Assembly (NCBI GenBank): GCA_020342115.1 | Contig: CP070841.1 | Span: forward strand, 3,421,531-3,485,530 | DNA length: 64,000 nucleotides | Direction of reading: 5' to 3' | Source: Spirochaetota bacterium | GTDB lineage: Bacteria; Spirochaetota; B62-G9; DRHN01 | Shown: positions 1 to 64,000 of the stretch, one piece after another | How positions within the stretch are numbered: the stretch's first letter is position 1 | Layout of the letters: every line of letters begins with the position of its first letter | Translations under genes and position numbers: made by a program | Notes under the pieces: generated by a model | The model's database searches: none | Told to the model about the DNA's origin: nothing | The model's input: the letters and a program-made list of their open reading frames with translations, nothing else

Positions 1-8
1 AGTTATAA

Positions 9-96
9 GGAGAGGTGCGAGAGCGGCCGAATCGGGCTCCCTGCTAAGGAGTTGTGCTCATTGCGGGCACCGTGGGTTCGAATCCCACCCTCTCCG
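9..96 (+). tRNA. tRNA-Ser (anticodon GCU)
   Basis: Cloverleaf read by eye. Acceptor GGAGAGG/CCTCTCC, anticodon loop CTGCTAA, long variable arm, T-loop GGTTCGAATCC, discriminator G. No encoded CCA. Confidence 0.85.
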
Positions 97-104
97 ATAT
101 TTGT

Positions 105-177
105 GTGCCCATAGCTCAGTGGACAGAGCATTGGATTGCGGATCCAAGGGTCGGAGGTTCAAATCCTCTTGGGCACG
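105..177 (+). tRNA. tRNA-Arg (anticodon GCG as encoded)
   Basis: 73 nt with canonical numbering. Acceptor GTGCCCA/TGGGCAC, D-loop AGTGGACA (A20), anticodon stem TTGGA/TCCAA, loop TTGCGGA so positions 34-36 are GCG, T-loop GGTTCAAATCC. Confidence 0.8.
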
Positions 178-269
178 ACATTTTCTATGTTTTTGGTGTA
201 ATTGCACCAGGAACTAATTTACCTCATATATGCTTCTAAAAAAAGAAGGACAACGCTTAAAGTCTCAAT

Positions 270-356
270 GGAGAGGTGCGAGAGTGGTTTAATCGGGCGG
301 TCTCGAAAACCGTTGTTCCCTTTCGGGAACCGTGGGTTCAAATCCCACCCTCTCCG
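270..356 (+). tRNA. tRNA-Ser (anticodon CGA)
   Basis: Same acceptor as the first tRNA-Ser. Anticodon stem GCGGT/ACCGT, loop CTCGAAA, long variable arm, T-loop GGTTCAAATCC. Confidence 0.85.
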
Positions 357-377
357 AGCTAATCAAGTTACCTTAGC

Positions 378-1154
378 TTGAAAAGGTACCCCATGGGAAG
401 AGCAATTATAGTGGCAAATCAGAAAGGAGGGGTTGGAAAAACAACAACGGTTGTTAATTTATCCGCTTATGTAGCTAGATATGGTAGAAAAACACTTGTC
501 ATTGATCTGGATTCACAGGGAAACAGCTGTTCTGGTCTTGGAATGGGTAAAGATGGAAGTAAAAAGGGATTGTATGAAGCACTCATGGGGATGGTTGAAG
601 TAAATAAAATCATATATCCGACAGGATTAGAGAATTTACACATCATGCCTTCCAATATCAACCTTTCGGGTGCACAGGTTGAGCTAGTTAATATGACAGA
701 GAGGGAATACAAACTCAAGAGAATAGTTGATGCTGTAAAGAATAGTTATGATTTTATCTTTATCGACTCACCACCATCACTCGGTCTTCTCACTATAAAC
801 GGGCTTGTTGCTTCTGACTCAGTTATCATTCCAATACAATGTGAGTATTATGCCCTCGAAGGGCTCAGCCAGTTATTAAAAACAATCAACCTGGTCAAAC
901 TGCGGCTTAATTCTACCCTGAGACTCGAAGGGGTGCTTTTAACAATGTACGATACGAGAAACAACCTCTCAAAACAGGTGATGGAGGAAGTGATTGCATA
1001 TTTTAAGAATAAGGTATATAAAACAGTAATACCCAGGAATGTAAAGCTTGCAGAAGCTCCGAGCTTCGGGCAACCCATAAGTACATACGATCCCAACAGC
1101 ATAGGAGCAGTCAGTTACTTTAATCTCTCAAAGGAACTAATTGAAAATGGGTAA
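378..1154 (+). CDS. parA: ParA/Soj chromosome partitioning ATPase
   Basis: 258-aa ORF with deviant Walker A KGGVGKTTT. ParA-like throughout and immediately upstream of parB. ATG at 393 is the more likely start. Confidence 0.9.
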   Translation: MKRYPMGRAIIVANQKGGVGKTTTVVNLSAYVARYGRKTLVIDLDSQGNSCSGLGMGKDGSKKGLYEALMGMVEVNKIIYPTGLENLHIMPSNINLSGAQVELVNMTEREYKLKRIVDAVKNSYDFIFIDSPPSLGLLTINGLVASDSVIIPIQCEYYALEGLSQLLKTINLVKLRLNSTLRLEGVLLTMYDTRNNLSKQVMEEVIAYFKNKVYKTVIPRNVKLAEAPSFGQPISTYDPNSIGAVSYFNLSKELIENG

Positions 1155-2076
1155 AACTAAAAGAGCACTTGGTAAGGGATTGGATGCCCTTTTTTCAGAA
1201 CCTTTTGAAACAGAGATAGCAGGGGAAAGTGTTAAAAGCATACCGATAAATCGTATAGTATCTAAAAAGGAACAACCAAGGAGAGAGTTTGACAGAGATA
1301 AGATTGAAGAGCTGGCCAGGTCTATTCAGGGGAATGGAATTATACAGCCTATTGTGGTGAGAAGCTCAGGGCAGAACTATGAGCTTGTTGTTGGAGAGCG
1401 AAGGGTGAGGGCCGCAAAGAGAGTTGGGCTCCTGGAAATACCCGCTATAGTAAAAGATTACCCTGATAGTAAAATATTTGATATTGCGCTCATAGAAAAT
1501 ATTCAGAGGGAAGACCTTAATCCCATTGAAGAAGCAGATGCGTACAGGATAATCCTCGAAAGAGATATGATCACACAGGAGGAGCTTTCAAAGAGGCTTG
1601 GGAAGTCGAGAAGTTATATAGCAAATATGATAAGGATTCTCGATCTGCCTGATAAAATTAAGACGTATGTTTCACGTGGAACAATATCTGTAGGCCAGGC
1701 CAAAGCACTGCTCAGTCTCAAGAATCAAGAGCAAAGGCTCAAACTTGTAGAACGTATAATTAATGACAAACTCTCAGTAAGAGATGTGGAGAGGATGACA
1801 AAGCGCAGAGATGTTCCACGTGGAACAAAGGTGAGTGAAAAGGAACCATTCATTGAGGAGCTAGAGGATCAGCTAAGGGAGAGGTTCGGCACAAAAGTAG
1901 TTATTGACTACAGGAAGGGCAGGGGTACAATTAAAATAGAGTTCTATTCAAACGATGAGCTCGACCGAATTATTGAGGAGATGAGAAAGCGAGAACCGAG
2001 ATACATACTGGCTCTCCAATATATACAGTTTGCAGGGGAACAAACCTTCGTTTTCTTTCGATACATGTTGCTGTAA
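1141..2076 (+). CDS. parB: ParB/Spo0J partition protein
   Basis: 311-aa ORF overlapping the parA stop. ParB box GERRVRAAK. Contains two parS-like palindromes. Confidence 0.9.
   Translation: MKMGKTKRALGKGLDALFSEPFETEIAGESVKSIPINRIVSKKEQPRREFDRDKIEELARSIQGNGIIQPIVVRSSGQNYELVVGERRVRAAKRVGLLEIPAIVKDYPDSKIFDIALIENIQREDLNPIEEADAYRIILERDMITQEELSKRLGKSRSYIANMIRILDLPDKIKTYVSRGTISVGQAKALLSLKNQEQRLKLVERIINDKLSVRDVERMTKRRDVPRGTKVSEKEPFIEELEDQLRERFGTKVVIDYRKGRGTIKIEFYSNDELDRIIEEMRKREPRYILALQYIQFAGEQTFVFFRYMLL
1668..1683. other. parS-like centromere site 1 (TGTTTCACGTGGAACA)
   Basis: 15/16 match to the recalled consensus TGTTTCACGTGAAACA. Lies inside the parB coding region. Confidence 0.75.
1812..1827. 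other. parS-like centromere site 2 (TGTTCCACGTGGAACA)
   Basis: Perfect 16-bp palindrome, 14/16 to the parS consensus, 144 bp downstream of site 1 inside parB. Confidence 0.7.
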
Positions 2077-2104
2077 AAAATCAAGTATACTCTATGATTG
2101 GCAG

Positions 2105-3160
2105 ATGAACAGTTTTACAAGGATAGTGAATAGATTGGGTGGCGCTCTGGATAACCGATCTGTTGAAGTTTTAATCCATGAAGAATTGGAGAAGCATTTT
2201 GCAGGTAATAAGAGAACCGTGCTCTATGTTGGTGCGAGATATGATTATGGAAACAGGGATTGGGGGTTGAGCTTTGAGCACTATAATTTCTATCACACAC
2301 TACTCAACATGGGATTAATGAGTGACTACTCGTTGATATATTTCGACTATGATCGTTTACTCCACCGATACGGAAAATCCACAATGAGCAATATGTTGCG
2401 ACAGGCGGTATATTATTATCGTCCAGACATAATTTTTTATTTTCACTATCTCGATTGGGTCGAGCATGTTGTCTGGAAAGAGATTTCAGATATGCTTCAC
2501 GCCAATACGATTATATGGCTTGCTGATGATCACTGGAGATATGAGCAGACCAGACCTGTCTGGGAAAACTTCAACTATGTGGTTACCACTCATAGAGGAG
2601 GTTATGAGAAAAGAGTGGAAGAGGGGTTCGATTCAGTACTCATGAGTCAGTGGGGATGCAACCATTTTCTCTATGGAAAAATGGATGTTCCTAAAATTTA
2701 TGATATGAGTTTTGTCGGACGTTTCTATGGCGAGAGGGGGGAATTTATAGATACTATCAGAAAGTCCGGTATTGAGGTTTCCACCTTTGGACAGGGGTGG
2801 GACAAGGGAACGAGGGTTTACCAGTCGGATCTTATAAGAATATATAATGAAAGCAGGATAGCACTCAATATATCTGCTGCACTGAAGGGAGAAAAGGTGC
2901 AGGTGAAAGGAAGGGATTTTGAAGCCCCGGGATGTGGATGTCTTCTCCTCACTAAGGACTCTGAAGAGATATCGAATTATTTTGAAACTGGAAAAGAAAT
3001 AGTCACCTATGAGGATGCAGAAGATGCCGCAAGAAAGGCGGAGTACTATTTAAAGCACGAAGAGCAGAGAGTGCGTATTGCACAAAATGGGTTTGAGAGA
3101 GTTTTGCGAGATCACACAATGGAAAAACGCATTTTAGATATTTTTAATAATATTACTTAA
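2105..3160 (+). CDS. CgeB-like / group-1-type glycosyltransferase
   Basis: The C-terminal half (GRDFEAPGCGCLLLT...YEDAEDAARK...RIAQNGFERV) resembles Glyco_trans_1_2/CgeB proteins. The ORF opens at 2030 overlapping parB; ATG 2105 is taken as the start. Confidence 0.6.
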   Translation: MNSFTRIVNRLGGALDNRSVEVLIHEELEKHFAGNKRTVLYVGARYDYGNRDWGLSFEHYNFYHTLLNMGLMSDYSLIYFDYDRLLHRYGKSTMSNMLRQAVYYYRPDIIFYFHYLDWVEHVVWKEISDMLHANTIIWLADDHWRYEQTRPVWENFNYVVTTHRGGYEKRVEEGFDSVLMSQWGCNHFLYGKMDVPKIYDMSFVGRFYGERGEFIDTIRKSGIEVSTFGQGWDKGTRVYQSDLIRIYNESRIALNISAALKGEKVQVKGRDFEAPGCGCLLLTKDSEEISNYFETGKEIVTYEDAEDAARKAEYYLKHEEQRVRIAQNGFERVLRDHTMEKRILDIFNNIT

Positions 3161-3213
3161 TACAGATAATAATTGTTTTATAAAGCAATAGTTGTAAGGA
3201 TTAGGTGCTTTTC

Positions 3214-3927
3214 ATGTCAGGATTTTTTAGACTGTTTAGTTTTCTGAAAGAATTTTCACAGTTTAGGAGAATTGAAAAACCACGTAGTCCCCGTTTTCCT
3301 CTGAGATGGACAGATCTCTATCCATGTCTCCGTGATCGAACCGCTTCTTCGCATTTTGATCATCATTATGTTTACCATACTTCATGGGCAGCGAGAATAC
3401 TCGCACAAACGATGCCTGAATTACATATAGACTTTGCATCTGATCTTCGTTTCGCAACTATCATTTCAGCATTCATTCGGGTACAATACTACGATTACCG
3501 TCCAGCTCAGATAAATTTGCATAACCTCTCTTCACACTATGTAGACATACTCTCTCTCCCCTTTGCCACGGGAAGTGCAAGATCGGTTTCCTGTATGCAT
3601 GTTGTGGAGCATATAGGACTTGGAAGATACGGTGAATCCCTCGACTATGATGGTGACCTTAAGGCAATAGGAGAGCTAAAGAGGATTCTTGGAAATGATG
3701 GAAATCTTTTATTCGTCGTTCCTGTTGGAGAACCAAGAATTAAATTTAATGCACACCGTATCTATTCCTACGAACAGATTATAGATTATTTTTCTGGTCT
3801 TGAACTCAAGGAGTTCTCCCTCATTCCTGATAATGGTCAAAATGGATTGATACGCAAGGCATCACCTATGATCGCGAATGAGCAGAAGTATGGCTGTGGA
3901 TGTTTTTGGTTTACCCGGGTTGGATAA
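3214..3927 (+). CDS. DUF268-like class I SAM-dependent methyltransferase
   Basis: HVVEHIGLGRYGESLDYDGDL...LLFVVPVG...FNAHRIYSY matches my recollection of the DUF268 signature. Its stop overlaps the next gene's ATG (TAATG). Confidence 0.55.
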   Translation: MSGFFRLFSFLKEFSQFRRIEKPRSPRFPLRWTDLYPCLRDRTASSHFDHHYVYHTSWAARILAQTMPELHIDFASDLRFATIISAFIRVQYYDYRPAQINLHNLSSHYVDILSLPFATGSARSVSCMHVVEHIGLGRYGESLDYDGDLKAIGELKRILGNDGNLLFVVPVGEPRIKFNAHRIYSYEQIIDYFSGLELKEFSLIPDNGQNGLIRKASPMIANEQKYGCGCFWFTRVG

Positions 3928-5660
3928 TGAAGAGGTATGAAAAAACACCCTATCTTACTGAGCAGATAATACCCTATATAGGCAACAAGAGGAGGCTTTT
4001 ACCACTGATAGAGGGTGCAGTCAGGTTGGTGCTGGAAGATAAGAGCGAAGATTTCGGAAGAAAGAGATTTCTGGACCTTTTTGCCGGAAGTGGCATTGTC
4101 TCACGTCTTGCAAAGCACCTGGGTTTCGAGGTGCATGCAAATGACTGGGAGTACTACTCATATGTACTTACCTATGCATTTCTCTGTATAAATGAAAAAG
4201 AGCTTGGAGGCATGTATAGTCGGTTAGATGGCTTGAAGAAGGCCATCTCATACTTGAATAATCTCCCGCAGCCTGACCAGGAAGATGAGTATATTGCCAG
4301 ATATTTTTGTCCGAGAGATGATTCTAGTCCTGACTATAAAACCGAGCGACTTTTTTATACACGTTACAACGGTCTTATGATCGATAAGATAAGAAATGAG
4401 ATTGAATCGATCTATCCTGAAGAAGAGGTAGCTAGCAATCATACACTATTCAGGGAGAAAGTACTTCTTTTAGCCCTTCTTTTATACCAGGCTGCAACCC
4501 ATACAAACACTTCAGGAGTGTTCAAGGCTTTTCACAAGGGGTTTGGAGGACACTCGGGAGATGCGCTTGGAAGGATTATGAAGCCAATATCTGTTGTATA
4601 TCCTTCTCTCATCGATTCCAATTGCAGGATGGATGTATATAAAGAGGATGCGAATCAGCTTTTAAAAAGAGATTTCTTTTCTGAAAACAGGTTTGATATT
4701 GTTTATGTTGATCCACCCTATAATCAGCACCAATATGGAAGTAATTATCATCTTCTCAATACGATTGCTCTGTGGGATGGAATCCCCTTAAACAAGATTA
4801 TTTCAATTGATGGAGAAAAGAAAAACAGAGCAGGAATTAGAAAGGACTGGGTAAATACGAAGTCGGATTATTGTTACAGTGAGAAAGCAGATAGTGTTTT
4901 CGAAGACCTTATTGAACATGTAAACTCAAGATTCATTCTTATCAGCTATAGCACAGAGGGGACAATACCATTTGAAATGATGATTCAGGTATGTGCGCGA
5001 AAAGGAAAGATAAGTCTTCTTACCAATGAATATGTGAAGTACCGAGGTGGGAGACAGAGCCTGCGACGTTTAAATAACAATATTGAGTTTGTAATAATTA
5101 TAGATACAGAACGCAGAAGTGTGAAAAAAGATATTGAGAGAATTGATGATGTCATCACACACCGAAAGCTTCTTCTCCAGCTTAAGCGAGGCTATTGTAA
5201 GAGTAGACTGAAGAATCACTTTAAGATAAACGAGGAAAGCGGCTGCATAGGATATTCATTCAATGGTAGTGCAATATGGCTAAAAACAAGAGGGTTCTAC
5301 AGGATAGACGGTGAGAGAGTAGGAAAAGAGATCGATGGCTATGACCTGAATAAAAAGCAGAAGATGGAATTAAAAAGAGAGCTTATTGAGAGATTGCTTT
5401 TATGTGAATGCAAGGATAAAACTGAGGAAATCGATGAGGTTATAAGGATCATCGATGAGCAGGGTGAGGATGCTGTCTATTTCAATTCCTTACTTCCGGA
5501 TCTTCTCAAGAAGATATGTCACAAGAAATACCAGGAGCTCTTTTTTCAATATCTTGAGAAGATAAGGACCCTTCAGGAAAGATTCCCTTCGATATACAGG
5601 AAGATTGAAACAAAAATAGATGCTCTTGAGGAGTTGGGCATGAAACGGTTCTACGGGTAG
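3927..5660 (+). CDS. D12-class N6-adenine DNA methyltransferase with about 190-aa C-terminal extension
   Basis: Motif order is IIPYIGNKRRLL, then FAGSG (SAM binding), then DPPYNQHQY (catalytic DPPY). The last about 190 aa have no motif I recognise. Start taken at MKRYEK (3927). Confidence 0.8.
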   Translation: MKRYEKTPYLTEQIIPYIGNKRRLLPLIEGAVRLVLEDKSEDFGRKRFLDLFAGSGIVSRLAKHLGFEVHANDWEYYSYVLTYAFLCINEKELGGMYSRLDGLKKAISYLNNLPQPDQEDEYIARYFCPRDDSSPDYKTERLFYTRYNGLMIDKIRNEIESIYPEEEVASNHTLFREKVLLLALLLYQAATHTNTSGVFKAFHKGFGGHSGDALGRIMKPISVVYPSLIDSNCRMDVYKEDANQLLKRDFFSENRFDIVYVDPPYNQHQYGSNYHLLNTIALWDGIPLNKIISIDGEKKNRAGIRKDWVNTKSDYCYSEKADSVFEDLIEHVNSRFILISYSTEGTIPFEMMIQVCARKGKISLLTNEYVKYRGGRQSLRRLNNNIEFVIIIDTERRSVKKDIERIDDVITHRKLLLQLKRGYCKSRLKNHFKINEESGCIGYSFNGSAIWLKTRGFYRIDGERVGKEIDGYDLNKKQKMELKRELIERLLLCECKDKTEEIDEVIRIIDEQGEDAVYFNSLLPDLLKKICHKKYQELFFQYLEKIRTLQERFPSIYRKIETKIDALEELGMKRFYG

Positions 5661-5741
5661 ATATACTCTTCAAATACAACGAGGTCTTTTTTCTCCTTCT
5701 GCTTACGTAAAAGGGGCTGGAGTTGATCAAGGGGAATAGGA

Positions 5742-6584
5742 TTACCCCTCATTTGTAACCGGCTCTTTCTTCTCCACAGAATCATTCGTTAAAGTAGGTA
5801 GTTCGTCTAACGGGATCTGAATATAGATATCATCCTCTGTCTTGAGTGTTCCTATCATCTTGAGTATGTTTATTTCGGTAAGGGTAACCTTTTTGTCTTC
5901 ATAATCGATGGTGCTGCCTTCTGACGGAAACATTTTCTTTATTTCACAGTAGCAGTCGTGCTCGTATGCGAGACAGCAGAGAAGCCTCCCGCATGCACCC
6001 GAGATCTTCGATGAGTTTAGTGTAAGGTTCTGGTCTTTTGCCATTTTTATGGTAACAGGTTTCAGCTCGTTCTTAACTGTATTACAGCAGAAGTCTCTGC
6101 CGCATATTCCGAATCCTTTAACGATCTTAGCCTCGTCGCGTGCTCCTATCTGCCTGAGCTCAATACGCTTTTTGAACACCGAGGCAAGGTCCTTTACGAG
6201 TTCCCTAAAATCAACTCTCTCATCGGCTGTGAAGTTAAAGATTATCTTGTTGTCATCCATGAAGTAGTGTATATTAACGAGTTTCATATCGAGGTTATGC
6301 TTTTTGATCTTTTCCAGTGTGATATTGAAAGCCTCTTCTTCGCGCTTTTCATTTTCCTTTATCTTTGTGAGATCATCCTCGTTGCATACTCGAATTATCT
6401 TTCCAACCTGTACATCTTCAGGCACTGTATAGGTGATACCTGATACGGATGCTATTTCAGGACCATTTTCTGTTTCGATGATTATTAAATATCCCTTTGC
6501 TATCTCGAAATCGGGTAATTCAAAAAAATGCGTTGCATTGTTATAGATAAGTTTTGCAACGACAAGACCTTTATCATCAGACAT
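5742..6584 (-). CDS. yaaT: PSP1-domain protein YaaT/RicT-like
   Basis: 280 aa. Cys-rich C-terminal part (CGRDFCC...CGRLLCCLAYE) is typical of YaaT. Sits downstream of tmk-yaaR as in Bacillus. Confidence 0.8.
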   Translation of the reverse strand: MSDDKGLVVAKLIYNNATHFFELPDFEIAKGYLIIIETENGPEIASVSGITYTVPEDVQVGKIIRVCNEDDLTKIKENEKREEEAFNITLEKIKKHNLDMKLVNIHYFMDDNKIIFNFTADERVDFRELVKDLASVFKKRIELRQIGARDEAKIVKGFGICGRDFCCNTVKNELKPVTIKMAKDQNLTLNSSKISGACGRLLCCLAYEHDCYCEIKKMFPSEGSTIDYEDKKVTLTEINILKMIGTLKTEDDIYIQIPLDELPTLTNDSVEKKEPVTNEG

Positions 6585-6593
6585 TACGATACC

Positions 6594-7052
6594 TCACTTG
6601 TAGAGATCTATGAGTAACCCTCTTATTTCATCGAGGGTTTCAAGAAGGTTAATGTTTTCGATCTGCTGGGAGAGTACGAGCTTGGTCAGAGCAGCAAGTT
6701 TTTCATCTATAACTCTTGATACTGTGTATATTTTCTGCTTCCATTTACCTCCGGTGTAGTGTTCCAATGAGAACATACGATCTGTCACATACTTCAAAAA
6801 CTCTCTAATCATTGATTTGTAATGCTTCAGTTCTTCATAATTGGGATTCTCATAAAACTTCTCTCCCTGGCGTGTAATCTCCTGCACGAGCTTATCGAAT
6901 TCTATATGAATTTCCTCAACCTCTGCGAGCTTGAGCTCATCATAGAACCTTGAATGAACTAAATTGATGGACGATGAAACTTTTTTCTTTCCTTTCTTAC
7001 CCTTTACACTGAGGCTTTTTTTATCCCTGTCAGTCTTTTCTATCTCAATCAT
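6594..7052 (-). CDS. yaaR: YaaR/DUF327 family protein
   Basis: 152 aa, helical. Its position between tmk and yaaT matches the conserved tmk-yaaR-(holB)-yaaT neighbourhood. Confidence 0.6.
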   Translation of the reverse strand: MIEIEKTDRDKKSLSVKGKKGKKKVSSSINLVHSRFYDELKLAEVEEIHIEFDKLVQEITRQGEKFYENPNYEELKHYKSMIREFLKYVTDRMFSLEHYTGGKWKQKIYTVSRVIDEKLAALTKLVLSQQIENINLLETLDEIRGLLIDLYK

Positions 7053-7695
7053 GTTCTATCCTCCTTTTTGCCTCCCGGTATATTCGATCGCTAACCTCTT
7101 CTATACTTTTTTGTTGCGGAAGGACAACAAAGATACTTTTAAACTGTCGCGCAATCCTGAGGTAACCTTCTCGCACCTTTTCCTGGAATTCGATTCCTTC
7201 TCTCTCAATTCGATCACCATTATGATAGCTCGAAGCTACTTGAGAGCTTTGTTTTGCCTTTGAGAGACCATATTCAGGGCTGCAATCAAGATAGAACACG
7301 ACGTCAGGGATGATATCATTCACTGCAAACATGTTGAGTTTTGTTAATAGCTTGTAGGGTAGAAGCTTTCTCGCGATTCCCTGATACACTAAAGTGGAAT
7401 AGAAATATCTCGAGCAGATCACAACCTTTCCATCATTCAATGCAGGTTCAATGACTTTGTTGACATGTTCGGCTCTGTCAGCAAGAAACAGAAAGAGTTC
7501 TGTTTTTTTTGATATTTCCATTTTGGGATTGAGAATTGTATCCCGAAGGATTCTCCCTGCATCGGTTCCGCCAGGTTCCTCTGTAACCATACAGTGGTGC
7601 CCATCCTGCATGAGATGTTTCGATAAGAGCTTAACCTGAGTCGATTTTCCTGATCCGTCAGGGCCCTCGAATACTATAAAAAACCCCTCTCTCAA
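7045..7695 (-). CDS. tmk: Thymidylate kinase
   Basis: FIVFEGPDGSGKSTQ P-loop and Tmk-like length (216 aa). Confidence 0.9.
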   Translation of the reverse strand: MREGFFIVFEGPDGSGKSTQVKLLSKHLMQDGHHCMVTEEPGGTDAGRILRDTILNPKMEISKKTELFLFLADRAEHVNKVIEPALNDGKVVICSRYFYSTLVYQGIARKLLPYKLLTKLNMFAVNDIIPDVVFYLDCSPEYGLSKAKQSSQVASSYHNGDRIEREGIEFQEKVREGYLRIARQFKSIFVVLPQQKSIEEVSDRIYREAKRRIEHD

Positions 7696-7752
7696 TGTAC
7701 TTCCTCTTTGATTTTAGATAATGGAAAGGTCTTAGTGGTTAGTGGGGATTAT

Positions 7753-8250
7753 TTAGGTTATCTTTGTTTTCTCAACTGTCTCAGCTACTTGGTTGAATGT
7801 ATGAGTAACTATAGCCTCGCTGCTTTTTGTATCATCTTCCTTTTTTAAAGGAGCTGTCTCTTCAAAATATTGATCTTTTATCTTTTTCAATCTATCTTTA
7901 TCCTCGATTATCTCACAGGTGCCATCGAATATTACACCCTCTTCGATCACAAGACGCGGTGTTATTATATTTCCGATGAGCTCTCCGGTGGATAAAAGTG
8001 TTATCCTCTCTGAAGCTATCAGTGATCCCTTTACTTTCCCCCCAATTACTATTGTCCCTGCAAAAATATCACATTCAGCGATACCATTTTTTCCCACTAA
8101 AACTTTTCCGTTTGTCTTAACCTTCCCATAAAAAAATCCGTCAATTCTTAATAGACCGTTGAGGTCAAACTCCCCTTTTAGAGTGGTTCCTTCCCCGATA
8201 ATACTGTTGACAAAAGCATCCTCGTGAGAATATTGAGCACTTTTTTCCAT
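7753..8250 (-). CDS. Bactofilin (polymer-forming cytoskeletal protein)
   Basis: Beta-helical repeat pattern (GEGTTLKGEF..LRIDGFFYGKV..GKVLVGKNG..IVIGGKVKGSL) plus an acidic tail. Start taken at MEKSAQ. Confidence 0.8.
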   Translation of the reverse strand: MEKSAQYSHEDAFVNSIIGEGTTLKGEFDLNGLLRIDGFFYGKVKTNGKVLVGKNGIAECDIFAGTIVIGGKVKGSLIASERITLLSTGELIGNIITPRLVIEEGVIFDGTCEIIEDKDRLKKIKDQYFEETAPLKKEDDTKSSEAIVTHTFNQVAETVEKTKIT

Positions 8251-8319
8251 TGTTCTATGATTGACGGGTAAATATGAATATATAATATAATAGCTTTTAA
8301 CGATAGACAAAGGTGAAAT

Positions 8320-9327
8320 CTAAAATCGTGTTGTCATAAAAATCATGGGATCCACAGCCTTAGTCCCGATTCTTACTTCGTAGTGAATGTGGAAACCGGT
8401 AGCACGTCCAGTCCTACCCAGAAATGCTATAATTTCACCCTTATTCACCTTTTGTCCCTCGTAAACACGAAGGCTAGAACAGTGGGCATAGAGTGTTTGA
8501 AAACCGTATTCGTGCTGGATCTGTATTGTTCTCCCATATCCGCCCTTCATGCCGGCAAAGACAACTATCCCGTCAGCAGTAGCTCTTACGGGTGCCCCCG
8601 GCCACCAGCTAACATCAACTCCCTGATGCATTGCCAGTTTACCTGTAAAAGGAGAACGTCTCATGCCAAAACTTGAAGTGATAAAACCGCCGCCGATAAT
8701 TGGCCAGTTATTGGGAATTTTTTGAATTATTTCTTCCCTGGCTTCCAGAAACTTTTTGAAGTTCACTAAAACCCTATCACTTGCAAGTATGTCGGCATTT
8801 ATCTTTTTTATTGTTTCAAGTTCATTCTCATAACTCGCCTTGTCTGTTAAGCCTATGATCTCTGAAATATTTTTAATCTCTGTTTCAGGTCCCCCCATTC
8901 CAAAGATATTTTCTGACTCATTTGCTCCGAGGAGTTCGATGATATCCTTGATGTTATTTTTATAATCAACTACAGATTTATTGAGTATTGCGATTTCCTC
9001 CTCGAAACTATCAAGCGCATCGATGTTACCCTGCTGAGTATTGATAAGTGTCTCCATCTCTTTTTTCGTTATAGTATAACGTGATGTTGAGATAAAGAAT
9101 GTTACCACAACTCCTGAAAGGACTATAATAAGGAAGGCTATGGTGAAAAGAGAAATTTGGAAATTGAATATCTTTTTCTCAGAGTGGGGAATAAGCATGA
9201 CTGTGAGTTTCTCGTTTCCCTTTTGTGCAAAACGTTTGTAACTGTATACGATCCATCGTTTGAGAAAAGTGAGATGCGATTTGAGGTATGAGAATAGTCT
9301 TTTTTCCAGTTTTTTATATTCTGACAC
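8320..9327 (-). CDS. Membrane-anchored coiled-coil M23/LytM metallopeptidase
   Basis: One N-terminal TM segment, a long helical region, and a C-terminal HQGVDV...GRATGFHIHYEV M23 signature. Confidence 0.85.
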   Translation of the reverse strand: MSEYKKLEKRLFSYLKSHLTFLKRWIVYSYKRFAQKGNEKLTVMLIPHSEKKIFNFQISLFTIAFLIIVLSGVVVTFFISTSRYTITKKEMETLINTQQGNIDALDSFEEEIAILNKSVVDYKNNIKDIIELLGANESENIFGMGGPETEIKNISEIIGLTDKASYENELETIKKINADILASDRVLVNFKKFLEAREEIIQKIPNNWPIIGGGFITSSFGMRRSPFTGKLAMHQGVDVSWWPGAPVRATADGIVVFAGMKGGYGRTIQIQHEYGFQTLYAHCSSLRVYEGQKVNKGEIIAFLGRTGRATGFHIHYEVRIGTKAVDPMIFMTTRF

Positions 9328-9395
9328 CCTTTGCCCTCTTGAAATTTAGTGTTCTAATGTTACTATATTGATATATAAAGTCAACTATTTTATTA

Positions 9396-10202
9396 ATGGT
9401 TTCTCAGATAATGCTATTTGATACCCACTGTCATCTCATACTCTTGAATAGCGATAAAATAGATATTAATGCTATCGCAATGAATGCAGTTGAAAAAAAA
9501 GTATCCCTGCTGATAGATATATCGGTAGGTACCCACGATTTTCTAAAGAGGGGAGCGCTTGCTCATGAACTCACGAATAGATTCCCACTATCAGTCTATA
9601 TGACAGCCGGGATTCCTCCTTACTATGCAGATAAGCGAAAACCAGCAGATATCGATGATGTTAGGGCGCAGTGTCGTGGTGAGCAGAGGGTTATCGGAAT
9701 AGGAGAGATCGGACTCGATTACTATCACCTGTATGGCTCAAAGGTGAAGCAGAAAACACTTTTTATACAGCAGATCGAGCTGGCAAACGATCTTGATCTA
9801 CCTGTTGTCATTCATACAAGGGATTCAGATAATGATCTCATAGATATTGTCAAAGAGCATATTCCAGCAAAAGGCGGTATAATTCACTGTTTTTCATCAG
9901 GTATGGAAAGTGCAAAAAGGTTGCTTGATCTTGGATTTGTCCTTTCCTTTGCTGGAAATATTACTTATAAAAAATCTTATGAAATTAGAGATGTTGCCCG
10001 CATGGTGCCTGAAGATATGTTTGTAATTGAAACAGATGCACCCTACCTATCTCCTGAAGGCAAGAGGGGAAAGCCCAACGAACCCGCAAACGTCGCACTC
10101 ATTGCTCGATTCATTTCGGACCTGAGAGGTGAGTCTCTTGAAATGGTTGCATCGAACACTGCTGATACTGCGAGGAGGGTATTCGGCATACAGGATGACT
10201 GA
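9396..10202 (+). CDS. tatD: TatD-family metal-dependent hydrolase
   Basis: FDTHCHL near the N-terminus, EIGLDY, VIHTRD. The start may be ATG 9411. Confidence 0.85.
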   Translation: MVSQIMLFDTHCHLILLNSDKIDINAIAMNAVEKKVSLLIDISVGTHDFLKRGALAHELTNRFPLSVYMTAGIPPYYADKRKPADIDDVRAQCRGEQRVIGIGEIGLDYYHLYGSKVKQKTLFIQQIELANDLDLPVVIHTRDSDNDLIDIVKEHIPAKGGIIHCFSSGMESAKRLLDLGFVLSFAGNITYKKSYEIRDVARMVPEDMFVIETDAPYLSPEGKRGKPNEPANVALIARFISDLRGESLEMVASNTADTARRVFGIQDD

Positions 10203-10890
10203 ATTTACTAATTTTCTTGAAGTAGTTGTAAAGGATTGTATCGTTTATTGAAGAACAGGCCTATATGTTGAATATCGATTTACTATATAGAACAGTAACG
10301 AGAGGCATTGGCCTCAGGAATGGCTGAAGACTTTCGAGTTCAAGAACAACATCTTTATTTTTTCAGAGTACCTGAAGCGGCCTACAGGGCCGCAGGGTTC
10401 AGAAACTCTGCTTAAAGCGGCGGGCAATATCGTTGTAGCAAAAAAAGCTGACCGGGAAATTCTCGATGCACTTATGCGTAATGAAGGAATAAAGATAAGC
10501 GGTATTGAAAAATTACTCTTTCATGATACTGGTAATCTTGACTTTGGGTTAAAAAAGAAAAGTCCTGCAATAAATGGGGGAGTGTGGATTTCTGGGTTTA
10601 ATGATAAAGCTATTGGGCTGCCTGATATAGGCCCTTTTGAACAGGGTGACAATGCTGGCCCTGATTGGCCTCGACCGAGAAAGACTGTCTTCAACACCAG
10701 TCCACCGGTAATGATTTTGGAGAAAGATCTGCCAGCCGTATTGATTGAACCCTAGGTTCAATAATAAAAGGCAGATGTTGAGGTAAAGCAATTTAGAGCA
10801 AAAGAGTAAACTTCTTAGTATAAAGTAACCATATGTACTTGGTTTGTTAAAACCCGGTGTAGCCGATTCATGAACAGCTGCATTGATCCA

Positions 10891-13542
10891 TCAGGCGGAA
10901 AGCCGATGCAGTACATAATTCAGTATGCCTTTGTGTCTGTAGTATTCATACTCCCCTGCAGTATCGATGCGAACGCGCAGCGTAACACTTTCCGATTGGC
11001 CATTTTCTCTGTTAATATTCAACCTGACAGTTCCCTTTGGTTTGAGATCAGAAATACCTAGAATGTCAAAAGTTTCACCACCTGTAATGTTTATACCTTT
11101 GACAGTGTGATCTTTCATAAACTCGAGAGGTAAAACTCCCATTCCAATTAGATTGGATCGGTGAATACGTTCATAACTTTCTGCTACTACTGCTCTTACT
11201 CCAAGAAGGAGAGTGCCTTTTGCAGCCCAGTCCCTTGATGACCCCGTGCCATATTCTTTACCTGCAAAAACCAGCAGGGGTATGTTGGCATTCGAATATA
11301 TTACAGCAGCATCATAAATAGGTATTATTTTTCCATCCGGCATTCTGGTGAAGCCACCTTCGGTACCCTCTGCCATTTTATTCAAGATTCTGATATTGGC
11401 GAAAGTGCCTCTCATCATTACCTCATGGTTTCCGCGCCGGCTTCCGAAGGAGTTAAACAACGCAGGCTCAATCCCGTTGCTTATAAGATATTTTCCTGCA
11501 GGACCATCAGTAGGAATGACTCCGGCTGGAGATATGTGGTCCGTAGTGGTGCTGTCAGGAAGAATGGCCAGGCAGCGGGCACCCCTGATTTCTTCTAAGC
11601 CTGGTATTGAGGGAGAAAAGTCTTTGAAAAATGGCGGGGACTTAATATAGGTGCTTGATTTTTCCCAATCATAGGTTTTGGATTTTGATGTTTCAAATTC
11701 CTGCCACTCTCTGGTGCCTGAAAACACGTCAGCGTAGCGTGTCTTAAACATACTTGCATCAACACTTTTTTCCACAGCTTCTTTTATTTCCGCATTGCTT
11801 GGCCATATATCTTTTAAATAAACGGCTTTTCCATTTTTATCCCTTCCTATGGGATCGGTGTGTATGTTAGTTCTTATAGAGCCGGCAATGGCATATGCCA
11901 CTACGAGGGGCGGAGAAGCAAGATAACTGGCTTTCGAGTCTGGGCTTATCCGTCCTTCGAAATTTCTGTTTCCTGAAAGCACATTGCATGTTACAAGGTC
12001 AGCCGATTTTATCGCCTTTCGAATAGACTCAGGAAGCGGTCCAGAGTTACCTATACATGTGGTACATCCATATCCCACCAGGTTGAATCCCAGGGCGTTG
12101 AGATCCTTGTCCAGCCCTGACTTCTTGTAATATTCAGTGACAACTTTGCTTCCCGGAGCGAGCGATGTTTTTACCCAGGGTTTGGCTTTAAGGCCGAGCT
12201 CGGTTGCCTTTTTTGCCAGAAGACCGGCTGCCAGCATGGTAGATGGGTTTGAAGTGTTGGTACAGCTGGTGATGGCTGCAATAACAACATCTCCGTGCTT
12301 CAGTTTGTAATCTTTACCCTCTACCTGAGCTTCTTCATCCCGGTTCTTGACCTGATAGTAATCAGAGAGGGTTTTCTCGAAAGCAGCACTAGCCTCACGC
12401 AATAAAACCCTGTCATGTGAGCGTCTTGGTCCTGCCATGCATGGTTCTACATCGCTCAAGTCAAGCTTTAGGGTGTCGTTATACTCCGGCTGCCATGATT
12501 CATCGCGCCACAGACCCTGTTCTTTTGCATATTTTTCAGTAAGTTTTACTGTTTTTTCATCTCGTCCTGTGAGCCTAAGGTAATCAAGCAGTTTTTCGTC
12601 GATCGGAAAAATTGCACATGTGGAGCCAAACTCTGGTGACATATTGCTTATTGTTGCACGATCTTCTATGGTGAGATCATCCAGACCTGAACCAAAAAAC
12701 TCTACGAATTTTCCAACGACGCCTTTCTTTCTTAGAATTTGAGTAATAGTAAGGACCAGGTCTGTAGCAGTAATCCCTTCCTTTAACTGTCCTGTAAGTT
12801 CAAATCCGACAACATGTGGTATCAACATTGTAATTGCCTGGCCCAGCAGAGCGGCTTCAGCTTCTATTCCACCCACACCCCATCCAAGCACTGCCAATCC
12901 GTTGATCATGGTGGTATGGCTGTCAGTACCTACCATTGTATCCGGATATACCATGGTTTTTTTATTTGAGGCTTCTGTCCATACCACCTTGGCAAGATAT
13001 TCGAGGTTTACCTGATGCACAATGCCTGTGCCCGGGGGGACAACCCGGAACTTCTCAAAGGCCTCCTGACCCCATTTTAAGAAGCGGTATCGCTCTGCGT
13101 TTCTTTCGAACTCTTTTCTTACATTTATCTGGAAAGAATCCTCACTCCCGAAGTGGTCTACCATAACGGAATGGTCTATAACGAGATCAACCGGGATCTG
13201 GGGATTGATTTTACCCGGATCTCCGCCAGCCCTGCTTAATGCATCGCGCATGGCTGCAAGATCGACTACCGCAGGCACACCCGTGAAGTCCTGCATTACA
13301 ACCCGTGCAGGGTAAAAACTTATTTCCTGTTCCGGAACATTATTCTTAGACCATGAAACGATGGCTTCTATCTCATCATCTGAGCTTGCTCTTTCTTTGT
13401 GGTGTCGTATCAGGTTTTCGAGGAGGACCTTCAATGAAAAGGGGAAATTCGATAGATCTTTTTGTAAAATTTTTTCAAGTGCCCTTAAGCTGAAGTAATG
13501 GTATTTGCTGTCATCCACTTCGAGCTGTTTTCTTACATCCAT
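10891..13542 (-). CDS. acnA: Aconitate hydratase A
   Basis: 883 aa. Contains DSHTTM, CTNTSNP and CIGNSG Fe-S ligand motifs. Confidence 0.95.
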   Translation of the reverse strand: MDVRKQLEVDDSKYHYFSLRALEKILQKDLSNFPFSLKVLLENLIRHHKERASSDDEIEAIVSWSKNNVPEQEISFYPARVVMQDFTGVPAVVDLAAMRDALSRAGGDPGKINPQIPVDLVIDHSVMVDHFGSEDSFQINVRKEFERNAERYRFLKWGQEAFEKFRVVPPGTGIVHQVNLEYLAKVVWTEASNKKTMVYPDTMVGTDSHTTMINGLAVLGWGVGGIEAEAALLGQAITMLIPHVVGFELTGQLKEGITATDLVLTITQILRKKGVVGKFVEFFGSGLDDLTIEDRATISNMSPEFGSTCAIFPIDEKLLDYLRLTGRDEKTVKLTEKYAKEQGLWRDESWQPEYNDTLKLDLSDVEPCMAGPRRSHDRVLLREASAAFEKTLSDYYQVKNRDEEAQVEGKDYKLKHGDVVIAAITSCTNTSNPSTMLAAGLLAKKATELGLKAKPWVKTSLAPGSKVVTEYYKKSGLDKDLNALGFNLVGYGCTTCIGNSGPLPESIRKAIKSADLVTCNVLSGNRNFEGRISPDSKASYLASPPLVVAYAIAGSIRTNIHTDPIGRDKNGKAVYLKDIWPSNAEIKEAVEKSVDASMFKTRYADVFSGTREWQEFETSKSKTYDWEKSSTYIKSPPFFKDFSPSIPGLEEIRGARCLAILPDSTTTDHISPAGVIPTDGPAGKYLISNGIEPALFNSFGSRRGNHEVMMRGTFANIRILNKMAEGTEGGFTRMPDGKIIPIYDAAVIYSNANIPLLVFAGKEYGTGSSRDWAAKGTLLLGVRAVVAESYERIHRSNLIGMGVLPLEFMKDHTVKGINITGGETFDILGISDLKPKGTVRLNINRENGQSESVTLRVRIDTAGEYEYYRHKGILNYVLHRLSA

Positions 13543-13761
13543 ATTCGATAATCCTTATACTGTTTTTTCTATTTCTTAATATAATATGCAATTTGTATCC
13601 AAAAAGCATAAGTTTTCGGTTTAAGCAAACCGTAAAACAACAGTTGTTATATACGGTGTACCCTCCTATATTTTTTATATCGATAGGCTGGTCATAAATA
13701 ACAGGTGAGGGCTTCGACACAAGACGGTATTTACCTTATTCCGGTTAAAGGAGATGCATTC

Positions 13762-14106
13762 TTGACAAAAGCGGAAGAGCTGGCACGATTTATAGTCCGA
13801 GCTCAGTACGGTGATCTTTCCCGGGAGGCTGTAAAACACTTGAAAATAAGGGTACTGGATTCCATGGGCTGCGCAATAGGGGCGCTTAATGGAGAGCCGG
13901 TTTCCATTATTCGAGAGCAGATCAAGGACTTTGATTCATCTGGTACATGCACAATGATTGGCGGCGGAAGCTCATCGCCGGACAGAGCAGCCTTTTATAG
14001 AGGATTCGCACCGTGAAAGAATAACTGAAGCAGTTGAAAATCTTGAATCAATTCAAGTTAAAGAGCTGGTAGGTTTGCTTGGTAAATTCAGGGATAAAGA
14101 ATTATA
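13762..14106 (+). pseudogene. prpD: MmgE/PrpD (2-methylcitrate dehydratase) remnant with a large internal deletion
   Basis: TTG start after AAAGGAG. About 85 aa of PrpD-like N-terminus (AEELARFIV...LDSMGCAIGAL...SSPDRAAFY) is followed, in the +1 frame, by about 30 aa that read like a protein C-terminus (ITEAVENLESIQVKELVGLLGKFRDKEL-stop). I take this to be the PrpD tail. About 350 aa of the family are missing. Confidence 0.6.
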
Positions 14107-14300
14107 ATTAGAAGAAGAGAGACTGGTAGGGGATTACACGTACATGAGAGTACAAAAAAGCTGGCTGAAAAGGCATAGAGTTTGTTATTTGAGGTAAGAA
14201 TATCCTGATAAATGACTGAGAGCCATACAACAGGGAGTCGCCCAAGTGACTGGGCTGTTAGTGCATTGTTGATTATTAATTATTAGTAAGGAAGAAAATC

Positions 14301-15857
14301 ATGGAAAATAATGAATGGTATAAAACGGTTAAGGATAATGATCTGAAGGAAGGAGTACCACAACAGGTCATTGTGGACGAAAAGAAGGTGATGCTGGTAC
14401 GAATAAAAGAAAAGATCCATGCATGCGGGAACGAATGCAGCCATTACGGGGCACCTCTCACTGAAGGTGTTCTGAAGGATAGTGTGGTTACCTGTCCGTG
14501 GCATAATGCAAAGTTCGATGTTACAACAGGCCAGATGGTCTCAGCACCTGCTTTGAATAACTTGCCGGTTTATGAAACCATGGTGAAGGATGGGGAGGTG
14601 TATGTCCGGAAAGCAGGGTCGAATATCATACCGATGCCCGAAGGAAAAGATGATCGAACCTTCCTGATCATCGGGGCAGGGGCATCGGGGAATGCTGCTG
14701 CTGAAATGCTTCGACGAAGAGGCTTTGCAGGAAGAATCATAATGGTCACATCGGAAAACCAGCTGCCTTATGACCGCACAATGCTGTCAAAGGATTTTCT
14801 CTCAGGAGAAGCTCCGGCAAAGTGGCTCCCTCTTCGCGGAGAGAAATTTTATGATAGACTTCATATAGAAATTTTAACAGGTCATACTGTTCAGTCCATG
14901 GATCCTGTGAAGAGAGCAGTTTCGTTCCAGAATGGCAAAAGCCTTACTGCTGATAAAATATTGATAGCAACAGGCGGGATTCCGCGCAGGCTGAATCTTA
15001 AAGGCAGCGATATGGAAGGGTGTCATTACCTGAGAACTCTTCACGATTGCAACAGCATAATCTCCGATTTAGAGAATGCGAAACAGGCAGTGGTACTGGG
15101 TGCGAGCTTTATCGGCCTTGAGGTTGCTGCTGCACTGACGCATAGAGGCCTTTCGGTTCATGTGGTTGGCCCTGAAGAGGTGCCTTTGGCCGCTGTATTC
15201 GGAGAAAGAATCGGTAGATGGATACAGAATATTCACCAGCAAAAGCAGGTTAATTTCCATATGGGGCGCAAAGCACTTGAAATCAAGGGAAACGGCAGTG
15301 TAAATGAAGTTGTGCTTGATGACTCGAGCAGTATTAAAGCGGATATTGTTGTAATTGGAATCGGGGTGATCCCTGCAGTGGATTTTCTCTCAGAAAGCGG
15401 TCTGGTTGAAAACGGAGCTGTTTCGGTGAATGCGCATTTTCAGACAAAGTCTGAGGGCATATATGCATCTGGAGACATAGCCGTTGTTCCTGATCCGAGG
15501 ACAGGGAATCCCAGACGTATCGAGCATTGGGCTGAAGCAGAGAGGCAGGGGCAGCATGCCGCAAAATGCATGCTGGATGAATCGGAGAACTATAATGAGA
15601 TGCCCTTCTTCTGGACCAATCAGTTTGGAACGTCCCTTAAATATATCGGGTATGCAAGGCAGTTTGAACAGGTTGTGTTTCGGGGAAGCGTTGAAGAAAA
15701 AAGCTTTGTCGCAGGATATTATATAAACAGCACTTTGAGTGCAGTAGCCGGTGTTGGTAACACAAGAGATATTATACTGATTGGTGAGCGAATGAAAGAG
15801 GGAAGAAATATTGATCCCCATCAGTTTGAAGATATGGGATTCGACCTCTCTCAATAG
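14301..15857 (+). CDS. Rieske [2Fe-2S] domain fused to an FAD/NAD(P)H pyridine nucleotide-disulfide oxidoreductase
   Basis: CGNECSHYG...CPWHNAKF Rieske motif, then IIGAGASGNAAAE and VVLGASFIGLEVAA dinucleotide folds (ferredoxin-reductase / AIF-like). Confidence 0.8.
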   Translation: MENNEWYKTVKDNDLKEGVPQQVIVDEKKVMLVRIKEKIHACGNECSHYGAPLTEGVLKDSVVTCPWHNAKFDVTTGQMVSAPALNNLPVYETMVKDGEVYVRKAGSNIIPMPEGKDDRTFLIIGAGASGNAAAEMLRRRGFAGRIIMVTSENQLPYDRTMLSKDFLSGEAPAKWLPLRGEKFYDRLHIEILTGHTVQSMDPVKRAVSFQNGKSLTADKILIATGGIPRRLNLKGSDMEGCHYLRTLHDCNSIISDLENAKQAVVLGASFIGLEVAAALTHRGLSVHVVGPEEVPLAAVFGERIGRWIQNIHQQKQVNFHMGRKALEIKGNGSVNEVVLDDSSSIKADIVVIGIGVIPAVDFLSESGLVENGAVSVNAHFQTKSEGIYASGDIAVVPDPRTGNPRRIEHWAEAERQGQHAAKCMLDESENYNEMPFFWTNQFGTSLKYIGYARQFEQVVFRGSVEEKSFVAGYYINSTLSAVAGVGNTRDIILIGERMKEGRNIDPHQFEDMGFDLSQ

Positions 15858-15926
15858 GAACAGACATCTTATCCCATTAAGCCATAATAGTTCTTATTGA
15901 ACCAGTAATGTATAAAGAAAAAGCTT

Positions 15927-16118
15927 CTACTCTTCGGTAATTTCTATGGCAGATACGGGGCATTCATCCACAGCTTTTCGTACCTGTTTTTCCAGCTCTT
16001 CAGGTACAGTGCCAACCTTCACTTTGGATATGGCATCCACAAGCTCGAATACCTCAGGACATATATCCACACAGTTTGCTGTTCCCACGCAAATATCCTT
16101 GTCAACTACTACTCTCAT
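15927..16118 (-). CDS. Small single-cluster ferredoxin
   Basis: 63 aa. CVGTANCVDICP...CP pattern is typical of 7-kDa [3Fe/4Fe-4S] ferredoxins. Confidence 0.8.
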   Translation of the reverse strand: MRVVVDKDICVGTANCVDICPEVFELVDAISKVKVGTVPEELEKQVRKAVDECPVSAIEITEE

Positions 16119-16336
16119 CGCACTTCTCCTTCAGGAGTATTTTTGACAGTTTGTATATATAATATATTTATTCCTGTTTTCAAAGCAAGGCATTGAAGGA
16201 AAATTATTGTGTAACGTATGAATAAAATATGGAGTATATGTAAGTAAGAATACCTCATAAAAATTATAAGATTTATATTGATCTGTCAAGAATTATAATA
16301 TATTATTATGTATTATTACCATCCAAGGAGAACAAA

Positions 16337-16738
16337 ATGAAAAAGAATATTATGAAAGTTGCAATAGGGCTGATTGTACTGTTATCTGTTTCTGCAATTC
16401 CGGTTTTTGCCGAAAACAAGACATGGACGGGTGTTGTAGCAGACAACCTTTGTATCCAGATGGACTTTGCTGCTGATGGAGCAGACATGGCTAATAACCC
16501 GGAACAGCATACCACTTATTGTGCCCTTATGAAGCCCTGTATAGACTCCGGATATTCTGTCATGGTAAAGAACGGCTCAGGAGGCTATGACTCGTATCCT
16601 TTGGACACGAAAGGAAACAAGCTTGCCCTTAAATACTTCGAAAACACCAATAAGAAAGACAATCATATTTTACAGGTTTCCGGTACAATTTTGAGCAACG
16701 ATACGATCAAGGTCAAGCGAATAGAGGAGGTTATGTAA
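16337..16738 (+). CDS. Secreted small protein of unknown function
   Basis: 133 aa. Clear signal peptide (MKKNIMKVAIGLIVLLSVSAIPVFA), good RBS (AAGGAG), three Cys. No family recognised. Confidence 0.6.
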   Translation: MKKNIMKVAIGLIVLLSVSAIPVFAENKTWTGVVADNLCIQMDFAADGADMANNPEQHTTYCALMKPCIDSGYSVMVKNGSGGYDSYPLDTKGNKLALKYFENTNKKDNHILQVSGTILSNDTIKVKRIEEVM

Positions 16739-16750
16739 CTGCTTAAACAA

Positions 16751-16818
16751 GTACAGCAACGGTGGAGAGATAGCCGTAGGTGCTATTTACATTAATCCGC
16801 TGTTGCTGCACTTTTTTT
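16751..16818 (+). terminator. Probable intrinsic terminator
   Basis: Imperfect stem GTACAGCAACGG / CCGCTGTTGCTGCAC followed by TTTTTTT. The loop is large. Confidence 0.45.
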
Positions 16819-16925
16819 ATACGAGAAATTCTGAATGTACTTTTACCCATTTCCATAAAACATTGGGGTATTGACCAATGCTTCATATAAAAATTTTCAT
16901 TTACACTTTCAGCACATCTCGATTA

Positions 16926-16954
16926 TTGACAAAAAACTTTTTTCAGGATAGACT
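16926..16954 (+). promoter_or_regulatory. Sigma70-like promoter TTGACA-N17-TAGACT
   Basis: Read upstream of the DOMON gene. Same -10 flavour (TAGACT) as the regulon promoters further right. Confidence 0.45.
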
Positions 16955-17024
16955 GTTCGCATAATGATCGCAACGAAAGCAACCACCTGTTCAATCTGAC
17001 TCGATTGTATACAGGAGTATAAAT

Positions 17025-18011
17025 ATGGGTATTAGACTCTTGTGTATAGCAGCTTCCATTATATTACTCATGAGTTTCATTCCAAGCACCATACGGGCGC
17101 AAACTATTGACGGAAAAATCGAGGAGGGAGAGTATCCTGAAACCCTTACTGCTGATAAAGGAAACTATACCCTTTCCTGGATAATTAAAGGATCAACCAT
17201 ATATATGGCTATGTCTGCAAAAACAGAAGGATGGGTATCAGTGGGCTTTGATCCCAAAAAAGTGATGGATGATGCGGATATGGTTTTTGGATCAGTTGAT
17301 GAAAATGGCAAAGTATCTGTGATAGATACACACTCAATAGATTTGTATGGACCGCACCCACCCGATGTGGAACTTGGAGGGACCGATGATATTCTCGAAT
17401 ATGCCGGATCAGAGTTTAATGGTGCAACCTATATAGAGTTTTCAAGACCCCTCGAAACCGATGATGCGCATGATCATCCTATAACACAAAGCCTTGGTAA
17501 CAAATTGATATGGGCATACAGTTCGTCGGATGATTTCGACAGACCTCACAAGGCTGCGGGTGCAAACTGGACCGGTGCCCGGGAAAGGGAACGATCCGGA
17601 CCACCTCCTGGAGTTTTTTTGCGAATCCATATCTTTTCAATGTCTCTGGCCTTTGTCATAATGGCATTCATTGGCTACATAGCCCGCTTCATGAAGGGGA
17701 GAAAATGGTGGCTGAAAACGCATAAAGTTCTTGGTTTAATTGCAGCAGGCCTCGGGGTATATGGAGTTGGAAGTGCTGTTTTTTTGGTGTCTTTCACTAC
17801 AGGTATACATATAAGAGTTGTCCATTCCTACTTTGGCTTGGTAGGCGCTGTAGTATTTATAGCAAGCCCCGTTATCGGATTCGGATTTCTCAAAGCAAAG
17901 AGAGAAAGAAAACCTCTTTACAGAAAGACACACCGCTGGTTCGGCAGGCTATCTCTACTGCTGGTGGTAGCAGCAATTATCCTGGGGCTCTTTCAGGCCG
18001 GAATTCTCTAA
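17025..18011 (+). CDS. DOMON-domain / cytochrome b561-like membrane protein
   Basis: Signal peptide, an about 170-aa DOMON-like beta domain, then 4 TM helices each carrying a conserved-looking His (RIHIF, KTHKVLG, VVHSYFG, KTHRWFG). Confidence 0.6.
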   Translation: MGIRLLCIAASIILLMSFIPSTIRAQTIDGKIEEGEYPETLTADKGNYTLSWIIKGSTIYMAMSAKTEGWVSVGFDPKKVMDDADMVFGSVDENGKVSVIDTHSIDLYGPHPPDVELGGTDDILEYAGSEFNGATYIEFSRPLETDDAHDHPITQSLGNKLIWAYSSSDDFDRPHKAAGANWTGARERERSGPPPGVFLRIHIFSMSLAFVIMAFIGYIARFMKGRKWWLKTHKVLGLIAAGLGVYGVGSAVFLVSFTTGIHIRVVHSYFGLVGAVVFIASPVIGFGFLKAKRERKPLYRKTHRWFGRLSLLLVVAAIILGLFQAGIL

Positions 18012-18212
18012 ATGTTTATCCACTTACAGACGCCTGCATGTGCTGTCAGTAGTTTAGTATCAATGTGAACAATAAAATTTCTTTGATTAAGAATGTGCCT
18101 TGTCCAAAGCCGGACTTACGTATAAATTTTTTCATATTTCCAGTGAAAGGAGCATTCAAGAGAAACTACAGGATTTCAAGAACTCTCGAATTATTATTGT
18201 GTGGAGGAAGAT

Positions 18213-19415
18213 ATGTCCGTAGTACAAATAAGACCAAGCGTATACTGGATAGGGGTTAACGACAGAACCACCGATCTTTTTGAAGGTATTTGGCCAATCA
18301 CTCAGGAAGGAGTTTCATACAATTCCTATTTCATAGATGATCATAAAAAGGTGCTCATTGACCTGGCAAAATCCTTTAAAACCGATGAGTTTTTCGAACA
18401 CGTTAAGGAAGTTGTCCCGATTTCTAAGCTTGATTATGTGGTGATGAATCATATTGAGCCCGACCACTCCGGAGTAATAAGGATATTGCGGCAGATGAAT
18501 CCAAAGGTTGTAATCCTGAGTTCAGCCAAGTTGAAGAATATGCTCGAGGCGTTCTATGGAATTACAGAAGATGTAAACACCGTCGAAGATGGTGAGTCGC
18601 TGGATATAGGGAATAGAAAGATCCAGTTTTTTTCTACTCCCTTTGTGCACTGGCCTGAAACAATCATGACTTACGACAATAAAGAACACATCCTGTTTTC
18701 CTGTGATGGATTCGGAGGCTACGGAGCTCTTCGGGGAGCAATATTCGATGATGATTGCAAAGATATAGATTTCTATGAGAAAGAATCTCTCAGATATTAT
18801 GTAAACATCGTTGCCCTTTTTTCAAGGCCTACGCTTAAAGCAATCGAAAAATTGGCCGGCCTGAATATAGAGATAATTGCTCCATCACACGGGCACATAT
18901 GGAGAAAAAATCCTTTGCGAATAGTTGAGCTTTACAAGAAATGGGCAGGATATGCACAGGGCGAGGCAGAACCTGGAGTGACTCTACTCTATGGATCGAT
19001 GTACGGAAACACAGAGAGGATGATGAATGCGGTAGCACAGGGCATCTCTTTCAAAGACATCCCGATTGAGATCTTTGATACTGCTCGCACCCATGTGAGT
19101 TATATTCTCCCCTCGCTCTGGCAGTACAACGGCGTTGTGGTGGGTGCGCCGACTTATGAAGGCGCCCTCTTTCCTCCTATGGTTGATACGCTTAACTATG
19201 CAGCCTTGAAGCGCATTGTGAATAAAAAGTTGATAACTTTTGGTAGCTACGGCTGGGGAGGAGGCGCACTGAAAACCATCAAGAAGATCGTTGAACCACT
19301 GGGCTGGGAGCTTATCGAATCATACGAGTTCAACGGCGGTCCCACAGATGAAGACCTGAAAAAGGGAGAGGAGTTCGGAAAAAAGTTTGCCGAAATGATT
19401 GTTTCGAAGAAATAA
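18213..19415 (+). CDS. fprA: Flavodiiron protein (FprA/ROO-type A-type flavoprotein)
   Basis: Metallo-beta-lactamase-like diiron motif HIEPDHSG plus a C-terminal flavodoxin domain (LLYGSMYGNTERM). ATG 18213 follows GGAGGAAG. Confidence 0.85.
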   Translation: MSVVQIRPSVYWIGVNDRTTDLFEGIWPITQEGVSYNSYFIDDHKKVLIDLAKSFKTDEFFEHVKEVVPISKLDYVVMNHIEPDHSGVIRILRQMNPKVVILSSAKLKNMLEAFYGITEDVNTVEDGESLDIGNRKIQFFSTPFVHWPETIMTYDNKEHILFSCDGFGGYGALRGAIFDDDCKDIDFYEKESLRYYVNIVALFSRPTLKAIEKLAGLNIEIIAPSHGHIWRKNPLRIVELYKKWAGYAQGEAEPGVTLLYGSMYGNTERMMNAVAQGISFKDIPIEIFDTARTHVSYILPSLWQYNGVVVGAPTYEGALFPPMVDTLNYAALKRIVNKKLITFGSYGWGGGALKTIKKIVEPLGWELIESYEFNGGPTDEDLKKGEEFGKKFAEMIVSKK

Positions 19416-19529
19416 AGAAATAAATTTAATAGGGAGTTTACGCAGCAAACTTCGTGTACTTTTGGTGGTCGCCGTGTTTTTTAGGCTAAATAAGTGAAGT
19501 AGCTGGAGTTTACGCAGTAAACTCCAATA

Positions 19530-19571
19530 TAGTTTAGTGTTCGACATGTGTTTTTGGCGAACACTAAACTA
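19530..19571. terminator. Bidirectional hairpin between convergent fprA and the TPR gene
   Basis: Perfect 14-bp stem TAGTTTAGTGTTCG / CGAACACTAAACTA with a 14-nt loop containing a TTTTT run. Confidence 0.5.
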
Positions 19572-20933
19572 AACCTGTGTCTTTATGTCACTCAGGATCT
19601 TTGAGAGGTCCTCCCCGCCGATCAGATCAATCTGTCTTGTCATAGAAAACTCCATGGCCTCGGGTCTGAAATTAAGTGGAGAAATACATACCGCTTTCTG
19701 GCATCTGAGCGCTTTCGCTTCCTCGAGTAGCTTCTTTACCACATTGAGGCCGAGTGTTATGGCATCTCTATATACCTTAATATACACCCTCTGTCGTTTT
19801 ACATTTCTCATCACCGATGGCTTTGGCATGGCAAGTATGGTTGTAATACTCGCCTTGATATGCTTCATATCTGATATTTCATAACCAAGATGTTTTATAA
19901 TATCGAGACATATTCCTTCATATACAGGAAGCGGGCTCACCAGAAAATCTTTCATATTGTCATCGGCCCTGAGATCCTGATACCGTTCGAGCTTTTTTGG
20001 TACATCCTTGTAGGCGGAATTAGTCTTGTTGATCCCCTCCCACTGCTCAATTGCTTCTGCAAGCTTCCCTCGTGTTTCGTAAAGATCCGCGAGCATGTAT
20101 TTAGTGGCCAGCAGCATGGGTTGATCCTTTCCAGTTGCAGCGGCAATGCCCTTCTTGTACTCTTCGATAGCATTGTTTATTTCATCCATTTCCCTGTAGC
20201 AGGTGCCTTTCTGCAGATATGCTCTTATGCGGAATTCGGGTGATCTCTGAGAAGCATCGAAGTAGGTTATTGCCCTTGGGAAATCTCTACCATCCATATA
20301 GAGCCTACCAAGATAGTAATACGACCTGTAGTTTCTGGGATTGTGTTTGATTGCTTTAGTGAGGTAGGTAACCGCTTCTTTAATCTGGTTTGCATGATAC
20401 ATAATCATACCCAGATAACCGAGAGCTTCCTCATTGGTGGGATTTGATTTTATGGTTCTATCGAAATAGGTAACAGACTGTTCTAGATTTCCCTTCTTGT
20501 AGAAAATCTTAGCAATAGCGACGAGGTATTCATGATTCTTTGGTTCCTGGCGTTCAAGCTCCAGAAGTTCGGTGAGGGCTTCATTTTCCTTGTTGAGCTT
20601 GAGCAAACACTCTACCAGACCCTCCCTGATCCCCTTGTCTGATGTAAGGAAAGGCTTTTTTCCGATCTTCAAACAGTACCGGTATTCTACTACCGCGACC
20701 TGACAGTTTCCCTCTCTCCTGTAACACTCGGCAAGAAGGAAATGAGCATCTACCGAACCACCCTGTTTGTATATGATAGTTTTGAGATGTCTAATTGAAT
20801 TTTTATAGTCTCCTGCTTGGATCTGTTCCCAGATTCGTTGGAGTTTTTTTGGTTTTTTGAAAAGCTTGAGATAGACAAACACAAAGAGTGACCCAAGAAC
20901 AACAATACCTATTACGAATGCCATGTAGTTCAT
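19569..20933 (-). CDS. Membrane-anchored TPR-repeat protein with an uncharacterised C-terminal domain
   Basis: N-terminal TM helix, multiple TPR-like repeats, and a last about 120 aa that is faintly Mrr/restriction-endonuclease-fold-like without clear catalytic residues. Confidence 0.6.
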   Translation of the reverse strand: MNYMAFVIGIVVLGSLFVFVYLKLFKKPKKLQRIWEQIQAGDYKNSIRHLKTIIYKQGGSVDAHFLLAECYRREGNCQVAVVEYRYCLKIGKKPFLTSDKGIREGLVECLLKLNKENEALTELLELERQEPKNHEYLVAIAKIFYKKGNLEQSVTYFDRTIKSNPTNEEALGYLGMIMYHANQIKEAVTYLTKAIKHNPRNYRSYYYLGRLYMDGRDFPRAITYFDASQRSPEFRIRAYLQKGTCYREMDEINNAIEEYKKGIAAATGKDQPMLLATKYMLADLYETRGKLAEAIEQWEGINKTNSAYKDVPKKLERYQDLRADDNMKDFLVSPLPVYEGICLDIIKHLGYEISDMKHIKASITTILAMPKPSVMRNVKRQRVYIKVYRDAITLGLNVVKKLLEEAKALRCQKAVCISPLNFRPEAMEFSMTRQIDLIGGEDLSKILSDIKTQV

Positions 20934-20960
20934 GTTACGTCCCTGCAGTGTCCTGTTTTA

Positions 20961-21479
20961 TTACTGGATTATTTCCTCGTATACCTTTTTATAGATCCTG
21001 TATGTTTCTATGTCCCAGACAACTATTTCAACAGTTCTCAGTGTTTTATTCTCCTCTTCTAAAAACTTCTTTAGCGTTGTGAGCATGACCTGAGCGCACA
21101 ATTCCGGGGAGAATCGAACGATTCCCAGGCTCATGTCCGGAATTGCCAGACTCTTCATTTTATGTTTTTTAGCAAGACGCAGACTGCTCAGGAGTGATTT
21201 TACTATGTTTTCCTCTAGAATCGGTCCATCGAATTCGGTAAGCGCAGCATGAATAACATACTTGGATTTCAGTTTTCCCGCATTAGTAACAACAGCGTCT
21301 CCCACCTCTATCGTACCATGCTGTGTACATTCTTCAACTATTGAAGCTCCACCTTTGGACTTTATTGCACCACCAAGCCCTGACCCGAGTATGAGCATAT
21401 TATTTGCAGTGTTGATGATTGCATCTGCGGATCTCTCAGTGATATCACCCTTTATAAGCTCTACATCGACTCCTTCCAT
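20961..21479 (-). CDS. Macro-domain (ADP-ribose binding/hydrolase) protein
   Basis: GDITERSADAIINTANN..GSGLGGAIKSKGG and SLAIPDMSLGIV resemble MacroD-type motifs. Confidence 0.75.
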   Translation of the reverse strand: MEGVDVELIKGDITERSADAIINTANNMLILGSGLGGAIKSKGGASIVEECTQHGTIEVGDAVVTNAGKLKSKYVIHAALTEFDGPILEENIVKSLLSSLRLAKKHKMKSLAIPDMSLGIVRFSPELCAQVMLTTLKKFLEEENKTLRTVEIVVWDIETYRIYKKVYEEIIQ

Positions 21480-21756
21480 ATAGGCTCCGTATTGAAAGGC
21501 TTACTGTTTTTAATGGATGTGCGTCGAGAATCTTATCCTGAAAAAAACTGACTCCTGATAAACCTGCCCCTGAGGAGCAAGTTTCTCAGGAGCTTGATTC
21601 TCAAAGGACCCTTCTCGCAAATAAAATTTAATTTAGCTCTTCATCATTATAGAGATAAAATAGACATTTGTCATTAGGAAATATTCGTATAGTCTGGTGG
21701 AAGTTTACTGCCAGGGCCGTCTGCCCTCTAAAACAATCGTTGGTTCTTTAGTAGAC

Positions 21757-22353
21757 CTACGCTGATGTGTATATGAACCGATCGATCTTCTTCAGAAAGC
21801 TCTCAACCTCTATTGACTTTGAAAGCAAGGTATCCACCCCTGAGTTCTTCACCTTCTCAAGTTCATGAGGATCGGTAGAGGATATTACCGCAATAATCGG
21901 GATCTTCTTGAACCTTGGATTGCTCCTGATCTTTTTTGTGATATCGAAGCTGTCAAGTTCTGGAATTATGAAATTGAGCAGGATTAAATCAGGGAGCCAT
22001 TCAGCCACGAGTGCACCAGTATCGAATCCAGAAGCCGTTGTCTTTACCTCTATATCCGGAACCTTACCGAGCGCCTTGGTTACTTTTTCAATAAACTGCT
22101 TTTCATTGTCAACGACCAAGACCTTCTTTCTCTTTGCCTCTTCGAGTTCTCTCGGTATTGGCATCTGGTTTTGTGAGAGAAAGTTAACAAGGTCGCTCCA
22201 TTTTACTCTTCTATGTCCACCTGGTGTTGAGTAGGCTTTCAGCTTACCGGTCTCAATCCATCTAATAACTGTTCGAATGTTTACCTGGCAAAATTTACCT
22301 ATCTGATAGGTTGTATATATCTTTTCTGGCAATTGGTATAGCCTCCCTATCAA
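21757..22353 (-). CDS. HTH (excisionase/MerR-like) plus receiver-like domain protein, phospho-acceptor Asp replaced by Asn
   Basis: N-terminus YTTYQIGKFCQVNIRTVIRWIETGKLKAY..GGHRRV. The REC-like part reads VLVVDNE...PDLILLNFIIPELDS, where canonical receivers have D. Confidence 0.65.
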   Translation of the reverse strand: MIGRLYQLPEKIYTTYQIGKFCQVNIRTVIRWIETGKLKAYSTPGGHRRVKWSDLVNFLSQNQMPIPRELEEAKRKKVLVVDNEKQFIEKVTKALGKVPDIEVKTTASGFDTGALVAEWLPDLILLNFIIPELDSFDITKKIRSNPRFKKIPIIAVISSTDPHELEKVKNSGVDTLLSKSIEVESFLKKIDRFIYTSA

Positions 22354-22445
22354 TAATGATAAATATTCTAAATATTATTGTAAATAATAATACTTTTAGT
22401 CAAGGTAGTCAATAATTAACATTAATTTTTTTTTACACCTGTGTT

Positions 22446-23687
22446 TCAGGCACCGAACTTAGCGAGTCTTCCGGAATGAGCCATCAAGAGAGGCATGAGA
22501 TCAACCGAGTTTATGATTCCAAGGGTTCCCCTGGTCAGATCGGTCTCCCCAAAATTGACCTCTCTGTTCATACGTGACCACCTTGATTTGATCAGTAAAG
22601 GAAAGGAATGCCATGAGTGCGCTTTATAACTTGCCGGTGTGGAATGATCAGCAGTTACAGCAAGCACATCCGGTTCGAGGTTGAGAATCGTGGGGATGTT
22701 TTGATCCACTTCCTCTATCACTGAGACCTTACGATCAAAATCCCCATCCTCACCGGCACTGTCTGTATACTTAATGTGAACAAAATAGAACTCATGCGTT
22801 CCCCATATTTCCTTCAATTTTTCAAATTGTGACACGACACCGGATTCTACATCGATTACATCCATGCCTGCGAGGCTGGCGAGGCCTCTGTACATCGGGT
22901 ATCCAGCGATTGCACAGGCATCCAGACCGTAGATCTCCTCAAAAGAGGGAATCTTTTTGTGAAGTGCCCATCCTCTGAGCAGAATCATATTGGCCGGATG
23001 TTCATCCTTCAACTTTTCGGCCACTTTTTTTATAAAATTGTTAATCATATCAGCTGTAGCTTTTGAGACCTTCTCATTATCGAGCGGCCGTACCGGAAGT
23101 GGGGGAACACCCGTTGTCTGGGGGTCTGTCTCTGAGAGCTGGTCAGACATCTCTCTGCCCCTGAAGATTAAAGCAGCCCTGTGTTCTTTTTCTGTTTCTA
23201 TAAAGTACTGCACATCACCGATACCGACTGTGGCCAGTTTTTCACACATTTTTCTATTGATCTCATCCTTAATCCTTCCTGCCCTCCTGTCAGTCACCTT
23301 ACCCTCTGTGTCCACTGTCGCAAAGTTGACACGTGCGCAAAGATCACCATCCTGAACAGGAAACTTCACCCCGAGTGCTGAGAGAATACCTCGTCCAATG
23401 ATGTATTGTAGAGGATCGTAGCCAAAGAGGGCGAGATGTCCTGGCCCGCTTCCGGGTGTGATCCCGGGAAGGATGGGAACCATCAGCCCTGTTTCTGATG
23501 CCTTTGCAAGAGTATCGAGATTAGGGGTATGTGCAGCCTCAAGCTCTGTAAGAGTTCCTTTTAAGGTGTCGTCTTTTTTACTGTTTTGCTTTGCTAAACC
23601 ACCGAGGCCATCCATTACAAGGAGCACTATCTTTTCTGATGATGGTTGCTTCAGCTGCTTTATGAGATCAAATTTTTCCATGTACAC
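22446..23687 (-). CDS. apgM: Cofactor-independent phosphoglycerate mutase, archaeal ApgM type
   Basis: 413 aa. LLVMDGLGG near the N-terminus and TADHSTP near the C-terminus. Confidence 0.75.
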   Translation of the reverse strand: MYMEKFDLIKQLKQPSSEKIVLLVMDGLGGLAKQNSKKDDTLKGTLTELEAAHTPNLDTLAKASETGLMVPILPGITPGSGPGHLALFGYDPLQYIIGRGILSALGVKFPVQDGDLCARVNFATVDTEGKVTDRRAGRIKDEINRKMCEKLATVGIGDVQYFIETEKEHRAALIFRGREMSDQLSETDPQTTGVPPLPVRPLDNEKVSKATADMINNFIKKVAEKLKDEHPANMILLRGWALHKKIPSFEEIYGLDACAIAGYPMYRGLASLAGMDVIDVESGVVSQFEKLKEIWGTHEFYFVHIKYTDSAGEDGDFDRKVSVIEEVDQNIPTILNLEPDVLAVTADHSTPASYKAHSWHSFPLLIKSRWSRMNREVNFGETDLTRGTLGIINSVDLMPLLMAHSGRLAKFGA

Positions 23688-23881
23688 CTCCTTCTCGGTT
23701 GCCGGTTGATAGTAACAATATCTATTTTCATTGAATGGTCGGCTCTGTATTGGTTATTAGTTATCACCAATTCTTTAGTTGTTAGATAAATCTTAGTTCT
23801 TTAATTTATAATTATAAAATGAATTATATATTATGAATTTACTTTAGATCATACTAAGCTCAATTATTTTACAAGAACTAA

Positions 23882-24784
23882 TTAAGAGAGAAGTATATCC
23901 AGATATTCGTCTACGTCAAAATCAGCAAGATCTTCTATCCCTTCTCCTGTCCCGGAATAGAGAATCGGTATTTTGAGCAGGCCGGAGATGGTGCATGCAA
24001 TGCCTCCCTTGGCCGAAGAGTCAAGTTTTGTCAGTACTATCCCGTCAACACCTGCGTATTCATTAAACTGTGTTGCCTGGGCAATTGCATTCTGGCCTGT
24101 TGTTGCATCGACTGTAAGCAATTTTACCAGTTTTGCTTCCGGGAGTTTCTTATCCAGGATCCTGACAATTTTTTTAAGCTCTTCCATGAGCCTTTCCTTG
24201 TTATGAAGCCTGCCTGCAGTGTCGACGATGAGGGCATCAACTGAGCGCGCCCTTGCTGAATCGCAAGCATCGTATACCACAGCACCTGGATCAGATCCCT
24301 GGTACTGGCTGATTATCGGTACATTCGCCCTTTTGCTCCATATTGCGAGCTGTTCTACTGCAGCATCTCTATGTGTGTCTGCAGCGGCAATGAGCGTCTT
24401 TTTCCCCTCATTCTTGAGCTTATAGGCGAGCTTGCCGCATGTAGTTGTCTTGCCAGTACCATTTACCCCAAACATGAGGTAAGCTACTATGGACCCCTGA
24501 TTCATCTCACGACTTAAGTCGTGAGATGAATCAGGATGATTGCTAGAAATCTCAGAGTCAATGACCATTTTTTCTTTGATTATATTTTTAAGCTCTGAGA
24601 TGACTTCATCGGGATTGCTGGAGACAACCCTCTTACTAAGCTGCTCAATTATCTGTTGGGTAAAATCTATACCAAAGTCAGAAGCAATAAGTATCTCTTC
24701 GATATCGGAGAGGACCTGTGTACTTTCCTTTTTACCCGTAAAGATGTGAGTTAGCTTTTTACCGAGCTGTATTTTAAGTTTCAC
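23882..24784 (-). CDS. ftsY: Signal recognition particle receptor FtsY (short form)
   Basis: GVNGTGKTTTCGKLA, DTAGR and TKLD GTPase motifs. 300 aa, GTG start. Confidence 0.9.
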   Translation of the reverse strand: MKLKIQLGKKLTHIFTGKKESTQVLSDIEEILIASDFGIDFTQQIIEQLSKRVVSSNPDEVISELKNIIKEKMVIDSEISSNHPDSSHDLSREMNQGSIVAYLMFGVNGTGKTTTCGKLAYKLKNEGKKTLIAAADTHRDAAVEQLAIWSKRANVPIISQYQGSDPGAVVYDACDSARARSVDALIVDTAGRLHNKERLMEELKKIVRILDKKLPEAKLVKLLTVDATTGQNAIAQATQFNEYAGVDGIVLTKLDSSAKGGIACTISGLLKIPILYSGTGEGIEDLADFDVDEYLDILLS

Positions 24785-26086
24785 TTAAAAGCGCACCTCT
24801 TTCTGCAGTATGTTACCGCCTGTACTGGATTCGTTGTAGTTATAAAGGTTGAAGTACTTCAACATTTCGATAAAGGAAAAAACAAATATACCTGCTGTAA
24901 CGACAGAGGAAGCTGCGGTGAGATAGCTAAGGGTGTTTGTCGTGTCAAGAGCCTGTGAATGCTTTACAGAGTCAATTCCTCGGTACAGATCCGCTTTTTG
25001 AAGATTTGCTGTCTGCTCTATCCCGAGGATTATCGATAACCCGAGCATACCTATTCCGGTATAGTACAGGGTCTCAGAGCTCTTTCTGTGAAGTTCGGCC
25101 TGGTTCAGAATTTTCTCTTTATCTTCTTCGGTTATGAGTTCAACCTGGTGCTTTCCTTTTCCCTCCATTGCTTCCTTCGTATATACAGTCTTAGACACAT
25201 ATCCCTCTTTTACAAAGGTGAGTGTGCGGTCCTGTGTGGTAATGCTGACAGAAAGCGGTGTCTCTCCAGCGAACTTCTCTCCTGAATACACCCTCACTGC
25301 TGAAGGGGTTGTCGTATAGAAGACGGTCTGCTGTATTTCCTCCTTCAGCACCACGTGTTTCGTGTAATCGTCCCTGGATATATGTATGAGATCCGAGAAG
25401 GTTCTGTACCCCTCTCTCCTTACGGTTATTCTATGGTATCCGGGTGAGAGGAGTGCTTCCGAGCTCTCTCCGATACCGATAAGCCTGTCGTCGGCAAAGA
25501 TGAGTGAGTCAGAAGGGTTGGCGGATATAGCTACCGTATGGGTTTTGTATCTTAGAAAATTTTTAAAAAAGGGAACAAGCCAGGTTTGAGGTTTGTTCAT
25601 AAGAGTGAAGAGATCTGTGCTTGTTTCATACTCTGTATAAGTCTTCTTTGTCAACAGGTTGTATGCTGATATTGAGAGTGTAACCTGATCTTCTGATTCA
25701 ACCAGATAATGACCGTGTATTGAAATGGGGAAATCTCCTGTAACAGGCTCCTTCTTCGTGACAAAAGGTTCCATCCTGTATCTGATTGTTCTACCTGCTT
25801 CTTCAAAGAGGTCTTTGTATTCATCCAAGTCTGAGAGGTTTTGGAGAAAGATGATCTCCTCATCGGTGAGGGATACATATGGTATGGAAATAGCATAGTT
25901 GTATATGCTGTTTACTACACTCTCTTTTACGTAGTCGTAATCCGCCTCCCCTTGATTTTCGAACCGGAGTATGGTGATTTTTCTCTGCTCGAATGGGTTA
26001 AAGTCGCATATTCCCCGGTATGAGAAACCAATAACACCAATCAGTATAATTGAAGTGAATCTCATGATTTTCATTAATCTCTTCAT
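24785..26086 (-). CDS. PEGA-domain membrane protein
   Basis: Signal/TM at the N-terminus (start taken at MKRLMKIMRF), two PEGA-like units (PGYHRITVRREGYRTF; FVKEGYVSKTV), C-terminal TM helices. Confidence 0.55.
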   Translation of the reverse strand: MKRLMKIMRFTSIILIGVIGFSYRGICDFNPFEQRKITILRFENQGEADYDYVKESVVNSIYNYAISIPYVSLTDEEIIFLQNLSDLDEYKDLFEEAGRTIRYRMEPFVTKKEPVTGDFPISIHGHYLVESEDQVTLSISAYNLLTKKTYTEYETSTDLFTLMNKPQTWLVPFFKNFLRYKTHTVAISANPSDSLIFADDRLIGIGESSEALLSPGYHRITVRREGYRTFSDLIHISRDDYTKHVVLKEEIQQTVFYTTTPSAVRVYSGEKFAGETPLSVSITTQDRTLTFVKEGYVSKTVYTKEAMEGKGKHQVELITEEDKEKILNQAELHRKSSETLYYTGIGMLGLSIILGIEQTANLQKADLYRGIDSVKHSQALDTTNTLSYLTAASSVVTAGIFVFSFIEMLKYFNLYNYNESSTGGNILQKEVRF

Positions 26087-26103
26087 TCTATTAACCTTTA
26101 GGT

Positions 26104-26215
26104 CTTGGTGTAAACACATAAATAAATTGATGTGTTTACACCAAGAACTAACAGCGTTCGAAGAACGCAATTTCTGTTAAAGTACATTAATAAATTGATG
26201 TATCTGCAACAGAAA
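26104..26215. repeat. Tandem hairpins sharing the core ACAT-(A/T)AATAAATTG-ATGT
   Basis: 26104-26145 is a 16-bp perfect stem. 26154-26168 is a 6-bp hairpin. 26171-26215 is a nested stem with nearly the same loop. All lie between the prfB stop and the PEGA gene start. Confidence 0.7.
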
Positions 26216-26232
26216 CGAACCGGAAACTAAAT

Positions 26233-27343
26233 TCAGGAGAGTTTAGCCTCGCTCTTAAGCGCTGCTTCGATGAATTCATCAATTTTACCATCGAGCACAG
26301 CTTCTGCGTTTCCGATTTCAACCCCGGTTCTGAGATCCTTCACCATCGTATAGGGCTGGAATACGTATGACCTTATCTGGTTCCCCCAGGAGATGTCTTT
26401 TTTGTTTTTCTCCTGCTCCTTTTTTTCCTCATCTTGCTGTTTTTTGAAATGTTCGTAGAGCTTTGCACGGAGGATCTTCATGGCCATATCTTTATTTTTA
26501 AACTGTGATCTCTCATTCTGACATTGTGCCACAATACCGGTCGGCAGATGAGTGATTCGAACGGCTGAGTCGGTCTTATTTACATGCTGTCCACCGGCTC
26601 CCTGTGAGCGGTAGGTGTCTACTTTTAAATCCTTTGGATTTATGTCGATCACTATCTCGTCATCAACCTCAGGCATACAGAATACCGATGCAAAAGATGT
26701 GTGTCGTCGTGCATTAGAATCAAAGGGAGAAATTCTCACCAGACGATGGATACCAATCTCTGTCTTGAGTAACCCATGTGCATACTCACCCTTTACATAC
26801 ACTGTAACTGATTTAATTCCAGCTTCTTCCCCGGGAAGTATGTCCACAATCTTGGTTTCAAAGCCCTTCTGCTCTGCCCATCTGAGGTACATTCTCAGGA
26901 GCATTGAAACCCAATCACATGCTTCTGTTCCTCCTGCTCCTGAATGTATGGTAAGGTAGGTGTTTGATGGATCGTTCTCTTCTGTAAAGAGGCTTAGTTT
27001 TTCAAGGGCTTCGGCCCGCTTTTTTAACTCCTCTATTCCCTTCTGGATGTCAGGTTCGAGCCCCTCCTCATTTTCACTGAGAGCCATCTCATAGAGCTCG
27101 TATAGATCCTCGATCTCCCTCTTGACCTGACTCCACGGCTCAACGGTCCCCTTAATCTTTTTGATCCTCTTCGTTATTGAGCCCGCCCTTTCATGATCAT
27201 TCCAGATATCGGGCTGGTTAAGCTCCTCTTCGAGCTTTTTCTTCTCATCGATCAGGTGTGCCTGTTCAAAGGCGATCCCACCCTTCTGCAATGGTCTTCT
27301 TCAGTTGCTCAACTTCATCTCTGTACTCTGTGAGCACCTTCAT
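26233..27343 (-). CDS. prfB: Peptide chain release factor 2, expressed via programmed +1 frameshift
   Basis: SPF and GGQ motifs lie in the long ORF. A 25-codon upstream frame (MKVLTEYRDEVEQLKKTIAEGWDRL) ends at CTT TGA A (27266-27272), preceded by GGGTGGG. Confidence 0.9.
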
Positions 27344-27526
27344 CACCCCTTTCGCTCTTTATTTATATAACATATGATGATTTATATTTGAACGGTAACT
27401 TTAAATTTTAAATTGTTTTAACCTTGACATTTGCACTACTAAAAAGTTATACAATGCAAAAAGACAAATCAACCTAATTCCATAAAAAGCTTGACCTGAT
27501 TTAATTTCACTCTAAATTGTTTCTTT

Positions 27527-28843
27527 GTGGAATCTCTTAAGACATTAGATGAGGCACTCGATTACCTCTACAGCTTTATTAATTATGAGACAGATTCATC
27601 TTTTCCATATGAGGCTCTCCACTACAATGTCGAGAGAACTGTGGAGCTTCTGAACCTTATGGGAAATCCTCACCAGGGGAAAATAATCATTCATGTTGCG
27701 GGCACCAAGGGAAAAGGCTCCATATGCAAGATAATCGCTACTCTCTTAGAGGCCCGAAATCTCCGTGTGGGATTATTTACTTCTCCCCATATAGAGAAGG
27801 TAAATGAGAGAATCGTAGTTGATGGAAGACAGATCGAAGATCTCGAGATCGTGGAGATAATCAATGAACTTGTCCCGCTGATTGAGAGGTTTCCTAAAGA
27901 CAATCAGCCTACGACTTTTGAGATTCTTACCGCAGCTGCCATGCACTACTTCAACATCAAAGGTGCTGATCATGTGGTGCTTGAAACTGGCATGGGAGGG
28001 AGGTTTGATTCGACAAACTTCTCAGATCCTGTTGTTTCGGTGATCTCTCCTATCAGTATTGATCATACAGATAAACTCGGGGAGGAGATCCATCTCATTG
28101 CAAAGGAGAAGGCGGGAATAATAAAGCCCGGGAAACCGGTGGTAGTAGGCTACCAGCGGCATGAGGTTGAGGGAATATTCAGGGAAAGGTCCAGGAAGCT
28201 TAAAAGTAAATACTACAATGTCCGTGAAAGCTGCTCTTACACAATTCAGGAGATGGATGAAACAGGAACATTGTTCGATGCCATGATAGATGGGTCTTCC
28301 TACAAAGGTCTTTTTTTATCATTACCCGGTGTTCATCAAGTAGAGAATGCAGTGACATCACTGCTCGCCCTCAAAGTTATTGATTTGTTACCCTCTGAAC
28401 AGATCATGAAATCCGTATTTGGAGATATCTGTTTTCCCACAAGGCTCGAGCTAATAAAAAAAGAGAGACGATTCCTTCTGGATTCTGCTCATAACAGGGA
28501 TTCGGCAGAAGCGCTCGTGAGTGCCATAAAGGCACTGTACAGGTATGATAAGCTCTTTACTATAGTTGGTATAGTGAAAGGTAAAGATGTTGAGGGAATC
28601 GTAGGGAGTCTGGCATCTGTATCAGACGAGATGATTGTTTGTGAACCTGTCACTCACAAAGAGCTCGATACAGCCCATGTATTCGACACAGCGAAGCGTT
28701 TCTTGCCGCATTGTCGTCTGATAGCAGATATCTATGATGCAATCCATGCTGCAGTGCATGAATCAGCGGAGGACGATCTCATCCTGGTAACAGGTTCGTT
28801 CTATACAACTTCGCCTGTGAGAAGCTATTTGCTGGATAATTGA
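27527..28843 (+). CDS. folC: Folylpolyglutamate synthase / dihydrofolate synthase
   Basis: HVAGTKGKGS P-loop and Mur-ligase-like architecture. GTG start. Confidence 0.85.
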   Translation: MESLKTLDEALDYLYSFINYETDSSFPYEALHYNVERTVELLNLMGNPHQGKIIIHVAGTKGKGSICKIIATLLEARNLRVGLFTSPHIEKVNERIVVDGRQIEDLEIVEIINELVPLIERFPKDNQPTTFEILTAAAMHYFNIKGADHVVLETGMGGRFDSTNFSDPVVSVISPISIDHTDKLGEEIHLIAKEKAGIIKPGKPVVVGYQRHEVEGIFRERSRKLKSKYYNVRESCSYTIQEMDETGTLFDAMIDGSSYKGLFLSLPGVHQVENAVTSLLALKVIDLLPSEQIMKSVFGDICFPTRLELIKKERRFLLDSAHNRDSAEALVSAIKALYRYDKLFTIVGIVKGKDVEGIVGSLASVSDEMIVCEPVTHKELDTAHVFDTAKRFLPHCRLIADIYDAIHAAVHESAEDDLILVTGSFYTTSPVRSYLLDN

Positions 28844-28863
28844 GGTTTCTATTAAGAAGAGCG

Positions 28864-29811
28864 CTATATCAATCTCTTCTGGAGTTTCTTCCTGACCTCA
28901 CTCAAAAGCGCGAGCCCCTCCTCCATTCGCTTCAGTGCAGCCATGAGCTCAAGGTCTTTGAGAAGTTTCTCTGGTACAGGAGGTGAACGGTCGACTCTTA
29001 CCTTCATAAGCAACTGTTTTGCCTTACCGAGATCCTGTTCAATTACATGAATGTTAATTTTCTTTTTATTATCATCGAGGAGCGAGGCGCACTGTTGGAC
29101 AATTGCATAGCCGAGGTTACTGTAGGTGAGCCGGAAGCCTATTTCATCGATCTGCCCCTGTGCCATGAGTATTTTGTCGCACTCATGTGCAGTTTGAAGA
29201 TTCTTGACAGCCTTTGCCCAGTCCTCTTTGTGAATGTAGAGTACACCGAGGGTGTCAGATATGGCAGCTTTTAGTGCAATAGACTTCTTGTCGTCCAGGT
29301 AGAATTCGTCTAAAAGCGTGTTGGCGAATTTGGTCAGCTTCACTCCATATTCAATGTTCTTCCCAAGCTTTGAGAAAAGATAGCCGATGAAATTGAGAGT
29401 GGAAATCTGCAGGCTAATAATTTCTTTGTCTACAGTTCTGCTGTTGTTTGCAATCTTTTCGTCGATAATCTGATTGATTCGGGCCAGCAGGAGTTTTGAG
29501 AGAAAGAGGGAGTTTTCATAATCTCCATTCTGGAACGCCCGGTTCGAGAACCTCAGGATATTATTGAGATCCTTATCTTCAATGAAGATCGCAATATCCC
29601 TCAGCATTGAGTGAAATGTATTGAGGTAATTACTCCTTGTTTCTTTGTTTTCGATGAGGAAGCCGTAGAGAAAACTCGACAGTATCCTACCCACTTCATA
29701 GAGTTCATTCTCCTCAACATCGGTAAAACAGTTATCGGCCAGCTCCAAAGAGAACCTGCCGGTGTGGCCATGAAATTCAAACTGGTGAGCCCTGTTTGTA
29801 TTTTTCTTCAT
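28864..29811 (-). CDS. Hypothetical helical (TPR-like) protein
   Basis: 315-aa ORF with coding-like composition. No family motif recognised. Confidence 0.5.
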   Translation of the reverse strand: MKKNTNRAHQFEFHGHTGRFSLELADNCFTDVEENELYEVGRILSSFLYGFLIENKETRSNYLNTFHSMLRDIAIFIEDKDLNNILRFSNRAFQNGDYENSLFLSKLLLARINQIIDEKIANNSRTVDKEIISLQISTLNFIGYLFSKLGKNIEYGVKLTKFANTLLDEFYLDDKKSIALKAAISDTLGVLYIHKEDWAKAVKNLQTAHECDKILMAQGQIDEIGFRLTYSNLGYAIVQQCASLLDDNKKKINIHVIEQDLGKAKQLLMKVRVDRSPPVPEKLLKDLELMAALKRMEEGLALLSEVRKKLQKRLI

Positions 29812-30163
29812 ATCACTTAGAGGGATAATCCCTCTGTGCTGTTCCAGCTATAGGCTACATAGGTTTATAACTGGAAGAGCCAAACAGTAGATTATAACAC
29901 CATGCTACATATAGCTTGCAGCTATAATTTGCTTGAATTCATCTCTTGAGCTTAATGTATTGAGGAGAAGTGAAAAAGTCAAAGTGAAGATTTGTCAATA
30001 TCGCAGGTAGCGGTGAAACAACACTTGTAATCAACAGGACGACCTGAAAGAAAATAATCAATAATGAGGTATATAAATATTTGTCAATAGATGTTTTAAA
30101 GAGATTGGGCATTTTAAAATTATTTGATTATAATATGCATTCTATTATATTTTACTAGGAATG

Positions 30164-30236
30164 GGGGGTGTAGCTCAGCCGGGAGAGCGCTTGCTTCGCA
30201 TGCAAGAGGTCGGCGGTTCGATCCCGCTCACCTCCA
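30164..30236 (+). tRNA. tRNA-Ala (anticodon CGC)
   Basis: Acceptor GGGGGTG/CACCTCC with G3:U70, anticodon stem CTTGC/GCAAG, loop TTCGCAT, T-loop GGTTCGATCC. Confidence 0.85.
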
Positions 30237-30376
30237 CAGGGAAAACAGCTGTCTTTCAATGAACATTACATACTCCTTCAACATAAAACTCTTTCCTATG
30301 CGCTGCCTTCGATTTTGTACTATAATAATAAAGCGCAGTACTATTTTACAATGTCAGGACTGCAAAAGGGATATTT

Positions 30377-32842
30377 ATGGATCGTAAAAGGCTTGCACTG
30401 TTTGCTGCATTATTTATAACCACTGTTCTTATTCTCGCTTCGTGCACAACTGAGGAGGTTTCCCAGATATCGCTGCCGGAAGGGAGGACCGCCAAGATAA
30501 TTTTTCTTTTAGGAGAGGTTTACATAAAGAGTGAAACTTCGGAGTGGGTTCAGGCCCAGGTTGGTGATGTGCTTGAAGAAGGAACCCTGGTAAGGACAGG
30601 GGTGGACAGCTATTGTGAGATTGTGTTGAGCTCAGGATCTCTTTTCCGTATGAAGGATCGGACTGAGCTGTTAATTGCATTACTGCCATCCAGCGATCGC
30701 GAGCCGGATTCTCTTATAAAGCTCTTCAAGGGTGATCTCTTAACTAAAGTTCAAAAAATTGCTTACAGCAGCTCCGACAGTATCGAGACCCAGAGCGCTA
30801 CATTAGGAGTGAGAGGAACCGAATTCCTTGTTCATGAAGAGACGAGTGGAACGGAAGTTCTGGTTGCCAGCGGAGCAGTAAGAGTGAAGATGGATGTGAA
30901 GGAGGTGGATACAGAAAGCCTTCCTAAAGGCATGGTCGCTGTGGTAAGAAAGATCGAGAATGGCGTGAAAGTTCGTGAGGGATACAAGCTCGAGATTACA
31001 ATTGAAAAGGTGGATCGTTTGAACAGGACAATCGAGGAAATCATACAACGCAAAACCGTGACGCCTTCTGAGCTTGATTCACTGAAGCAGGAAGTAATCC
31101 TCAAACCGCAGCCTCTCAGCGCGTCTGACAGGAGAAAGCTTGAGGAGTTTAAAACCCTTTCTCTCAGGTATACAGAAGGGGAAACATTTTACATCTCGCC
31201 AAATTTCGATGGAATCAATGATGAGTTTGTTTTCAGCACTGAAGCTTTCTCAGACGAAAAATTCTGGGGCTACAAACTGGTAGTCCTGGATTCACATTTG
31301 AATGAAATAAAGGTGATAACCGGCAGAAAGCCTGAAGAGGCCAATAGTATCAGGCTCCCGGAAACAATCTCATGGAATATGGTAAGTGATGAGGGATATA
31401 CCGTTTCAAATGGGAACTATGTATATGAGTTCTATACTGAAGAAAAGAATGGTAAGTACAGGCTTCAGGTTAAGGGAAAGATTGTGGTTGATACCACTGC
31501 TCCCTTTCTCCAGGTTACTGTACCGGATACAATCTTTTCGCCAAATAATGATGGTGTGAAGGATACGGTACTATGTGAGATCAATGCAGAAGAGGATGCC
31601 GAATGGACGGCCACCATATCCACCATAGAGGGAATTGTGGTGAAAACTATCGAGTGGGGGAAGGATATTCCTGATGTTTTCGAATGGGACGGCAAGGGTG
31701 AGAACGGAAATGTCCTCCCTGAGGGAGTGTACAGCATCACCATAACAGGGCAGGATAAGGCAGGTAATGTGACAGATAGGACAGTAAAGGAAATCGCACT
31801 CGATGTGAGGGAGCGGCAGGCATCGGTCGATGTGGATCGCTCGACTTTCTCTCCCAATGCTGATGGAAGCTTTGATACTATAACGTTCAAACCGATATTA
31901 TCCGATCGTTCAAGGATCGATACCTGGGATCTCATTGTGCAGACTGAGAAAGGGGATACAGCACGGAGATTCAGGGGGAGACGCTCAATTCCTGCAGAAA
32001 TAAAATGGGACGGGAAGCCACAGAAGGGAAAATCCTACGAGCATCTCCCAAAGGAGCTTCCAAGCGGAAGATATTTCTACTTCTTGAAAGTGATATACAG
32101 GAGCGGGGTCAACACATACTCCTTCAGGAAAGAGCTTATTATCGACAACGATCCTCCAGAGATCGATGTTGATGTTGTTCCAAAGCTGTTCTCGCCCGAT
32201 GGGGACGGAAAGGATGATCTGCTTTTAATAAAACCTAAAATCATTGATCAAACCTCCATAGCCAGCTGGAGGGCTAATATATACACCTCTTCCGATAAAC
32301 ATTTCAAGACCTTTAGAGGAAGGCAGATGCCGAAAGAGGAGATTCAGTGGGACGGCATTTCAGATACCGGCATTCTTGTGGATAGCGGTGAAGATTATTA
32401 CCTCGTCCTCGAGGCAACTGATACAGTAAACAATACTGCTAAAAGCGAGAAAATTCCTTTCTCCATAGATATTCTCGTGATCACAACGGATCGAGGGCTT
32501 AAGATCCAGGTATCAAATATAGAGTTTGGTTTTAATACCGCAAACCTGAAAGGCGATAAGACCTTCACCATTCTCAATAAGATCATATATGTATTAAGAA
32601 AGTATGATAAATACTCAATCATAGTAGAGGGACATACAGATTCAATAGGAAGCGAAGAATACAACCTCAATCTCTCAAAGAAAAGGGCGGAGTCTGTGGG
32701 AAGGTATTTAATAGACAACGGGATAAGTGCAGACCGTCTCTCATATGAGGGGTTTGGTCCGAAGTACCCTATAGATACCAATGAGACGGAGGAAGGAAGA
32801 GCACGAAATCGAAGGGTTGAGTTTATTCTGATAAGAAAGTGA
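30377..32842 (+). CDS. FecR-domain / four FlgD-Ig-like repeats / OmpA-domain envelope lipoprotein
   Basis: Lipobox-like LILASC, an N-terminal FecR-like segment, repeated FSPN(N/A)DG..D ... WDGK..G..LPEGVY units, and a C-terminal OmpA_C (GHTDSIGSEEYNLNLSKKRA...NRRVEF). Confidence 0.75.
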   Translation: MDRKRLALFAALFITTVLILASCTTEEVSQISLPEGRTAKIIFLLGEVYIKSETSEWVQAQVGDVLEEGTLVRTGVDSYCEIVLSSGSLFRMKDRTELLIALLPSSDREPDSLIKLFKGDLLTKVQKIAYSSSDSIETQSATLGVRGTEFLVHEETSGTEVLVASGAVRVKMDVKEVDTESLPKGMVAVVRKIENGVKVREGYKLEITIEKVDRLNRTIEEIIQRKTVTPSELDSLKQEVILKPQPLSASDRRKLEEFKTLSLRYTEGETFYISPNFDGINDEFVFSTEAFSDEKFWGYKLVVLDSHLNEIKVITGRKPEEANSIRLPETISWNMVSDEGYTVSNGNYVYEFYTEEKNGKYRLQVKGKIVVDTTAPFLQVTVPDTIFSPNNDGVKDTVLCEINAEEDAEWTATISTIEGIVVKTIEWGKDIPDVFEWDGKGENGNVLPEGVYSITITGQDKAGNVTDRTVKEIALDVRERQASVDVDRSTFSPNADGSFDTITFKPILSDRSRIDTWDLIVQTEKGDTARRFRGRRSIPAEIKWDGKPQKGKSYEHLPKELPSGRYFYFLKVIYRSGVNTYSFRKELIIDNDPPEIDVDVVPKLFSPDGDGKDDLLLIKPKIIDQTSIASWRANIYTSSDKHFKTFRGRQMPKEEIQWDGISDTGILVDSGEDYYLVLEATDTVNNTAKSEKIPFSIDILVITTDRGLKIQVSNIEFGFNTANLKGDKTFTILNKIIYVLRKYDKYSIIVEGHTDSIGSEEYNLNLSKKRAESVGRYLIDNGISADRLSYEGFGPKYPIDTNETEEGRARNRRVEFILIRK

Positions 32843-32925
32843 GGGTTCTAATAAACCAAATGCTTTTTTATCGATGATTGTCTCGGAAGAATAACTGAGA
32901 ACTAATTTCACCGATGTTATCTATA

Positions 32926-33010
32926 TTTAATTAAGGTTGCAGTATACTTAATTATCTTTCCATATTTGTAATGATAATTAAGTATACTGTCCCCATTAAC
33001 CGAACGATTA
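32926..33010 (+). repeat. Left copy of the about 85-nt direct repeat bracketing the 17-kb block
   Basis: The 71-nt core is 65/71 identical to 49905-49975 with no indels. It contains a perfect 16-bp hairpin CAGTATACTTAATTAT (32940-32955) / ATAATTAAGTATACTG (32974-32989). Confidence 0.85.
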
Positions 33011-33033
33011 TTTATTATCCACACACTCCATAT

Positions 33034-33070
33034 AAGTTTCTATTATTTTATAGAATAGAAACTTTTTATT
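33034..33070. terminator. Intrinsic terminator-like hairpin
   Basis: AAGTTTCTATT / AATAGAAACTT 11-bp stem with a 9-nt loop, followed by TTTATTT. Confidence 0.55.
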
Positions 33071-33260
33071 TAACTAAATCGATTAAGTGCTTTCCTGAAA
33101 CATTCCACAACCATCTCATAAAGATACTCCTCGATTTTAGTGAAAATTATCACAGATGTTTCAAAGACCGCAAAATGTACACATCGAGTAGTTTGTCAGG
33201 TTTTATTAACCCAAAAGTAAAATACAAAATCAGAAGATGTTTTTTATCATATTATTTTTG

Positions 33261-33311
33261 TTGACAAACTCAGTGAATATGATAGACTGAATAAGTTCAG
33301 TGAATGCATTC
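33261..33311 (+). promoter_or_regulatory. Regulon promoter/operator cassette 1 (importer operon)
   Basis: TTGACA-N16-TAGACT followed directly by GAATAAGTTC-AGT-GAATGCATTC (33289-33311). Confidence 0.7.
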
Positions 33312-33517
33312 TATTTATTTTAACAGCAGCGCTCAATCGGGATATAATCGGGATGCTGGGGCTTGAAGGTTATTTTCTATTGTTATTGCGGGATAATTTT
33401 TAATCAGCCCCAATGATCAGTAAGTTATATAATAAGAAAGGAGGTGGTCTGCAGCTTTGAAATTATGAATCATGTGCTAACAATTGCATATGACAATTTA
33501 AAAAAGGAGAGGAGAAA

Positions 33518-34768
33518 ATGAAACATTTAAAATTTTGCTTTTGTATAATCTTGTTAGTTTCTTTTGTGATCTTTCCTATCACCGCGTGGTCGGAATCAAA
33601 GGTTGAAAAAGATAAAATCGTCATCGGTGCGGCAAGACCTCTGTCAGGCCCATTAGCTCAAATCGGAGACTTTGCAATGGGACCAATTATGACAATGTGG
33701 GCCGAGGAAGTCAATGCCAGGGGTGGTATTAATGTAGCTGGCAAGAAACTACCTGTAGAGTTGCTCATATATGATGATACAAGTGATTTGGGCACCTCGA
33801 CGAGACTGATTGAAAAATTGATTCTAGAGGATAAGGTTGACTTCCTGTTTCCCAACTGCTCCACCGCTTTCCTCTATGCTTCCGCCCCACTGGCCAATAA
33901 ATACAAGTATGTATACCTGGGTGCCGAGGGTGGTTGTACAACTCTCACCGCTATGCTTCCTGAGCTGCCCTACGTGTTTGGTGTCTTGAACTACTCTGAT
34001 TACTACCAGATACCTGTCCTGGCTGACGTTCTTGTGGCTAAAGGCGTGAAGACAGCAGCGATAATCTACATCAATGACCTCCACGGTGTGGAGTATTATC
34101 ATTCATCGCTGAGTGAATTTATGAAGAAAGGCATTACTATAGTTATGGCTGAGGCAGTTCCGCCTTTCAGTGAGGATGTAGAGCTGGTATTGAAGGCGGC
34201 CAGGGATTCCGGGGCTGATGCCCTTTGTGGCTATGTGTATCCCCCCACAACCATGGCGGTTCTTGGTCAAGCAGCGGCTATTGGCTATAGTCCAAAGGCT
34301 ATGGTACTTGGCCCTGGGGTCAACTTCGAGTTTTTTAAAGGCATCTTTGGTCCCCAGATGTTGGAGGGTGTAATGGGTTTTGGCGCTTATAACTCCAAAT
34401 CCTCCCCTGAAATCGCCGATTTTATTGCCAGGTTCATCAAACGCTGGGAGCTGGGGGCAATGGATTGGTGGGGTGGCGCCTTCTATTTTGCAGGGCTGCA
34501 ATGTTTTGAGAAGGCTATAGAGAAGGCCGGTACCCTTGACAATACAAGAGTCAGGGATATAATGGCCAAGGAACATTTCGATACGATTCTGGGAGATACC
34601 TGGTTTGATATGACCGCCGGTGGTGAAGGCGGAGGACTTCTGGCGAAAGAATGCCATCCAGGGCAGGTTGGCCAGTGGCAAAATGGCGAATATGAGGTTG
34701 TAGGCCCAACGGATAAGGCTACCACAGACCAAGTTATCTACCCCAAGCCAGCGTGGCCAGCACCTTAA
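33518..34768 (+). CDS. Liv-type (Peripla_BP_6) ABC substrate-binding protein
   Basis: Signal peptide, 416 aa, LivK/LivJ-family look. Followed by livHMGF-like genes. Confidence 0.8.
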   Translation: MKHLKFCFCIILLVSFVIFPITAWSESKVEKDKIVIGAARPLSGPLAQIGDFAMGPIMTMWAEEVNARGGINVAGKKLPVELLIYDDTSDLGTSTRLIEKLILEDKVDFLFPNCSTAFLYASAPLANKYKYVYLGAEGGCTTLTAMLPELPYVFGVLNYSDYYQIPVLADVLVAKGVKTAAIIYINDLHGVEYYHSSLSEFMKKGITIVMAEAVPPFSEDVELVLKAARDSGADALCGYVYPPTTMAVLGQAAAIGYSPKAMVLGPGVNFEFFKGIFGPQMLEGVMGFGAYNSKSSPEIADFIARFIKRWELGAMDWWGGAFYFAGLQCFEKAIEKAGTLDNTRVRDIMAKEHFDTILGDTWFDMTAGGEGGGLLAKECHPGQVGQWQNGEYEVVGPTDKATTDQVIYPKPAWPAP

Positions 34769-34901
34769 TAAACACAGAAATGAGCAGGCTGTCCAAGTGT
34801 GTACAATGGCACCTGTGAAGAGAGTATGTTTTTTGGGAGGCTTTTCGCTGCGCATTCGTACAGCCTGCGCACATAATTGCCAGAGTTAGAAAGCTATATT
34901 T

Positions 34902-35774
34902 ATGAACTTAGTGACAGTCCTGGATATATTCATTGGCGGTGTGTTGATTGGTGGCATATATGCCCTGATCGCCATGGGGTTAAGCCTTCAGTACGGTGTT
35001 TCCCGGGTATTGAATGTGTCACATGGTGAATTTATTATGCTCGGGGCATTTGCCACCTGGGTGCTGTACACCTCACTTGGCATTAATCCGCTGATTTCTC
35101 TGGTCATTGTCGGTCCCATTATCTTTGTAATAGGTTATCTGCTTCACAGAACTTTGTTCAGGAGTCTATTTAAGTCATCACCATCATTACCCGCCTTTGA
35201 GGGAAGTTCCCTGTTAGCAACCTTTGGTATCCTCTACATCATTCAAAATATAGCCATAATAACCTGGGGTTCTTCTTCAAAGGGATACACATTTTTAGCG
35301 TCTCCGGTTAATCTGGGGGGGGCGATATTTTCCGCCAATCGCCTCCTAACCCTTGGATTTGCCATAGGTATAGGAGTAGCCTTCTATGTTTTTTTAGCCC
35401 GTACCCGAATGGGAAAAGCGATCAGGGCAGCGGCCCAGGACCCTGATGCTGCAGGGCTTATGGGAGTAAACATCAACCAGGTGCTGGCTTTATGCTTTGG
35501 CCTTGGCACCTTATTGACCGGTCTTGCCGGCGTACTTTACAGTATGTGCTTCTCTATTCAGGCAACTATGGGTCTGGGATTTACCATAATTGCTATCATC
35601 GTGGTTGTACTGGGAGGGTTGGGCAGTATTCCCGGTAGTTTTCTCGGTGGTTTTATACTGGGTATTATTGGCCAGATAGTAACATATTTTGAGCCGAGCT
35701 TATCGCTGGCTGCCTATTATATCATCTTCATACTTCTGCTCCTGGTAAAACCAACAGGTATTTTGGGAAAGTAG
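34902..35774 (+). CDS. Branched-chain-amino-acid-type ABC permease (LivH-like)
   Basis: 290 aa, polytopic, LivH-like sequence. Confidence 0.85.
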   Translation: MNLVTVLDIFIGGVLIGGIYALIAMGLSLQYGVSRVLNVSHGEFIMLGAFATWVLYTSLGINPLISLVIVGPIIFVIGYLLHRTLFRSLFKSSPSLPAFEGSSLLATFGILYIIQNIAIITWGSSSKGYTFLASPVNLGGAIFSANRLLTLGFAIGIGVAFYVFLARTRMGKAIRAAAQDPDAAGLMGVNINQVLALCFGLGTLLTGLAGVLYSMCFSIQATMGLGFTIIAIIVVVLGGLGSIPGSFLGGFILGIIGQIVTYFEPSLSLAAYYIIFILLLLVKPTGILGK

Positions 35775-35778
35775 AGAA

Positions 35779-36729
35779 ATGGACATTATAAAGTTTACCT
35801 CTAAAAAGTCGTTTTCAATAGGATTCATTGGCTTTGTTCTGGTCCTGTTGGCTGCTCTGCCCCTCTACGCAAAAGGTTATACTCCCATACTGCTGACAAG
35901 CATCTTTATGTATGTCATCCTTTCTGTAAGCTGGACTCTGTTTTCAGGTCCTACCGGCTACATGTCACTGGCAACGGCGGCCTTTTTCGGGGTCGGCATC
36001 TATACGGCGGCTTTTCTTGGGAAAACCTTGCCACTGCCTGTCTTTATCATTTCTGGCGGCCTGATCAGTTCAATAGTTGCTCTCCTTGTTGGCGCTTTGA
36101 CGCTGAGGCTGAGGGGTATCTATTTCGCTATCTTTACCTTTGGGCTCGTTATGCTCATCTCGAACCTTCTCCTGTTCTGGGAGCTTCATGCAATGGAAAC
36201 ACGTGGCCGGTTCGTTGTCATCGTAGATTACAATACTATTTATTATACAATGCTCATCATTTTTGTGGCGTTAATGCTTACGGCCTATTTTATAAGACGC
36301 TCTAAATTCGGATTGGCGCTGCAGAGTATCGGAGAAAACGAAGAAGCTGCGGCCCATATAGGCATAAATGTAACCCTGGTGAAGGTTGTCAACTTTGCCG
36401 TGAGCGCCTTCTTCATCGGAGCAGCTGGAGCAACCATAGCCACACGATGGACATATGTTGACCCGTACATCGCCTTTAATCCGCTCTTTTCTTTTTTGCC
36501 GGTCTTGATGGCTATATTTGGTGGCATGGGACAGCTTTATGGGCCAGTAATAGGCGCAGTTATTTTTGCCTATCTACAGGAGATTCTCATAACAAGGTTT
36601 GCCGAGTTATATATGCTTATTTTCGGTGTTATACTTGTGTTCTCTATACTGTATATACCCAATGGTCTGGTAGGCCTGATACAGAAGTGGAGAAAGGGAG
36701 GTCAAGCTGGGGAACATGCGAGTAATTGA
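35779..36729 (+). CDS. Branched-chain-amino-acid-type ABC permease (LivM-like)
   Basis: 316 aa, polytopic, LivM-like sequence. Confidence 0.85.
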   Translation: MDIIKFTSKKSFSIGFIGFVLVLLAALPLYAKGYTPILLTSIFMYVILSVSWTLFSGPTGYMSLATAAFFGVGIYTAAFLGKTLPLPVFIISGGLISSIVALLVGALTLRLRGIYFAIFTFGLVMLISNLLLFWELHAMETRGRFVVIVDYNTIYYTMLIIFVALMLTAYFIRRSKFGLALQSIGENEEAAAHIGINVTLVKVVNFAVSAFFIGAAGATIATRWTYVDPYIAFNPLFSFLPVLMAIFGGMGQLYGPVIGAVIFAYLQEILITRFAELYMLIFGVILVFSILYIPNGLVGLIQKWRKGGQAGEHASN

Positions 36730-37435
36730 AGGTGAGAGGGTGACCAAGTATTTCGGGGGCCTGGCTGCAGTATCCAATGTTGACTTCCATGTAGACAATG
36801 GTGAGATCGTTGGTCTGATCGGCCCCAACGGGGCAGGTAAGACGACACTGTTCAATTTGATATCTGCTGCCATTGCTCTTAAATCGGGGGTCATACGGTT
36901 CAAAGGTGAGAAGATCAGCGGTTTAAAACCGTATCAAATCTGCAGGATGGGAGTATCGAGGACGTTTCAATCTGTTAAAGTATTCTCCAACTTATCCGTT
37001 CTCCAGAATGTAATGCTGGGATCGTTGTATGGAGCTCCAGCTGGCATGTCTGACGCAGATGCCAACAGCGAGGCTACAGAGCTGCTGGAGTTTGTGGGGC
37101 TTTCAAATGTGAGTATGATCCCTGCAAAAGACTTGACCCTGGCTAACCAGTAGCGCCTTGAAGTAGCCAGGGCGTTAGCCACAAAGCCGGAACTGTTGTT
37201 GCTTGATGAATTGATGGCTGGATTGAATCACACTGAAGTGGCTCAGGCTATGGAGCTTGTTAAAAAGATTCAGGATAAGGGAATTACCATCTTCATGGTT
37301 GAGCATGTCATGAAAGCAATTATGAGTATATGTGATCGAATTATGGTGCTCCATCATGGTGAGAAGATTGCTGAAGGAACTCCACAGGAGATCGCTGCCA
37401 GCAAAAAGGTCATTGAGGTTTATTTAGGAGAGTAA
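36716..37435 (+). pseudogene. LivG-like ABC ATPase interrupted by one in-frame TAG (37151-37153)
   Basis: Walker A GPNGAGKTT lies in ORF 36716-37153. Walker B LLLLDE lies in ORF 37196-37435. Both ORFs are in the same frame. The stop falls inside the signature region: LTLANQ-stop-RLEVARAL, against the recalled canonical L(S/A)YGQQ(R/K)RLEIARAL. Confidence 0.75.
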
Positions 37436-37439
37436 ACTC

Positions 37440-38144
37440 ATGCTGGAAGTATGCAATATCGATACTTTTTACGGTAAGATTCAGGCATTGTGGGGTGTTT
37501 CATTAAGAATCGATGAAGCGGAAATAGTCGCCCTGGTAGGAGCCAACGGAGCGGGTAAAACGACACTTCTCAACACTATATCCGGTTTGCTATGTCCCGC
37601 TTCAGGCAGTGCAACGTTTCTTGACAAGAGGATAGATGGGCTAACGCCTCATTACATTGCGGAGCTCGGTATTTCTCATATACCGGAGGGCAGAAGACTG
37701 TTTCCCGTTATGTCCGTGCGTGAAAATTTGGAGATGGGTGCCTATACCTACCACGCATGGAAAAGGAAAGAAGAAACGCTTGAGGAGGTTTATCGGGTTT
37801 TTCCATTGCTGAAAGAAAGAGAGGGACAATTAGCGAGAACATTGAGCGGTGGCGAGCAGCAAATGCTGGCTATGGGCCGGGGATTGATGTCAAGGCCAAG
37901 ACTGTGCATGTTCGATGAGCCATCGTCTGGCCTTGCGCCAAGGTTAGTATTAGAAGTTTTTAAAGTCATAAAGACCCTGCGTGAGCAGGGGATTACCATT
38001 TTATTGATTGAGCAGAATGTTAAACGCACACTCGAGATAGCTGACAGGGCATACGTACTGGAAAACGGTCGGATCGTCTCGGAGGGGAAAAGCAGTGAGC
38101 TTCTCCAGAACAATCACATTAAGAAGGCCTATTTGGGGCTATAG
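37440..38144 (+). CDS. LivF-like ABC ATPase
   Basis: GANGAGKTT, LSGGEQQ, MFDEPS. 234 aa. Confidence 0.9.
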   Translation: MLEVCNIDTFYGKIQALWGVSLRIDEAEIVALVGANGAGKTTLLNTISGLLCPASGSATFLDKRIDGLTPHYIAELGISHIPEGRRLFPVMSVRENLEMGAYTYHAWKRKEETLEEVYRVFPLLKEREGQLARTLSGGEQQMLAMGRGLMSRPRLCMFDEPSSGLAPRLVLEVFKVIKTLREQGITILLIEQNVKRTLEIADRAYVLENGRIVSEGKSSELLQNNHIKKAYLGL

Positions 38145-38192
38145 ATCGAGGCTACTGACATTGTATAACTATAAATTATCTTCAGGTTTATT

Positions 38193-38822
38193 TTACTTCA
38201 TACTATCGATGATAATCTCAGTGGCAAGTCTGGCTCCTATCCCTGGCAGAAGACCGCACTTTTCAAAACCTTTCGCATGAGCGAATGCTTCCATATTCTC
38301 CTGGCTGGCTGCTGGATCCATGTAACGTCCGAATACAACATTTTCATGGATGTCAGGGCATACCACAGACCCTACTGTTTCTTCGAATCGGGGCATAAAC
38401 TTCCGGGCAGCCATTATGGTCTGGCCTGTTGCTTCGTAATCAAGCAGGTCATTACTGCCAAAATAAAGACCAAGGGCAATGAGAGCTCCTGTTACTCCTC
38501 CGCACATCCAGCCTGTTCCACCGAAACCTGGAAATGGAGACAGAGCTTTTATGATATCCATAGTACCCATACCAAACTCTTCAAGCAGGGCTAGTGCCGT
38601 GCTCTTTGCGCAATTGCGGGCAAGAAAGTTATATTCCTCAGCTCTCAGTTGAACGCGGTTTAATATCTGCTGCTTATTGGCCAGAATATCATCCCGGTTC
38701 AATGTTTTTCTGGAGATCCCGTTCGCAGCCAATTTTTTTAACCTGGTCTCGATTGCCTTTGTGTCCCACGTTCTATCTGCAAGTTTCTGCACTTTTTCCT
38801 TCAGCCGGTCGTAGTCTGCCAT
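38193..38822 (-). CDS. C_GCAxxG_C_C family protein (putative redox-active)
   Basis: NCAKSTALAL, MCGGVTGALIALG and later Cys residues fit my recollection of this family. 209 aa. Confidence 0.6.
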   Translation of the reverse strand: MADYDRLKEKVQKLADRTWDTKAIETRLKKLAANGISRKTLNRDDILANKQQILNRVQLRAEEYNFLARNCAKSTALALLEEFGMGTMDIIKALSPFPGFGGTGWMCGGVTGALIALGLYFGSNDLLDYEATGQTIMAARKFMPRFEETVGSVVCPDIHENVVFGRYMDPAASQENMEAFAHAKGFEKCGLLPGIGARLATEIIIDSMK

Positions 38823-38962
38823 CAGTTATCTCCTTATTTCATTGAACTGCAAAAGATTTATAAAGAGTACTATAGATTTAAAATTTAAATACCGATAATC
38901 GATACTCTTTATAATTTATCTGCCTTCCAGGTATTTATCTTTGCAGAAGACCCCAAAAAGTA

Positions 38963-39208
38963 TTATCCGCCGCTAATGGCCTGAAATATATTCACAGTGA
39001 TACCATGTTTTATTTTATCAGGCTTTTTCAGTACTCGGCCCTCCATAATTGCAACTGCGTTTTGGGATTCTGATAGTTCAAGAAGAGTGAGGAGGTCTTG
39101 GACCGTTGCCCCATCTGGAATCTCTACTTCCATACCCTGCAGATGCTGATAATCTGAGAATCTGCAGCTCAGAGTACCATATAGTTTGACCTTTAGCTTC
39201 ATCGCCAA
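38963..39208 (-). CDS. MoaD/ThiS-like ubiquitin-fold sulfur-carrier protein
   Basis: 81 aa ending in GG. Lies immediately downstream of aor. Confidence 0.7.
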   Translation of the reverse strand: MAMKLKVKLYGTLSCRFSDYQHLQGMEVEIPDGATVQDLLTLLELSESQNAVAIMEGRVLKKPDKIKHGITVNIFQAISGG

Positions 39209-39214
39209 TCCCTG

Positions 39215-40936
39215 TTAAAAATCAAAGGTACTGTCAATCTCCTCATCGCTTATAACAAAAACTTTATTATGTGGGGGAAGAGGTTCTTCGTAGAAGAATT
39301 TGGGCAATCGATCGTCCTTTTTCGTAAATCCGGCTTTCCTGTTGAATTCTCTCTCTGCTTTAAGAACCCGGATACCCATATCGTGTGGAAAATCGTCCGG
39401 TCCAAGCCGAATGCCTGTTTTAGCACTGATTACATTCCGAAAGGCCTCTTCACCTTCGGGACTTAATAGAGCTACATTCGCCATAAAGCACTGTCCCATG
39501 GTGTCAAAGGCTGCCATTGCTATTTGAAGGTACCTGGAAGTCTCAACCTGCCCTTCCACTTTTAATGGATCGAGCTTTTGTTCCAGATATTCACCGACCA
39601 CGTTACCGGCTGTATGATCCGCACCCATTGGCGATGTTGAAAACGTAACGCCATGACCCAGCATTGCCCTTGGATCATAACCGGCAATGCTCTGGCCCTT
39701 GATCACAGGAACATGCGTGTTGTTGAAATACCTGCCTGTGGCAGCTGGCCCGTTTCCGAGAATTGTACCGATTTCTGTGCAGCTGCCAATCTCCTCTACC
39801 AACTTTATGGCTGCTTTTCCGTCACCGAACGCCCTATACCCTGCATCCATTGCAACGGCAATGGCTACCCCTGTGCTCATGGTATCAACTCCAATATCAT
39901 CACACAGGTTATCTAGTCGTGCGATCGTGTCAAGATCGGCGATGGCTGTCATGCCACCCATCGCCCAGATGGTCTCATACTCCAAAGAACTGGTTATATA
40001 CTTTCCCCCTTTATCTACGAATACATTTGAGCAGTGAATGATGCACTGAGAACAACCCGTGTGTGTTGTTTTTCCACCACGCTTGCGGATGAGATCGGCC
40101 ATGACTTCTCCACTTATCTTTTCCCATCCGTCCAGCTCGCCCTTTTTAGCATTGTAACAGGGGAAGGCGCCCATGGTATTGACTGGAGCCACAAGACCGG
40201 CGGTGCCGAGTTTGGGCATAACTTCACTGTTCATATGATCATCTTTTACGATTTTAACAACCTTTTTTACCGCTTCTCTGAACGCTTCAGGATCTGCTAT
40301 GGTATCGGCGCTCTTTCCGCGTTGATCCACGATCAAGGCCTTGAGCCCCTTGGATCCCATAACCGCTCCCAGGCCCCCTCGTGCTGCAGCGCGGCAGGGA
40401 TGGCCGTCGACATCTGATGATTGTATGGAAGCCGCAGTCAGCATGTATTCGCCGGCCGGTCCGATACAGAGCACTGAGTTTTTTTCTCCATATGTCTTGC
40501 GGATCTTTTCAGTACACCTGTAAGTTCGCATTCCCCTGTATTCTTGGGCTGAAACAAGGCTTGCGTTTCCTTTCTCGTCAATCCTGAGGAGGTTGAGGTC
40601 TCCTTGCTTTGACTGTCCTTCAACGACAATCGCAGTAATTCCCAGTCGGGCCAGAGCCCTGGAAGCAGTGCCGCCTGCATTGCTCTCCTTGATCGTCCCT
40701 GTCAGAGGGCTTTTGGACCCTACTGAAATTCTGCTGGTATTTGGGAGTGGTGTTCCGCTTAAGAATCCCGGGGCAAAAATGAGCTTGTTTTCAGGTCCCA
40801 GCGGATCACATTTTGGAGGCACCTCTCTGTTGATCAATGTTGATGTAAGTCCTCTGCCTCCAAGTTCTTTGTAATCCTCTGGTACGCTCTCGGCTGTAAC
40901 GGTTTTTTTGTGCATGTTCACCCTTATCAGCTTCAT
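39215..40936 (-). CDS. aor: Tungsten-type aldehyde:ferredoxin oxidoreductase family protein
   Basis: AOR N-domain (MKLIRVN...GGRGLTS...SPLTG) and CSQCIIHCSN Fe-S motif. ATG 40936 follows AAGGAG. Confidence 0.85.
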   Translation of the reverse strand: MKLIRVNMHKKTVTAESVPEDYKELGGRGLTSTLINREVPPKCDPLGPENKLIFAPGFLSGTPLPNTSRISVGSKSPLTGTIKESNAGGTASRALARLGITAIVVEGQSKQGDLNLLRIDEKGNASLVSAQEYRGMRTYRCTEKIRKTYGEKNSVLCIGPAGEYMLTAASIQSSDVDGHPCRAAARGGLGAVMGSKGLKALIVDQRGKSADTIADPEAFREAVKKVVKIVKDDHMNSEVMPKLGTAGLVAPVNTMGAFPCYNAKKGELDGWEKISGEVMADLIRKRGGKTTHTGCSQCIIHCSNVFVDKGGKYITSSLEYETIWAMGGMTAIADLDTIARLDNLCDDIGVDTMSTGVAIAVAMDAGYRAFGDGKAAIKLVEEIGSCTEIGTILGNGPAATGRYFNNTHVPVIKGQSIAGYDPRAMLGHGVTFSTSPMGADHTAGNVVGEYLEQKLDPLKVEGQVETSRYLQIAMAAFDTMGQCFMANVALLSPEGEEAFRNVISAKTGIRLGPDDFPHDMGIRVLKAEREFNRKAGFTKKDDRLPKFFYEEPLPPHNKVFVISDEEIDSTFDF

Positions 40937-40971
40937 GTTGATCTCCTTGAAACACATAGTATAGTCTTCAG

Positions 40972-42069
40972 CTACTGTCGCAACACAGGTTTTATTACTC
41001 GCCTCTTTTCCATATCTTCCACCGCACGGTTTATCTCGTCGAACGGATAAAATGTAATCATCCTGTCAAAGGGCAGGCGCCCCTGTTTATACAGATCAAT
41101 CAGTTTGGGGATAAAAAGGTCCGGAACAGCATCGCCTTCGATGATTCCCCTGACTGTTCGTCCATTCATGATGAGGTCCATGTCCAGACTTACCTCCGTA
41201 CCCGGTGCCACAACCCCAAGGAGTCCGCAGACTCCGCAGCGTGGCAGAGCGTCCACAGCCTGCCGTAATACCTTTGGATTACCGGCACACTCCAGGCTGA
41301 AATCCGCCCCCCCACCTGTTATGTCCCGGATTGCTTCAACCGGGTCCACCTCAGTGAGGTTGATTGTGTGTGTAGCTCCGAATGATTTGGCAGTCTTCAG
41401 AGCCTCGGAACGCCTTGCTACGGCGATAATTGTGGTGCAACCGCACACGACTGCCCCGAGAATGGCGCTCAATCCCACATTACCGACACCGAATATGGCG
41501 ATGGAAGACCCGGGCTTTGGGTGAAACGTATTCATAACAGCGCCGACGCCGGTCTGGACACCGCAACCCATGGGTGCCAGAATCTCGAGTGGAACATCTT
41601 TCGGTACCTTGACCGCGTTTCGTTCGTTAGCCAGTGCGAAATCGGAAAAAGAGGACTGGTTGAAAAAAGAGCCGTGTATTACCTGGTCACCCTTTCTGAG
41701 TGTAGTGGTGCCGTCAGGACGGGCTCCATGAAAATTGTGCAGAAAGAAATTCAGACAGTAAGGATCCATGCCCGACTTGCACGATTTGCATACCCCGCAG
41801 CAGTCCCATGTAAGAACCACATGGTCATCCGGTTTTACCTTTGTCACCCGCGACCCCACCTTTTCCACAATACCGGCTCCTTCGTGTCCGAATACACTCG
41901 GAGGTGGCGGAATAGGCATATGACCGTCCCTGGCCTCCAGGTCCGTATGGCATATACCGGTACCGACAATTCTAACCAATACTTCATCATCGTTCGGTTC
42001 GCTGAGTTCCAGTTCCTCGATGTTGAATTTACCGGATTGCTCATAGACAACTGCCGCTTTAACTTTCAT
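40972..42069 (-). CDS. Zn-dependent alcohol dehydrogenase (aryl/benzyl-alcohol dehydrogenase-like)
   Basis: GICHTDL, GHEGAGIVEKVG, the structural-Zn Cys cluster CCGVCKSCKSGMDPYC, and GVGNVGLSA Rossmann motif. Confidence 0.85.
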   Translation of the reverse strand: MKVKAAVVYEQSGKFNIEELELSEPNDDEVLVRIVGTGICHTDLEARDGHMPIPPPPSVFGHEGAGIVEKVGSRVTKVKPDDHVVLTWDCCGVCKSCKSGMDPYCLNFFLHNFHGARPDGTTTLRKGDQVIHGSFFNQSSFSDFALANERNAVKVPKDVPLEILAPMGCGVQTGVGAVMNTFHPKPGSSIAIFGVGNVGLSAILGAVVCGCTTIIAVARRSEALKTAKSFGATHTINLTEVDPVEAIRDITGGGADFSLECAGNPKVLRQAVDALPRCGVCGLLGVVAPGTEVSLDMDLIMNGRTVRGIIEGDAVPDLFIPKLIDLYKQGRLPFDRMITFYPFDEINRAVEDMEKRRVIKPVLRQ

Positions 42070-42129
42070 CTTTCCCCCCTGAGTTTGAAGATTTAACTAA
42101 CAAGAGCATTGGAAAGCTGCTGAAAAACC

Positions 42130-42183
42130 GAATATGTTCAGTGAATATATTCATACTTTATCATCAGATTTGTTTTTTATCAA
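42130..42183 (-). promoter_or_regulatory. Regulon promoter/operator cassette 2 (adh-aor-moaD operon, minus strand)
   Basis: Minus strand reads TTGATA-N17-TAAAGT, then AT-GAATATATTC-ACT-GAACATATTC. The operator is at + coordinates 42130-42152. Confidence 0.6.
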
Positions 42184-42193
42184 ATTGTTTTTG

Positions 42194-42244
42194 TTGACAA
42201 GGCGAATCAATCTGTTAAACTGAATATGTTCAATGAATGCATTC
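42194..42244 (+). promoter_or_regulatory. Regulon promoter/operator cassette 3 (FAD/FeS operon)
   Basis: TTGACA-N16-TAAACT followed directly by GAATATGTTC-AAT-GAATGCATTC (42222-42244). Confidence 0.7.
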
Positions 42245-42281
42245 TATTTAAGACATTACGGTGCATGTACGGGAGCCATGT

Positions 42282-43748
42282 ATGGATAAAAAGATGGCGC
42301 AGTTGATGGAGATCGTTGGAAAAACGAATGTCTTTGATAATCCTCAAATGGGTAAGGATTTTTCACCTGTTTCAGATCATGTAACATCCATAAAACCCCG
42401 CTATATGGTCAAGCCAAAAGATGTAAATGAGGTTCAAAAGATAGTTATCTGGGCGAACAAAACACATACCCCGCTCATACCGTTGAGCTCAGGAGGGCCG
42501 CATTTTCGTGGTGATACATCTCCCACAGTACATGGTGCGGTTGTCGTGGATTTGAGCGGAATGAAGCGAATTCTAAAGATTGACAGAAGAAACAGATTGG
42601 TCTGCTTAGAGCCAGGGGTAACTTACACCACGCTTCTACCTGAACTTCAGAAAGAAGGTCTTCGAATTGCGATGCCGATTCTTCCCAGGAGCAATAAATC
42701 AGTACTAACAAGCCTCCTGGAAAGAGAACCTGTGCTGTCCCCTAAATATCAGTGGAATTTACTTGAACCGTTGCGGAGCCTGGAAATTGTGTGGGGTAAT
42801 GGGGATAAGATATGGAGTGGAAGCGGAGTTTTTCGCGGTGAGAAGGAGGAAGATTGGAAGGAGGGGCTTGTACCTGTGTGGGGGCCTGGGCCGATGCAGC
42901 TCGATTACTATAAATTCGTTTCTGCAGCGCAGGGCTGTATGGGTATTGTCACATGGGCATCCGTAAAATGCGAAGTTTTTCCTGAATCTCGAAAACTTTT
43001 CTTTATTCAGGCACAGAAGCTCGATGATGTAATCGAGTTTACCTATAAGCTCCTCAAGTTCAGACTCGGTGATGAGCTCTTTATAATAAACAATACCTGC
43101 CTGGGATATATTATTGCCGATAAGCCGGAGGAGGCCAGTGCCCTTAAAGCCACCCTTCCTGCATGGGCAGTGGTCTTGGGTATAACAGGCGGACAGATTT
43201 TACCCGGAGAAAAGGTTGAGGCTCAGGAAAGCGATATCAGCGACATCGCCCGGCAATTCGGGCTGGAGATGGTTCCAGAGATTGAGAACTGCTCAGGCCG
43301 GGAACTGCTGGAGCTTCTTTTAAAACCTTCTGAAGAACCTTACTGGAAACTAAGGTACAAGGGAGGGGCGCAGGAAATATTTTTTCTGACAACACTTGAC
43401 AGAACGCCGGGCTATGTTGAGACCATGCATTCAGCCGCTGATGAAAGTCAGTACCCGATCGGGGACATTGGAGTATACATCCAGCCGGTACATCAGGGAG
43501 TATGCTGTCATCTCGAGTTCGTTCTCCCTGTTGATCTTATGAGTCCAGCAGAGAGCTCTCAAGGTCAGAAGTTATTCCGTGATGCGAGCCACAGGTTTTT
43601 CAACCAGGGTGCATACTTCTCACGGCCGTACGGGATCTGGGCTGATATGGTCTATCAGAAGGATGCAAAGACCATGATGGTAATGCAAAAGGTGAAGGAG
43701 ATATTCGATCAAAATAACGTGATGAATCCCGGTAAACTCTGTTTTTAG
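42282..43748 (+). CDS. FAD-binding (PCMH/FAD_binding_4 type) oxidoreductase
   Basis: The N-terminal FAD_binding_4-like region resembles the GlcD / D-lactate dehydrogenase / VAO superfamily. ATG 42282 follows GGGAG. Confidence 0.7.
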   Translation: MDKKMAQLMEIVGKTNVFDNPQMGKDFSPVSDHVTSIKPRYMVKPKDVNEVQKIVIWANKTHTPLIPLSSGGPHFRGDTSPTVHGAVVVDLSGMKRILKIDRRNRLVCLEPGVTYTTLLPELQKEGLRIAMPILPRSNKSVLTSLLEREPVLSPKYQWNLLEPLRSLEIVWGNGDKIWSGSGVFRGEKEEDWKEGLVPVWGPGPMQLDYYKFVSAAQGCMGIVTWASVKCEVFPESRKLFFIQAQKLDDVIEFTYKLLKFRLGDELFIINNTCLGYIIADKPEEASALKATLPAWAVVLGITGGQILPGEKVEAQESDISDIARQFGLEMVPEIENCSGRELLELLLKPSEEPYWKLRYKGGAQEIFFLTTLDRTPGYVETMHSAADESQYPIGDIGVYIQPVHQGVCCHLEFVLPVDLMSPAESSQGQKLFRDASHRFFNQGAYFSRPYGIWADMVYQKDAKTMMVMQKVKEIFDQNNVMNPGKLCF

Positions 43749-43775
43749 CAGTACGGGTTGCAAAGGAGACTATAC

Positions 43776-45047
43776 ATGGCACTGGAAGATTTTGCAGCTG
43801 AAATGGACAGATGCAGTCAGTGTTCCTACTGTAAGTGGATTCCGTTCGATCATATAAAGAGCTGGAGATATGCTAAAAATTGCCCGAGTGTTTCATATAA
43901 TAACTTCAACAGTTATTCGGCACGCGGAAGATATGCAGTAGCACGCTCTCTCCTGAAGGGGCAAAGCGGGTATTCTGATAAAGTGCGTGACATAGTCTAT
44001 AAATGCATGACCTGCGGGTCATGTGATGTAAGCTGCAAGGTCTGCCGCTTCAATCTGGAGCCTCTGGATATGGTGCGTGAGCTCAAATTCAAGTTAGTCG
44101 AGGAAGGCCATGTCCTTGATGAACACCAGACAATAGTTGAGAGTCTGGACAAAGAACACAATACCATGCTTCAGCCTAAAACCGGAAGGGGAGAATGGGC
44201 TGAAGGGCTTGATGTGCCGCGTCTATTTTCAAAAGAGGCAGAGATCGTTTTTCATGCAGGCTGCAGGTTCAGCTATGACAGGGATCTATGGAATTCTGTG
44301 AGATCAGCGGTAACGATTTTAAAGAATGCAGGTATGGATGTCGGTATCATGGGAGAAAGGGAGATGTGCTGCGGTGGCAGGATATACTCGATGGGCTACA
44401 GAAACGAGTTTGTCAGGTTTGCAGAGTCAAATATAAAAGCATGGGCAAAAGCCGGTGTGAGGATGGTGGTAACCTCATGTGCAGATGGTTATCATGCATT
44501 CAAGCGCCTTTATCCACGATTGGGTTTTCAGGTTCAAGTGATGCATGTTGTGGAGTTACTTAATCATCTGATAAATGAAGGAAGGCTCGTATTACGTTCC
44601 GAAATTCCAATGTCCGTTACCTATCATGACCCTTGCCATCTTGGAAGGCAGGGGGAACCGTATGTACCGTGGGATGGTGTCGAAAAGAAAATAAAGAGCC
44701 AGATAATCGTCTATGAACCTAAAAGGCCCAGGTATAACGGAGCCTGGGGAATCTATGATCAGCCGAGAGAAATTCTGAAAAAGATTCCTGGCCTTCAGCT
44801 GCTGGAGATGGAGAGAGCGAGGGAATACAGCTGGTGCTGTGGAGCAGGAGGAGGAGTTAGGGAAGCCTATCCCGAGTTCTCGATGTGGACTGCCGCTGAG
44901 AGAATCGCAGAAGCAAAGGCTACGGGTGCAGAAGCATTGGTAACTGCCTGCTCATGGTGTGAGAGGAATTTCATGGACGCCATCATTGCACAGAGAGATG
45001 CAATGAAAGTCTATGACATTGTCGAGCTAGTTCAGGAAGCGATATAG
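43776..45047 (+). CDS. Fe-S protein with two 4Fe-4S motifs and two CCG domains (GlcF/HdrD/GlpC-like)
   Basis: CSQCSYC...CP and CMTCGSCDVSC, plus MCCGG and SWCCGAGGG. ATG 43776 follows AAGGAG. Confidence 0.8.
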   Translation: MALEDFAAEMDRCSQCSYCKWIPFDHIKSWRYAKNCPSVSYNNFNSYSARGRYAVARSLLKGQSGYSDKVRDIVYKCMTCGSCDVSCKVCRFNLEPLDMVRELKFKLVEEGHVLDEHQTIVESLDKEHNTMLQPKTGRGEWAEGLDVPRLFSKEAEIVFHAGCRFSYDRDLWNSVRSAVTILKNAGMDVGIMGEREMCCGGRIYSMGYRNEFVRFAESNIKAWAKAGVRMVVTSCADGYHAFKRLYPRLGFQVQVMHVVELLNHLINEGRLVLRSEIPMSVTYHDPCHLGRQGEPYVPWDGVEKKIKSQIIVYEPKRPRYNGAWGIYDQPREILKKIPGLQLLEMERAREYSWCCGAGGGVREAYPEFSMWTAAERIAEAKATGAEALVTACSWCERNFMDAIIAQRDAMKVYDIVELVQEAI

Positions 45048-45063
45048 ACAGCAGATAGAAAAG

Positions 45064-46719
45064 ATGACGATGCCTAAGAACATATATAAGGCTTTAGAGG
45101 GCATTGTAGGGCCGGAGAATATATCCGATGATCCAGCGGTGTTGGATTCATACAGATACTCACTTGCTCATACAGCAATTCATCTGGGTCCTTTTTTCGA
45201 CACATTTACGCCCAGAGGATCAGCGGTTCTTTTACCCGGGAGTACTGAGGAAGTCCAGGCAATTGTGAAATTATGCAATAAATACAGGATAAAGTTTAAA
45301 GCCTCGAGCACTTTCTGGTCTGCGCAGGGGTATCCTTCGGAGGACAATACTATCCAGCTGGACATGAGAAGGATGGATCAAATACTCGAGATAGATGAGA
45401 AAAATATGTTTGCTGTGATCGAGCCTGGAGTGATAGGGGCCACACTTCAAGCAGAGGCTATGAAGGTGGGTCTTAATACGCATATTCCGGGAGCCGGCTG
45501 CAGCTGTTCCACACTGGCAGGCGCTACATCGTACTTCGGATCCGGGCCTAGCAATCTGTACGGCGGCTGGCACTACGATAACCTGCTTGGAGTAGAGTGG
45601 GTCATGCCCACAGGTGAAATCTTGAGAACAGGGTCGTTGGGTGCAGGCTGCGGCTGGTTCTGCGGTGAGGGACCGGGCCCAAGCATGAAAGGTGTGGCCA
45701 GGGGATTTATTGGCTCAAAGGGAGCAATGGGAGTATATACAAAATGTGCCATAAAGCTGTTTGCCTGGCCGGGGCCCACAACACTTCCTGTTGAAGGGAT
45801 CGTACCGGCTTACAAGACTTCACTACCGGATAATTTCAAGGCATATACAGTGGCTTTCCCTTCCTGGAAGTCATGGGCCGATGCGGTGTATACTATATGG
45901 GATACAGGCGTAGGATATATCGCTCATCGTCAGTACAGTATGTTCGGCAGGGATTTAAAATTTGCAATGATCAAAATACTCACCGACCCGACTAAAACAT
46001 TGGGCGATCTTGAAGAGATTCTTGATGATCCGGAAGTGCAAAAAATTACAGAGGAATCCAAGCGAGATTTTCAGATCGTTCTGGCCGGTATGACAAAACG
46101 CGATATCGAGTGGCAGGATAAAGCCCTGGACGAAATATTGTCCAGAACAGGAGGCTGGAAGGTCGAGGCCATGAATGAGCCTGAGATAAACAAATGGATG
46201 CTTCTTTACCTGATCAGGCTGGGACATAAAAACCTGAACCTTGTTTTCGGAGGGTCGTATGATGGTTGTTTTGGTCTGCTCGGCTCTGCGGACTTTGGAA
46301 CATCTCATGTCGAGGAGGCAGCTGAGTTCAAGAAAAGATGGGAGAAGCGCGGAGCTGTGGTTGAAGCTGGAGGAGACTGCATGATGGGGCCTATCGGCGG
46401 CCAGGGCGGAGGGGGCACATGTCTTTGGGAAAATTTCACATGCTTCGATCCGTATGATAGAGATTCAATTGAAGGAACCCTTGAATTTTTCGATGCATGC
46501 ACCGAGCTTGGTCTTGAAAGAGGTTGGGGTGTAGGTATGGAGAAGTGGAACTCTCAGGCCAGGGGGCCGGATGGCAGGATTGCTCCGAAAGAGGAGCGTG
46601 ACAGAATTCACCTGTCTGCTCCGCAGCCGGATATTTTTCGGTACCAGCATAAGATAAGGAAAGCCTTTAATCCTAACGATCTTGGTGATGCGTATTATGA
46701 AACACTGGATGATTCATAG
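45064..46719 (+). CDS. FAD-binding (PCMH/FAD_binding_4 type) oxidoreductase, 551 aa
   Basis: The N-terminus (LEGIVGPENISDDPAVLDSY...) is typical of FAD-linked oxidases. The long C-terminal substrate domain is unassigned. Confidence 0.7.
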   Translation: MTMPKNIYKALEGIVGPENISDDPAVLDSYRYSLAHTAIHLGPFFDTFTPRGSAVLLPGSTEEVQAIVKLCNKYRIKFKASSTFWSAQGYPSEDNTIQLDMRRMDQILEIDEKNMFAVIEPGVIGATLQAEAMKVGLNTHIPGAGCSCSTLAGATSYFGSGPSNLYGGWHYDNLLGVEWVMPTGEILRTGSLGAGCGWFCGEGPGPSMKGVARGFIGSKGAMGVYTKCAIKLFAWPGPTTLPVEGIVPAYKTSLPDNFKAYTVAFPSWKSWADAVYTIWDTGVGYIAHRQYSMFGRDLKFAMIKILTDPTKTLGDLEEILDDPEVQKITEESKRDFQIVLAGMTKRDIEWQDKALDEILSRTGGWKVEAMNEPEINKWMLLYLIRLGHKNLNLVFGGSYDGCFGLLGSADFGTSHVEEAAEFKKRWEKRGAVVEAGGDCMMGPIGGQGGGGTCLWENFTCFDPYDRDSIEGTLEFFDACTELGLERGWGVGMEKWNSQARGPDGRIAPKEERDRIHLSAPQPDIFRYQHKIRKAFNPNDLGDAYYETLDDS

Positions 46720-46751
46720 TACCACGAGCTTTCCTGGACGGAAGATTAATT

Positions 46752-46785
46752 AGTTTCTGGTGAATAATTCACCAGAAACTTTGTT
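46752..46785 (+). terminator. Intrinsic terminator
   Basis: 29-nt perfect palindrome AGTTTCTGGTGAATAATTCACCAGAAACT followed by TTGTT. Confidence 0.6.
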
Positions 46786-46963
46786 AGTTCTTGGTGGTTA
46801 CATTAAATGCATATGACAAAACCAATAAAAAAAGCATTGTTTGATTTCCTTTGATTAATTCTAATTAATCACCAACAACTAATTAAGAGGATAGACGGAC
46901 ATCCCATCTTTTACATGAGTGCATACTCTCTCATATAGTTATTACTGCATTTTCAAACTGCGG

Positions 46964-47551
46964 TCAGCTTCTGAGGGTTGAAACAAGAATCCCAATATAT
47001 TTATGCATTGTCGCTTCAAGATCGTAGCGGCCTTCGTGTAAACTCCACTCGAATACAATACCACGGGCCATAACGAATAAAAATCTTGCGAGCTCTTCCG
47101 GGTCTGTATCCATCCTGATTTCTTTCTTTTCCTGACCCTTGCGTATCAGATCCTGCAGCAGCGTCAGCATGGGCCTGCTTTTTTTAATGAAGAATTTTAT
47201 TTTCGGATTGAAGAGCTGCTGGGTCATTTCAACACCGCTGGCCACATTGAATTTGGCATAATGGTCAAAATATTCAACAATCTGATCTGGAACACTTGCC
47301 TTATTTAAACTGGAAATTACCTCTGTTGAGAAATATTCGTCAGCTTTGCGGAAAATCTCAGCGAGAATATCGTTTTTTGATTTGAAGTAATGATAGAGAG
47401 CTCCAACCGAAACATTCGCCTTTTTGCTTATATCTACAATTGTAAGTTTCTCGAATCCCTTTTTGTCCATGATATCGATAGCGGCATTATAAATCCTGTT
47501 CTTTGTTTCTATGGCCTTCTCCTGCCGCCTGGTAAGGGGCTTCTTTCCCAT
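46964..47551 (-). CDS. TetR/AcrR-family transcriptional regulator
   Basis: N-terminal HTH IYNAAIDIMDKKGFEKLTIVDISKKANVSVGALYHYFKSK. 195 aa. Divergent from the corrinoid operon. Confidence 0.9.
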   Translation of the reverse strand: MGKKPLTRRQEKAIETKNRIYNAAIDIMDKKGFEKLTIVDISKKANVSVGALYHYFKSKNDILAEIFRKADEYFSTEVISSLNKASVPDQIVEYFDHYAKFNVASGVEMTQQLFNPKIKFFIKKSRPMLTLLQDLIRKGQEKKEIRMDTDPEELARFLFVMARGIVFEWSLHEGRYDLEATMHKYIGILVSTLRS

Positions 47552-47762
47552 ATCTGATCCAGCGATTAAATAATCTTTTAATAAAAAATCAGTATAACAT
47601 AATTACAGGAGATTGTAAAGTTGCGGTTTTGGTACCGCCTTGCGAGTGATGAGATAACTATTACCTTATAATGGGAATTATTTATTCTATGGTCATAAAC
47701 GGCCGGTTTGCGTATGGTTGGTTTATGGTATGCTATTATAGTTGGTTCTCTTAAATTGTTTA

Positions 47763-47813
47763 TTGACAATTAGGACAAATTTGATAAGCTGAATATATTC
47801 AGTGAATGCATTC
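47763..47813 (+). promoter_or_regulatory. Regulon promoter/operator cassette 4 (corrinoid operon)
   Basis: TTGACA-N16-TAAGCT followed directly by GAATATATTC-AGT-GAATGCATTC (47791-47813), then TATTAGGGGG (RBS) and the ATG. Confidence 0.7.
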
Positions 47814-47825
47814 TATTAGGGGGTT

Positions 47826-48458
47826 ATGGTTATGCCAAGAGAATTGGTAAATTTATTATCGAATCTGAAAGAACCGGAATCGATTGATTATGTCGAGAAG
47901 TCTCTGGGAAGGGGAGTTGACCCTCTACAACTGTTAGAGCAAGCTAGGGAAGGTATGAAGATCGTTGGTGAGAAGTATGCCGATGAAAAATATTTTATTC
48001 CAGACCTGATCTTTTCCGGTGAAATCCTGAAGGGTGTAGTCGATAAATTAAAACCACATCTCAAGAAGAAAGAAGAAACAAGCCCTCTGGGAAAGGTGGT
48101 GTTAGGAACAGTGGCTGGCGATATCCATGATATAGGAAAAAACCTCGTGGTCTTTATGCTTGATGCCAGCGGTTTTGAGGTTTTGGACCTTGGCGTCGAT
48201 GTGCCGGTAGAAAAATTTGTGAATGCAATTAAGGAGACCGGCAGCAGGGTGATTGGACTTAGTGGATTCCTGACCCTGGCCTTCCAGTCGATGAAGCAGA
48301 CAGTCGATGCGATCAAGGAGGCCGGGCTGCATGACGTCAAAATCATGATCGGAGGCGGCCAGATTGACGAAAGGGTCAGGAGTTTCAGCGGTGCGGACGC
48401 TTATGGAAAAGATGCAATGGAGGCTGTTAAACTGGTAAAAGGATGGATAGGAGGGTAA
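47826..48458 (+). CDS. Cobalamin-binding corrinoid protein (MtaC/MtbC-like)
   Basis: 210 aa. B12-binding DxHxxG motif GDIHDIGKNLV, preceded by a helical cap domain. Confidence 0.85.
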   Translation: MVMPRELVNLLSNLKEPESIDYVEKSLGRGVDPLQLLEQAREGMKIVGEKYADEKYFIPDLIFSGEILKGVVDKLKPHLKKKEETSPLGKVVLGTVAGDIHDIGKNLVVFMLDASGFEVLDLGVDVPVEKFVNAIKETGSRVIGLSGFLTLAFQSMKQTVDAIKEAGLHDVKIMIGGGQIDERVRSFSGADAYGKDAMEAVKLVKGWIGG

Positions 48459-48462
48459 GAAA

Positions 48463-49815
48463 ATGGAAGAGAAAAAGGCAGAGTTATCAGCAGAGCAGAA
48501 GCAGGATGAGCTGTTTCAAAGATGGCTTGAACCCAAAGATCCTGAGGGAAATAATCTGACATTTAAGAATTCCGGCGCAGAGAAATTATACAGGGAAAGA
48601 ATAACCAGGATAAAAGATGCCATTCAATTGAAGAAATTACCTGACAGAGTGCCGGTCTGCCCTCTCCCCAGTATGTTTCCTGCTTTTTATTCCGGAATTA
48701 GCCTTCAGGAGGCAATGTATGACTACGACAAATGCTGTGCGGCATGGAAAAAATATGTTCTGGATTTTGAGCCGGATGCACATATGGGCTGTGCAGCCCC
48801 TGGCTCCGGGAAATTCTTTGAGATTCTAGACTACAAATTGTACGCATGGCCAGGTCACGGTGTTTCTCCGGAACACAGCTACCAGTGCATTGAAGGAGAG
48901 TACATGATGGCGGATGAGTATGATGAGCTGATACATGATCCATCTCACTTCTTCAATAATATTTACCTGCCGCGAGTATTCGGAAGCTTGGACCCTTTCA
49001 AGATGCTTCCATTTCTTCCCGGTATATTGGAAATGTATGGAGTTGCTTTTAACTTTATACCTTACGGGCTGCCCCCTGTTCAAACGGCCCTCAAGGCTCT
49101 TATGGAAGCCGGGAGTGAAGCACTGAAATGGGCAGGAGCAGTGGGCGGTTTCGATGGTGAGATGGCAGCATTGGGATTCCCGCAGATCATTGGCGGGTTT
49201 ACCAAGGCACCGTTTGACACACTCGGCGATACACTCAGAGGCACAAAAGGGATAATGCTGGATATGTACAGGCAGCCGGATAAGCTCCTTCAGGCTCTGG
49301 AGGTTATAACGCCTCTCATGATCAAGATGGGAGTGGGTGCGGCAAAAATGAACGGAAAACCCATAATATTCATGCCTCTGCATAAAGGAGCTGACGGTTT
49401 CCTCTCCGATGATCAGTTTAAGAAATTCTACTGGCCTACTTTCAGAAAGGTCATTGTGGGTCTAATCGAGGAGGGATGCGTGCCCTTTCCGGCAGCCGAA
49501 GGTGGATACAACTCTCGGCTTTCCGTCATCAAGGACGTACCAAAAGGAAAGACTGTGTGGATGTTTGATAAGACAGATATGGCCAACGCCAAGGAGATAT
49601 TGGGCAATACTGCCTGCATCCTCGGCAACATGCCTCTCTCTATCTTAAACCTGGGTACACCCGATGATGTGAGAGAATATGCCAGGAAACTTATCGATGA
49701 TGCGGCTGAAGGCGGTGGTTACATAATGGCCAATGGTGCGTTCTTTGATAATGTCAAGGCGGAAAATCTTAAGGCTATGGTGGACTTTACCAAGGAGTAT
49801 GGTGTTTATAAGTAG
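48463..49815 (+). CDS. Uroporphyrinogen-decarboxylase-family (MtaA/CmuA-like) methyltransferase, 450 aa
   Basis: URO-D-like look and tight coupling (4-nt gap) to the corrinoid protein. About 100 aa longer than the MtaA length I recall (about 340 aa). The family assignment is from memory and needs HMM confirmation. Confidence 0.6.
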   Translation: MEEKKAELSAEQKQDELFQRWLEPKDPEGNNLTFKNSGAEKLYRERITRIKDAIQLKKLPDRVPVCPLPSMFPAFYSGISLQEAMYDYDKCCAAWKKYVLDFEPDAHMGCAAPGSGKFFEILDYKLYAWPGHGVSPEHSYQCIEGEYMMADEYDELIHDPSHFFNNIYLPRVFGSLDPFKMLPFLPGILEMYGVAFNFIPYGLPPVQTALKALMEAGSEALKWAGAVGGFDGEMAALGFPQIIGGFTKAPFDTLGDTLRGTKGIMLDMYRQPDKLLQALEVITPLMIKMGVGAAKMNGKPIIFMPLHKGADGFLSDDQFKKFYWPTFRKVIVGLIEEGCVPFPAAEGGYNSRLSVIKDVPKGKTVWMFDKTDMANAKEILGNTACILGNMPLSILNLGTPDDVREYARKLIDDAAEGGGYIMANGAFFDNVKAENLKAMVDFTKEYGVYK

Positions 49816-49904
49816 AAACTATTTATGTCGCTAGTGGCCATACAATATGTTTGCAGTGCTTTACTCACTAACAGCTCACAAATTAGTTTCCAGTATTTTC
49901 TACG

Positions 49905-49989
49905 TTTAATTAAGGTTACAGTATACTTAATTATTGTTACATATTTGTAATGAGAATTAGGTATACTGTCCCCATAATACTAACGATAA
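49905..49989 (+). repeat. Right copy of the about 85-nt direct repeat bracketing the 17-kb block
   Basis: See the left copy. The hairpin arms here carry two mismatches (AGAATTAGGTATACTG). Confidence 0.85.
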
Positions 49990-50039
49990 ATTGATCTCCA
50001 TTAGCTCTGATGAGTAGTTTCTATGTGCATACAAACTAA

Positions 50040-50360
50040 TTATTCAACCAAGTCGACACCGTCTATCCATGTTCCTCCCAGATATTCGGTTTTAATGAGG
50101 CGGGAGAGCGCTGTGAGCGCTTCGCGCAGGTGAGCCATACACTGTTCATGAAGATTCTTCCCGATCTCTGTTATTGTGGTTACGGTCTTCTCAAAGTCCC
50201 TGTCTTTCTGCTCCGAGAGTATCGCGAGTGACAGGATAAGCTGTTTCACGACAAGTTTTGTATTTATTACAAGCGGTGCTTTTTCGATCTGCTCTTCAAT
50301 ATCTTTTTCAATATTCGAAGTCATATTATTTGTCTCCTGAGTCAGTGTATCATAGTACAT
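50040..50360 (-). CDS. Small helical hypothetical protein divergent from copA
   Basis: 94-106 aa depending on the start (MTSNIEK at 50324). Contains HEQCMAH. Not CsoR-like by the motifs I recall. Confidence 0.45.
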   Translation of the reverse strand: MYYDTLTQETNNMTSNIEKDIEEQIEKAPLVINTKLVVKQLILSLAILSEQKDRDFEKTVTTITEIGKNLHEQCMAHLREALTALSRLIKTEYLGGTWIDGVDLVE

Positions 50361-50398
50361 TATAGCATGAAGGATATTGTTTCAAAAGAAATTTCATA

Positions 50399-50447
50399 TT
50401 GTCTCTTTAGCGTTAAGAGATTATATTGTATACCATACCGGGGTATA
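50399..50447 (+). promoter_or_regulatory. copA promoter (TTGTCT-N17-TATATT) with overlapping CsoR-type-like inverted repeat TATACC-N7-GGTATA
   Basis: 50429-50447 reads TATACCATACCGGGGTATA. The ATACC...GGGGTAT shape recalls copper-sensing CsoR operators. It ends 5 nt before the copA ATG. Confidence 0.45.
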
Positions 50448-50452
50448 GTAAT

Positions 50453-52942
50453 ATGAAACAGATCAAAGAAAATGAGCTCAAGGATTTAGAAAAAAGTAAG
50501 GTTACGCTGCCTATAGATGGGATGCACTGTGCTTCCTGCGCAATAACTGTAGAAAAATCACTCAGGAAAGCGAAAGGAGTTACCAGGGCTTCAGTAAACT
50601 TTGCCTCTGAAAAGGCCTACGTTGAGTACGATCCTTCCCTCACAGGTATCAGAAACCTTGAAGATGCGGTGAGAGAGGCAGGATACGATGTGCGTGCAGA
50701 GACACAGAAACTCAGATTGAGAATCGGAGGAATGAGCTGCGCATCCTGTGCCTCGACCGTGGAAAAGGAGCTGAACAAAACCGAAGGTGTGCTGAACGCA
50801 GGAGTAAACATTGCCACGGAATATGCTACCGTTGAGATCGATCCTGCTGTCACAGATCTTCAAAAGCTGGCCTCGGCAGTTGAGCATGCTGGTTACCGGG
50901 TTATAGCTGAACATGCTGAAGCGGTGGAAGAAGAAGATGAAGATGTGAAAAGAGTAAAAGCTGCGAGGAGGAGAATGTGGGGTGCATGGGGTTTCACAGC
51001 TCCCATTATTGTGTGGATGGGCCTCGAGATGTTTATGGGCATCATCTGGCCAAGCAGACTGGTGTTCGATATCGGCATGATCGTTCTGGCAGCTTGTGTT
51101 CTTTTCATTACAGGACGGCCCACTCTACGCTCAGCGTTCAAAGCAATCGGTCACCTGAAGGCCAATATGGATGTACTCATTGCCATGGGAACATCCGTTT
51201 CATTTCTTACAGGCTTTGCTGCATTCTTCACACCTGTTGCGAATTACGCCGGTGTCGCAGCAATGATAATGTCTTTTCATCTAACAGGGAGGTTTATCGA
51301 AACTGCTGCCAAAGGAAAGGCATCTCAGGCGATTAAAAAGCTTTTTGAGCTCGGTGCAAAAACAGCCCGCATCATGATAGATAAGAAGGAAAGAGAGGTG
51401 CCTGTTGAAGCCGTTCGTTCAGGCGATACAATGATTGTTCGGCCGGGCGAGAAGATCCCGACAGATGGTGTGATTGTTGATGGGGAAAGCAGTGTTGACG
51501 AGTCGATGGCCACCGGGGAATCGATGCCCGTGAACCGAGGCCCGGGGGATGAAGTTATTGGTGCAACGGTGAATCAGGAAGGGCTTTTAAAGATTAAAGC
51601 AACCAAAGTCGGGAAGGATACCTTTCTATCCCAGGTGATAAGAATGGTTGAGGAGTGCCAGGGTTCCAAGGTGCCAATACAGGAGTTTGCAGACCGTATT
51701 ACCTCATACTTTGTTCCTGTGGTGCTTGCAGTTGCAGCAGTAACCTTCCTGGCATGGCTTTTGTTTCCAGGCACACTGCACCCGGTTGCCGTATGGGCTT
51801 CTTCGTTCATACCGTGGGTAAATCCTGATCTCGGTGTTGTGACCGCAGCAATCTTTGCCGGTGTGGCGGTTCTGGTGATCGCCTGTCCATGTGCGCTTGG
51901 TTTAGCCACGCCGACAGCTCTCATGGTCGGAAGCGGGATGGGAGCCGAAAACGGTATACTGATCCGTCAGGGAGAGGCAATTCAGACACTCAAGGATGTC
52001 AGTATCATCGTATTTGATAAAACAGGCACAGTGACCAGGGGAAAACCCGAGGTAACAGATGTCATTCCGGTTAATGGAACAGATAGAGAAAAGCTTCTAT
52101 ACCTTGCTGCTACTGCTGAGTCCGGATCTGAGCATCCGCTCGGCCAGGCCGTAGCCAGGTATGCACAGAAAACAGGTTTAGCGCTTGGAAAAGTGGATAA
52201 ATTCAAGGCAGTCCGCGGTAAAGGAATTGAAGCAGCAGTGGATGGCAGCAGGGTAATCATTGGAAGCAGAAAGTTCATTGAAGGATCCAATATAAAAACA
52301 GAAACTGTTGAGTCTGAGATTTTAAAGCTCGAACGTGATGCAAAGACGGTGATGCTTGTTGCTGCGGATGGTACACTCAAAGGCGTGCTCGCTATGGCTG
52401 ATACGCCAAAGGATGATTCGATCACTGCGATCAGGGAACTCGAATCAATGGGTATAGAAACCGCTATGATTACGGGCGATAACAGGCTTACCGCAGAGGC
52501 TGTTGCTAACCGCGTAGGGATATCCCGTGTTCTCGCCGAGGTATTGCCGGACGGGAAGGTTGACGAGATAAAACGTCTTCAGGCTGATGGTGCAACGATT
52601 GCAATGGTGGGGGATGGGATCAATGATGCTCCTGCACTCAAGCAGGCAAACGTGGGAATCGCAATTGGGACAGGCACCGACATTGCGATAGAAGCATCCG
52701 ATGTGACACTTGTTCGCGGTGATCTCTCCGGAGTCGTTTCAGCGGTGAAGCTATCAAGAGCAACCTTCAGGAAAATCCGCCAAAACCTTTTCTGGGCCTA
52801 TATATACAACACATTGGCAATCCCTGCGGCGATTTTAGGATTTTTACACCCGGTTATCGCTGAAGCTGCAATGGCTGTGAGCTCTGTTAACGTGGTGACG
52901 AACGCGAATCTGCTGAGGCTTACCAGGATAAAATCAGGGTGA
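50453..52942 (+). CDS. copA: Copper-translocating P1B-type ATPase with two N-terminal HMA domains
   Basis: Two GMxCxxC motifs (MHCASC, MSCASC), [16 protein letters not shown]. Start taken at MKQIKE (50453). Confidence 0.9.
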
Positions 52943-53620
52943 GAGACTTTTTTTGATCTTATTTATTTCTCTCTTCAGTATGTCTGCCTGCTCATAGTTC
53001 TCAAGAAAAATTGCAAAGAATTTCTTTTTATAAAGGTCCACCAATCTATCGATCACAGCATCAGGCCTGTCAATCAGATGTATGATGTTGTGCAGGTCAA
53101 AGCCTTTCATCTCTTTATCGAGGTCTTCCTGAATATCTTCGAGCATCTTTATCTTTACCTGTATGGTATGATGGCTTTTCTTGTCCTTGACGAGTCTACG
53201 AACACTCTCCATTGTTTCACCAACAAGATTGATGAGTTGCGGAAGGCTCTTCGTTTCTCTTGGAGGCTGGTTCTTCTCCTTGTAGGCAATTAGGTATTCG
53301 GTGATGGTATCGTTGTGCTTATCAATCTGATCTCGATAGAATTGATTAAAGTCGTTTATGTCATCAGGCAGCTCTATACCCTCCCCCTTGATGAGATCGA
53401 TGTGATTAGTCTCTGCGATCTTCATAAGGTCTTCATAACGTTCGATAAGAACAGGAGGAAAGTTAACCACCAGCGTTTCATTCTTCAGCTGAAGTGCAGA
53501 TATGACAAAGTTAGATGCAAGGATCTTTGCACTTTTAAAGAGTTTGCTTTTTTTCTTCAGCACCCAGAAGATGATGGCATTGCCTGTTGGGTTTTTTATG
53601 TCTCCGTATATAAGCTTCAT
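52934..53620 (-). CDS. Hypothetical protein
   Basis: 228-aa ORF. Its 3' end overlaps the copA stop by 9 nt (convergent). No family recognised. Confidence 0.45.
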
Positions 53621-53695
53621 TTCAAATTTAAGTTAATGCTCTATCCATGTATTATCAAGAATATTGTTTTTCTGCTGTTACAATAAACTCTTGTA

Positions 53696-54487
53696 TCATC
53701 GAATCCCCCGCTGGAGTTTGATCTCATCGTAGGCCTTCTGGATATAGGTGAATTTTCTCGTTGCAAGATCTATGAACTCTCTTCCAAGGTGGGAGACTTT
53801 ATCTGGATGATACTTGTTGGCGAGGTTTCTGTATGCCTTGCCGATCTCGTCATTGGAGCAGTTCGGTTCCAATCCCAGCACAGCGTAAGGATCGAGCGTT
53901 TTCATTTCCATATCCGGGGATCTTGCGCTTCCGGTGCCTGATGCAGCAGAACCTGGAGAGGCTTTAAACTGGTTTTTTATCATTGTATAGTCATACGATT
54001 CGATTCCAAGATAACGGGACGCCTGTTCTATAAAGATCTCTTCTCTCTGGTTAAGCTCTCCGTCAGATACTGCGACCTGGTAGTTGAGCCTGATAAGAAA
54101 CAGCCTTTCTTCGTAAGACGCGCGATTGTTTATGGCATTGCAGGCTTCTTCTAGATTAAATGATTTTTGGAAGGACTTATCGATTATCCGTTCGATGAAG
54201 CGATATTCTAACTCACCGTAGCCGAGCTGGTGTTTGAAGAAATCTTTGATTGTGTTTTTTTCACTCTCGGTAACGCGGCCATCTGCTTTTGCGGTTCCTG
54301 TCAGAAGCAGAATAAGGCTCGTGATGAAAGCCAGCTCCTTTTCAGTATCCCTGCTGTAGCTTGGCACACTGTCTTGTCGTGTGGTATCGAAAAGGTGGCC
54401 TGCCGCTGCCCCGATAATTGCGCCGATTGGACCTCCAAAGGTAAATCCAAGGGCTGCACCAAAGAGTTTTCCTTCGTAACGCTTCAT
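53696..54487 (-). CDS. djlA: DjlA-like co-chaperone (Gly-rich membrane segment, TerB-like domain, C-terminal J domain)
   Basis: N-terminal GAALGFTFGGPIGAIIGAAAG, a TerB-like middle, and C-terminal DPYAVLGLEPNCSNDEIGKAYRNLANKYHPDK. Confidence 0.7.
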   Translation of the reverse strand: MKRYEGKLFGAALGFTFGGPIGAIIGAAAGHLFDTTRQDSVPSYSRDTEKELAFITSLILLLTGTAKADGRVTESEKNTIKDFFKHQLGYGELEYRFIERIIDKSFQKSFNLEEACNAINNRASYEERLFLIRLNYQVAVSDGELNQREEIFIEQASRYLGIESYDYTMIKNQFKASPGSAASGTGSARSPDMEMKTLDPYAVLGLEPNCSNDEIGKAYRNLANKYHPDKVSHLGREFIDLATRKFTYIQKAYDEIKLQRGIR

Positions 54488-55707
54488 GAACTGCCCTTCA
54501 GATGTTCAATGCTTTTATTTATAAATTCTTTCAGGGCATTTTTCTCGGTGCTTTCGAGTTTATCAAACTGTATGGCATAACTGCTCTCGTCATCATCCTT
54601 CCTGCATATGTTTCCGCGCAAGACCACTTCTCTATCATTGAGGACAAACTTTATTTGAGCATCTGCACCTTCTGGGATCAGGGCTTTTTCCTCGCTCCCT
54701 GAGATTTGCAGGTAAAGCCCGCCTTCCGAGATATTCAACAGACTACTGTCAATGGAATCGTCGAAGCTGGGAATGAATCCGGCATTTTCGACGCCGATCT
54801 TGAGTAACAGACTCAATGCCATGAGGTCAGATACATCCTCATAAGTAATCGGGCTCTCACTGCTCTTTTTAAATACCTTTATGTGTCCGATTACCTCGTC
54901 CTGAGAAAATATGGGAACCATAACCTTTGACACATACCCTGCCTTCCTGTCCTGATCAATAATCTCCTGCAGTTCCTTCTTATTCTCTTCAGGAGATGCT
55001 CCTGAGAGTTTACGCTCGTTCAGGTAAAAGGAGTAGTTGATGATTTTATCCGATGGAATAAACCTTGTGTATGATTCCTGTTTGGAGGTATCGTTTATAA
55101 AAAGCACTTTACCGGATTCCCGCATGATCCTGGCATCCTGTGTATTGATGTTGCTGTCGTTGTAGAGAACGATTCCGGAGTCCTGAGACATCTGTTTTAT
55201 TTCCCTGCCTATCAGCAAAAAGAGCTTCTTTATGTCAACACTCTCTCTCTGAGCCTCCCAGTAAAGCTTTGAGTACTTTACAGGCAGATCCTTCGGCGTC
55301 ACTTTTCCCGGGCTGCGCTGGGGAATGTGCTTGTACTTCAGCTTGGCGGATATCGGATTTTTAGGCATGATTCTTGGGTGTCTGCGCTTTATCCTGCTCT
55401 GCAGGATAGTCGGATATTCGAGTGTGATATAGGGTGCCTGCTTTTCGATGACAGGACATCTGCCGATGAGCCCAACACCTGAGAATATGAAGCTTATGTG
55501 CAGGAACTCGAGTTCCTGATCTCTGAGGTTTATCCCGGGTGATGTGAGTCTGGCCTTGAAGGTTTCAGCGGCTGTATCGGTTATCTTTGCCACCTCGATA
55601 TAGTGAGGGAAGTGGAGCTCTACCTCCCTGCCGTCGAGCCTGAGGATATCAACAATTCGTTTTATCCTTTCTGTGCTCAAGATCTCTTTTTCCTGTGAAG
55701 TAGACAC
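54484..55707 (-). CDS. Putative PilZ-like / GAF-like signalling protein
   Basis: The C-terminal LNISEGGLYLQ...beta-barrel-like segment resembles PilZ. An RRHPR motif lies 200 aa upstream. Its stop overlaps the djlA-like start (ATGA). Confidence 0.35.
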   Translation of the reverse strand: MSTSQEKEILSTERIKRIVDILRLDGREVELHFPHYIEVAKITDTAAETFKARLTSPGINLRDQELEFLHISFIFSGVGLIGRCPVIEKQAPYITLEYPTILQSRIKRRHPRIMPKNPISAKLKYKHIPQRSPGKVTPKDLPVKYSKLYWEAQRESVDIKKLFLLIGREIKQMSQDSGIVLYNDSNINTQDARIMRESGKVLFINDTSKQESYTRFIPSDKIINYSFYLNERKLSGASPEENKKELQEIIDQDRKAGYVSKVMVPIFSQDEVIGHIKVFKKSSESPITYEDVSDLMALSLLLKIGVENAGFIPSFDDSIDSSLLNISEGGLYLQISGSEEKALIPEGADAQIKFVLNDREVVLRGNICRKDDDESSYAIQFDKLESTEKNALKEFINKSIEHLKGSS

Positions 55708-55959
55708 CCCATTCCCCTTTATGGTATAGTGTTAATTGTCTTTCATCCTAATTATACCACAATACTAACTATATACTAATAATATAATCCAAAAGTTCAT
55801 AAATTTCGAGATCGCTTTGAGACCATAGGCTCTTATTTGGACGTTACCCTCAATGATTCCGGTATTGTGTAAAAGGTAATAAATAAATTAAGATATTGTT
55901 TAAGCAGAGTGAAGATATTATCTTAGTAGCCAAAAAAAACGTCTTATCTGGAATGGAAA

Positions 55960-56643
55960 ATGGCCAAAAAACCGAAGCGTCCGAAGAGTAAGCTTAGAGA
56001 AAATATAGAGGCAATCGTATTTGCGCTTGCCATAGCGCTTTTTATAAAAGCCTTTATAGTAGATGTATACAAGATTCCCACAGGCAGCATGATACCGACT
56101 ATCGAGGTTGGCGATTTCATAGTTGCAACGAAGTTCATTTATGGAGCAAAAGTCCCATTTACCAACAAGAGGCTCCCGGCTGTTCGGGACCCGAAGCGAG
56201 GTGATATCGTCATCTTCCTCGCTCCATACTATGATCCTCCCAATATCGTGATCCAGCTGTTTACCCCTGTTGTGTATACACTCACACTCGGTTTTGTGAA
56301 TATCGACCCGCAGCCAAAATTCTATGTGAAGCGCTGTATCGGAATTCCAGGCGATGAGGTTGAGGTCATCAACAAGGAAGTATACGTAAATAAAAAACTC
56401 ATGAAAGGGTGGTGGCCCGAATACCACTCGGATCCTGAAATCATACCTCCCGGGGACAGCCTCATGAATAACCGCGATTTCTACGGCCCGGTAGTTGTGC
56501 CCGAGGACCAATACTTTATGATGGGTGACAACCGCGATAGCTCGAATGACAGCCGTTTCTGGGGCTTTGTTGATAGAAGCGAGATATTCGGAAAATCCCT
56601 CTTCAGATATTGGCCTCCAGCCAGAATGGGTGTTGTTAAATGA
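55960..56643 (+). CDS. lepB: Signal peptidase I
   Basis: GSMIPT (Ser), KRCIG (Lys), GDNRDSSNDSRFWGFV. Confidence 0.9.
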   Translation: MAKKPKRPKSKLRENIEAIVFALAIALFIKAFIVDVYKIPTGSMIPTIEVGDFIVATKFIYGAKVPFTNKRLPAVRDPKRGDIVIFLAPYYDPPNIVIQLFTPVVYTLTLGFVNIDPQPKFYVKRCIGIPGDEVEVINKEVYVNKKLMKGWWPEYHSDPEIIPPGDSLMNNRDFYGPVVVPEDQYFMMGDNRDSSNDSRFWGFVDRSEIFGKSLFRYWPPARMGVVK

Positions 56644-56668
56644 AATTTTTAAGGTGTAGTTAAATTTG

Positions 56669-56786
56669 GCAAATACTAGCGATCCGGGCAGTTTGTCCCT
56701 CTGGGACAAACTGCTAAGCAATATTCCCTACTTCAGTAGGTAATATTGCAGTGCCACTATTTGGCTAACGCAACGCTAGTATTTGC
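56669..56786. repeat. Composite palindromic element (13-bp outer stem enclosing two hairpins)
   Basis: Outer stem GCAAATACTAGCG (56669-81) / CGCTAGTATTTGC (56774-86). Inner GCAGTTTGTCCC/GGGACAAACTGC (56688-56714) and GCAATATTCCCTAC/GTAGGTAATATTGC (56718-56749). Confidence 0.8.
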
Positions 56787-56848
56787 TTGGGTAATTTCTT
56801 CTATAGAACAAAAAGCAATTAACCTTATTATATAATTGAATCAAGGCT

Positions 56849-58636
56849 TTGTATATGGATGAGGAGATACTGAAAAAGGCAAGGCTCTGGACTACGGATC
56901 AGTTTGACCGGGAGACAGCGCAGGAGATCAGTACCCTTATAGAAAATAAAGATGAGAAGGAGCTTGTCGACCGTTTTTATAAAGACCTCGAGTTTGGTAC
57001 CGGCGGTATGCGCGGGATCATGGCAGCAGGCACCAACCGGATGAATGTGTATACTGTGGGAAGGGCAACCCAGGGGCTTTGCAACTACCTGCTGGATCAC
57101 TATCCAGATGCTGCAGAGAGGGGCATCTGCATAGCCCACGATTCAAGGATCAACTCACGGAAGTTCACCGAAGAGGCAGCGCGTGTAATCGCTGCTAATG
57201 GAATAAAGGTGTTTATATTCAAGGAGCTTCGGCCGACTCCACTTTTATCGTTCACAGTGCGTCACCTCGGGTGCATTTCAGGTATTGTGCTGACTGCGAG
57301 CCACAATCCCAAAGAGTACAATGGCTATAAAGTCTACTCCCCATACGGGCACCAGGTTGTTCCTCCTGAGGATTCAAGGATTGTGGAAAGCGTGAACCGT
57401 GTGGATATAGCGAAGGACGTAAAGCGGATCGAGTTTTCACGAGGACTCGAAGATGGAATCATCAACGAGATCGACGGGGAAGTGGAAAATGCGTACCTAG
57501 CGCTTGTTAAAGATTTCTCAGCAAGGGTTAAAAAAGGCATTGAAGAGGAACTTGGAGGGATTGGCGAAGTTGTCACCGTGGTGTACACACCGCTTCACGG
57601 TACAGGTATTACTCTCGTGCCGAAAGCGCTCGAAGAGATAGGCGGCGTGAAGCTTTTAACCGAACCTGAGCAGAGCAAACCCGACGGTAATTTTCCTACA
57701 ACAGTTTCACCAAATCCCGAGGAGCACGAAGCGCTCGAGCGGGCGATTGAATATGCAAAGAAAGAAGGGGCGGATCTTGTAATGGCTACTGATCCTGACT
57801 GCGACAGGCTGGGGTGCGCAGTGTCTGATGGAAAGGGCGGCTATACCCTCATTACCGGAAACCAGCTCGGAGCTCTTTTTACCCATATGATCCTCTCCTC
57901 GTACAACAGGTCAGGGCTCATGCCGAAGGATCCGGTTATAATATCGACCATAGTTTCAACAGACCTTGTAAAGCTGATAGTGAAGGATTTAGGGGCAAGG
58001 GAAATCGATGTGCTCACAGGATTCAAATACTTCGGCGAGAAGATGCAGGAGTTCGATGAGCAGGGAACCGGGGATTTCATATACGGATTTGAGGAAAGCT
58101 ACGGGTATCTTGCAGACAGCTTTGTTCGCGACAAGGATGGGGTGATCGCAGCTGTGCTTTCGCTTCTACTCATACGGTATGCAAAGGGACGTTTTGGCGG
58201 TGTACTGCAGTATCTGCACTCCCTGTACGAGAAATACGGGATGTACGCCGATTTCCAGCGCTCCTTCTTCTTGAAGGGGATCGAGGGTGCTGGAAGGATA
58301 CAGCGTATCATGGCCGACCTCAGGGCCGATCCGCCGCTCGAGCTCGGGGGCGGAAAGGTGACGCAGATAAAAGACTACCAGCTTCAGGTCACAAAGGATC
58401 TTGTGAGCGGTAAAACTGGTACTATTACAGGTATGACTGAGTCGAATGTTATTCAGCTTTTTATAGGCACAGATGTCAAGATATCCATCAGGCCTTCAGG
58501 AACCGAACCCAAGATAAAGTTCTACTTCGGGCTCAATACATCGCTGGGAAAGAGTGAGGAAGAGACTAACGACATGCTCGAGGCACGGTATAAAAAGGTT
58601 TCAGAAGAACTTTTTAATAAGTGCGGGTTAGTATAG
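56849..58636 (+). CDS. Phosphoglucomutase/phosphomannomutase family protein
   Basis: 595 aa with active-site TASHNPKEYNGYK. Confidence 0.85.
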   Translation: MYMDEEILKKARLWTTDQFDRETAQEISTLIENKDEKELVDRFYKDLEFGTGGMRGIMAAGTNRMNVYTVGRATQGLCNYLLDHYPDAAERGICIAHDSRINSRKFTEEAARVIAANGIKVFIFKELRPTPLLSFTVRHLGCISGIVLTASHNPKEYNGYKVYSPYGHQVVPPEDSRIVESVNRVDIAKDVKRIEFSRGLEDGIINEIDGEVENAYLALVKDFSARVKKGIEEELGGIGEVVTVVYTPLHGTGITLVPKALEEIGGVKLLTEPEQSKPDGNFPTTVSPNPEEHEALERAIEYAKKEGADLVMATDPDCDRLGCAVSDGKGGYTLITGNQLGALFTHMILSSYNRSGLMPKDPVIISTIVSTDLVKLIVKDLGAREIDVLTGFKYFGEKMQEFDEQGTGDFIYGFEESYGYLADSFVRDKDGVIAAVLSLLLIRYAKGRFGGVLQYLHSLYEKYGMYADFQRSFFLKGIEGAGRIQRIMADLRADPPLELGGGKVTQIKDYQLQVTKDLVSGKTGTITGMTESNVIQLFIGTDVKISIRPSGTEPKIKFYFGLNTSLGKSEEETNDMLEARYKKVSEELFNKCGLV

Positions 58637-58660
58637 TTATTTTCATCAGATAATAGCAAT

Positions 58661-58832
58661 CTGTTAAGCAATATTCCCTACTTCAGCAGGGAATATTGCA
58701 GTGCTCTGTAATGATAACTACTGGCGTAGTTATCATTCCTTGCAGTTTGTCCCGTAAGGACAAACTGCATGATTTTAATTTCTAAAGCAAAAGCTGGTTA
58801 TCCGGGAATTTTGTCCCTGTGGGACAATCTGC
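58661..58832. repeat. Cluster of four hairpins, three belonging to the same families as 56669-56786
   Basis: 58668-58699 (GCAATATTCCCTAC family), 58710-58737 (AATGATAACTAC/GTAGTTATCATT), 58742-58768 (GCAGTTTGTCCC family), 58806-58832 (a degenerate copy preceded by the same ATCCGGG). Confidence 0.8.
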
Positions 58833-58859
58833 TATATAATTTTTATTATATCGCTTTTT

Positions 58860-59867
58860 TTAGTTTGATTTACCAATTTTAAAGTCAATAACCTCCCTTA
58901 TTCCCTTTGACATTTCAGAGAATATTTCGTCTTCCCTGACTGTTTTATAGGGCTTGCCCAGCTTGAAGATTGTTACTGTGCGGTTTTTCCCTCCTGCAAC
59001 ACCGATATCTGCATCACTGGCTTCACCGGGCCCGTTCACATTGCATCCCATGACAGCAACAGCAATCCCTCCGCATTCCTCGAGCTTCTGTTTTTCGGCT
59101 CCATAGCTCTCCACTATTTTGTCGAGCTCTGTTTTGATTCTTCGAGTCATTGGCTCTATATCCCACTGGCAGCGTCCGCATCCGGGGCATGATATGATCC
59201 TGTGAGTTCTGTCGTATAACTTGAGATTTGCAAGGATGCTCCTTCCAACCTCAAGCGCTTCCTTTTCCTGTTCCAACTCTTGGGGCTTAATGAGGAGTAC
59301 GGAGCCTATTTGTCTATAGAAGAGAGAGCTTATAGAGAGGGCATTTCGCACAATGTTTTCCACAGGGTCGGTGCTGTCAGGCATTGGAACAAGAGAAATC
59401 ACGTGGTTCAGATTAAGCTTTTTTTTCAAATGCTGATTACTTTTGAAGTGAACAACAGGGTCAGGATGAAAAAGGTCGATAGCCAGATTCCTGACGCCGG
59501 TTTTTTTTATCTCAACAACAGCGGATTTGACCCTGTTCAGTGAAGTCAGGATATTATCATCGGTCCTGGTTTTCATGAACTCCTCTTCAATGAGATAGAT
59601 AGTGGTATAAGTCTGTATTAAAAGATGCGTGAGCCTTAAAAGATCATCTTTAAAACCTAAAGGTACTGCAATCCCATTTCGTGCATTACCAAGGCACTCT
59701 TCGATGAGTGAAGGATCTTTAATCACAGGAATAACTGCCGGTTCGGGCCTGTTGTTTTTCAGGCTTTCGAGCTCTTTGGCAGTTCGTACCTCGAGCCATA
59801 ACGCTTCCACTTCACTACACGGAGTTTCGTATGAGCGGTACAGGTGTATGGGGACACGGTTTTTCAT
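58860..59867 (-). CDS. IspG/GcpE-like protein with canonical C-terminal 4Fe-4S domain but a strongly divergent N-terminal domain
   Basis: The C-terminus (CPGCGRC ... GCNVNGPGE ... GVAGG) matches IspG cluster ligands. The N-terminal 220 aa lack the SMTNT, RINPGN, GVNAGS and HLGxTEAG motifs I recall. Confidence 0.55.
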   Translation of the reverse strand: MKNRVPIHLYRSYETPCSEVEALWLEVRTAKELESLKNNRPEPAVIPVIKDPSLIEECLGNARNGIAVPLGFKDDLLRLTHLLIQTYTTIYLIEEEFMKTRTDDNILTSLNRVKSAVVEIKKTGVRNLAIDLFHPDPVVHFKSNQHLKKKLNLNHVISLVPMPDSTDPVENIVRNALSISSLFYRQIGSVLLIKPQELEQEKEALEVGRSILANLKLYDRTHRIISCPGCGRCQWDIEPMTRRIKTELDKIVESYGAEKQKLEECGGIAVAVMGCNVNGPGEASDADIGVAGGKNRTVTIFKLGKPYKTVREDEIFSEMSKGIREVIDFKIGKSN

Positions 59868-59962
59868 CTCTGCTTCCTATTTCAAAATAGCAGCAGGAGC
59901 CTGCCATTGCAACAGAATATTTTTGGTTTGCTTTTGGTATTCATCCCCTGTACTATAAATGC

Positions 59963-60814
59963 ATGAAGAAGATGCTCACCTTCAGCTCCGATTTTGGGTA
60001 CAAAGACACCTATGTTGCCGAGGTGAAGGGGGTTATCGAGGCTTGCTGTAAAGATGTACATATCATCGATCTCACACACGGGATCGAGCAGGGCAATCTC
60101 GCTGCTGCATCCTTTGTGCTTCTCAGTGCTTCAAAGTATTTTCCAAAGGGCACGGTACATCTTGCTGTTATAGATCCCGGTGTCGGCACCACGAGGAAAA
60201 TAATTGTGGTAAACACAGGGCAGTATACCTTTATCGGTCCTGACAACGGTATCCTCTACGAACCAGCAGACTCGGATGGTATAAAGAATATATGGGAAGT
60301 CGATATAGAGAGGTTTCTAAAAAAAATGCCGGAGGCGTTTCCAAAAAGCGATGTCATAAAAAAAATTCTCAAACAGGGAGTAAGCTCAACCTTCCACGGG
60401 AGAGATCTGTTCGCCCCGCTTTCCGGATATGTACTGAACGGGTTTTCCATGGGAGATATTGCCAATACGGCTCGATCCATGGTGAAGATCGAAATATCAA
60501 AGCCGGCTGTAAGCGGTGATAAGATCTTCGGGAAGGTGATCTATATAGACAGGTTTGGAAACCTCATTACAAATATCCCGAACGAGATTGTCCGGCATGA
60601 CGGCGAGGTATTTCTTAAAACAGGACGGAAGATGATAAGCATCGGGGTACTGAACAGCGGAGCGATGTCGGGTACCTATGCGAATGTGTCCAGGGGAAAG
60701 CCAGTCCCTTTGACAGGTTCCAGGGGGTATGTGGAGATTGCGGTAAACTGCGGAAGTGCAGCCGAGTATTTCGGAGCTGTGTATGATGATGAGATTCTGG
60801 TACTTAAAAGGTGA
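59963..60814 (+). CDS. SAM hydroxide adenosyltransferase / DUF62 (SAM hydrolase) family protein
   Basis: SDFGYKDTYVAEVKGVI and AVIDPGVGTTR motifs. 283 aa. Confidence 0.75.
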   Translation: MKKMLTFSSDFGYKDTYVAEVKGVIEACCKDVHIIDLTHGIEQGNLAAASFVLLSASKYFPKGTVHLAVIDPGVGTTRKIIVVNTGQYTFIGPDNGILYEPADSDGIKNIWEVDIERFLKKMPEAFPKSDVIKKILKQGVSSTFHGRDLFAPLSGYVLNGFSMGDIANTARSMVKIEISKPAVSGDKIFGKVIYIDRFGNLITNIPNEIVRHDGEVFLKTGRKMISIGVLNSGAMSGTYANVSRGKPVPLTGSRGYVEIAVNCGSAAEYFGAVYDDEILVLKR

Positions 60815-60820
60815 TGGTCA

Positions 60821-62086
60821 ATGGTAGATATAAAATTGTTGCGAGAGGATCCTGAGCTCTTTAAGAGGGGTGCAGAGAAGAAGGGATTTGATGTGAATGT
60901 TGCTCAGGTACTGAACGCAGATAAAGAGCGAAGGAATCTGCAGGCATCGATCGACAGGAGGCGAAGGGAGCTTGGTCTGAAATCCAATCTCATGAAGAAG
61001 GCCGAAGGGAAACAGAGGGAGAAGCTCCAGGAGGAGCTTCGGGATTTTTCGAAAGCCATAAAGATCGACGAGCTCAAGCTCCGTCAGAAAGAGGAGGAGT
61101 TCGAGCAGGCGCTTCTTTTCGTCCCCAATCCTCCTCTGGATGACGTTCCGGTAGGTAAAGATGAAGCAGACAATGTGGAGATCTCGAAATGGGGCGAGCC
61201 GCCGAAATTCTCGTTCGAGTCAAAGGACCACGTCGAGCTCGGGTTGATGCACGGCATCATGGATATAGAGCGAGGGGTAAAGGTTTCAGGCACCAGAAGC
61301 TACTATCTCAAAGCAGAGGGTGCGCTTCTCGAGAATGCCCTGATGCGCTATGCACTGGATATGCTGGTAACAAAGGGATACACTCCCTTTGTTACCCCGG
61401 TTCTGGTGAAAGAGGAGTGCATGGTGGGCTCTGGCTTTTTCCCCACAGGGAGAGAGGATTCATACTGGATGGAGAAGGATGAGCTTTTTCTCATCGGGAC
61501 CTCTGAGGTGACCCTGGTGAGCTACCACATGGATGAGATACTCGAAGAGGATGCCCTTCCAGTAAAATATGCTGCATACACCACCTGCTTCAGGAGAGAA
61601 GCCGGTTCTTACGGGAAGGATGTGAGGGGTCTGTTTCGTGTTCACCAGTTCCAGAAGATAGAGCAGGTTGTTATTTGCCGTGACGATCCTGATGTGATGC
61701 AGCAGTTTCACTCCGAGCTCATGAAAAATGCAGAGGATATCGTACAGAGCCTTGGAATCGCCTACCGGGTTGTCGAGGTGTGCACAGGTGAGATGGGAAT
61801 GGGTCAGGTAAAGAAACACGATATAGAGTGCTGGATGCCTGGAAGGGGAGGGTATGGAGAGACGCACTCATGCTCTTCTTTTGCTGATTTTCAGGCGCGC
61901 AGGTCAAGAATCAGGTACAGGGCAAAGGATGGGAATAACCGCTTTCCCTATACCCTCAATAATACTGCTGCTGCGTCACCGCGCCTTCTGGTTGCAATTA
62001 TTGAAAACTTTCAGAATGAGGACGGCAGCATAACCATACCGGATGTTCTCGTTCCATACATGAACGGGAAGAAAAAAATCGGGTAG
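60821..62086 (+). CDS. serS: Seryl-tRNA synthetase
   Basis: N-terminal coiled-coil arm and class II motifs (CFRREAGS, GETHSCSS...). 421 aa. Confidence 0.9.
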   Translation: MVDIKLLREDPELFKRGAEKKGFDVNVAQVLNADKERRNLQASIDRRRRELGLKSNLMKKAEGKQREKLQEELRDFSKAIKIDELKLRQKEEEFEQALLFVPNPPLDDVPVGKDEADNVEISKWGEPPKFSFESKDHVELGLMHGIMDIERGVKVSGTRSYYLKAEGALLENALMRYALDMLVTKGYTPFVTPVLVKEECMVGSGFFPTGREDSYWMEKDELFLIGTSEVTLVSYHMDEILEEDALPVKYAAYTTCFRREAGSYGKDVRGLFRVHQFQKIEQVVICRDDPDVMQQFHSELMKNAEDIVQSLGIAYRVVEVCTGEMGMGQVKKHDIECWMPGRGGYGETHSCSSFADFQARRSRIRYRAKDGNNRFPYTLNNTAAASPRLLVAIIENFQNEDGSITIPDVLVPYMNGKKKIG

Positions 62087-62143
62087 CAGTTTATTGCAGA
62101 CCCTTTCCTCTTTTATCTCTTTTCTTTCTACGTAATGTTGGGA

Positions 62144-62377
62144 TTATTCTTCATCTTCTACAGAATAGTCGTTTTGATCTATTTCCTTACCCTCGGGTTC
62201 GCGGTATCTTTGCTCCCGTCCCTTCCACATGTTTCGAAAGAGCGAGCCTCCAACAGTAAAAATGGGGATAAAAAGAAAGAAGAAGATGATCCGGAACCTG
62301 ATATAGAGCCATAGAGAGAGCAATCCGCCTGTAACGAGCGCGAGGATTGTGATGAAAAGCCCTCTTTTTTCAATCAT
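62144..62377 (-). CDS. Small two-TM membrane protein
   Basis: 77 aa with two hydrophobic helices and an acidic tail. The start overlaps the stop region of the upstream gene. Confidence 0.45.
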   Translation of the reverse strand: MIEKRGLFITILALVTGGLLSLWLYIRFRIIFFFLFIPIFTVGGSLFRNMWKGREQRYREPEGKEIDQNDYSVEDEE

Positions 62378-64000
62378 CGATGATCGTTATCTCCGTACGC
62401 CTGTTTTTCCGCCTTCCCTCTTCTGTGGCGTTGTCCGCGATGGGCATCGTGTCACCGTATCCTGCTGTTTTTATACGCTTTGAGAGTATGCCGTTTCGTA
62501 TGAGCCAGCTTGCCGCAGCTTCGGCTCTGAGGAGTGACAGCTCCTGGTTGACCTCTTTCGATCCCGTTGAATCCGTGTGCCCGCCAATTTCTATTTTTAT
62601 ATGGGGATTTTCCTGCATCATCTGAAAGAGGCGATTCAAGGCTGCGAGCGAGTTGGGCTCGAGGTTTGCGCTTCCTGTCTTGAAGTGGATGCTCTCAACC
62701 ACGAGCTTTTCTCCCGCTTTTGCCTTCGGGAGAGTAAGCTCGAGCGGCTCTGCAGAGAGGTCGTCGATCGCCTCTTCGGATGCGAGAGTTATGGTCTGAA
62801 ACGTGTAGCCTGGAGAGGAGAAGACGAGATCTGTTTTTCCCTCCTTCGGCACCTCAATCTCGAAACCTCCATCGCGGACATCTTCCTCCTTCTGAATAAT
62901 CTCTCCGCTGTCCAGTTTCGTGAGCGATTCGACCTTTCCCTTGAGTGGCATACCTGAATCTCTGTCCTTGAGCTCTCCCTTGATTGTTTTTGTCTCAAGC
63001 TCAGGAGCGAAAGGCTTTTCAGGTTTGACGCTCGCGATAAGACTCCCTTCCCCTAGCGCGTAGAGCGTGCTGGATGTCGGAAGAAAAATAACGCCTTTGC
63101 TGATAGTGAGCGTAGCAGGCTCACCCTCATCGATGTATATCTTCTGCTTTACATCTCCGGTGTTTGAGTCTATGATTCCCAATCCGCCCTTTTCCCCTTT
63201 CAGCGGGACGAAGAGATAGGACCCCACTATTGCAAACTGTGTCCCAAAAGGGGCGCTGAATAGCAGCTCGTAATGCCCGTTTGAAGGATCGATCTTCAGT
63301 ATCCTCCCGTCCATAAGCGAGAGGAATATCCTGCCGTTTGAAAACACTGTGCTCGAAGATACCCGTTGTCCAAGAATGCTTTCGAACAGGGGCTCTCCTG
63401 TCTCTGCGTCGAATACGGAAAGCTTTTCTCCAAGCGCGAGATAGATTTTTTCATCGTACACTACAGGTGAGAAGATGTTAGGAACGTTCTCTATATCTGA
63501 GGACCAGACCACAGAGCCGTCGTTCTCGTTGAGTGCGATCAGTCGTGCGACTTCTTTCTGGAACTCTTTTGAAACCGTATAAACCATTCCGTTCCAGTAT
63601 GACGGGAATCCGCCGTAGGTGTAGATCTTGAAATTTTCCCATACAAGGTGCCCGTTTCTGAGCTCACGTGCGTAAAACCCTTTGCGGTTGCCGTAGAAGA
63701 GGCGTCCTTTGGAGATCGTAGGCGTTCCGTAGAAACCGAACTGGGGATCACGCCTTCCCCAGATCACCTCCCCGCTCTTTTCATCCAGGCAGTAAAGGTA
63801 ACGCCCTGCAGGAAGGTATACCCTTCCCTTGTATACGCAGACCATTCTCGTCAGGGGGCCCTCGGCTTTGAATTTCCAGATGAACTCCCCGTTCGAGGCA
63901 TCCAGGCAGTAGAGATAGCTGTCCATCGACACCACGAAGACCCGCCCGTTCACGGATACCGGATTGAAGAGCTTTGCTGGAGCAGCAAAGGACCATATGA
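62370..64000 (-). CDS. PQQ-like beta-propeller / OmpA-domain envelope protein (5' end outside the window)
   Basis: Repeated G.(V/I)Y....(G)..L.ALD.. propeller blades and a C-terminal OmpA_C (GHTDSTGSKEVNQELSLLRA...NRRTEI). The frame stays open to position 64000. Confidence 0.7.
   Translation of the reverse strand, partial: IWSFAAPAKLFNPVSVNGRVFVVSMDSYLYCLDASNGEFIWKFKAEGPLTRMVCVYKGRVYLPAGRYLYCLDEKSGEVIWGRRDPQFGFYGTPTISKGRLFYGNRKGFYARELRNGHLVWENFKIYTYGGFPSYWNGMVYTVSKEFQKEVARLIALNENDGSVVWSSDIENVPNIFSPVVYDEKIYLALGEKLSVFDAETGEPLFESILGQRVSSSTVFSNGRIFLSLMDGRILKIDPSNGHYELLFSAPFGTQFAIVGSYLFVPLKGEKGGLGIIDSNTGDVKQKIYIDEGEPATLTISKGVIFLPTSSTLYALGEGSLIASVKPEKPFAPELETKTIKGELKDRDSGMPLKGKVESLTKLDSGEIIQKEEDVRDGGFEIEVPKEGKTDLVFSSPGYTFQTITLASEEAIDDLSAEPLELTLPKAKAGEKLVVESIHFKTGSANLEPNSLAALNRLFQMMQENPHIKIEIGGHTDSTGSKEVNQELSLLRAEAAASWLIRNGILSKRIKTAGYGDTMPIADNATEEGRRKNRRTEITIIDD

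Follow-up and report, generated by a model that had tools for sequence, protein, structure and literature searches.

REPINs, i.e. REP doublets that form hairpins, were defined together with RAYTs in Pseudomonas fluorescens SBW25 (Bertels & Rainey 2011, PMC3116915; PMC3337134; PMC5581495). The REPs of Pseudomonas are markers of the older core and keep away from atypical regions, and a role as recombination substrate has been proposed for the REP/BIME elements of enterobacteria (PMC3390384). A parallel has also been drawn between REP hairpins and the ends of IS200/IS605-family elements (PMC3116915), the subterminal hairpins of which are recognised by the Y1 enzyme TnpA (PMC6006769). Here we compare with these systems two direct hairpin repeats that bracket a 17-kb gene block in a Spirochaetota genome (3.5 Mb; termed G000). 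Unless given for the genome, coordinates refer to the window, i.e. the whole stretch of 64,000 nt that was analysed.

The left copy (L, 32917–33021) and the right copy (R, 49896–50000), both on the plus strand, are identical at 87 of 105 positions of an ungapped alignment. The preliminary description had reported a shorter core with 65 of 71 identical positions and no gaps (32926–32996 versus 49905–49975); this core was reproduced, as were the common orientation of the copies and their starts 84 and 90 nt past the stop codons at 32842 and 49815. The perfect 16-bp hairpin of L was also recovered, with CAGTATACTTAATTAT at 32940–32955, 18 nt between the arms, and the complement at 32974–32989; the right copy is imperfect, as described, with both of its two mismatches within the 3′ arm. 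In L, the left REP arm is AATTAAGGTTGCAGTATACTTAATTAT (about 32927–32955), followed by a spacer of 18 nt (32956–32973) and by the right REP arm (32974–33000), which reads AATGGGGACAGTATACTTAATTAT on the minus strand and fits the pattern GGGGACAnnATACTT of REPs that flank RAYT genes (see below); the 3′ tail beyond it is weakly conserved. R has the same asymmetry between left and right arms. The scores with model R1 are 86.9 bits for L and 91.7 bits for R, and folding as single-stranded DNA gave z values of −6.5 and −5.7 for the two copies versus shuffled sequences. Alignment, fold, model scores and, for L, the RAYT-flanking pattern identify both copies as REPINs, i.e. inverted pairs of ~25-nt REPs with a spacer that yield a hairpin of ~26 bp in single-stranded DNA or RNA, and as members of a dispersed family. 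L and R are each closer to the other (88% identity over the core) than to any further copy (at most 80%); they diverge at 12–17% of the positions, with no identical run longer than 16 nt. A terminator scan called no terminator-like site at L or R. An intrinsic terminator, characterised by a GC-rich stem and a U-run, was rejected, the stem being AT-rich and lacking a T-run.

The family comprises ~28 loci in G000, with ~17 hairpin loci, found by profile (nhmmer) and covariance-model searches, and ~15 single arms of a 24-nt motif. Allowing up to five mismatches, this motif has 34 matches in the genome, 33 of them intergenic, versus a single match for the reversed control motif. In the ~17 hairpin loci the two arms are inverted and separated by 18 to about 120 nt, and at least one gene 3′ end is always adjacent to the full hairpins. 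Copies are 50–88% identical to one another. The pairing is upheld by covariation, with changes on both sides in 9 of 26 hairpin pairs, 79% paired cells in the true alignment versus 32–45% when the partners were slid, and a covariation score of 0.197 versus 0.104 in shuffles (reached by none of 500) and 0.03–0.10 in slid controls. As to a MITE of a DDE insertion sequence, a genome-wide map of the 24-nt motif had no inverted-arm pair at the distance of 0.7–3 kb expected for the ends of a full-length IS. The loci are spatially clustered, 18 of the 28 having a neighbour at less than 20 kb (P = 0.0004), and other pairs of nearest relatives are also neighbours, i.e. the loci at genome positions 1442007 and 1443760 (~88% identity, 1.75 kb apart) and c150/c156. 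Copies are over-represented beside genes that lack orthologues in relatives. At 146–157 kb and 1441–1446 kb of the genome, REPINs delimit arrays of accessory genes that all point the same way.

The family thus has the hallmarks of the SBW25 REPINs, i.e. two conserved REP units in inverted orientation, a spacer that is less conserved than they are, compensatory changes in the hairpin, extragenic location, single arms resembling decayed remnants, REPs of the same type around a single-copy Y1 transposase gene (here in related genomes), and vertical persistence across genera. It differs from them in its ~28 loci instead of hundreds, which is low for the class, in its AT-rich arms with a GGGGACAG head and no GTAG or CGTC tag, in its Spirochaetota host, and in the lack of the cognate RAYT in the genome. 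In contrast to the REPs of Pseudomonas, the copies are clustered and concentrated near genes that have no orthologues in relatives.

Four related genera (G016, G007, G006, and G002) have orthologous genes for a RAYT (Y1 transposase) that are flanked by REPs with the pattern GGGGACAnnATACTT. In G016 and G007 these REPs lie ~110 nt upstream of the RAYT gene, and both contigs end inside the gene. In G006 and G002 they are present on both sides, in inverted orientation in the former and all in one orientation in the latter. The RAYT orthologues are 63–72% identical to one another. A search of G000 found no orthologue (best match 34%), and the two REP-flanked RAYTs of this genome carry other REP families. 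The cognate enzyme of the family is a RAYT, i.e. a REP-associated Y1/HUH tyrosine transposase, which has been lost from G000, and the ~28 loci represent an ageing, orphaned population; any transposition in this genome must therefore be old. For six elements of G016, G009, and G007, the genes on either side are neighbours in G000 as well but have no element between them, and REPIN positions were not conserved beside orthologous genes across the genera compared. Presence and absence at such syntenic sites show that the family has been mobile over evolutionary time. It is a known kind of element but a previously undescribed family, which belongs to this Spirochaetota family. With ~28 loci, covarying hairpins and RAYT-flanking REPs in four genera, the preliminary description was right about the identity of the repeat where it had considered a dispersed REP/MITE-like element as the second of its readings.

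The island status of the bracketed block is a separate matter, which was addressed by comparison with relatives, all from other genera, since the collection contains no genome of the same genus. To the left of the block lies a gene with FecR, Ig-like and OmpA domains (30377–32842, plus strand; 50–66% identity across the family), and to the right a gene for 106 aa (50040–50360, minus strand) and a copA-type P-type ATPase gene (50426–52942, plus strand), which belongs to a conserved right flank. A tRNA gene near the left flank (30164–30236) is not the joint. In G006, G002, and G011 the OmpA-like gene is followed after 30 to about 650 nt by the 106-aa gene and then by copA, and the block is absent, which is exactly the empty site that had been predicted. 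G006 and G002 carry the whole block in one piece at another site, with no REPIN at its borders in either genome. In G006 the flanks of the block are formed by another direct repeat, of 341 bp (98.5% identity), that was copied from the 3′ end of apbE, a Campbell-type signature around an integrase-less block. The protein identity between G000 and G006 is 73–92% for the block versus 64–74% for seven conserved flanking genes. Its composition, for which a check had been suggested, is foreign, with a GC content of 46.0% versus 41.5% for the genome (99.5th percentile) and a tetranucleotide distance at the 99th percentile. The block (33022–49895; 16.9 kb) is thus an insertion, i.e. a horizontally acquired or relocated island, exactly between L and R. 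The cassette reading of the preliminary description holds with respect to the insertion between the copies, the empty site and the foreign composition, but not with respect to the repeats as att scars. Two findings named there as speaking against a cassette were obtained in part: the blocks of relatives lack the repeats, and copies lie in unrelated intergenic regions, although at ~28 loci and not as dozens of full copies. The repeats may thus still represent the recombination joints, but not the att scars that a site-specific element would leave.

Our best explanation, to which we assign a probability of roughly 45%, is that the REPIN pair represents the recombination joints of an acquired island. 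Incoming, probably circular, DNA would have carried one REPIN, and a homologous, Campbell-type exchange would have taken place between this copy and a REPIN already resident downstream of the OmpA-like gene. Each joint would then retain one REPIN, both in the same orientation. The REPINs would have served as joints because they are portable homology, and not as att sites of a dedicated integrase. This is supported by the mutual nearest relationship of L and R with their common orientation and arm asymmetry, by the G006 block with its own direct repeat, and by the third member of the L/R subfamily (genome position 1237977), which lies at a rearrangement breakpoint. Furthermore, six of the eight assessable REP-bearing junctions between G000 and G006 are synteny breaks or indels, compared to 23% of neighbouring junctions (P about 0.003, or about 0.009 when L and R are counted once), a test that is biased by ascertainment, the loci compared with G006 having been chosen for holding REPs. 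In contrast, the REPINs of G016, G009, G008, and G007 showed no excess at synteny breaks relative to G000. RecA-type recombination would be inefficient at a divergence of 12–17%, which counts against joints unless the divergence came later. As the blocks of G006 and G002 have no border REPIN, the donor would be an unsampled REPIN-bearing lineage, or the island moved within the genome. Enterobacterial REPs are join-points of tandem duplications, and as with REP/BIME elements, short dispersed palindromes provide portable homology here and lie at rearrangement or indel junctions; however, a foreign operon set of 17 kb has been inserted in this case instead of a tandem duplication, and its recombination at REPINs is what we infer.

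A later spread of REPINs to the borders of the island is nearly as likely. The island would have come by another route, and REPINs, arriving by RAYT-driven or recombinational local duplication, would have settled in the only non-coding places of the vicinity that tolerate them, which are the two outer joints, and would have played no part in integration. The strong clustering of the family fits this, since local duplication could produce nearest-relative pairs in close vicinity, as with 1442007/1443760 and c150/c156, without contributing to integration. It also agrees with the REPIN-free borders in relatives, with the missing break excess for the elements of G016, G009, G008, and G007, and with the preference of REPINs for gene 3′ ends and convergent spacers, most spacers within the block being promoter/operator regions or intra-operon. 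Yet the 245-nt convergent spacer within the block (46719–46964) has no REPIN, two insertions exactly at both joints and in the same orientation are required, transposition must be old given the loss of the cognate RAYT, and the REP junctions of G000 are enriched at breaks and indels versus G006. Structured 3′ UTR elements were the third reading of the preliminary description: that the hairpins act mainly as RNA, ending or stabilising the transcripts of the OmpA-like gene and the methyltransferase gene and resembling each other because of this function, is improbable. Their location on the coding strand 84–90 nt past stop codons and their strong folds are compatible with such a role, and REPs are reported to influence mRNA stability and termination (PMC3733652); however, they lack a U-run and a called terminator-like site, positions beside orthologous genes are not conserved across genera, many copies are single arms or lie between convergent genes, and an RNA role could be a side effect of REPINs instead of an alternative origin.

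Dedicated mobility of the block finds still less room. If an HUH/Y1 enzyme (RAYT) used the two hairpins as the left end and the right end of an element, the block would be, or have been, a non-autonomous REPIN-bounded transposon that moved through a single-stranded circle. Both hairpins are in direct orientation, as are those near the ends of IS200/IS605 elements, the RAYT associated with the repeat belongs to the superfamily of TnpA, and the block has no integrase. But excision of IS608 by peel-and-paste drops steeply as the element lengthens, and 17 kb, about 10 times more than in IS200/IS605, is far beyond the known range; in addition, tnpA is lacking, neither a conserved target motif nor a cleavage motif was identified at the outer borders, G000 has no cognate RAYT, and the blocks of G006 and G002 have no such ends. 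This reading is very unlikely. Least probable is that L and R are the attL and attR sites of an element with site-specific integration, or cassette sites of the attC kind in an integron-like system. With attL/attR islands the block shares the direct repeats at its two ends, the atypical composition and a site that is vacant in relatives, and the REPIN-delimited arrays superficially resemble cassettes. Nevertheless, the repeats stem from a genome-wide family, are only 83–88% identical, and are accompanied by no recombinase in the block; attL/attR were thus rejected, the repeat not being private to the borders and no integrase gene lying at an end. The genome has only four PF00589 matches, none less than 19 kb from a REP locus. 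The order in attC is R″ (RYYYAAC) ... R′ (GTTRRRY), whereas the alignment has GTTGC at the 5′ and GCAAC at the 3′ side. Integron attC sites were rejected on this reversed order of the core sites, the misfit of degenerate positions, and the lack of a tyrosine recombinase near the arrays.

Two things are now separate, an ordinary REP/REPIN family of a little-studied lineage of Spirochaetota and a horizontally moved 17-kb island with a documented empty site. Together they provide a clean natural case of an integrase-less metabolic island exactly between two copies of a dispersed hairpin repeat; in another genus, this island has a direct repeat of another kind at its flanks. If the joints were made by REPIN recombination, REPINs would be a general entry route for operon-sized DNA without dedicated mobility genes. 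A wider extension, which we regard as doubtful, is that gene modules without an integrase systematically dock and are exchanged at the REPINs of this lineage, in a cassette system comparable to integron attC or pdif modules but with REP hairpins as its basis. Modules bounded by REPINs in the same orientation would exit and re-enter at other REPINs via RecA or RAYT, which would account for the arrays at 146–157 kb and 1441–1446 kb as well as for the placement of the 17-kb regulon. Direct repeats at island borders should be compared with the whole genome before they are named att sites.

The block is a TetR regulon with, as identified by Pfam, livK-H-M-G*-F and genes for a C_GCAxxG protein, a tungsten-type aldehyde:ferredoxin oxidoreductase, a Zn-ADH, FAD/CCG/FAD dehydrogenases, a TetR regulator, a corrinoid protein, and an MtaA/URO-D-like methyltransferase. 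A domain search of the 14 ORFs between the copies detected no integrase or transposase, in line with the preliminary description. Its claim that a shared operator is confined to the region between the repeats was borne out in a search of the whole genome with up to five mismatches, in which GTTCAGTGAATGCATTCTATTTA was found at 33295, 42228, and 47797; the single match outside the repeats has five mismatches and is ~2 Mb away. These matches lie in three promoter/operator cassettes on the plus strand, the first at 33238–33317 and its repeats at 42171–42250 and 47740–47819. The 216 nt from L to the first cassette are unique sequence, and the homology to the G006 and G002 blocks starts at this cassette. 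A related cluster is present in MAGs of Chloroflexi and Thermodesulfobacteriota.

The two direct repeats that bracket the 17-kb TetR regulon, termed L and R, form a gap-free alignment over 32926-32996 and 49905-49975 (65/71 identical), as had been described from the sequence, and the ungapped similarity continues over 32917-33021 and 49896-50000 (87/105 identical). Also in agreement with the preliminary description, both lie on one strand and start 84 and 90 nt, respectively, past the stop codons of plus-strand genes; the stem of L is a perfect 16 bp with a loop of 18 nt, and the hairpin of R has two mismatches, both in the 3′ arm. When folding as single-stranded DNA was compared with that of shuffled sequences, z values of −6.5 (L) and −5.7 (R) were obtained. 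An Rfam scan of the window revealed no known RNA family at either copy, the only matches being tRNAs.

The whole genome (G000) consists of one contig of 3.53 Mb with 41.5% GC, in which the window occupies G000:C1:3421531-3485530. Searches with BLAST, an nhmmer profile, and a covariance model of the hairpin (R1) identified about 17 loci with full hairpins, and copies of the family are 50-88% identical in pairwise comparison. The 24-nt motif AATTAAGGTTGCAGTATACTTAAT has 34 matches in G000 with up to five mismatches, 33 of them intergenic, compared with a single match for the reversed control. In an alignment of 12 copies, 79% of the cells of the 26-pair stem are paired, versus 32-45% when the partners are slid; nine pairs change on both sides, and the covariation score was reached by none of 500 shuffles. 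Every full hairpin adjoins at least one gene 3′ end, often in spacers between convergent genes, and spacers between divergent genes contain single arms only. The genes beside the copies have no functional relation to each other. The scripted gene calls are crude ORF predictions. Orthologues exist for 15 of 46 genes flanking REPs and for 14 of 23 random genes, a marginal difference (P = 0.038) that is driven by two gene arrays. Three single REP arms (genome positions 3113670, 3115576, and 3119012) share one orientation and a common extended tail, TTTTAAAGCCGnCGCTnCCTGG, and may represent a distinct sub-element. Other hairpin repeat families surround a downstream gene at 56683-58832 of the window.

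Members of the repeat family also occur elsewhere in the bacterial family, in other genera; the related genome G016 has at least 11 loci, and further ones are present in G009, G007, and G008. The loops of these elements range from 7 to about 60 nt and the stems covary, with AATTATGGGGACAgctCACTTAATT ... AATTAAGTGagcTGTCCCCATAATT as the consensus. On the minus strand, the right arm of L reads AATGGGGACAGTATACTTAATTAT and is the same REP. In G016 and G007, a Y1_Tnp gene is preceded at about 110 nt by REPs of the L/R type, and in both metagenome-assembled genomes (MAGs) the contig ends within this gene. This type of RAYT (REP-associated Y1 tyrosine transposase) has orthologues in two further relatives, G006 and G002 (63-72% identical), and GGGGACAnnATACTT is found on both sides of each, inverted in G006 and all in one orientation in G002. 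REPs that flank a Y1 transposase gene are the defining signature of RAYTs and their REPINs (PMC3116915, PMC3337134). L and R are thus very probably REPINs, i.e. inverted REP pairs that fold as hairpins, with a RAYT association that is seen in the genomes of relatives rather than in G000. Of the readings put forward initially, that of a dispersed REP/MITE-like element is borne out by the genome-wide hairpin family and by the REPs that flank RAYTs in relatives. The G002 RAYT orthologue (C39:5075-5680) has an internal TAG and shares a contig with a copy of the regulon, about 17 kb away.

G000 itself has three Y1 genes outside the window. Two are classic RAYTs (74064-74945 and 1548643-1549545) between inverted REPs, each pair from a separate family (TTAAGGGGACAGGCGTGTACTTTTGAGTAC and AAGTGGGGGACGGAGGATGAATTCATGAC) for which BLAST gives about 14 or more additional matches elsewhere in the genome; the third (919955-921010) has no flanking repeat. 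No RAYT was found beside the L/R family in G000. All three Y1 genes are 25-34% identical to the G016-type RAYT and are not its orthologues, so that the L/R family is an orphan in G000, as fits a family with few, diverged copies and many single arms. Elements that lie in relatives between gene pairs syntenic with G000 are missing from the matching G000 sites, indicating that the element comes and goes independently.

The block between the repeats (33022-49895) is an inserted, horizontally moved island. The OmpA-like gene upstream of it (30377-32842) has orthologues throughout the bacterial family, and in G006, G002, and G011 the gene order is Mur ligase, 315-aa gene, OmpA-like gene, 106-aa gene, copA. 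The empty site that had been proposed as a check thus exists in three genomes, with 30 to about 650 nt between the OmpA-like gene and the 106-aa gene (50040-50360 in the window). No hairpin was found at these sites, and R1 has no match in G002 and G011 and one weak match in G006, so that they cannot show the pre-insertion state. The composition of the block is atypical compared with genome windows of the same size (46.0% GC, 99.5th percentile; tetranucleotide distance, 99th percentile). In a whole-genome search with up to five mismatches, the shared operator has three sites, all between the copies as had been noted, and the sole other match, with five mismatches, is about 2 Mb away. The absence of recombinase and transposase domains was likewise confirmed for the 14 ORFs between the copies.

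The entire block, from livK to the URO-D-like methyltransferase gene, is present in the same order at other places in G006 and G002, where livK is preceded by the same promoter/operator. DNA homology with G006 extends from about 33253 (promoter) to 49817 (methyltransferase stop) and reaches 91% in livK; at the protein level the block is 73-92% identical to G006, versus 64-74% for seven conserved genes flanking the site. No REPINs were found at the borders of the G006 and G002 blocks, and both junction spacers (33022-33237 and 49816-49895) are missing there; in G000 the spacers are unique except that the second has a single weak match of 51 nt. The initial proposal of a repeat-delimited cassette therefore holds for insertion, empty site, and foreign composition, but the relatives' blocks without repeats and the dispersal of the repeat family count against it. 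A related cluster (corrinoid protein, methyltransferase, liv transporter, ADH, AOR, C_GCAxxG) is found on MAG contigs labelled Chloroflexi and Thermodesulfobacteriota, with 51-73% protein identity, which points to cross-phylum transfer of a metabolic module, or to mis-binning. The livG-like ATPase gene (36716-37440) contains an in-frame TAA at about 37151-37153 (…ANQ*RLEVARAL…), a position occupied by Lys in G006. The block's ABC importer may therefore be broken in G000; otherwise the codon would be a sequencing error or subject to read-through.

To explain the REPINs at both joints, we tentatively favour entry of the island into the chromosome by recombination at a REPIN, of which L and R would be the joints; the probability of this full explanation, including the integration route, is about 0.45. 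It is consistent with L and R being mutually nearest relatives (88%; next closest copy 80%) and agreeing in orientation and in the left/right asymmetry of their arms. Outside the family core their likeness is weakly significant in the 3′ tail (15/500 shuffles) and not significant in the 5′ tail; a third copy of the subfamily also has the 5′ extension, so that tail similarity does not prove segmental duplication. This third member lies at a rearrangement between G000 and G006. At G000 1236407-1238104, the REPIN at 1237977 is on the rearrangement breakpoint, the other side of which adjoins a REPIN array at 146-157 kb; on G006 C4, the DegP orthologue is directly followed by orthologues of G000 genes 158852-167022. 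Relative to G006, eight REP-bearing junctions could be assessed, and six of them show a synteny break or an indel (L, R, 2130 kb, 1238 kb, 1273 kb, and 1643 kb; conserved, 2774 kb and 2959 kb), versus 23% of neighbouring non-REP junctions (P ~0.003, or ~0.009 with L and R counted once), but these loci were picked because they bear REPs, and the comparison genomes belong to other genera. The G006 block, which together with an aldehyde dehydrogenase gene spans 19.9 kb, lies downstream of apbE between 341-bp direct repeats (C44:19660-19997 and 39570-39910; 98.5% identity) that duplicate the apbE 3′ end and look like a Campbell-type single-crossover scar without integrase. Direct repeats thus flank this integrase-less block in both genera but differ in sequence.

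Against recombination at a REPIN, L and R have diverged by 12-17%, and the blocks of the relatives lack REPINs. The loci of the family cluster: 18 of the 28 are within 20 kb of another locus, versus 7.4 expected (P = 0.0004). Other neighbouring pairs are nearest relatives as well, so that local duplication is common. Colonisation of the joints by REPINs after the arrival of the island is quite conceivable, at distinctly less than even odds. Moreover, the elements of G016, G009, G008, and G007 are not in excess at breaks; a first impression of G016 elements at synteny breakpoints was an artefact of distal blastx hits, and the adjacency count is 6 syntenic, 0 broken, and 11 without orthologue, versus 58, 12, and 109. 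RAYT-driven transposition of the whole block is very improbable. Equally slight is the chance that the repeats are site-specific att or attC sequences: the integron/att reading was rejected because neither the block nor the vicinity of the REPIN arrays contains a recombinase and the core order is unlike attC.

By the tests applied, the G000 elements behave like and belong with REPIN-RAYT systems, the RAYT association being derived from relatives. They differ from Pseudomonas REPINs in their low copy number, in the loss of the RAYT, and in the unit, which is AT-rich and headed by GGGGACAG. They also tend to adjoin non-conserved genes. In Pseudomonas, by contrast, REPs avoid atypical regions and are markers of older ones (PMC3390384). 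The well-documented island bracketed by REPINs is the moderately interesting part; a full-text literature search on REP-flanked genomic islands found no description, the best-looking match dealing with generic repeats, not REPs.

Arrays of same-strand accessory genes with REPIN spacers are located at 146.6-157.1 kb and 1441.2-1446.0 kb of the genome. They hold three paralogue pairs (amidohydrolases, acyltransferases, and unknown 185-aa genes) as well as a PemK toxin, GNAT, methyltransferase, and permease; among the array genes tested, only the permease has an orthologue with at least 50% identity in G006 or the related genome G012. A 566-aa transporter-like gene (1641669-1643533), which is missing at the syntenic site on G006 C5, is bordered on its 3′ side in G000 by a pair of inverted REP arms with about 120 nt between them.

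Follow-up and report, generated by a model that had tools for sequence, protein, structure and literature searches.

Does a block of 15 genes in a 64,000-nt stretch of Spirochaetota DNA (the window) form one regulon, and for what chemistry would it be used? We consider it likely that the block is a horizontally acquired island whose four operons are transcribed from paralogous sigma70-type promoters and repressed, through the operators that accompany these promoters, by the island's own FadR-like TetR protein. We infer binding, stoichiometry, repression, ligand and chemistry as follows. The four operons (livKHMGF; adh-aor-moaD-C_GCAxxG; FAD1-FeS(CCG)-FAD2; and corrinoid protein-methyltransferase) would each use their own paralogous promoter with an extended -10 element. 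The TetR protein most likely binds the 23-bp operator, probably as two dimers, and when bound would block RNA polymerase. Release of the repressor by a substrate or intermediate of the pathway, or perhaps by a CoA thioester, would then induce uptake, methyl removal and redox steps together. Our best guess for the compound degraded is a methoxylated aromatic alcohol, aldehyde, acid or alkylphenol.

Gene content and borders of the island

A Pfam profile search bore out all of the gene families named in the initial annotation. Its count of 15 genes (14 structural genes plus the TetR gene) also stands, although one of them, the livG-like gene, carries an in-frame stop codon. The genes and the repeats that border them are:

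32917..33021, plus strand: left direct repeat of about 105 nt with an internal hairpin (23-nt arms), 83% identical to 49896-50000
33518..38144, plus strand: livKHMGF-like ABC importer, made up of a Peripla_BP_6 binding protein, a pair of BPD_transp_2 permeases and a pair of ABC ATPases (Pfam)
38193..38822, minus strand: member of the C_GCAxxG_C_C family, encoded at the end of the adh operon after a 140-nt gap behind the ThiS-like gene (Pfam, NCBIfam)
38963..39208, minus strand: MoaD/ThiS-like small protein with a Gly-Gly C-terminus (...AISGG; Pfam ThiS 5.9e-7)
39215..40957, minus strand: aldehyde:ferredoxin oxidoreductase (AOR) family, AFOR_N and AFOR_C (Pfam 4.8e-65, 4.4e-70)
40972..42069, minus strand: Zn-dependent alcohol dehydrogenase (ADH), first gene of the adh operon (Pfam)
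42261..43748, plus strand: FAD1, FAD_binding_4 flavoprotein, 495 aa (Pfam)
43758..45047, plus strand: TfrB/GlpC/HdrD-like iron-sulfur protein that combines two CCG domains with a 4Fe-4S dicluster domain (Pfam)
45064..46719, plus strand: FAD2, 551-aa FAD_binding_4 flavoprotein (Pfam) in which the Cys pairs C146/C148 and C196/C200 are conserved
46752..46780, no strand assigned: hairpin with a 13-bp stem where the FAD2 and TetR genes converge, likely a bidirectional terminator
46964..47551, minus strand: 195-aa FadR-like regulator of the TetR family, proposed to be the repressor that binds the operators (Pfam TetR_N 4.6e-14)
47826..48458, plus strand: corrinoid protein, B12-binding_2 and B12-binding domains, DxHxxG motif (GDIHDIG; Pfam, NCBIfam, translation)
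48463..49815, plus strand: UroD-superfamily methyltransferase (MT), 450 aa, long MT-I type (Pfam URO-D)
49896..50000, plus strand: right copy of the direct repeat (sequence comparison)

The stop codon in the livG-like gene (36716-37436) is a TAG at 37151-37153, where three orthologues have a conserved Lys codon (AAG/AAA). The C_GCAxxG gene follows the ThiS-like gene in the same direction in four related loci (L001, L004, L006 and L009), and follows the AOR gene where a ThiS-like gene was not called.

The 105-nt repeat occurs in only two copies in the window, bracketing the island, and was absent from 233 fetched loci. The GC content of the island is 45-51% compared with 39-44% in the flanks, which carry housekeeping genes on both sides, and the island proteins are 77-90% identical to proteins of Anaerolineae and Chloroflexi. 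Because of the flanking repeats, the raised GC content and this level of protein identity across phyla, the block of about 16.9 kb looks like a horizontally acquired catabolic island.

Candidate chemistry of the encoded pathway

The best solved relative of the MT is CdmB (4.7e-39), which has been placed close to the O-demethylases MtvB, OdmB, VdmB and MtoB and itself does not use methoxylated aromatics (PMC13222342). The island resembles the three-component systems MtvABC, OdmABCD, MtoABCD and CdmBCA in having a long UroD-superfamily MT-I directly behind a DxHxxG corrinoid protein (PMC13222342), but differs from them in that neither an MT-II nor a corrinoid-activating enzyme is encoded in the 64-kb window; at one related locus (L004), a pterin-binding MT-II gene adjoins the TetR gene. 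By sequence alone, the island MT would fit an aryl methyl ether, a haloalkane or another substrate, and the livK-like binding protein is not diagnostic for one.

In their FAD domains, FAD1 and FAD2 most closely resemble the VAO/PCMH/eugenol oxidase group. Solved members match FAD1 over residues 8-270, a stretch that takes in the FAD domain plus a further 60-75 residues or so, and the C-terminal 312 aa of FAD2 (cap domain) had no match among solved structures. As in the VAO/PCMH group, an aldehyde-oxidising enzyme always stands alongside: AOR in the island and an aldehyde dehydrogenase at distant FAD1-FeS-FAD2 loci (Aldedh in L008, L009 and L089), a pairing likewise found in the pch operon. The PCMH of Geobacter, with its alpha/alpha' flavoprotein subunits, also has two different flavoproteins. 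Unlike in this group, where the electron partner is cytochrome c or O2, the partner in the island is a CCG iron-sulfur protein. The top NCBIfam models for the ADH were class III and NDMA-dependent alcohol dehydrogenases, all under their cut-offs.

A possible but rather unlikely alternative keeps the same regulation and replaces the chemistry: the substrate would be a non-aromatic hydroxy- or methoxy-carboxylate or alcohol, and FAD1-FeS-FAD2 would be a 2-hydroxyacid dehydrogenase resembling GlcDEF or D-lactate dehydrogenase, fed from the alcohol by ADH and AOR. Glycolate oxidase GlcDEF consists of two FAD_binding_4 proteins and a CCG iron-sulfur protein, a composition that the island matches and that recurs in the FAD/CCG dehydrogenases (GlpC, TfrB and HdrD-type partners: two FAD_binding_4 proteins with a 4Fe-4S/2xCCG protein). 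Homologues carry the JGI label "glycolate oxidase", the NCBIfam models matched include GlcD, GlcF, GlpC and TfrB (the last by the CCG protein at 3.2e-50, under its cut-off), and one distant locus (L112) has a TRAP carboxylate transporter instead of the Liv importer. In addition, where the (F/G)xYGG motif of the VAO/PCMH group has its conserved Tyr, which we take to be the phenolate-binding residue of VAO, FAD2 has an aligned Ser and FAD1 an aligned Arg. Nevertheless, the equivalog scores are far under their cut-offs (GlcD, 52-78 bits against 568; GlcF, 37 against 333), the gene order is D-F-E-like, the flavoproteins are long, and a FAD-oxidase_C domain was not detected by Pfam. FAD1 also matches VAO/PCMH-type structures at 1e-16 to 1e-12 but D-lactate dehydrogenase at only 1e-4, and the closest solved relative of the MT lies in a clade that otherwise uses aryl methyl ethers or haloalkanes.

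The methoxylated-aromatic (vanilloid-like) pathway proposed in the initial annotation therefore fares unevenly: the MT-I clade, the VAO/PCMH-like FAD domains and the pairing with aldehyde dehydrogenase favor it, and the replaced Tyr, the unmatched FAD2 cap and the lack of MT-II and activase genes in the window count against it, leaving it plausible on the gene content. Our literature searches found neither a paper describing the island nor co-regulation of characterised corrinoid demethylases with ADH, AOR and a flavin/FeS dehydrogenase, in agreement with the earlier statement that no described pathway has this gene combination.

Promoter-operator cassettes and their conservation

The four cassettes were found at the annotated positions and with the annotated sequences, both by direct sequence check and by pattern and weight-matrix scans:

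33261..33288, plus strand: livK promoter, TTGACA-N16-(TGa)TAGACT, 10/12 consensus matches with TG extension, kept in relatives
33289..33311, plus strand: operator 1 (livK), GAATAAGTTCAGTGAATGCATTC, weight matrix 32.4 bits
42130..42152, minus strand: operator 4 (adh), GAATATATTCACTGAACATATTC on the minus strand, weight matrix 35.4 bits
42155..42183, minus strand: adh promoter, TTGATA (42183-42178)-N17-(TGa)TAAAGT (42160-42155), back to back with the FAD1 promoter
42194..42221, plus strand: FAD1 promoter, TTGACA-N16-(TGt)TAAACT (promoter consensus scan)
42222..42244, plus strand: operator 2 (FAD1), GAATATGTTCAATGAATGCATTC, weight matrix 33.2 bits
47763..47790, plus strand: corrinoid-protein promoter, TTGACA-N16-(TGa)TAAGCT (from the sequence; not listed by the consensus scan)
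47791..47813, plus strand: operator 3 (corrinoid protein/MT), GAATATATTCAGTGAATGCATTC, weight matrix 36.1 bits

The pattern GAATANNTTCANTGAATNNATTC with at most 3 mismatches occurs at only these four places in 64 kb (0.13 expected; none of 100 shuffles reached four), and the 32-36 bits of the four operators compare with 3.5 bits for the next-best site in the window and a top score of 16.5 on shuffled sequence. All four sites have the sigma70-like -35 and -10 elements claimed for them, with TGn preceding the -10 box in 4/4 cassettes; the TAAGCT of the corrinoid-protein promoter (47785-47790) is a weak -10 (3/6 consensus) reliant on this extension, and orthologues have TAAACT or TAAAGT. The upstream motif AATTGTTT, described for all three plus-strand sites, is present at two of them, and the -10 box directly abuts the operator in these three cassettes but is separated from it by 2 nt in the adh cassette. 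Since the operator thus begins 0-2 nt past the -10 hexamer in every case, the transcription start would be covered. Together with a flanking T and A, the operator comprises two tandem TGAATnnATTCA palindromes 13 bp apart, and its four GAAY/RTTC tetranucleotides are oriented -> <- -> <-, with symmetric partners 6-7 bp apart, an arrangement that does not appear to fit a simple 15-bp TetR site. A strong promoter-like site (33320-33348, 11/12 matches) lies downstream of the livK operator and could bypass control.

A search of other genomes, which the initial annotation had proposed, recovered orthologous operons with the same promoter wiring in several phyla. The layout TTGACA-N16/17-(-10)-operator lies upstream of FAD1, corrinoid-protein, adh and livK orthologues on contigs of Spirochaetota, Chloroflexi and Bacillota, including those with a different gene order. 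An alignment of 21 promoters, taken from both close and distant loci, shows the layout throughout, with a variable -35/-10 spacer and a constant operator. FAD1 is preceded by an operator at a distance of 7-27 nt in 5/5 loci found via the TetR protein rather than via the motif (TetR-ascertained) and in 27/28 motif-ascertained loci; the corrinoid-protein gene has one 11-13 nt upstream in 5/5 loci (2/2 of those TetR-ascertained). These five include L056, a separate contig of the L004 genome on which the corrinoid protein-MT operon still has its cassette. The operator is found 280-370 nt upstream of livK orthologues in five loci (L138, L142, L154, L162 and L172). The adh operator is kept in L001, L004, L195 and L230, is reduced to one 10-bp palindrome in L009 and was not found within 350 bp in L142. 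The internal genes (AOR, FeS, FAD2, MT, livH and C_GCAxxG) have an operator in none of the TetR-ascertained loci, and the C_GCAxxG gene has its own in 0/10 loci.

Linkage of the operator to TetR homologues

We scanned 596 Gbp of public genomes for the exact operator pattern, for which simple arithmetic predicts about 70 chance matches. Among the matches listed, 45 of 118 stretches have a TetR-like ORF and 34 have a TetR homologue within 400 bp, with the operator mostly 70-250 bp upstream of the neighboring TetR gene; a metagenome scan agrees (22/105 stretches). In these scans, the operator adjoins TetR homologues far more often than by chance. The regulators at the scan sites are only 24-54% identical and are paired with differing enzymes (FMN_bind-FAD_binding_2 and OYE-Pyr_redox_2 reductases), suggesting that the motif tracks the regulator family and not the target genes.

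The island TetR protein has 390 homologues, of which 120 reach 71% identity or more, and its closest solved relatives, the Bacillus FadR structures, align end to end (YsiA; PDB 5gp9/5gpc, 3whb and 1vi0; residues 18-193, E 5e-13 to 8e-12). FadR is a TetR-family acyl-CoA-responsive repressor whose target GATGAATGAATACTCATTCAT, a pseudo-palindrome that contains TGAAT, is occupied by a dimer of dimers, with G42 and Y45 reported as DNA contacts (PMC5397183). This helix-turn-helix Gly and Tyr are conserved in the island protein (GALY), and both operators are extended pseudo-palindromes of about 21-25 bp with TGAAT/ATTCA half-sites. The differences are nevertheless considerable: identity is only about 25% as estimated from the alignment, the score is 69.6 bits against a FadR equivalog cut-off of 200, and the FadR box is a single long palindrome (TGAATGAAT-A-CTCATTCA), whereas the island arms lie 2 nt apart in a 12-bp unit repeated in tandem. 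The FadR regulon, moreover, comprises beta-oxidation genes rather than an importer, corrinoid methyltransferase, ADH/AOR and flavin/FeS dehydrogenase. For the idea of two dimers on one site, previously argued from QacR, FadR is the nearer precedent. QacR-IR1 (two TetR dimers on 28 bp) is likewise an extended palindrome overlapping a promoter start region, and two-dimer occupancy is plausible, but its sequence and symmetry differ and the solved relatives listed for the island protein do not include QacR.

The claim of a single TetR regulon holds in its main part: the conserved promoter-position operators, the L056 module and the TetR linkage strongly support, at the sequence level, wiring of the four operons to a single TetR repressor of the FadR-like type. 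Not every locus keeps the adh operator, however, and the TetR gene's own promoter in the window has no operator (the nearest is 240 bp upstream), nor was one found within 350 bp of the TetR start in any of 6 TetR-ascertained loci.

It is very unlikely that the operator is instead read by an unlinked regulator, such as a Rex-type redox sensor, with the neighboring TetR protein controlling something else. Rex boxes read TTGTGAA-N4-TTCACAA, each 12-bp unit contains the similar core TGAA-N4-TTCA (one flank being GTGAA), the targets are redox enzymes, and the TetR start lacks a close operator. The outer part of the Rex box (TTG...CAA) shows no conservation, however, the operator is confined to island promoters within 64 kb, and the tandem pattern adjoins TetR-family genes as described above; to our knowledge, Rex does not typically control importer or methyltransferase operons. 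Least credible of all is that the palindromes persist without repressor function, by common descent of duplicated promoters: the three plus-strand cassettes share 84% and 69% identity across 80 nt and have a common spacer between back-to-back -35 boxes, and are therefore paralogous copies, but loci with proteins only 42-54% identical keep 15-16 of 23 operator positions invariant and palindromic while the -35/-10 spacer and flanks have freely diverged, and the motif also occurs in unrelated promoters beside distant TetR homologues.

The wiring of the island recurs in many uncultured anaerobes.

Operator cassettes of the island

Each of the four operons of the island is headed by a sigma70-type promoter with an adjoining 23-bp operator, together termed a cassette. 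The block has no regulator besides TetR, and the gene families named in the initial annotation were borne out by Pfam and NCBIfam:

33261-33311, plus strand: cassette of livKHMGF, a Liv-type ABC importer
42130-42152, minus strand: operator of the adh-aor-moaD-C_GCAxxG operon, encoding a Zn-dependent ADH, an AOR-family enzyme, a MoaD/ThiS-like protein with a C-terminal Gly-Gly and a C_GCAxxG protein
42194-42244, plus strand: cassette of the FAD1-FeS-FAD2 operon
42261-43748, plus strand: FAD1, a FAD_binding_4 protein
43758-45047, plus strand: FeS, the 4Fe-4S/2xCCG protein between FAD1 and FAD2
45064-46719, plus strand: FAD2, a FAD_binding_4 protein
46964-47551, minus strand: TetR regulator
47763-47813, plus strand: cassette of the operon for a corrinoid protein with a DxHxxG motif and a UroD-superfamily methyltransferase (MT) of 450 aa

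In the three plus-strand cassettes, TTGACA is separated by 16 nt from a -10 box (TAGACT, TAAACT and TAAGCT) that is preceded by TGn and followed directly on its 3' side by GAATA..TTC-A.T-GAATGCATTC-TATT, and the cassettes are paralogous across 80 nt (84% and 69% identity). The fourth operator lies 2 nt 3' of a minus-strand promoter, TTGATA-N17-TAAAGT, that stands back to back with the FAD1 promoter. Within the 64 kb, a degenerate 23-bp pattern allowing up to three mismatches occurs at these four places alone (0.13 expected), and with a weight matrix derived from 21 orthologous sites they reach 32-36 bits, compared with 3.5 bits for the next best site in the window and a maximum of 16.5 bits in shuffled sequence. 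The arrangement originally described, three plus-strand sites and a fourth on the minus strand, is thus confirmed by the sequence, the pattern scan and the weight matrix. Since a T precedes and an A follows the 23-mer in 75% of TetR-linked sites, the operator unit is TGAATnnATTCA, with a second copy one base on. The orientation of the four GAAY/RTTC tetrads is at odds with a single classical 15-bp TetR site.

Only 0-2 nt separate the -10 hexamer from the operator, which is about 23 nt long, and from the usual distance between the -10 box and the start site we infer that the operator covers the start of transcription. A TetR repressor acting on a promoter-overlapping palindrome is textbook regulatory logic; bound TetR would block RNA polymerase at all four promoters, and ligand binding would release it, such that uptake, demethylation and redox steps would be induced together. 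The promoter of the TetR gene itself has no recognisable operator, the closest being 240 bp upstream in the divergent spacer.

Two further elements were observed in this region. A near-consensus promoter match (TTAACA-N17-TATAAT, 11/12, at 33320-33348) lies just 3' of the livK operator and is not kept in relatives; if active, it would evade operator control. A perfect hairpin with a 13-bp stem (46752-46780), terminator-like on either strand, separates the convergent FAD2 and TetR genes.

Comparative evidence for the proposed TetR regulon

Public data contain 390 homologues of TetR, and the best 120 of these 390 are 71-100% identical to it and labelled Spirochaetota, Anaerolineae or Chloroflexi. 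Loci L001-L010 were fetched through the TetR protein, independently of the motif. In these, FAD1-FeS-FAD2 always adjoins TetR, and the ADH/AOR/ThiS/C_GCAxxG, Liv and corrinoid protein-MT modules are usually near, in varying order and orientation and sometimes fused in longer operons. The operator is kept in these loci. Among the protein-ascertained loci, an operator was found 7-27 nt upstream of the FAD1 start in 5/5 cases and at the corrinoid-protein gene in 2/2, with none at operon-internal genes. Even where the proteins are only 42-54% identical, TTGACA, a spacer of 16 or 17 nt and the -10 box are followed at once by the 23-mer in every case, while the sequence between the hexamers diverges freely. 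As expected of operators of TetR-type regulators (TFRs), the four palindromic sites abut the -10 box and are kept across loci. In addition, in one genome the corrinoid protein-MT operon lies on a separate contig (L056) and the cassette is still present. The adh operator is more variable between loci than the others. In L009, closest among the relatives fetched through the protein (its TetR is 84% identical), a single 10-bp palindrome, GAATTTATTC, is left in the adh promoter (15215-15275), which suggests that each 10-bp palindrome is a binding unit of its own and that adh control differs between genomes.

Linkage of the motif to TetR homologues extends well beyond these loci. An exact-pattern scan of 596 Gbp of species-representative genomes returned at least 118 stretches, for which about 70 matches are expected by chance according to our own arithmetic with 17 specified bases. 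Among the at least 118 stretches listed, a TetR-like ORF is present in at least 45 and lies within 400 bp of the motif in at least 34, the motif typically being 70-250 bp upstream of the TetR start. These homologues are 24-54% identical to the window TetR and face FAD1-FeS-FAD2 homologues in other Spirochaetales, Chloroflexi and Bacillota bins, and FMN_bind-FAD_binding_2 reductases and OYE-Pyr_redox_2 enoate reductases in Bacillota. Since such divergent regulators carry the motif opposite differing enzymes, the motif travels with the regulator family, as would be expected of a cognate operator.

In metagenome contigs, a second scan for the exact pattern found 105 stretches; island genes or TetR homologues are present in about 45. 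About 17 matches were set aside as false positives because they fall inside two unrelated conserved coding genes (L136, L137, L149, L163, L170, L177 and L233 in one group; L169, L178, L187, L191, L198, L200, L201, L207 and L210 in the other), and pattern counts alone therefore overstate the operator family. The two genes, of about 437 aa and 555 aa, come from soil and other metagenomes.

At another set of loci (L013, L029, L062, L075, L118, L143, L164, L166, L183, L186 and others), the operator is located between a TetR homologue and a divergent flavin reductase. The TetR proteins of this set are 27-44% identical, the reductases are about 620-700 aa long with FMN_bind-FAD_binding_2 or OYE-Pyr_redox_2 (enoate-reductase) architecture, and the hosts are Bacillota, Calditrichales and fermentation-metagenome contigs. 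Because the same operator occurs between TetR homologues and flavin reductases, the operator/regulator family is much wider than the island. Together, operator conservation across loci and linkage to TetR homologues strongly support the initial proposal that the four operons form one regulon of the island TetR, as far as comparison of sequences can indicate.

In keeping with TFRs, two-domain proteins of roughly 190-220 aa whose C-terminal ligand-binding part is all-helical, the regulator itself has an N-terminal helix-turn-helix domain (Pfam PF00440 TetR_N, 4.6e-14, residues 20-66) and a C-terminal domain with weak TetR_C_13/24/4/6 matches. Among solved structures with whole-length alignments, those of Bacillus FadR (YsiA) come nearest: residues 18-193 of the 195 aa align with the FadR crystal structures. 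In the recognition helix, VGALYHYF of the window protein aligns with DGTIYLYF of FadR, and both residues named as DNA contacts in B. halodurans FadR (PMC5397183), the Gly (G42) and the Tyr (Y45), are conserved. That FadR occupies its box, GATGAATGAATACTCATTCAT, as a dimer of dimers (PMC5397183). The TGAAT/ATTCA arms are common to this type of box and the window operator, but in the latter 2 nt lie between the arms and the unit occurs as a tandem duplicate; the half-site is thus the same whereas the spacing differs. Moreover, TetR scores 69.6 bits against the FadR NCBIfam equivalog NF053878, far short of the cut-off of 200, and unlike the regulon of FadR, which senses long-chain acyl-CoA, the island contains no fatty-acid beta-oxidation genes, which are present only in L008, beside a homologue. 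Judged by its sequence, the protein probably works like a FadR-type TetR yet is no FadR. The analogy to QacR drawn in the initial annotation stands insofar as two dimers on one site have precedent, but FadR is the closer precedent.

In L008 (2603-9846), the TetR/FAD-FeS module lies beside an AMP-forming CoA ligase, a thiolase, a FadB-like enzyme and an ADP-forming acyl-CoA synthetase, which hints at a CoA-dependent branch of side-chain shortening and a possible CoA-thioester ligand.

Enzymes and candidate substrates

The enzymes bear on the initial proposal of a vanilloid-like substrate in two ways. The best solved match of MT is CdmB (4.7e-39, residues 208-448; 450 versus 429 aa), a UroD-superfamily enzyme that acts on haloalkanes and is described as a near relative of three aromatic O-demethylases, MtvB, OdmB and VdmB, and above all of the archaeal MtoB (PMC13222342). 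The corrinoid protein has the B12-binding and cap domains (Pfam PF02310 and PF02607) and the DxHxxG motif (GDIHDIG) of an O-demethylase corrinoid protein, and the FAD_binding_4 domains of FAD1 and FAD2 are closest to VAO, PCMH and eugenol oxidase structures (E 1e-22 to 1e-12). MT may thus lie near O-demethylases, and the FAD domains are VAO-like, as the proposal would have it. However, the Tyr of the (F/G)xYGG motif, which we take to be phenolate-binding (Tyr108 of VAO), is replaced at the aligned position by Ser in FAD2 (stfWSaqgyP) and Arg in FAD1 (ggphfRgdtsP), a loop shift being possible. Neither a pterin-binding MT-II nor an ATP-dependent activating enzyme was found by Pfam among 49 of the 54 window ORFs of at least 90 aa. 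In L004, a Pterin_bind (MT-II) gene adjoins TetR.

The match to the VAO group is limited to the FAD-binding domain in FAD2 and extends about 60-75 residues beyond it in FAD1. The C-terminal 312 aa of FAD2, where a VAO-type cap domain and the C-terminal Tyr-Arg pair would lie, gave no match in the PDB up to E=10, and an AlphaFold2 model of FAD2 from a 23-sequence alignment reached a pLDDT of only 46.6. Across 22 homologues of FAD2, Cys146, Cys148, Cys196, Cys200, Cys228 and Cys439 are nearly invariant (motifs GSGCSCS and SGCGWFCGEG); such cysteines are not usual in VAO-type flavoproteins, and they might be ligands of a metal or an iron-sulfur cluster. In FeS, the similarity is to TfrB, GlpC and HdrD-type CCG proteins.

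In distant loci, FAD1-FeS-FAD2 is accompanied by an aldehyde dehydrogenase (L089) or, in L112, by a TRAP carboxylate transporter, and Aldedh follows FAD2 in L008 and L009. Because these genes accompany the trio, an aldehyde intermediate and a carboxylate are likely in the pathway. Our best single guess from the gene content is that the substrate would be a methoxylated aromatic alcohol, aldehyde, acid or alkylphenol. The alternative that the trio serves a hydroxy-acid route resembling that of glycolate oxidase, GlcDEF, seems unlikely: the flavoproteins score 52 and 78 bits against TIGR00387 (GlcD; cut-off 568), GlcF reaches 37 bits against a cut-off of 333, and FAD-oxidase_C (PF02913) was not detected by Pfam.

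A more comprehensive reading in favor of an aromatic substrate is, in our estimate, similarly doubtful. FAD1-FeS(CCG)-FAD2 would be an undescribed, oxygen-independent and heteromeric branch of the VAO/PCMH family, with an HdrD/TfrB-like CCG subunit in place of cytochrome c or O2, that oxidises alkyl- or hydroxymethyl-(methoxy)phenols. ADH, a W- or Mo-containing AOR and the corrinoid O-demethylase would complete it to a mobile "anaerobic vanilloid funnel" under one FadR-like TetR, spread among Spirochaetota, Anaerolineae and Bacillota of anoxic sediments. Since the operator/TetR family also appears to control ene-reductases in Bacillota, its members might, on the same reading, be general sensors of phenylpropanoid-type compounds.

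Literature searches found no paper on the operator, the regulator subfamily or the gene combination, nor any combining O-demethylase, AOR, vanillyl alcohol and TetR, in agreement with the earlier statement that no pathway with this gene combination has been described. The regulatory principle is standard; what is new is the tandem-palindrome operator family and the composition of the regulon, and the flavin/CCG dehydrogenase is probably new as well. If the regulon assignment is correct, a regulator/operator pair with a sharply defined site of 23-25 bp could help to identify the inducer and, through it, what an abundant but unannotated family of enzymes acts on. Natural variants number in the dozens, and cultured strains of Clostridium, Halanaerobium and Anoxynatronum have some of them; carriers of related cassettes include Anoxynatronum sibiricum Z-7981 and Clostridium sp. 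OS1-26, SHJSY1 and 19966. The VAO-superfamily flavoprotein pair with its CCG iron-sulfur partner would likewise be a candidate new type of anaerobic dehydrogenase. Finally, anaerobic turnover of methylated compounds by uncultured Anaerolineae and Spirochaetota is poorly understood, and the island would provide a testable gene set for the turnover of such compounds, possibly lignin-derived, by these sediment bacteria.

Island boundaries and the importer operon

The island is bracketed exactly by direct repeats of about 105 nt (32917-33021 and 49896-50000), which are 83% identical and contain a hairpin with 23-nt arms. No further copy was found in the window or the 233 fetched loci, and the repeat might have arisen as an att-like duplication or represent a mobile intergenic element. 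The GC content of the island (45-51%) exceeds that of its flanks (39-44%), and its neighbours in this Spirochaetota MAG are housekeeping genes (among them parAB, a class I release factor with PCRF/RF-1 domains, a SRP54-type GTPase and serS). FAD2 has 1663 homologues, many of them 77-90% identical across phyla, and more than 100 protein clusters are 77-89% identical to it, several labelled Anaerolineae or Chloroflexi. The simplest explanation is horizontal spread of the whole regulated module.

The livG-like gene (36716-37436) has an in-frame TAG at 37151-37153, just past the LTLANQ motif of the ABC ATPase, in place of a conserved Lys that three orthologues encode by AAG or AAA, with the remainder intact. 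Pyrrolysine or read-through was ruled out because TAG closes 17/54 long ORFs of the window; the codon instead points to an assembly error or a nonsense mutation of recent date, and the importer may be defective in the source genome. The binding protein matched a mix of urea-, amino-acid- and aromatic-acid-binding proteins in the PDB, which is not diagnostic.

A 97-aa ORF at 32971-33264, with no Pfam match and a low-complexity translation, is probably no gene. Rfam identified four tRNAs only in the whole window; neither the long livK leader nor the spacer between TetR and the corrinoid-protein gene gave a riboswitch match. The livK operator is placed 200-370 nt upstream of the start codon in the window (leader 33312-33517) and in L138, L142, L154, L162 and L172. 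A conserved leader peptide was ruled out, since small ORFs upstream of livK vary among relatives. Conserved blocks recur in the leaders, one of them, CAAGAAAGGAGGTG, some 70 nt 5' of the true ribosome-binding site, and there is a GC-rich stem; the leader may thus contain an element not yet recognised.
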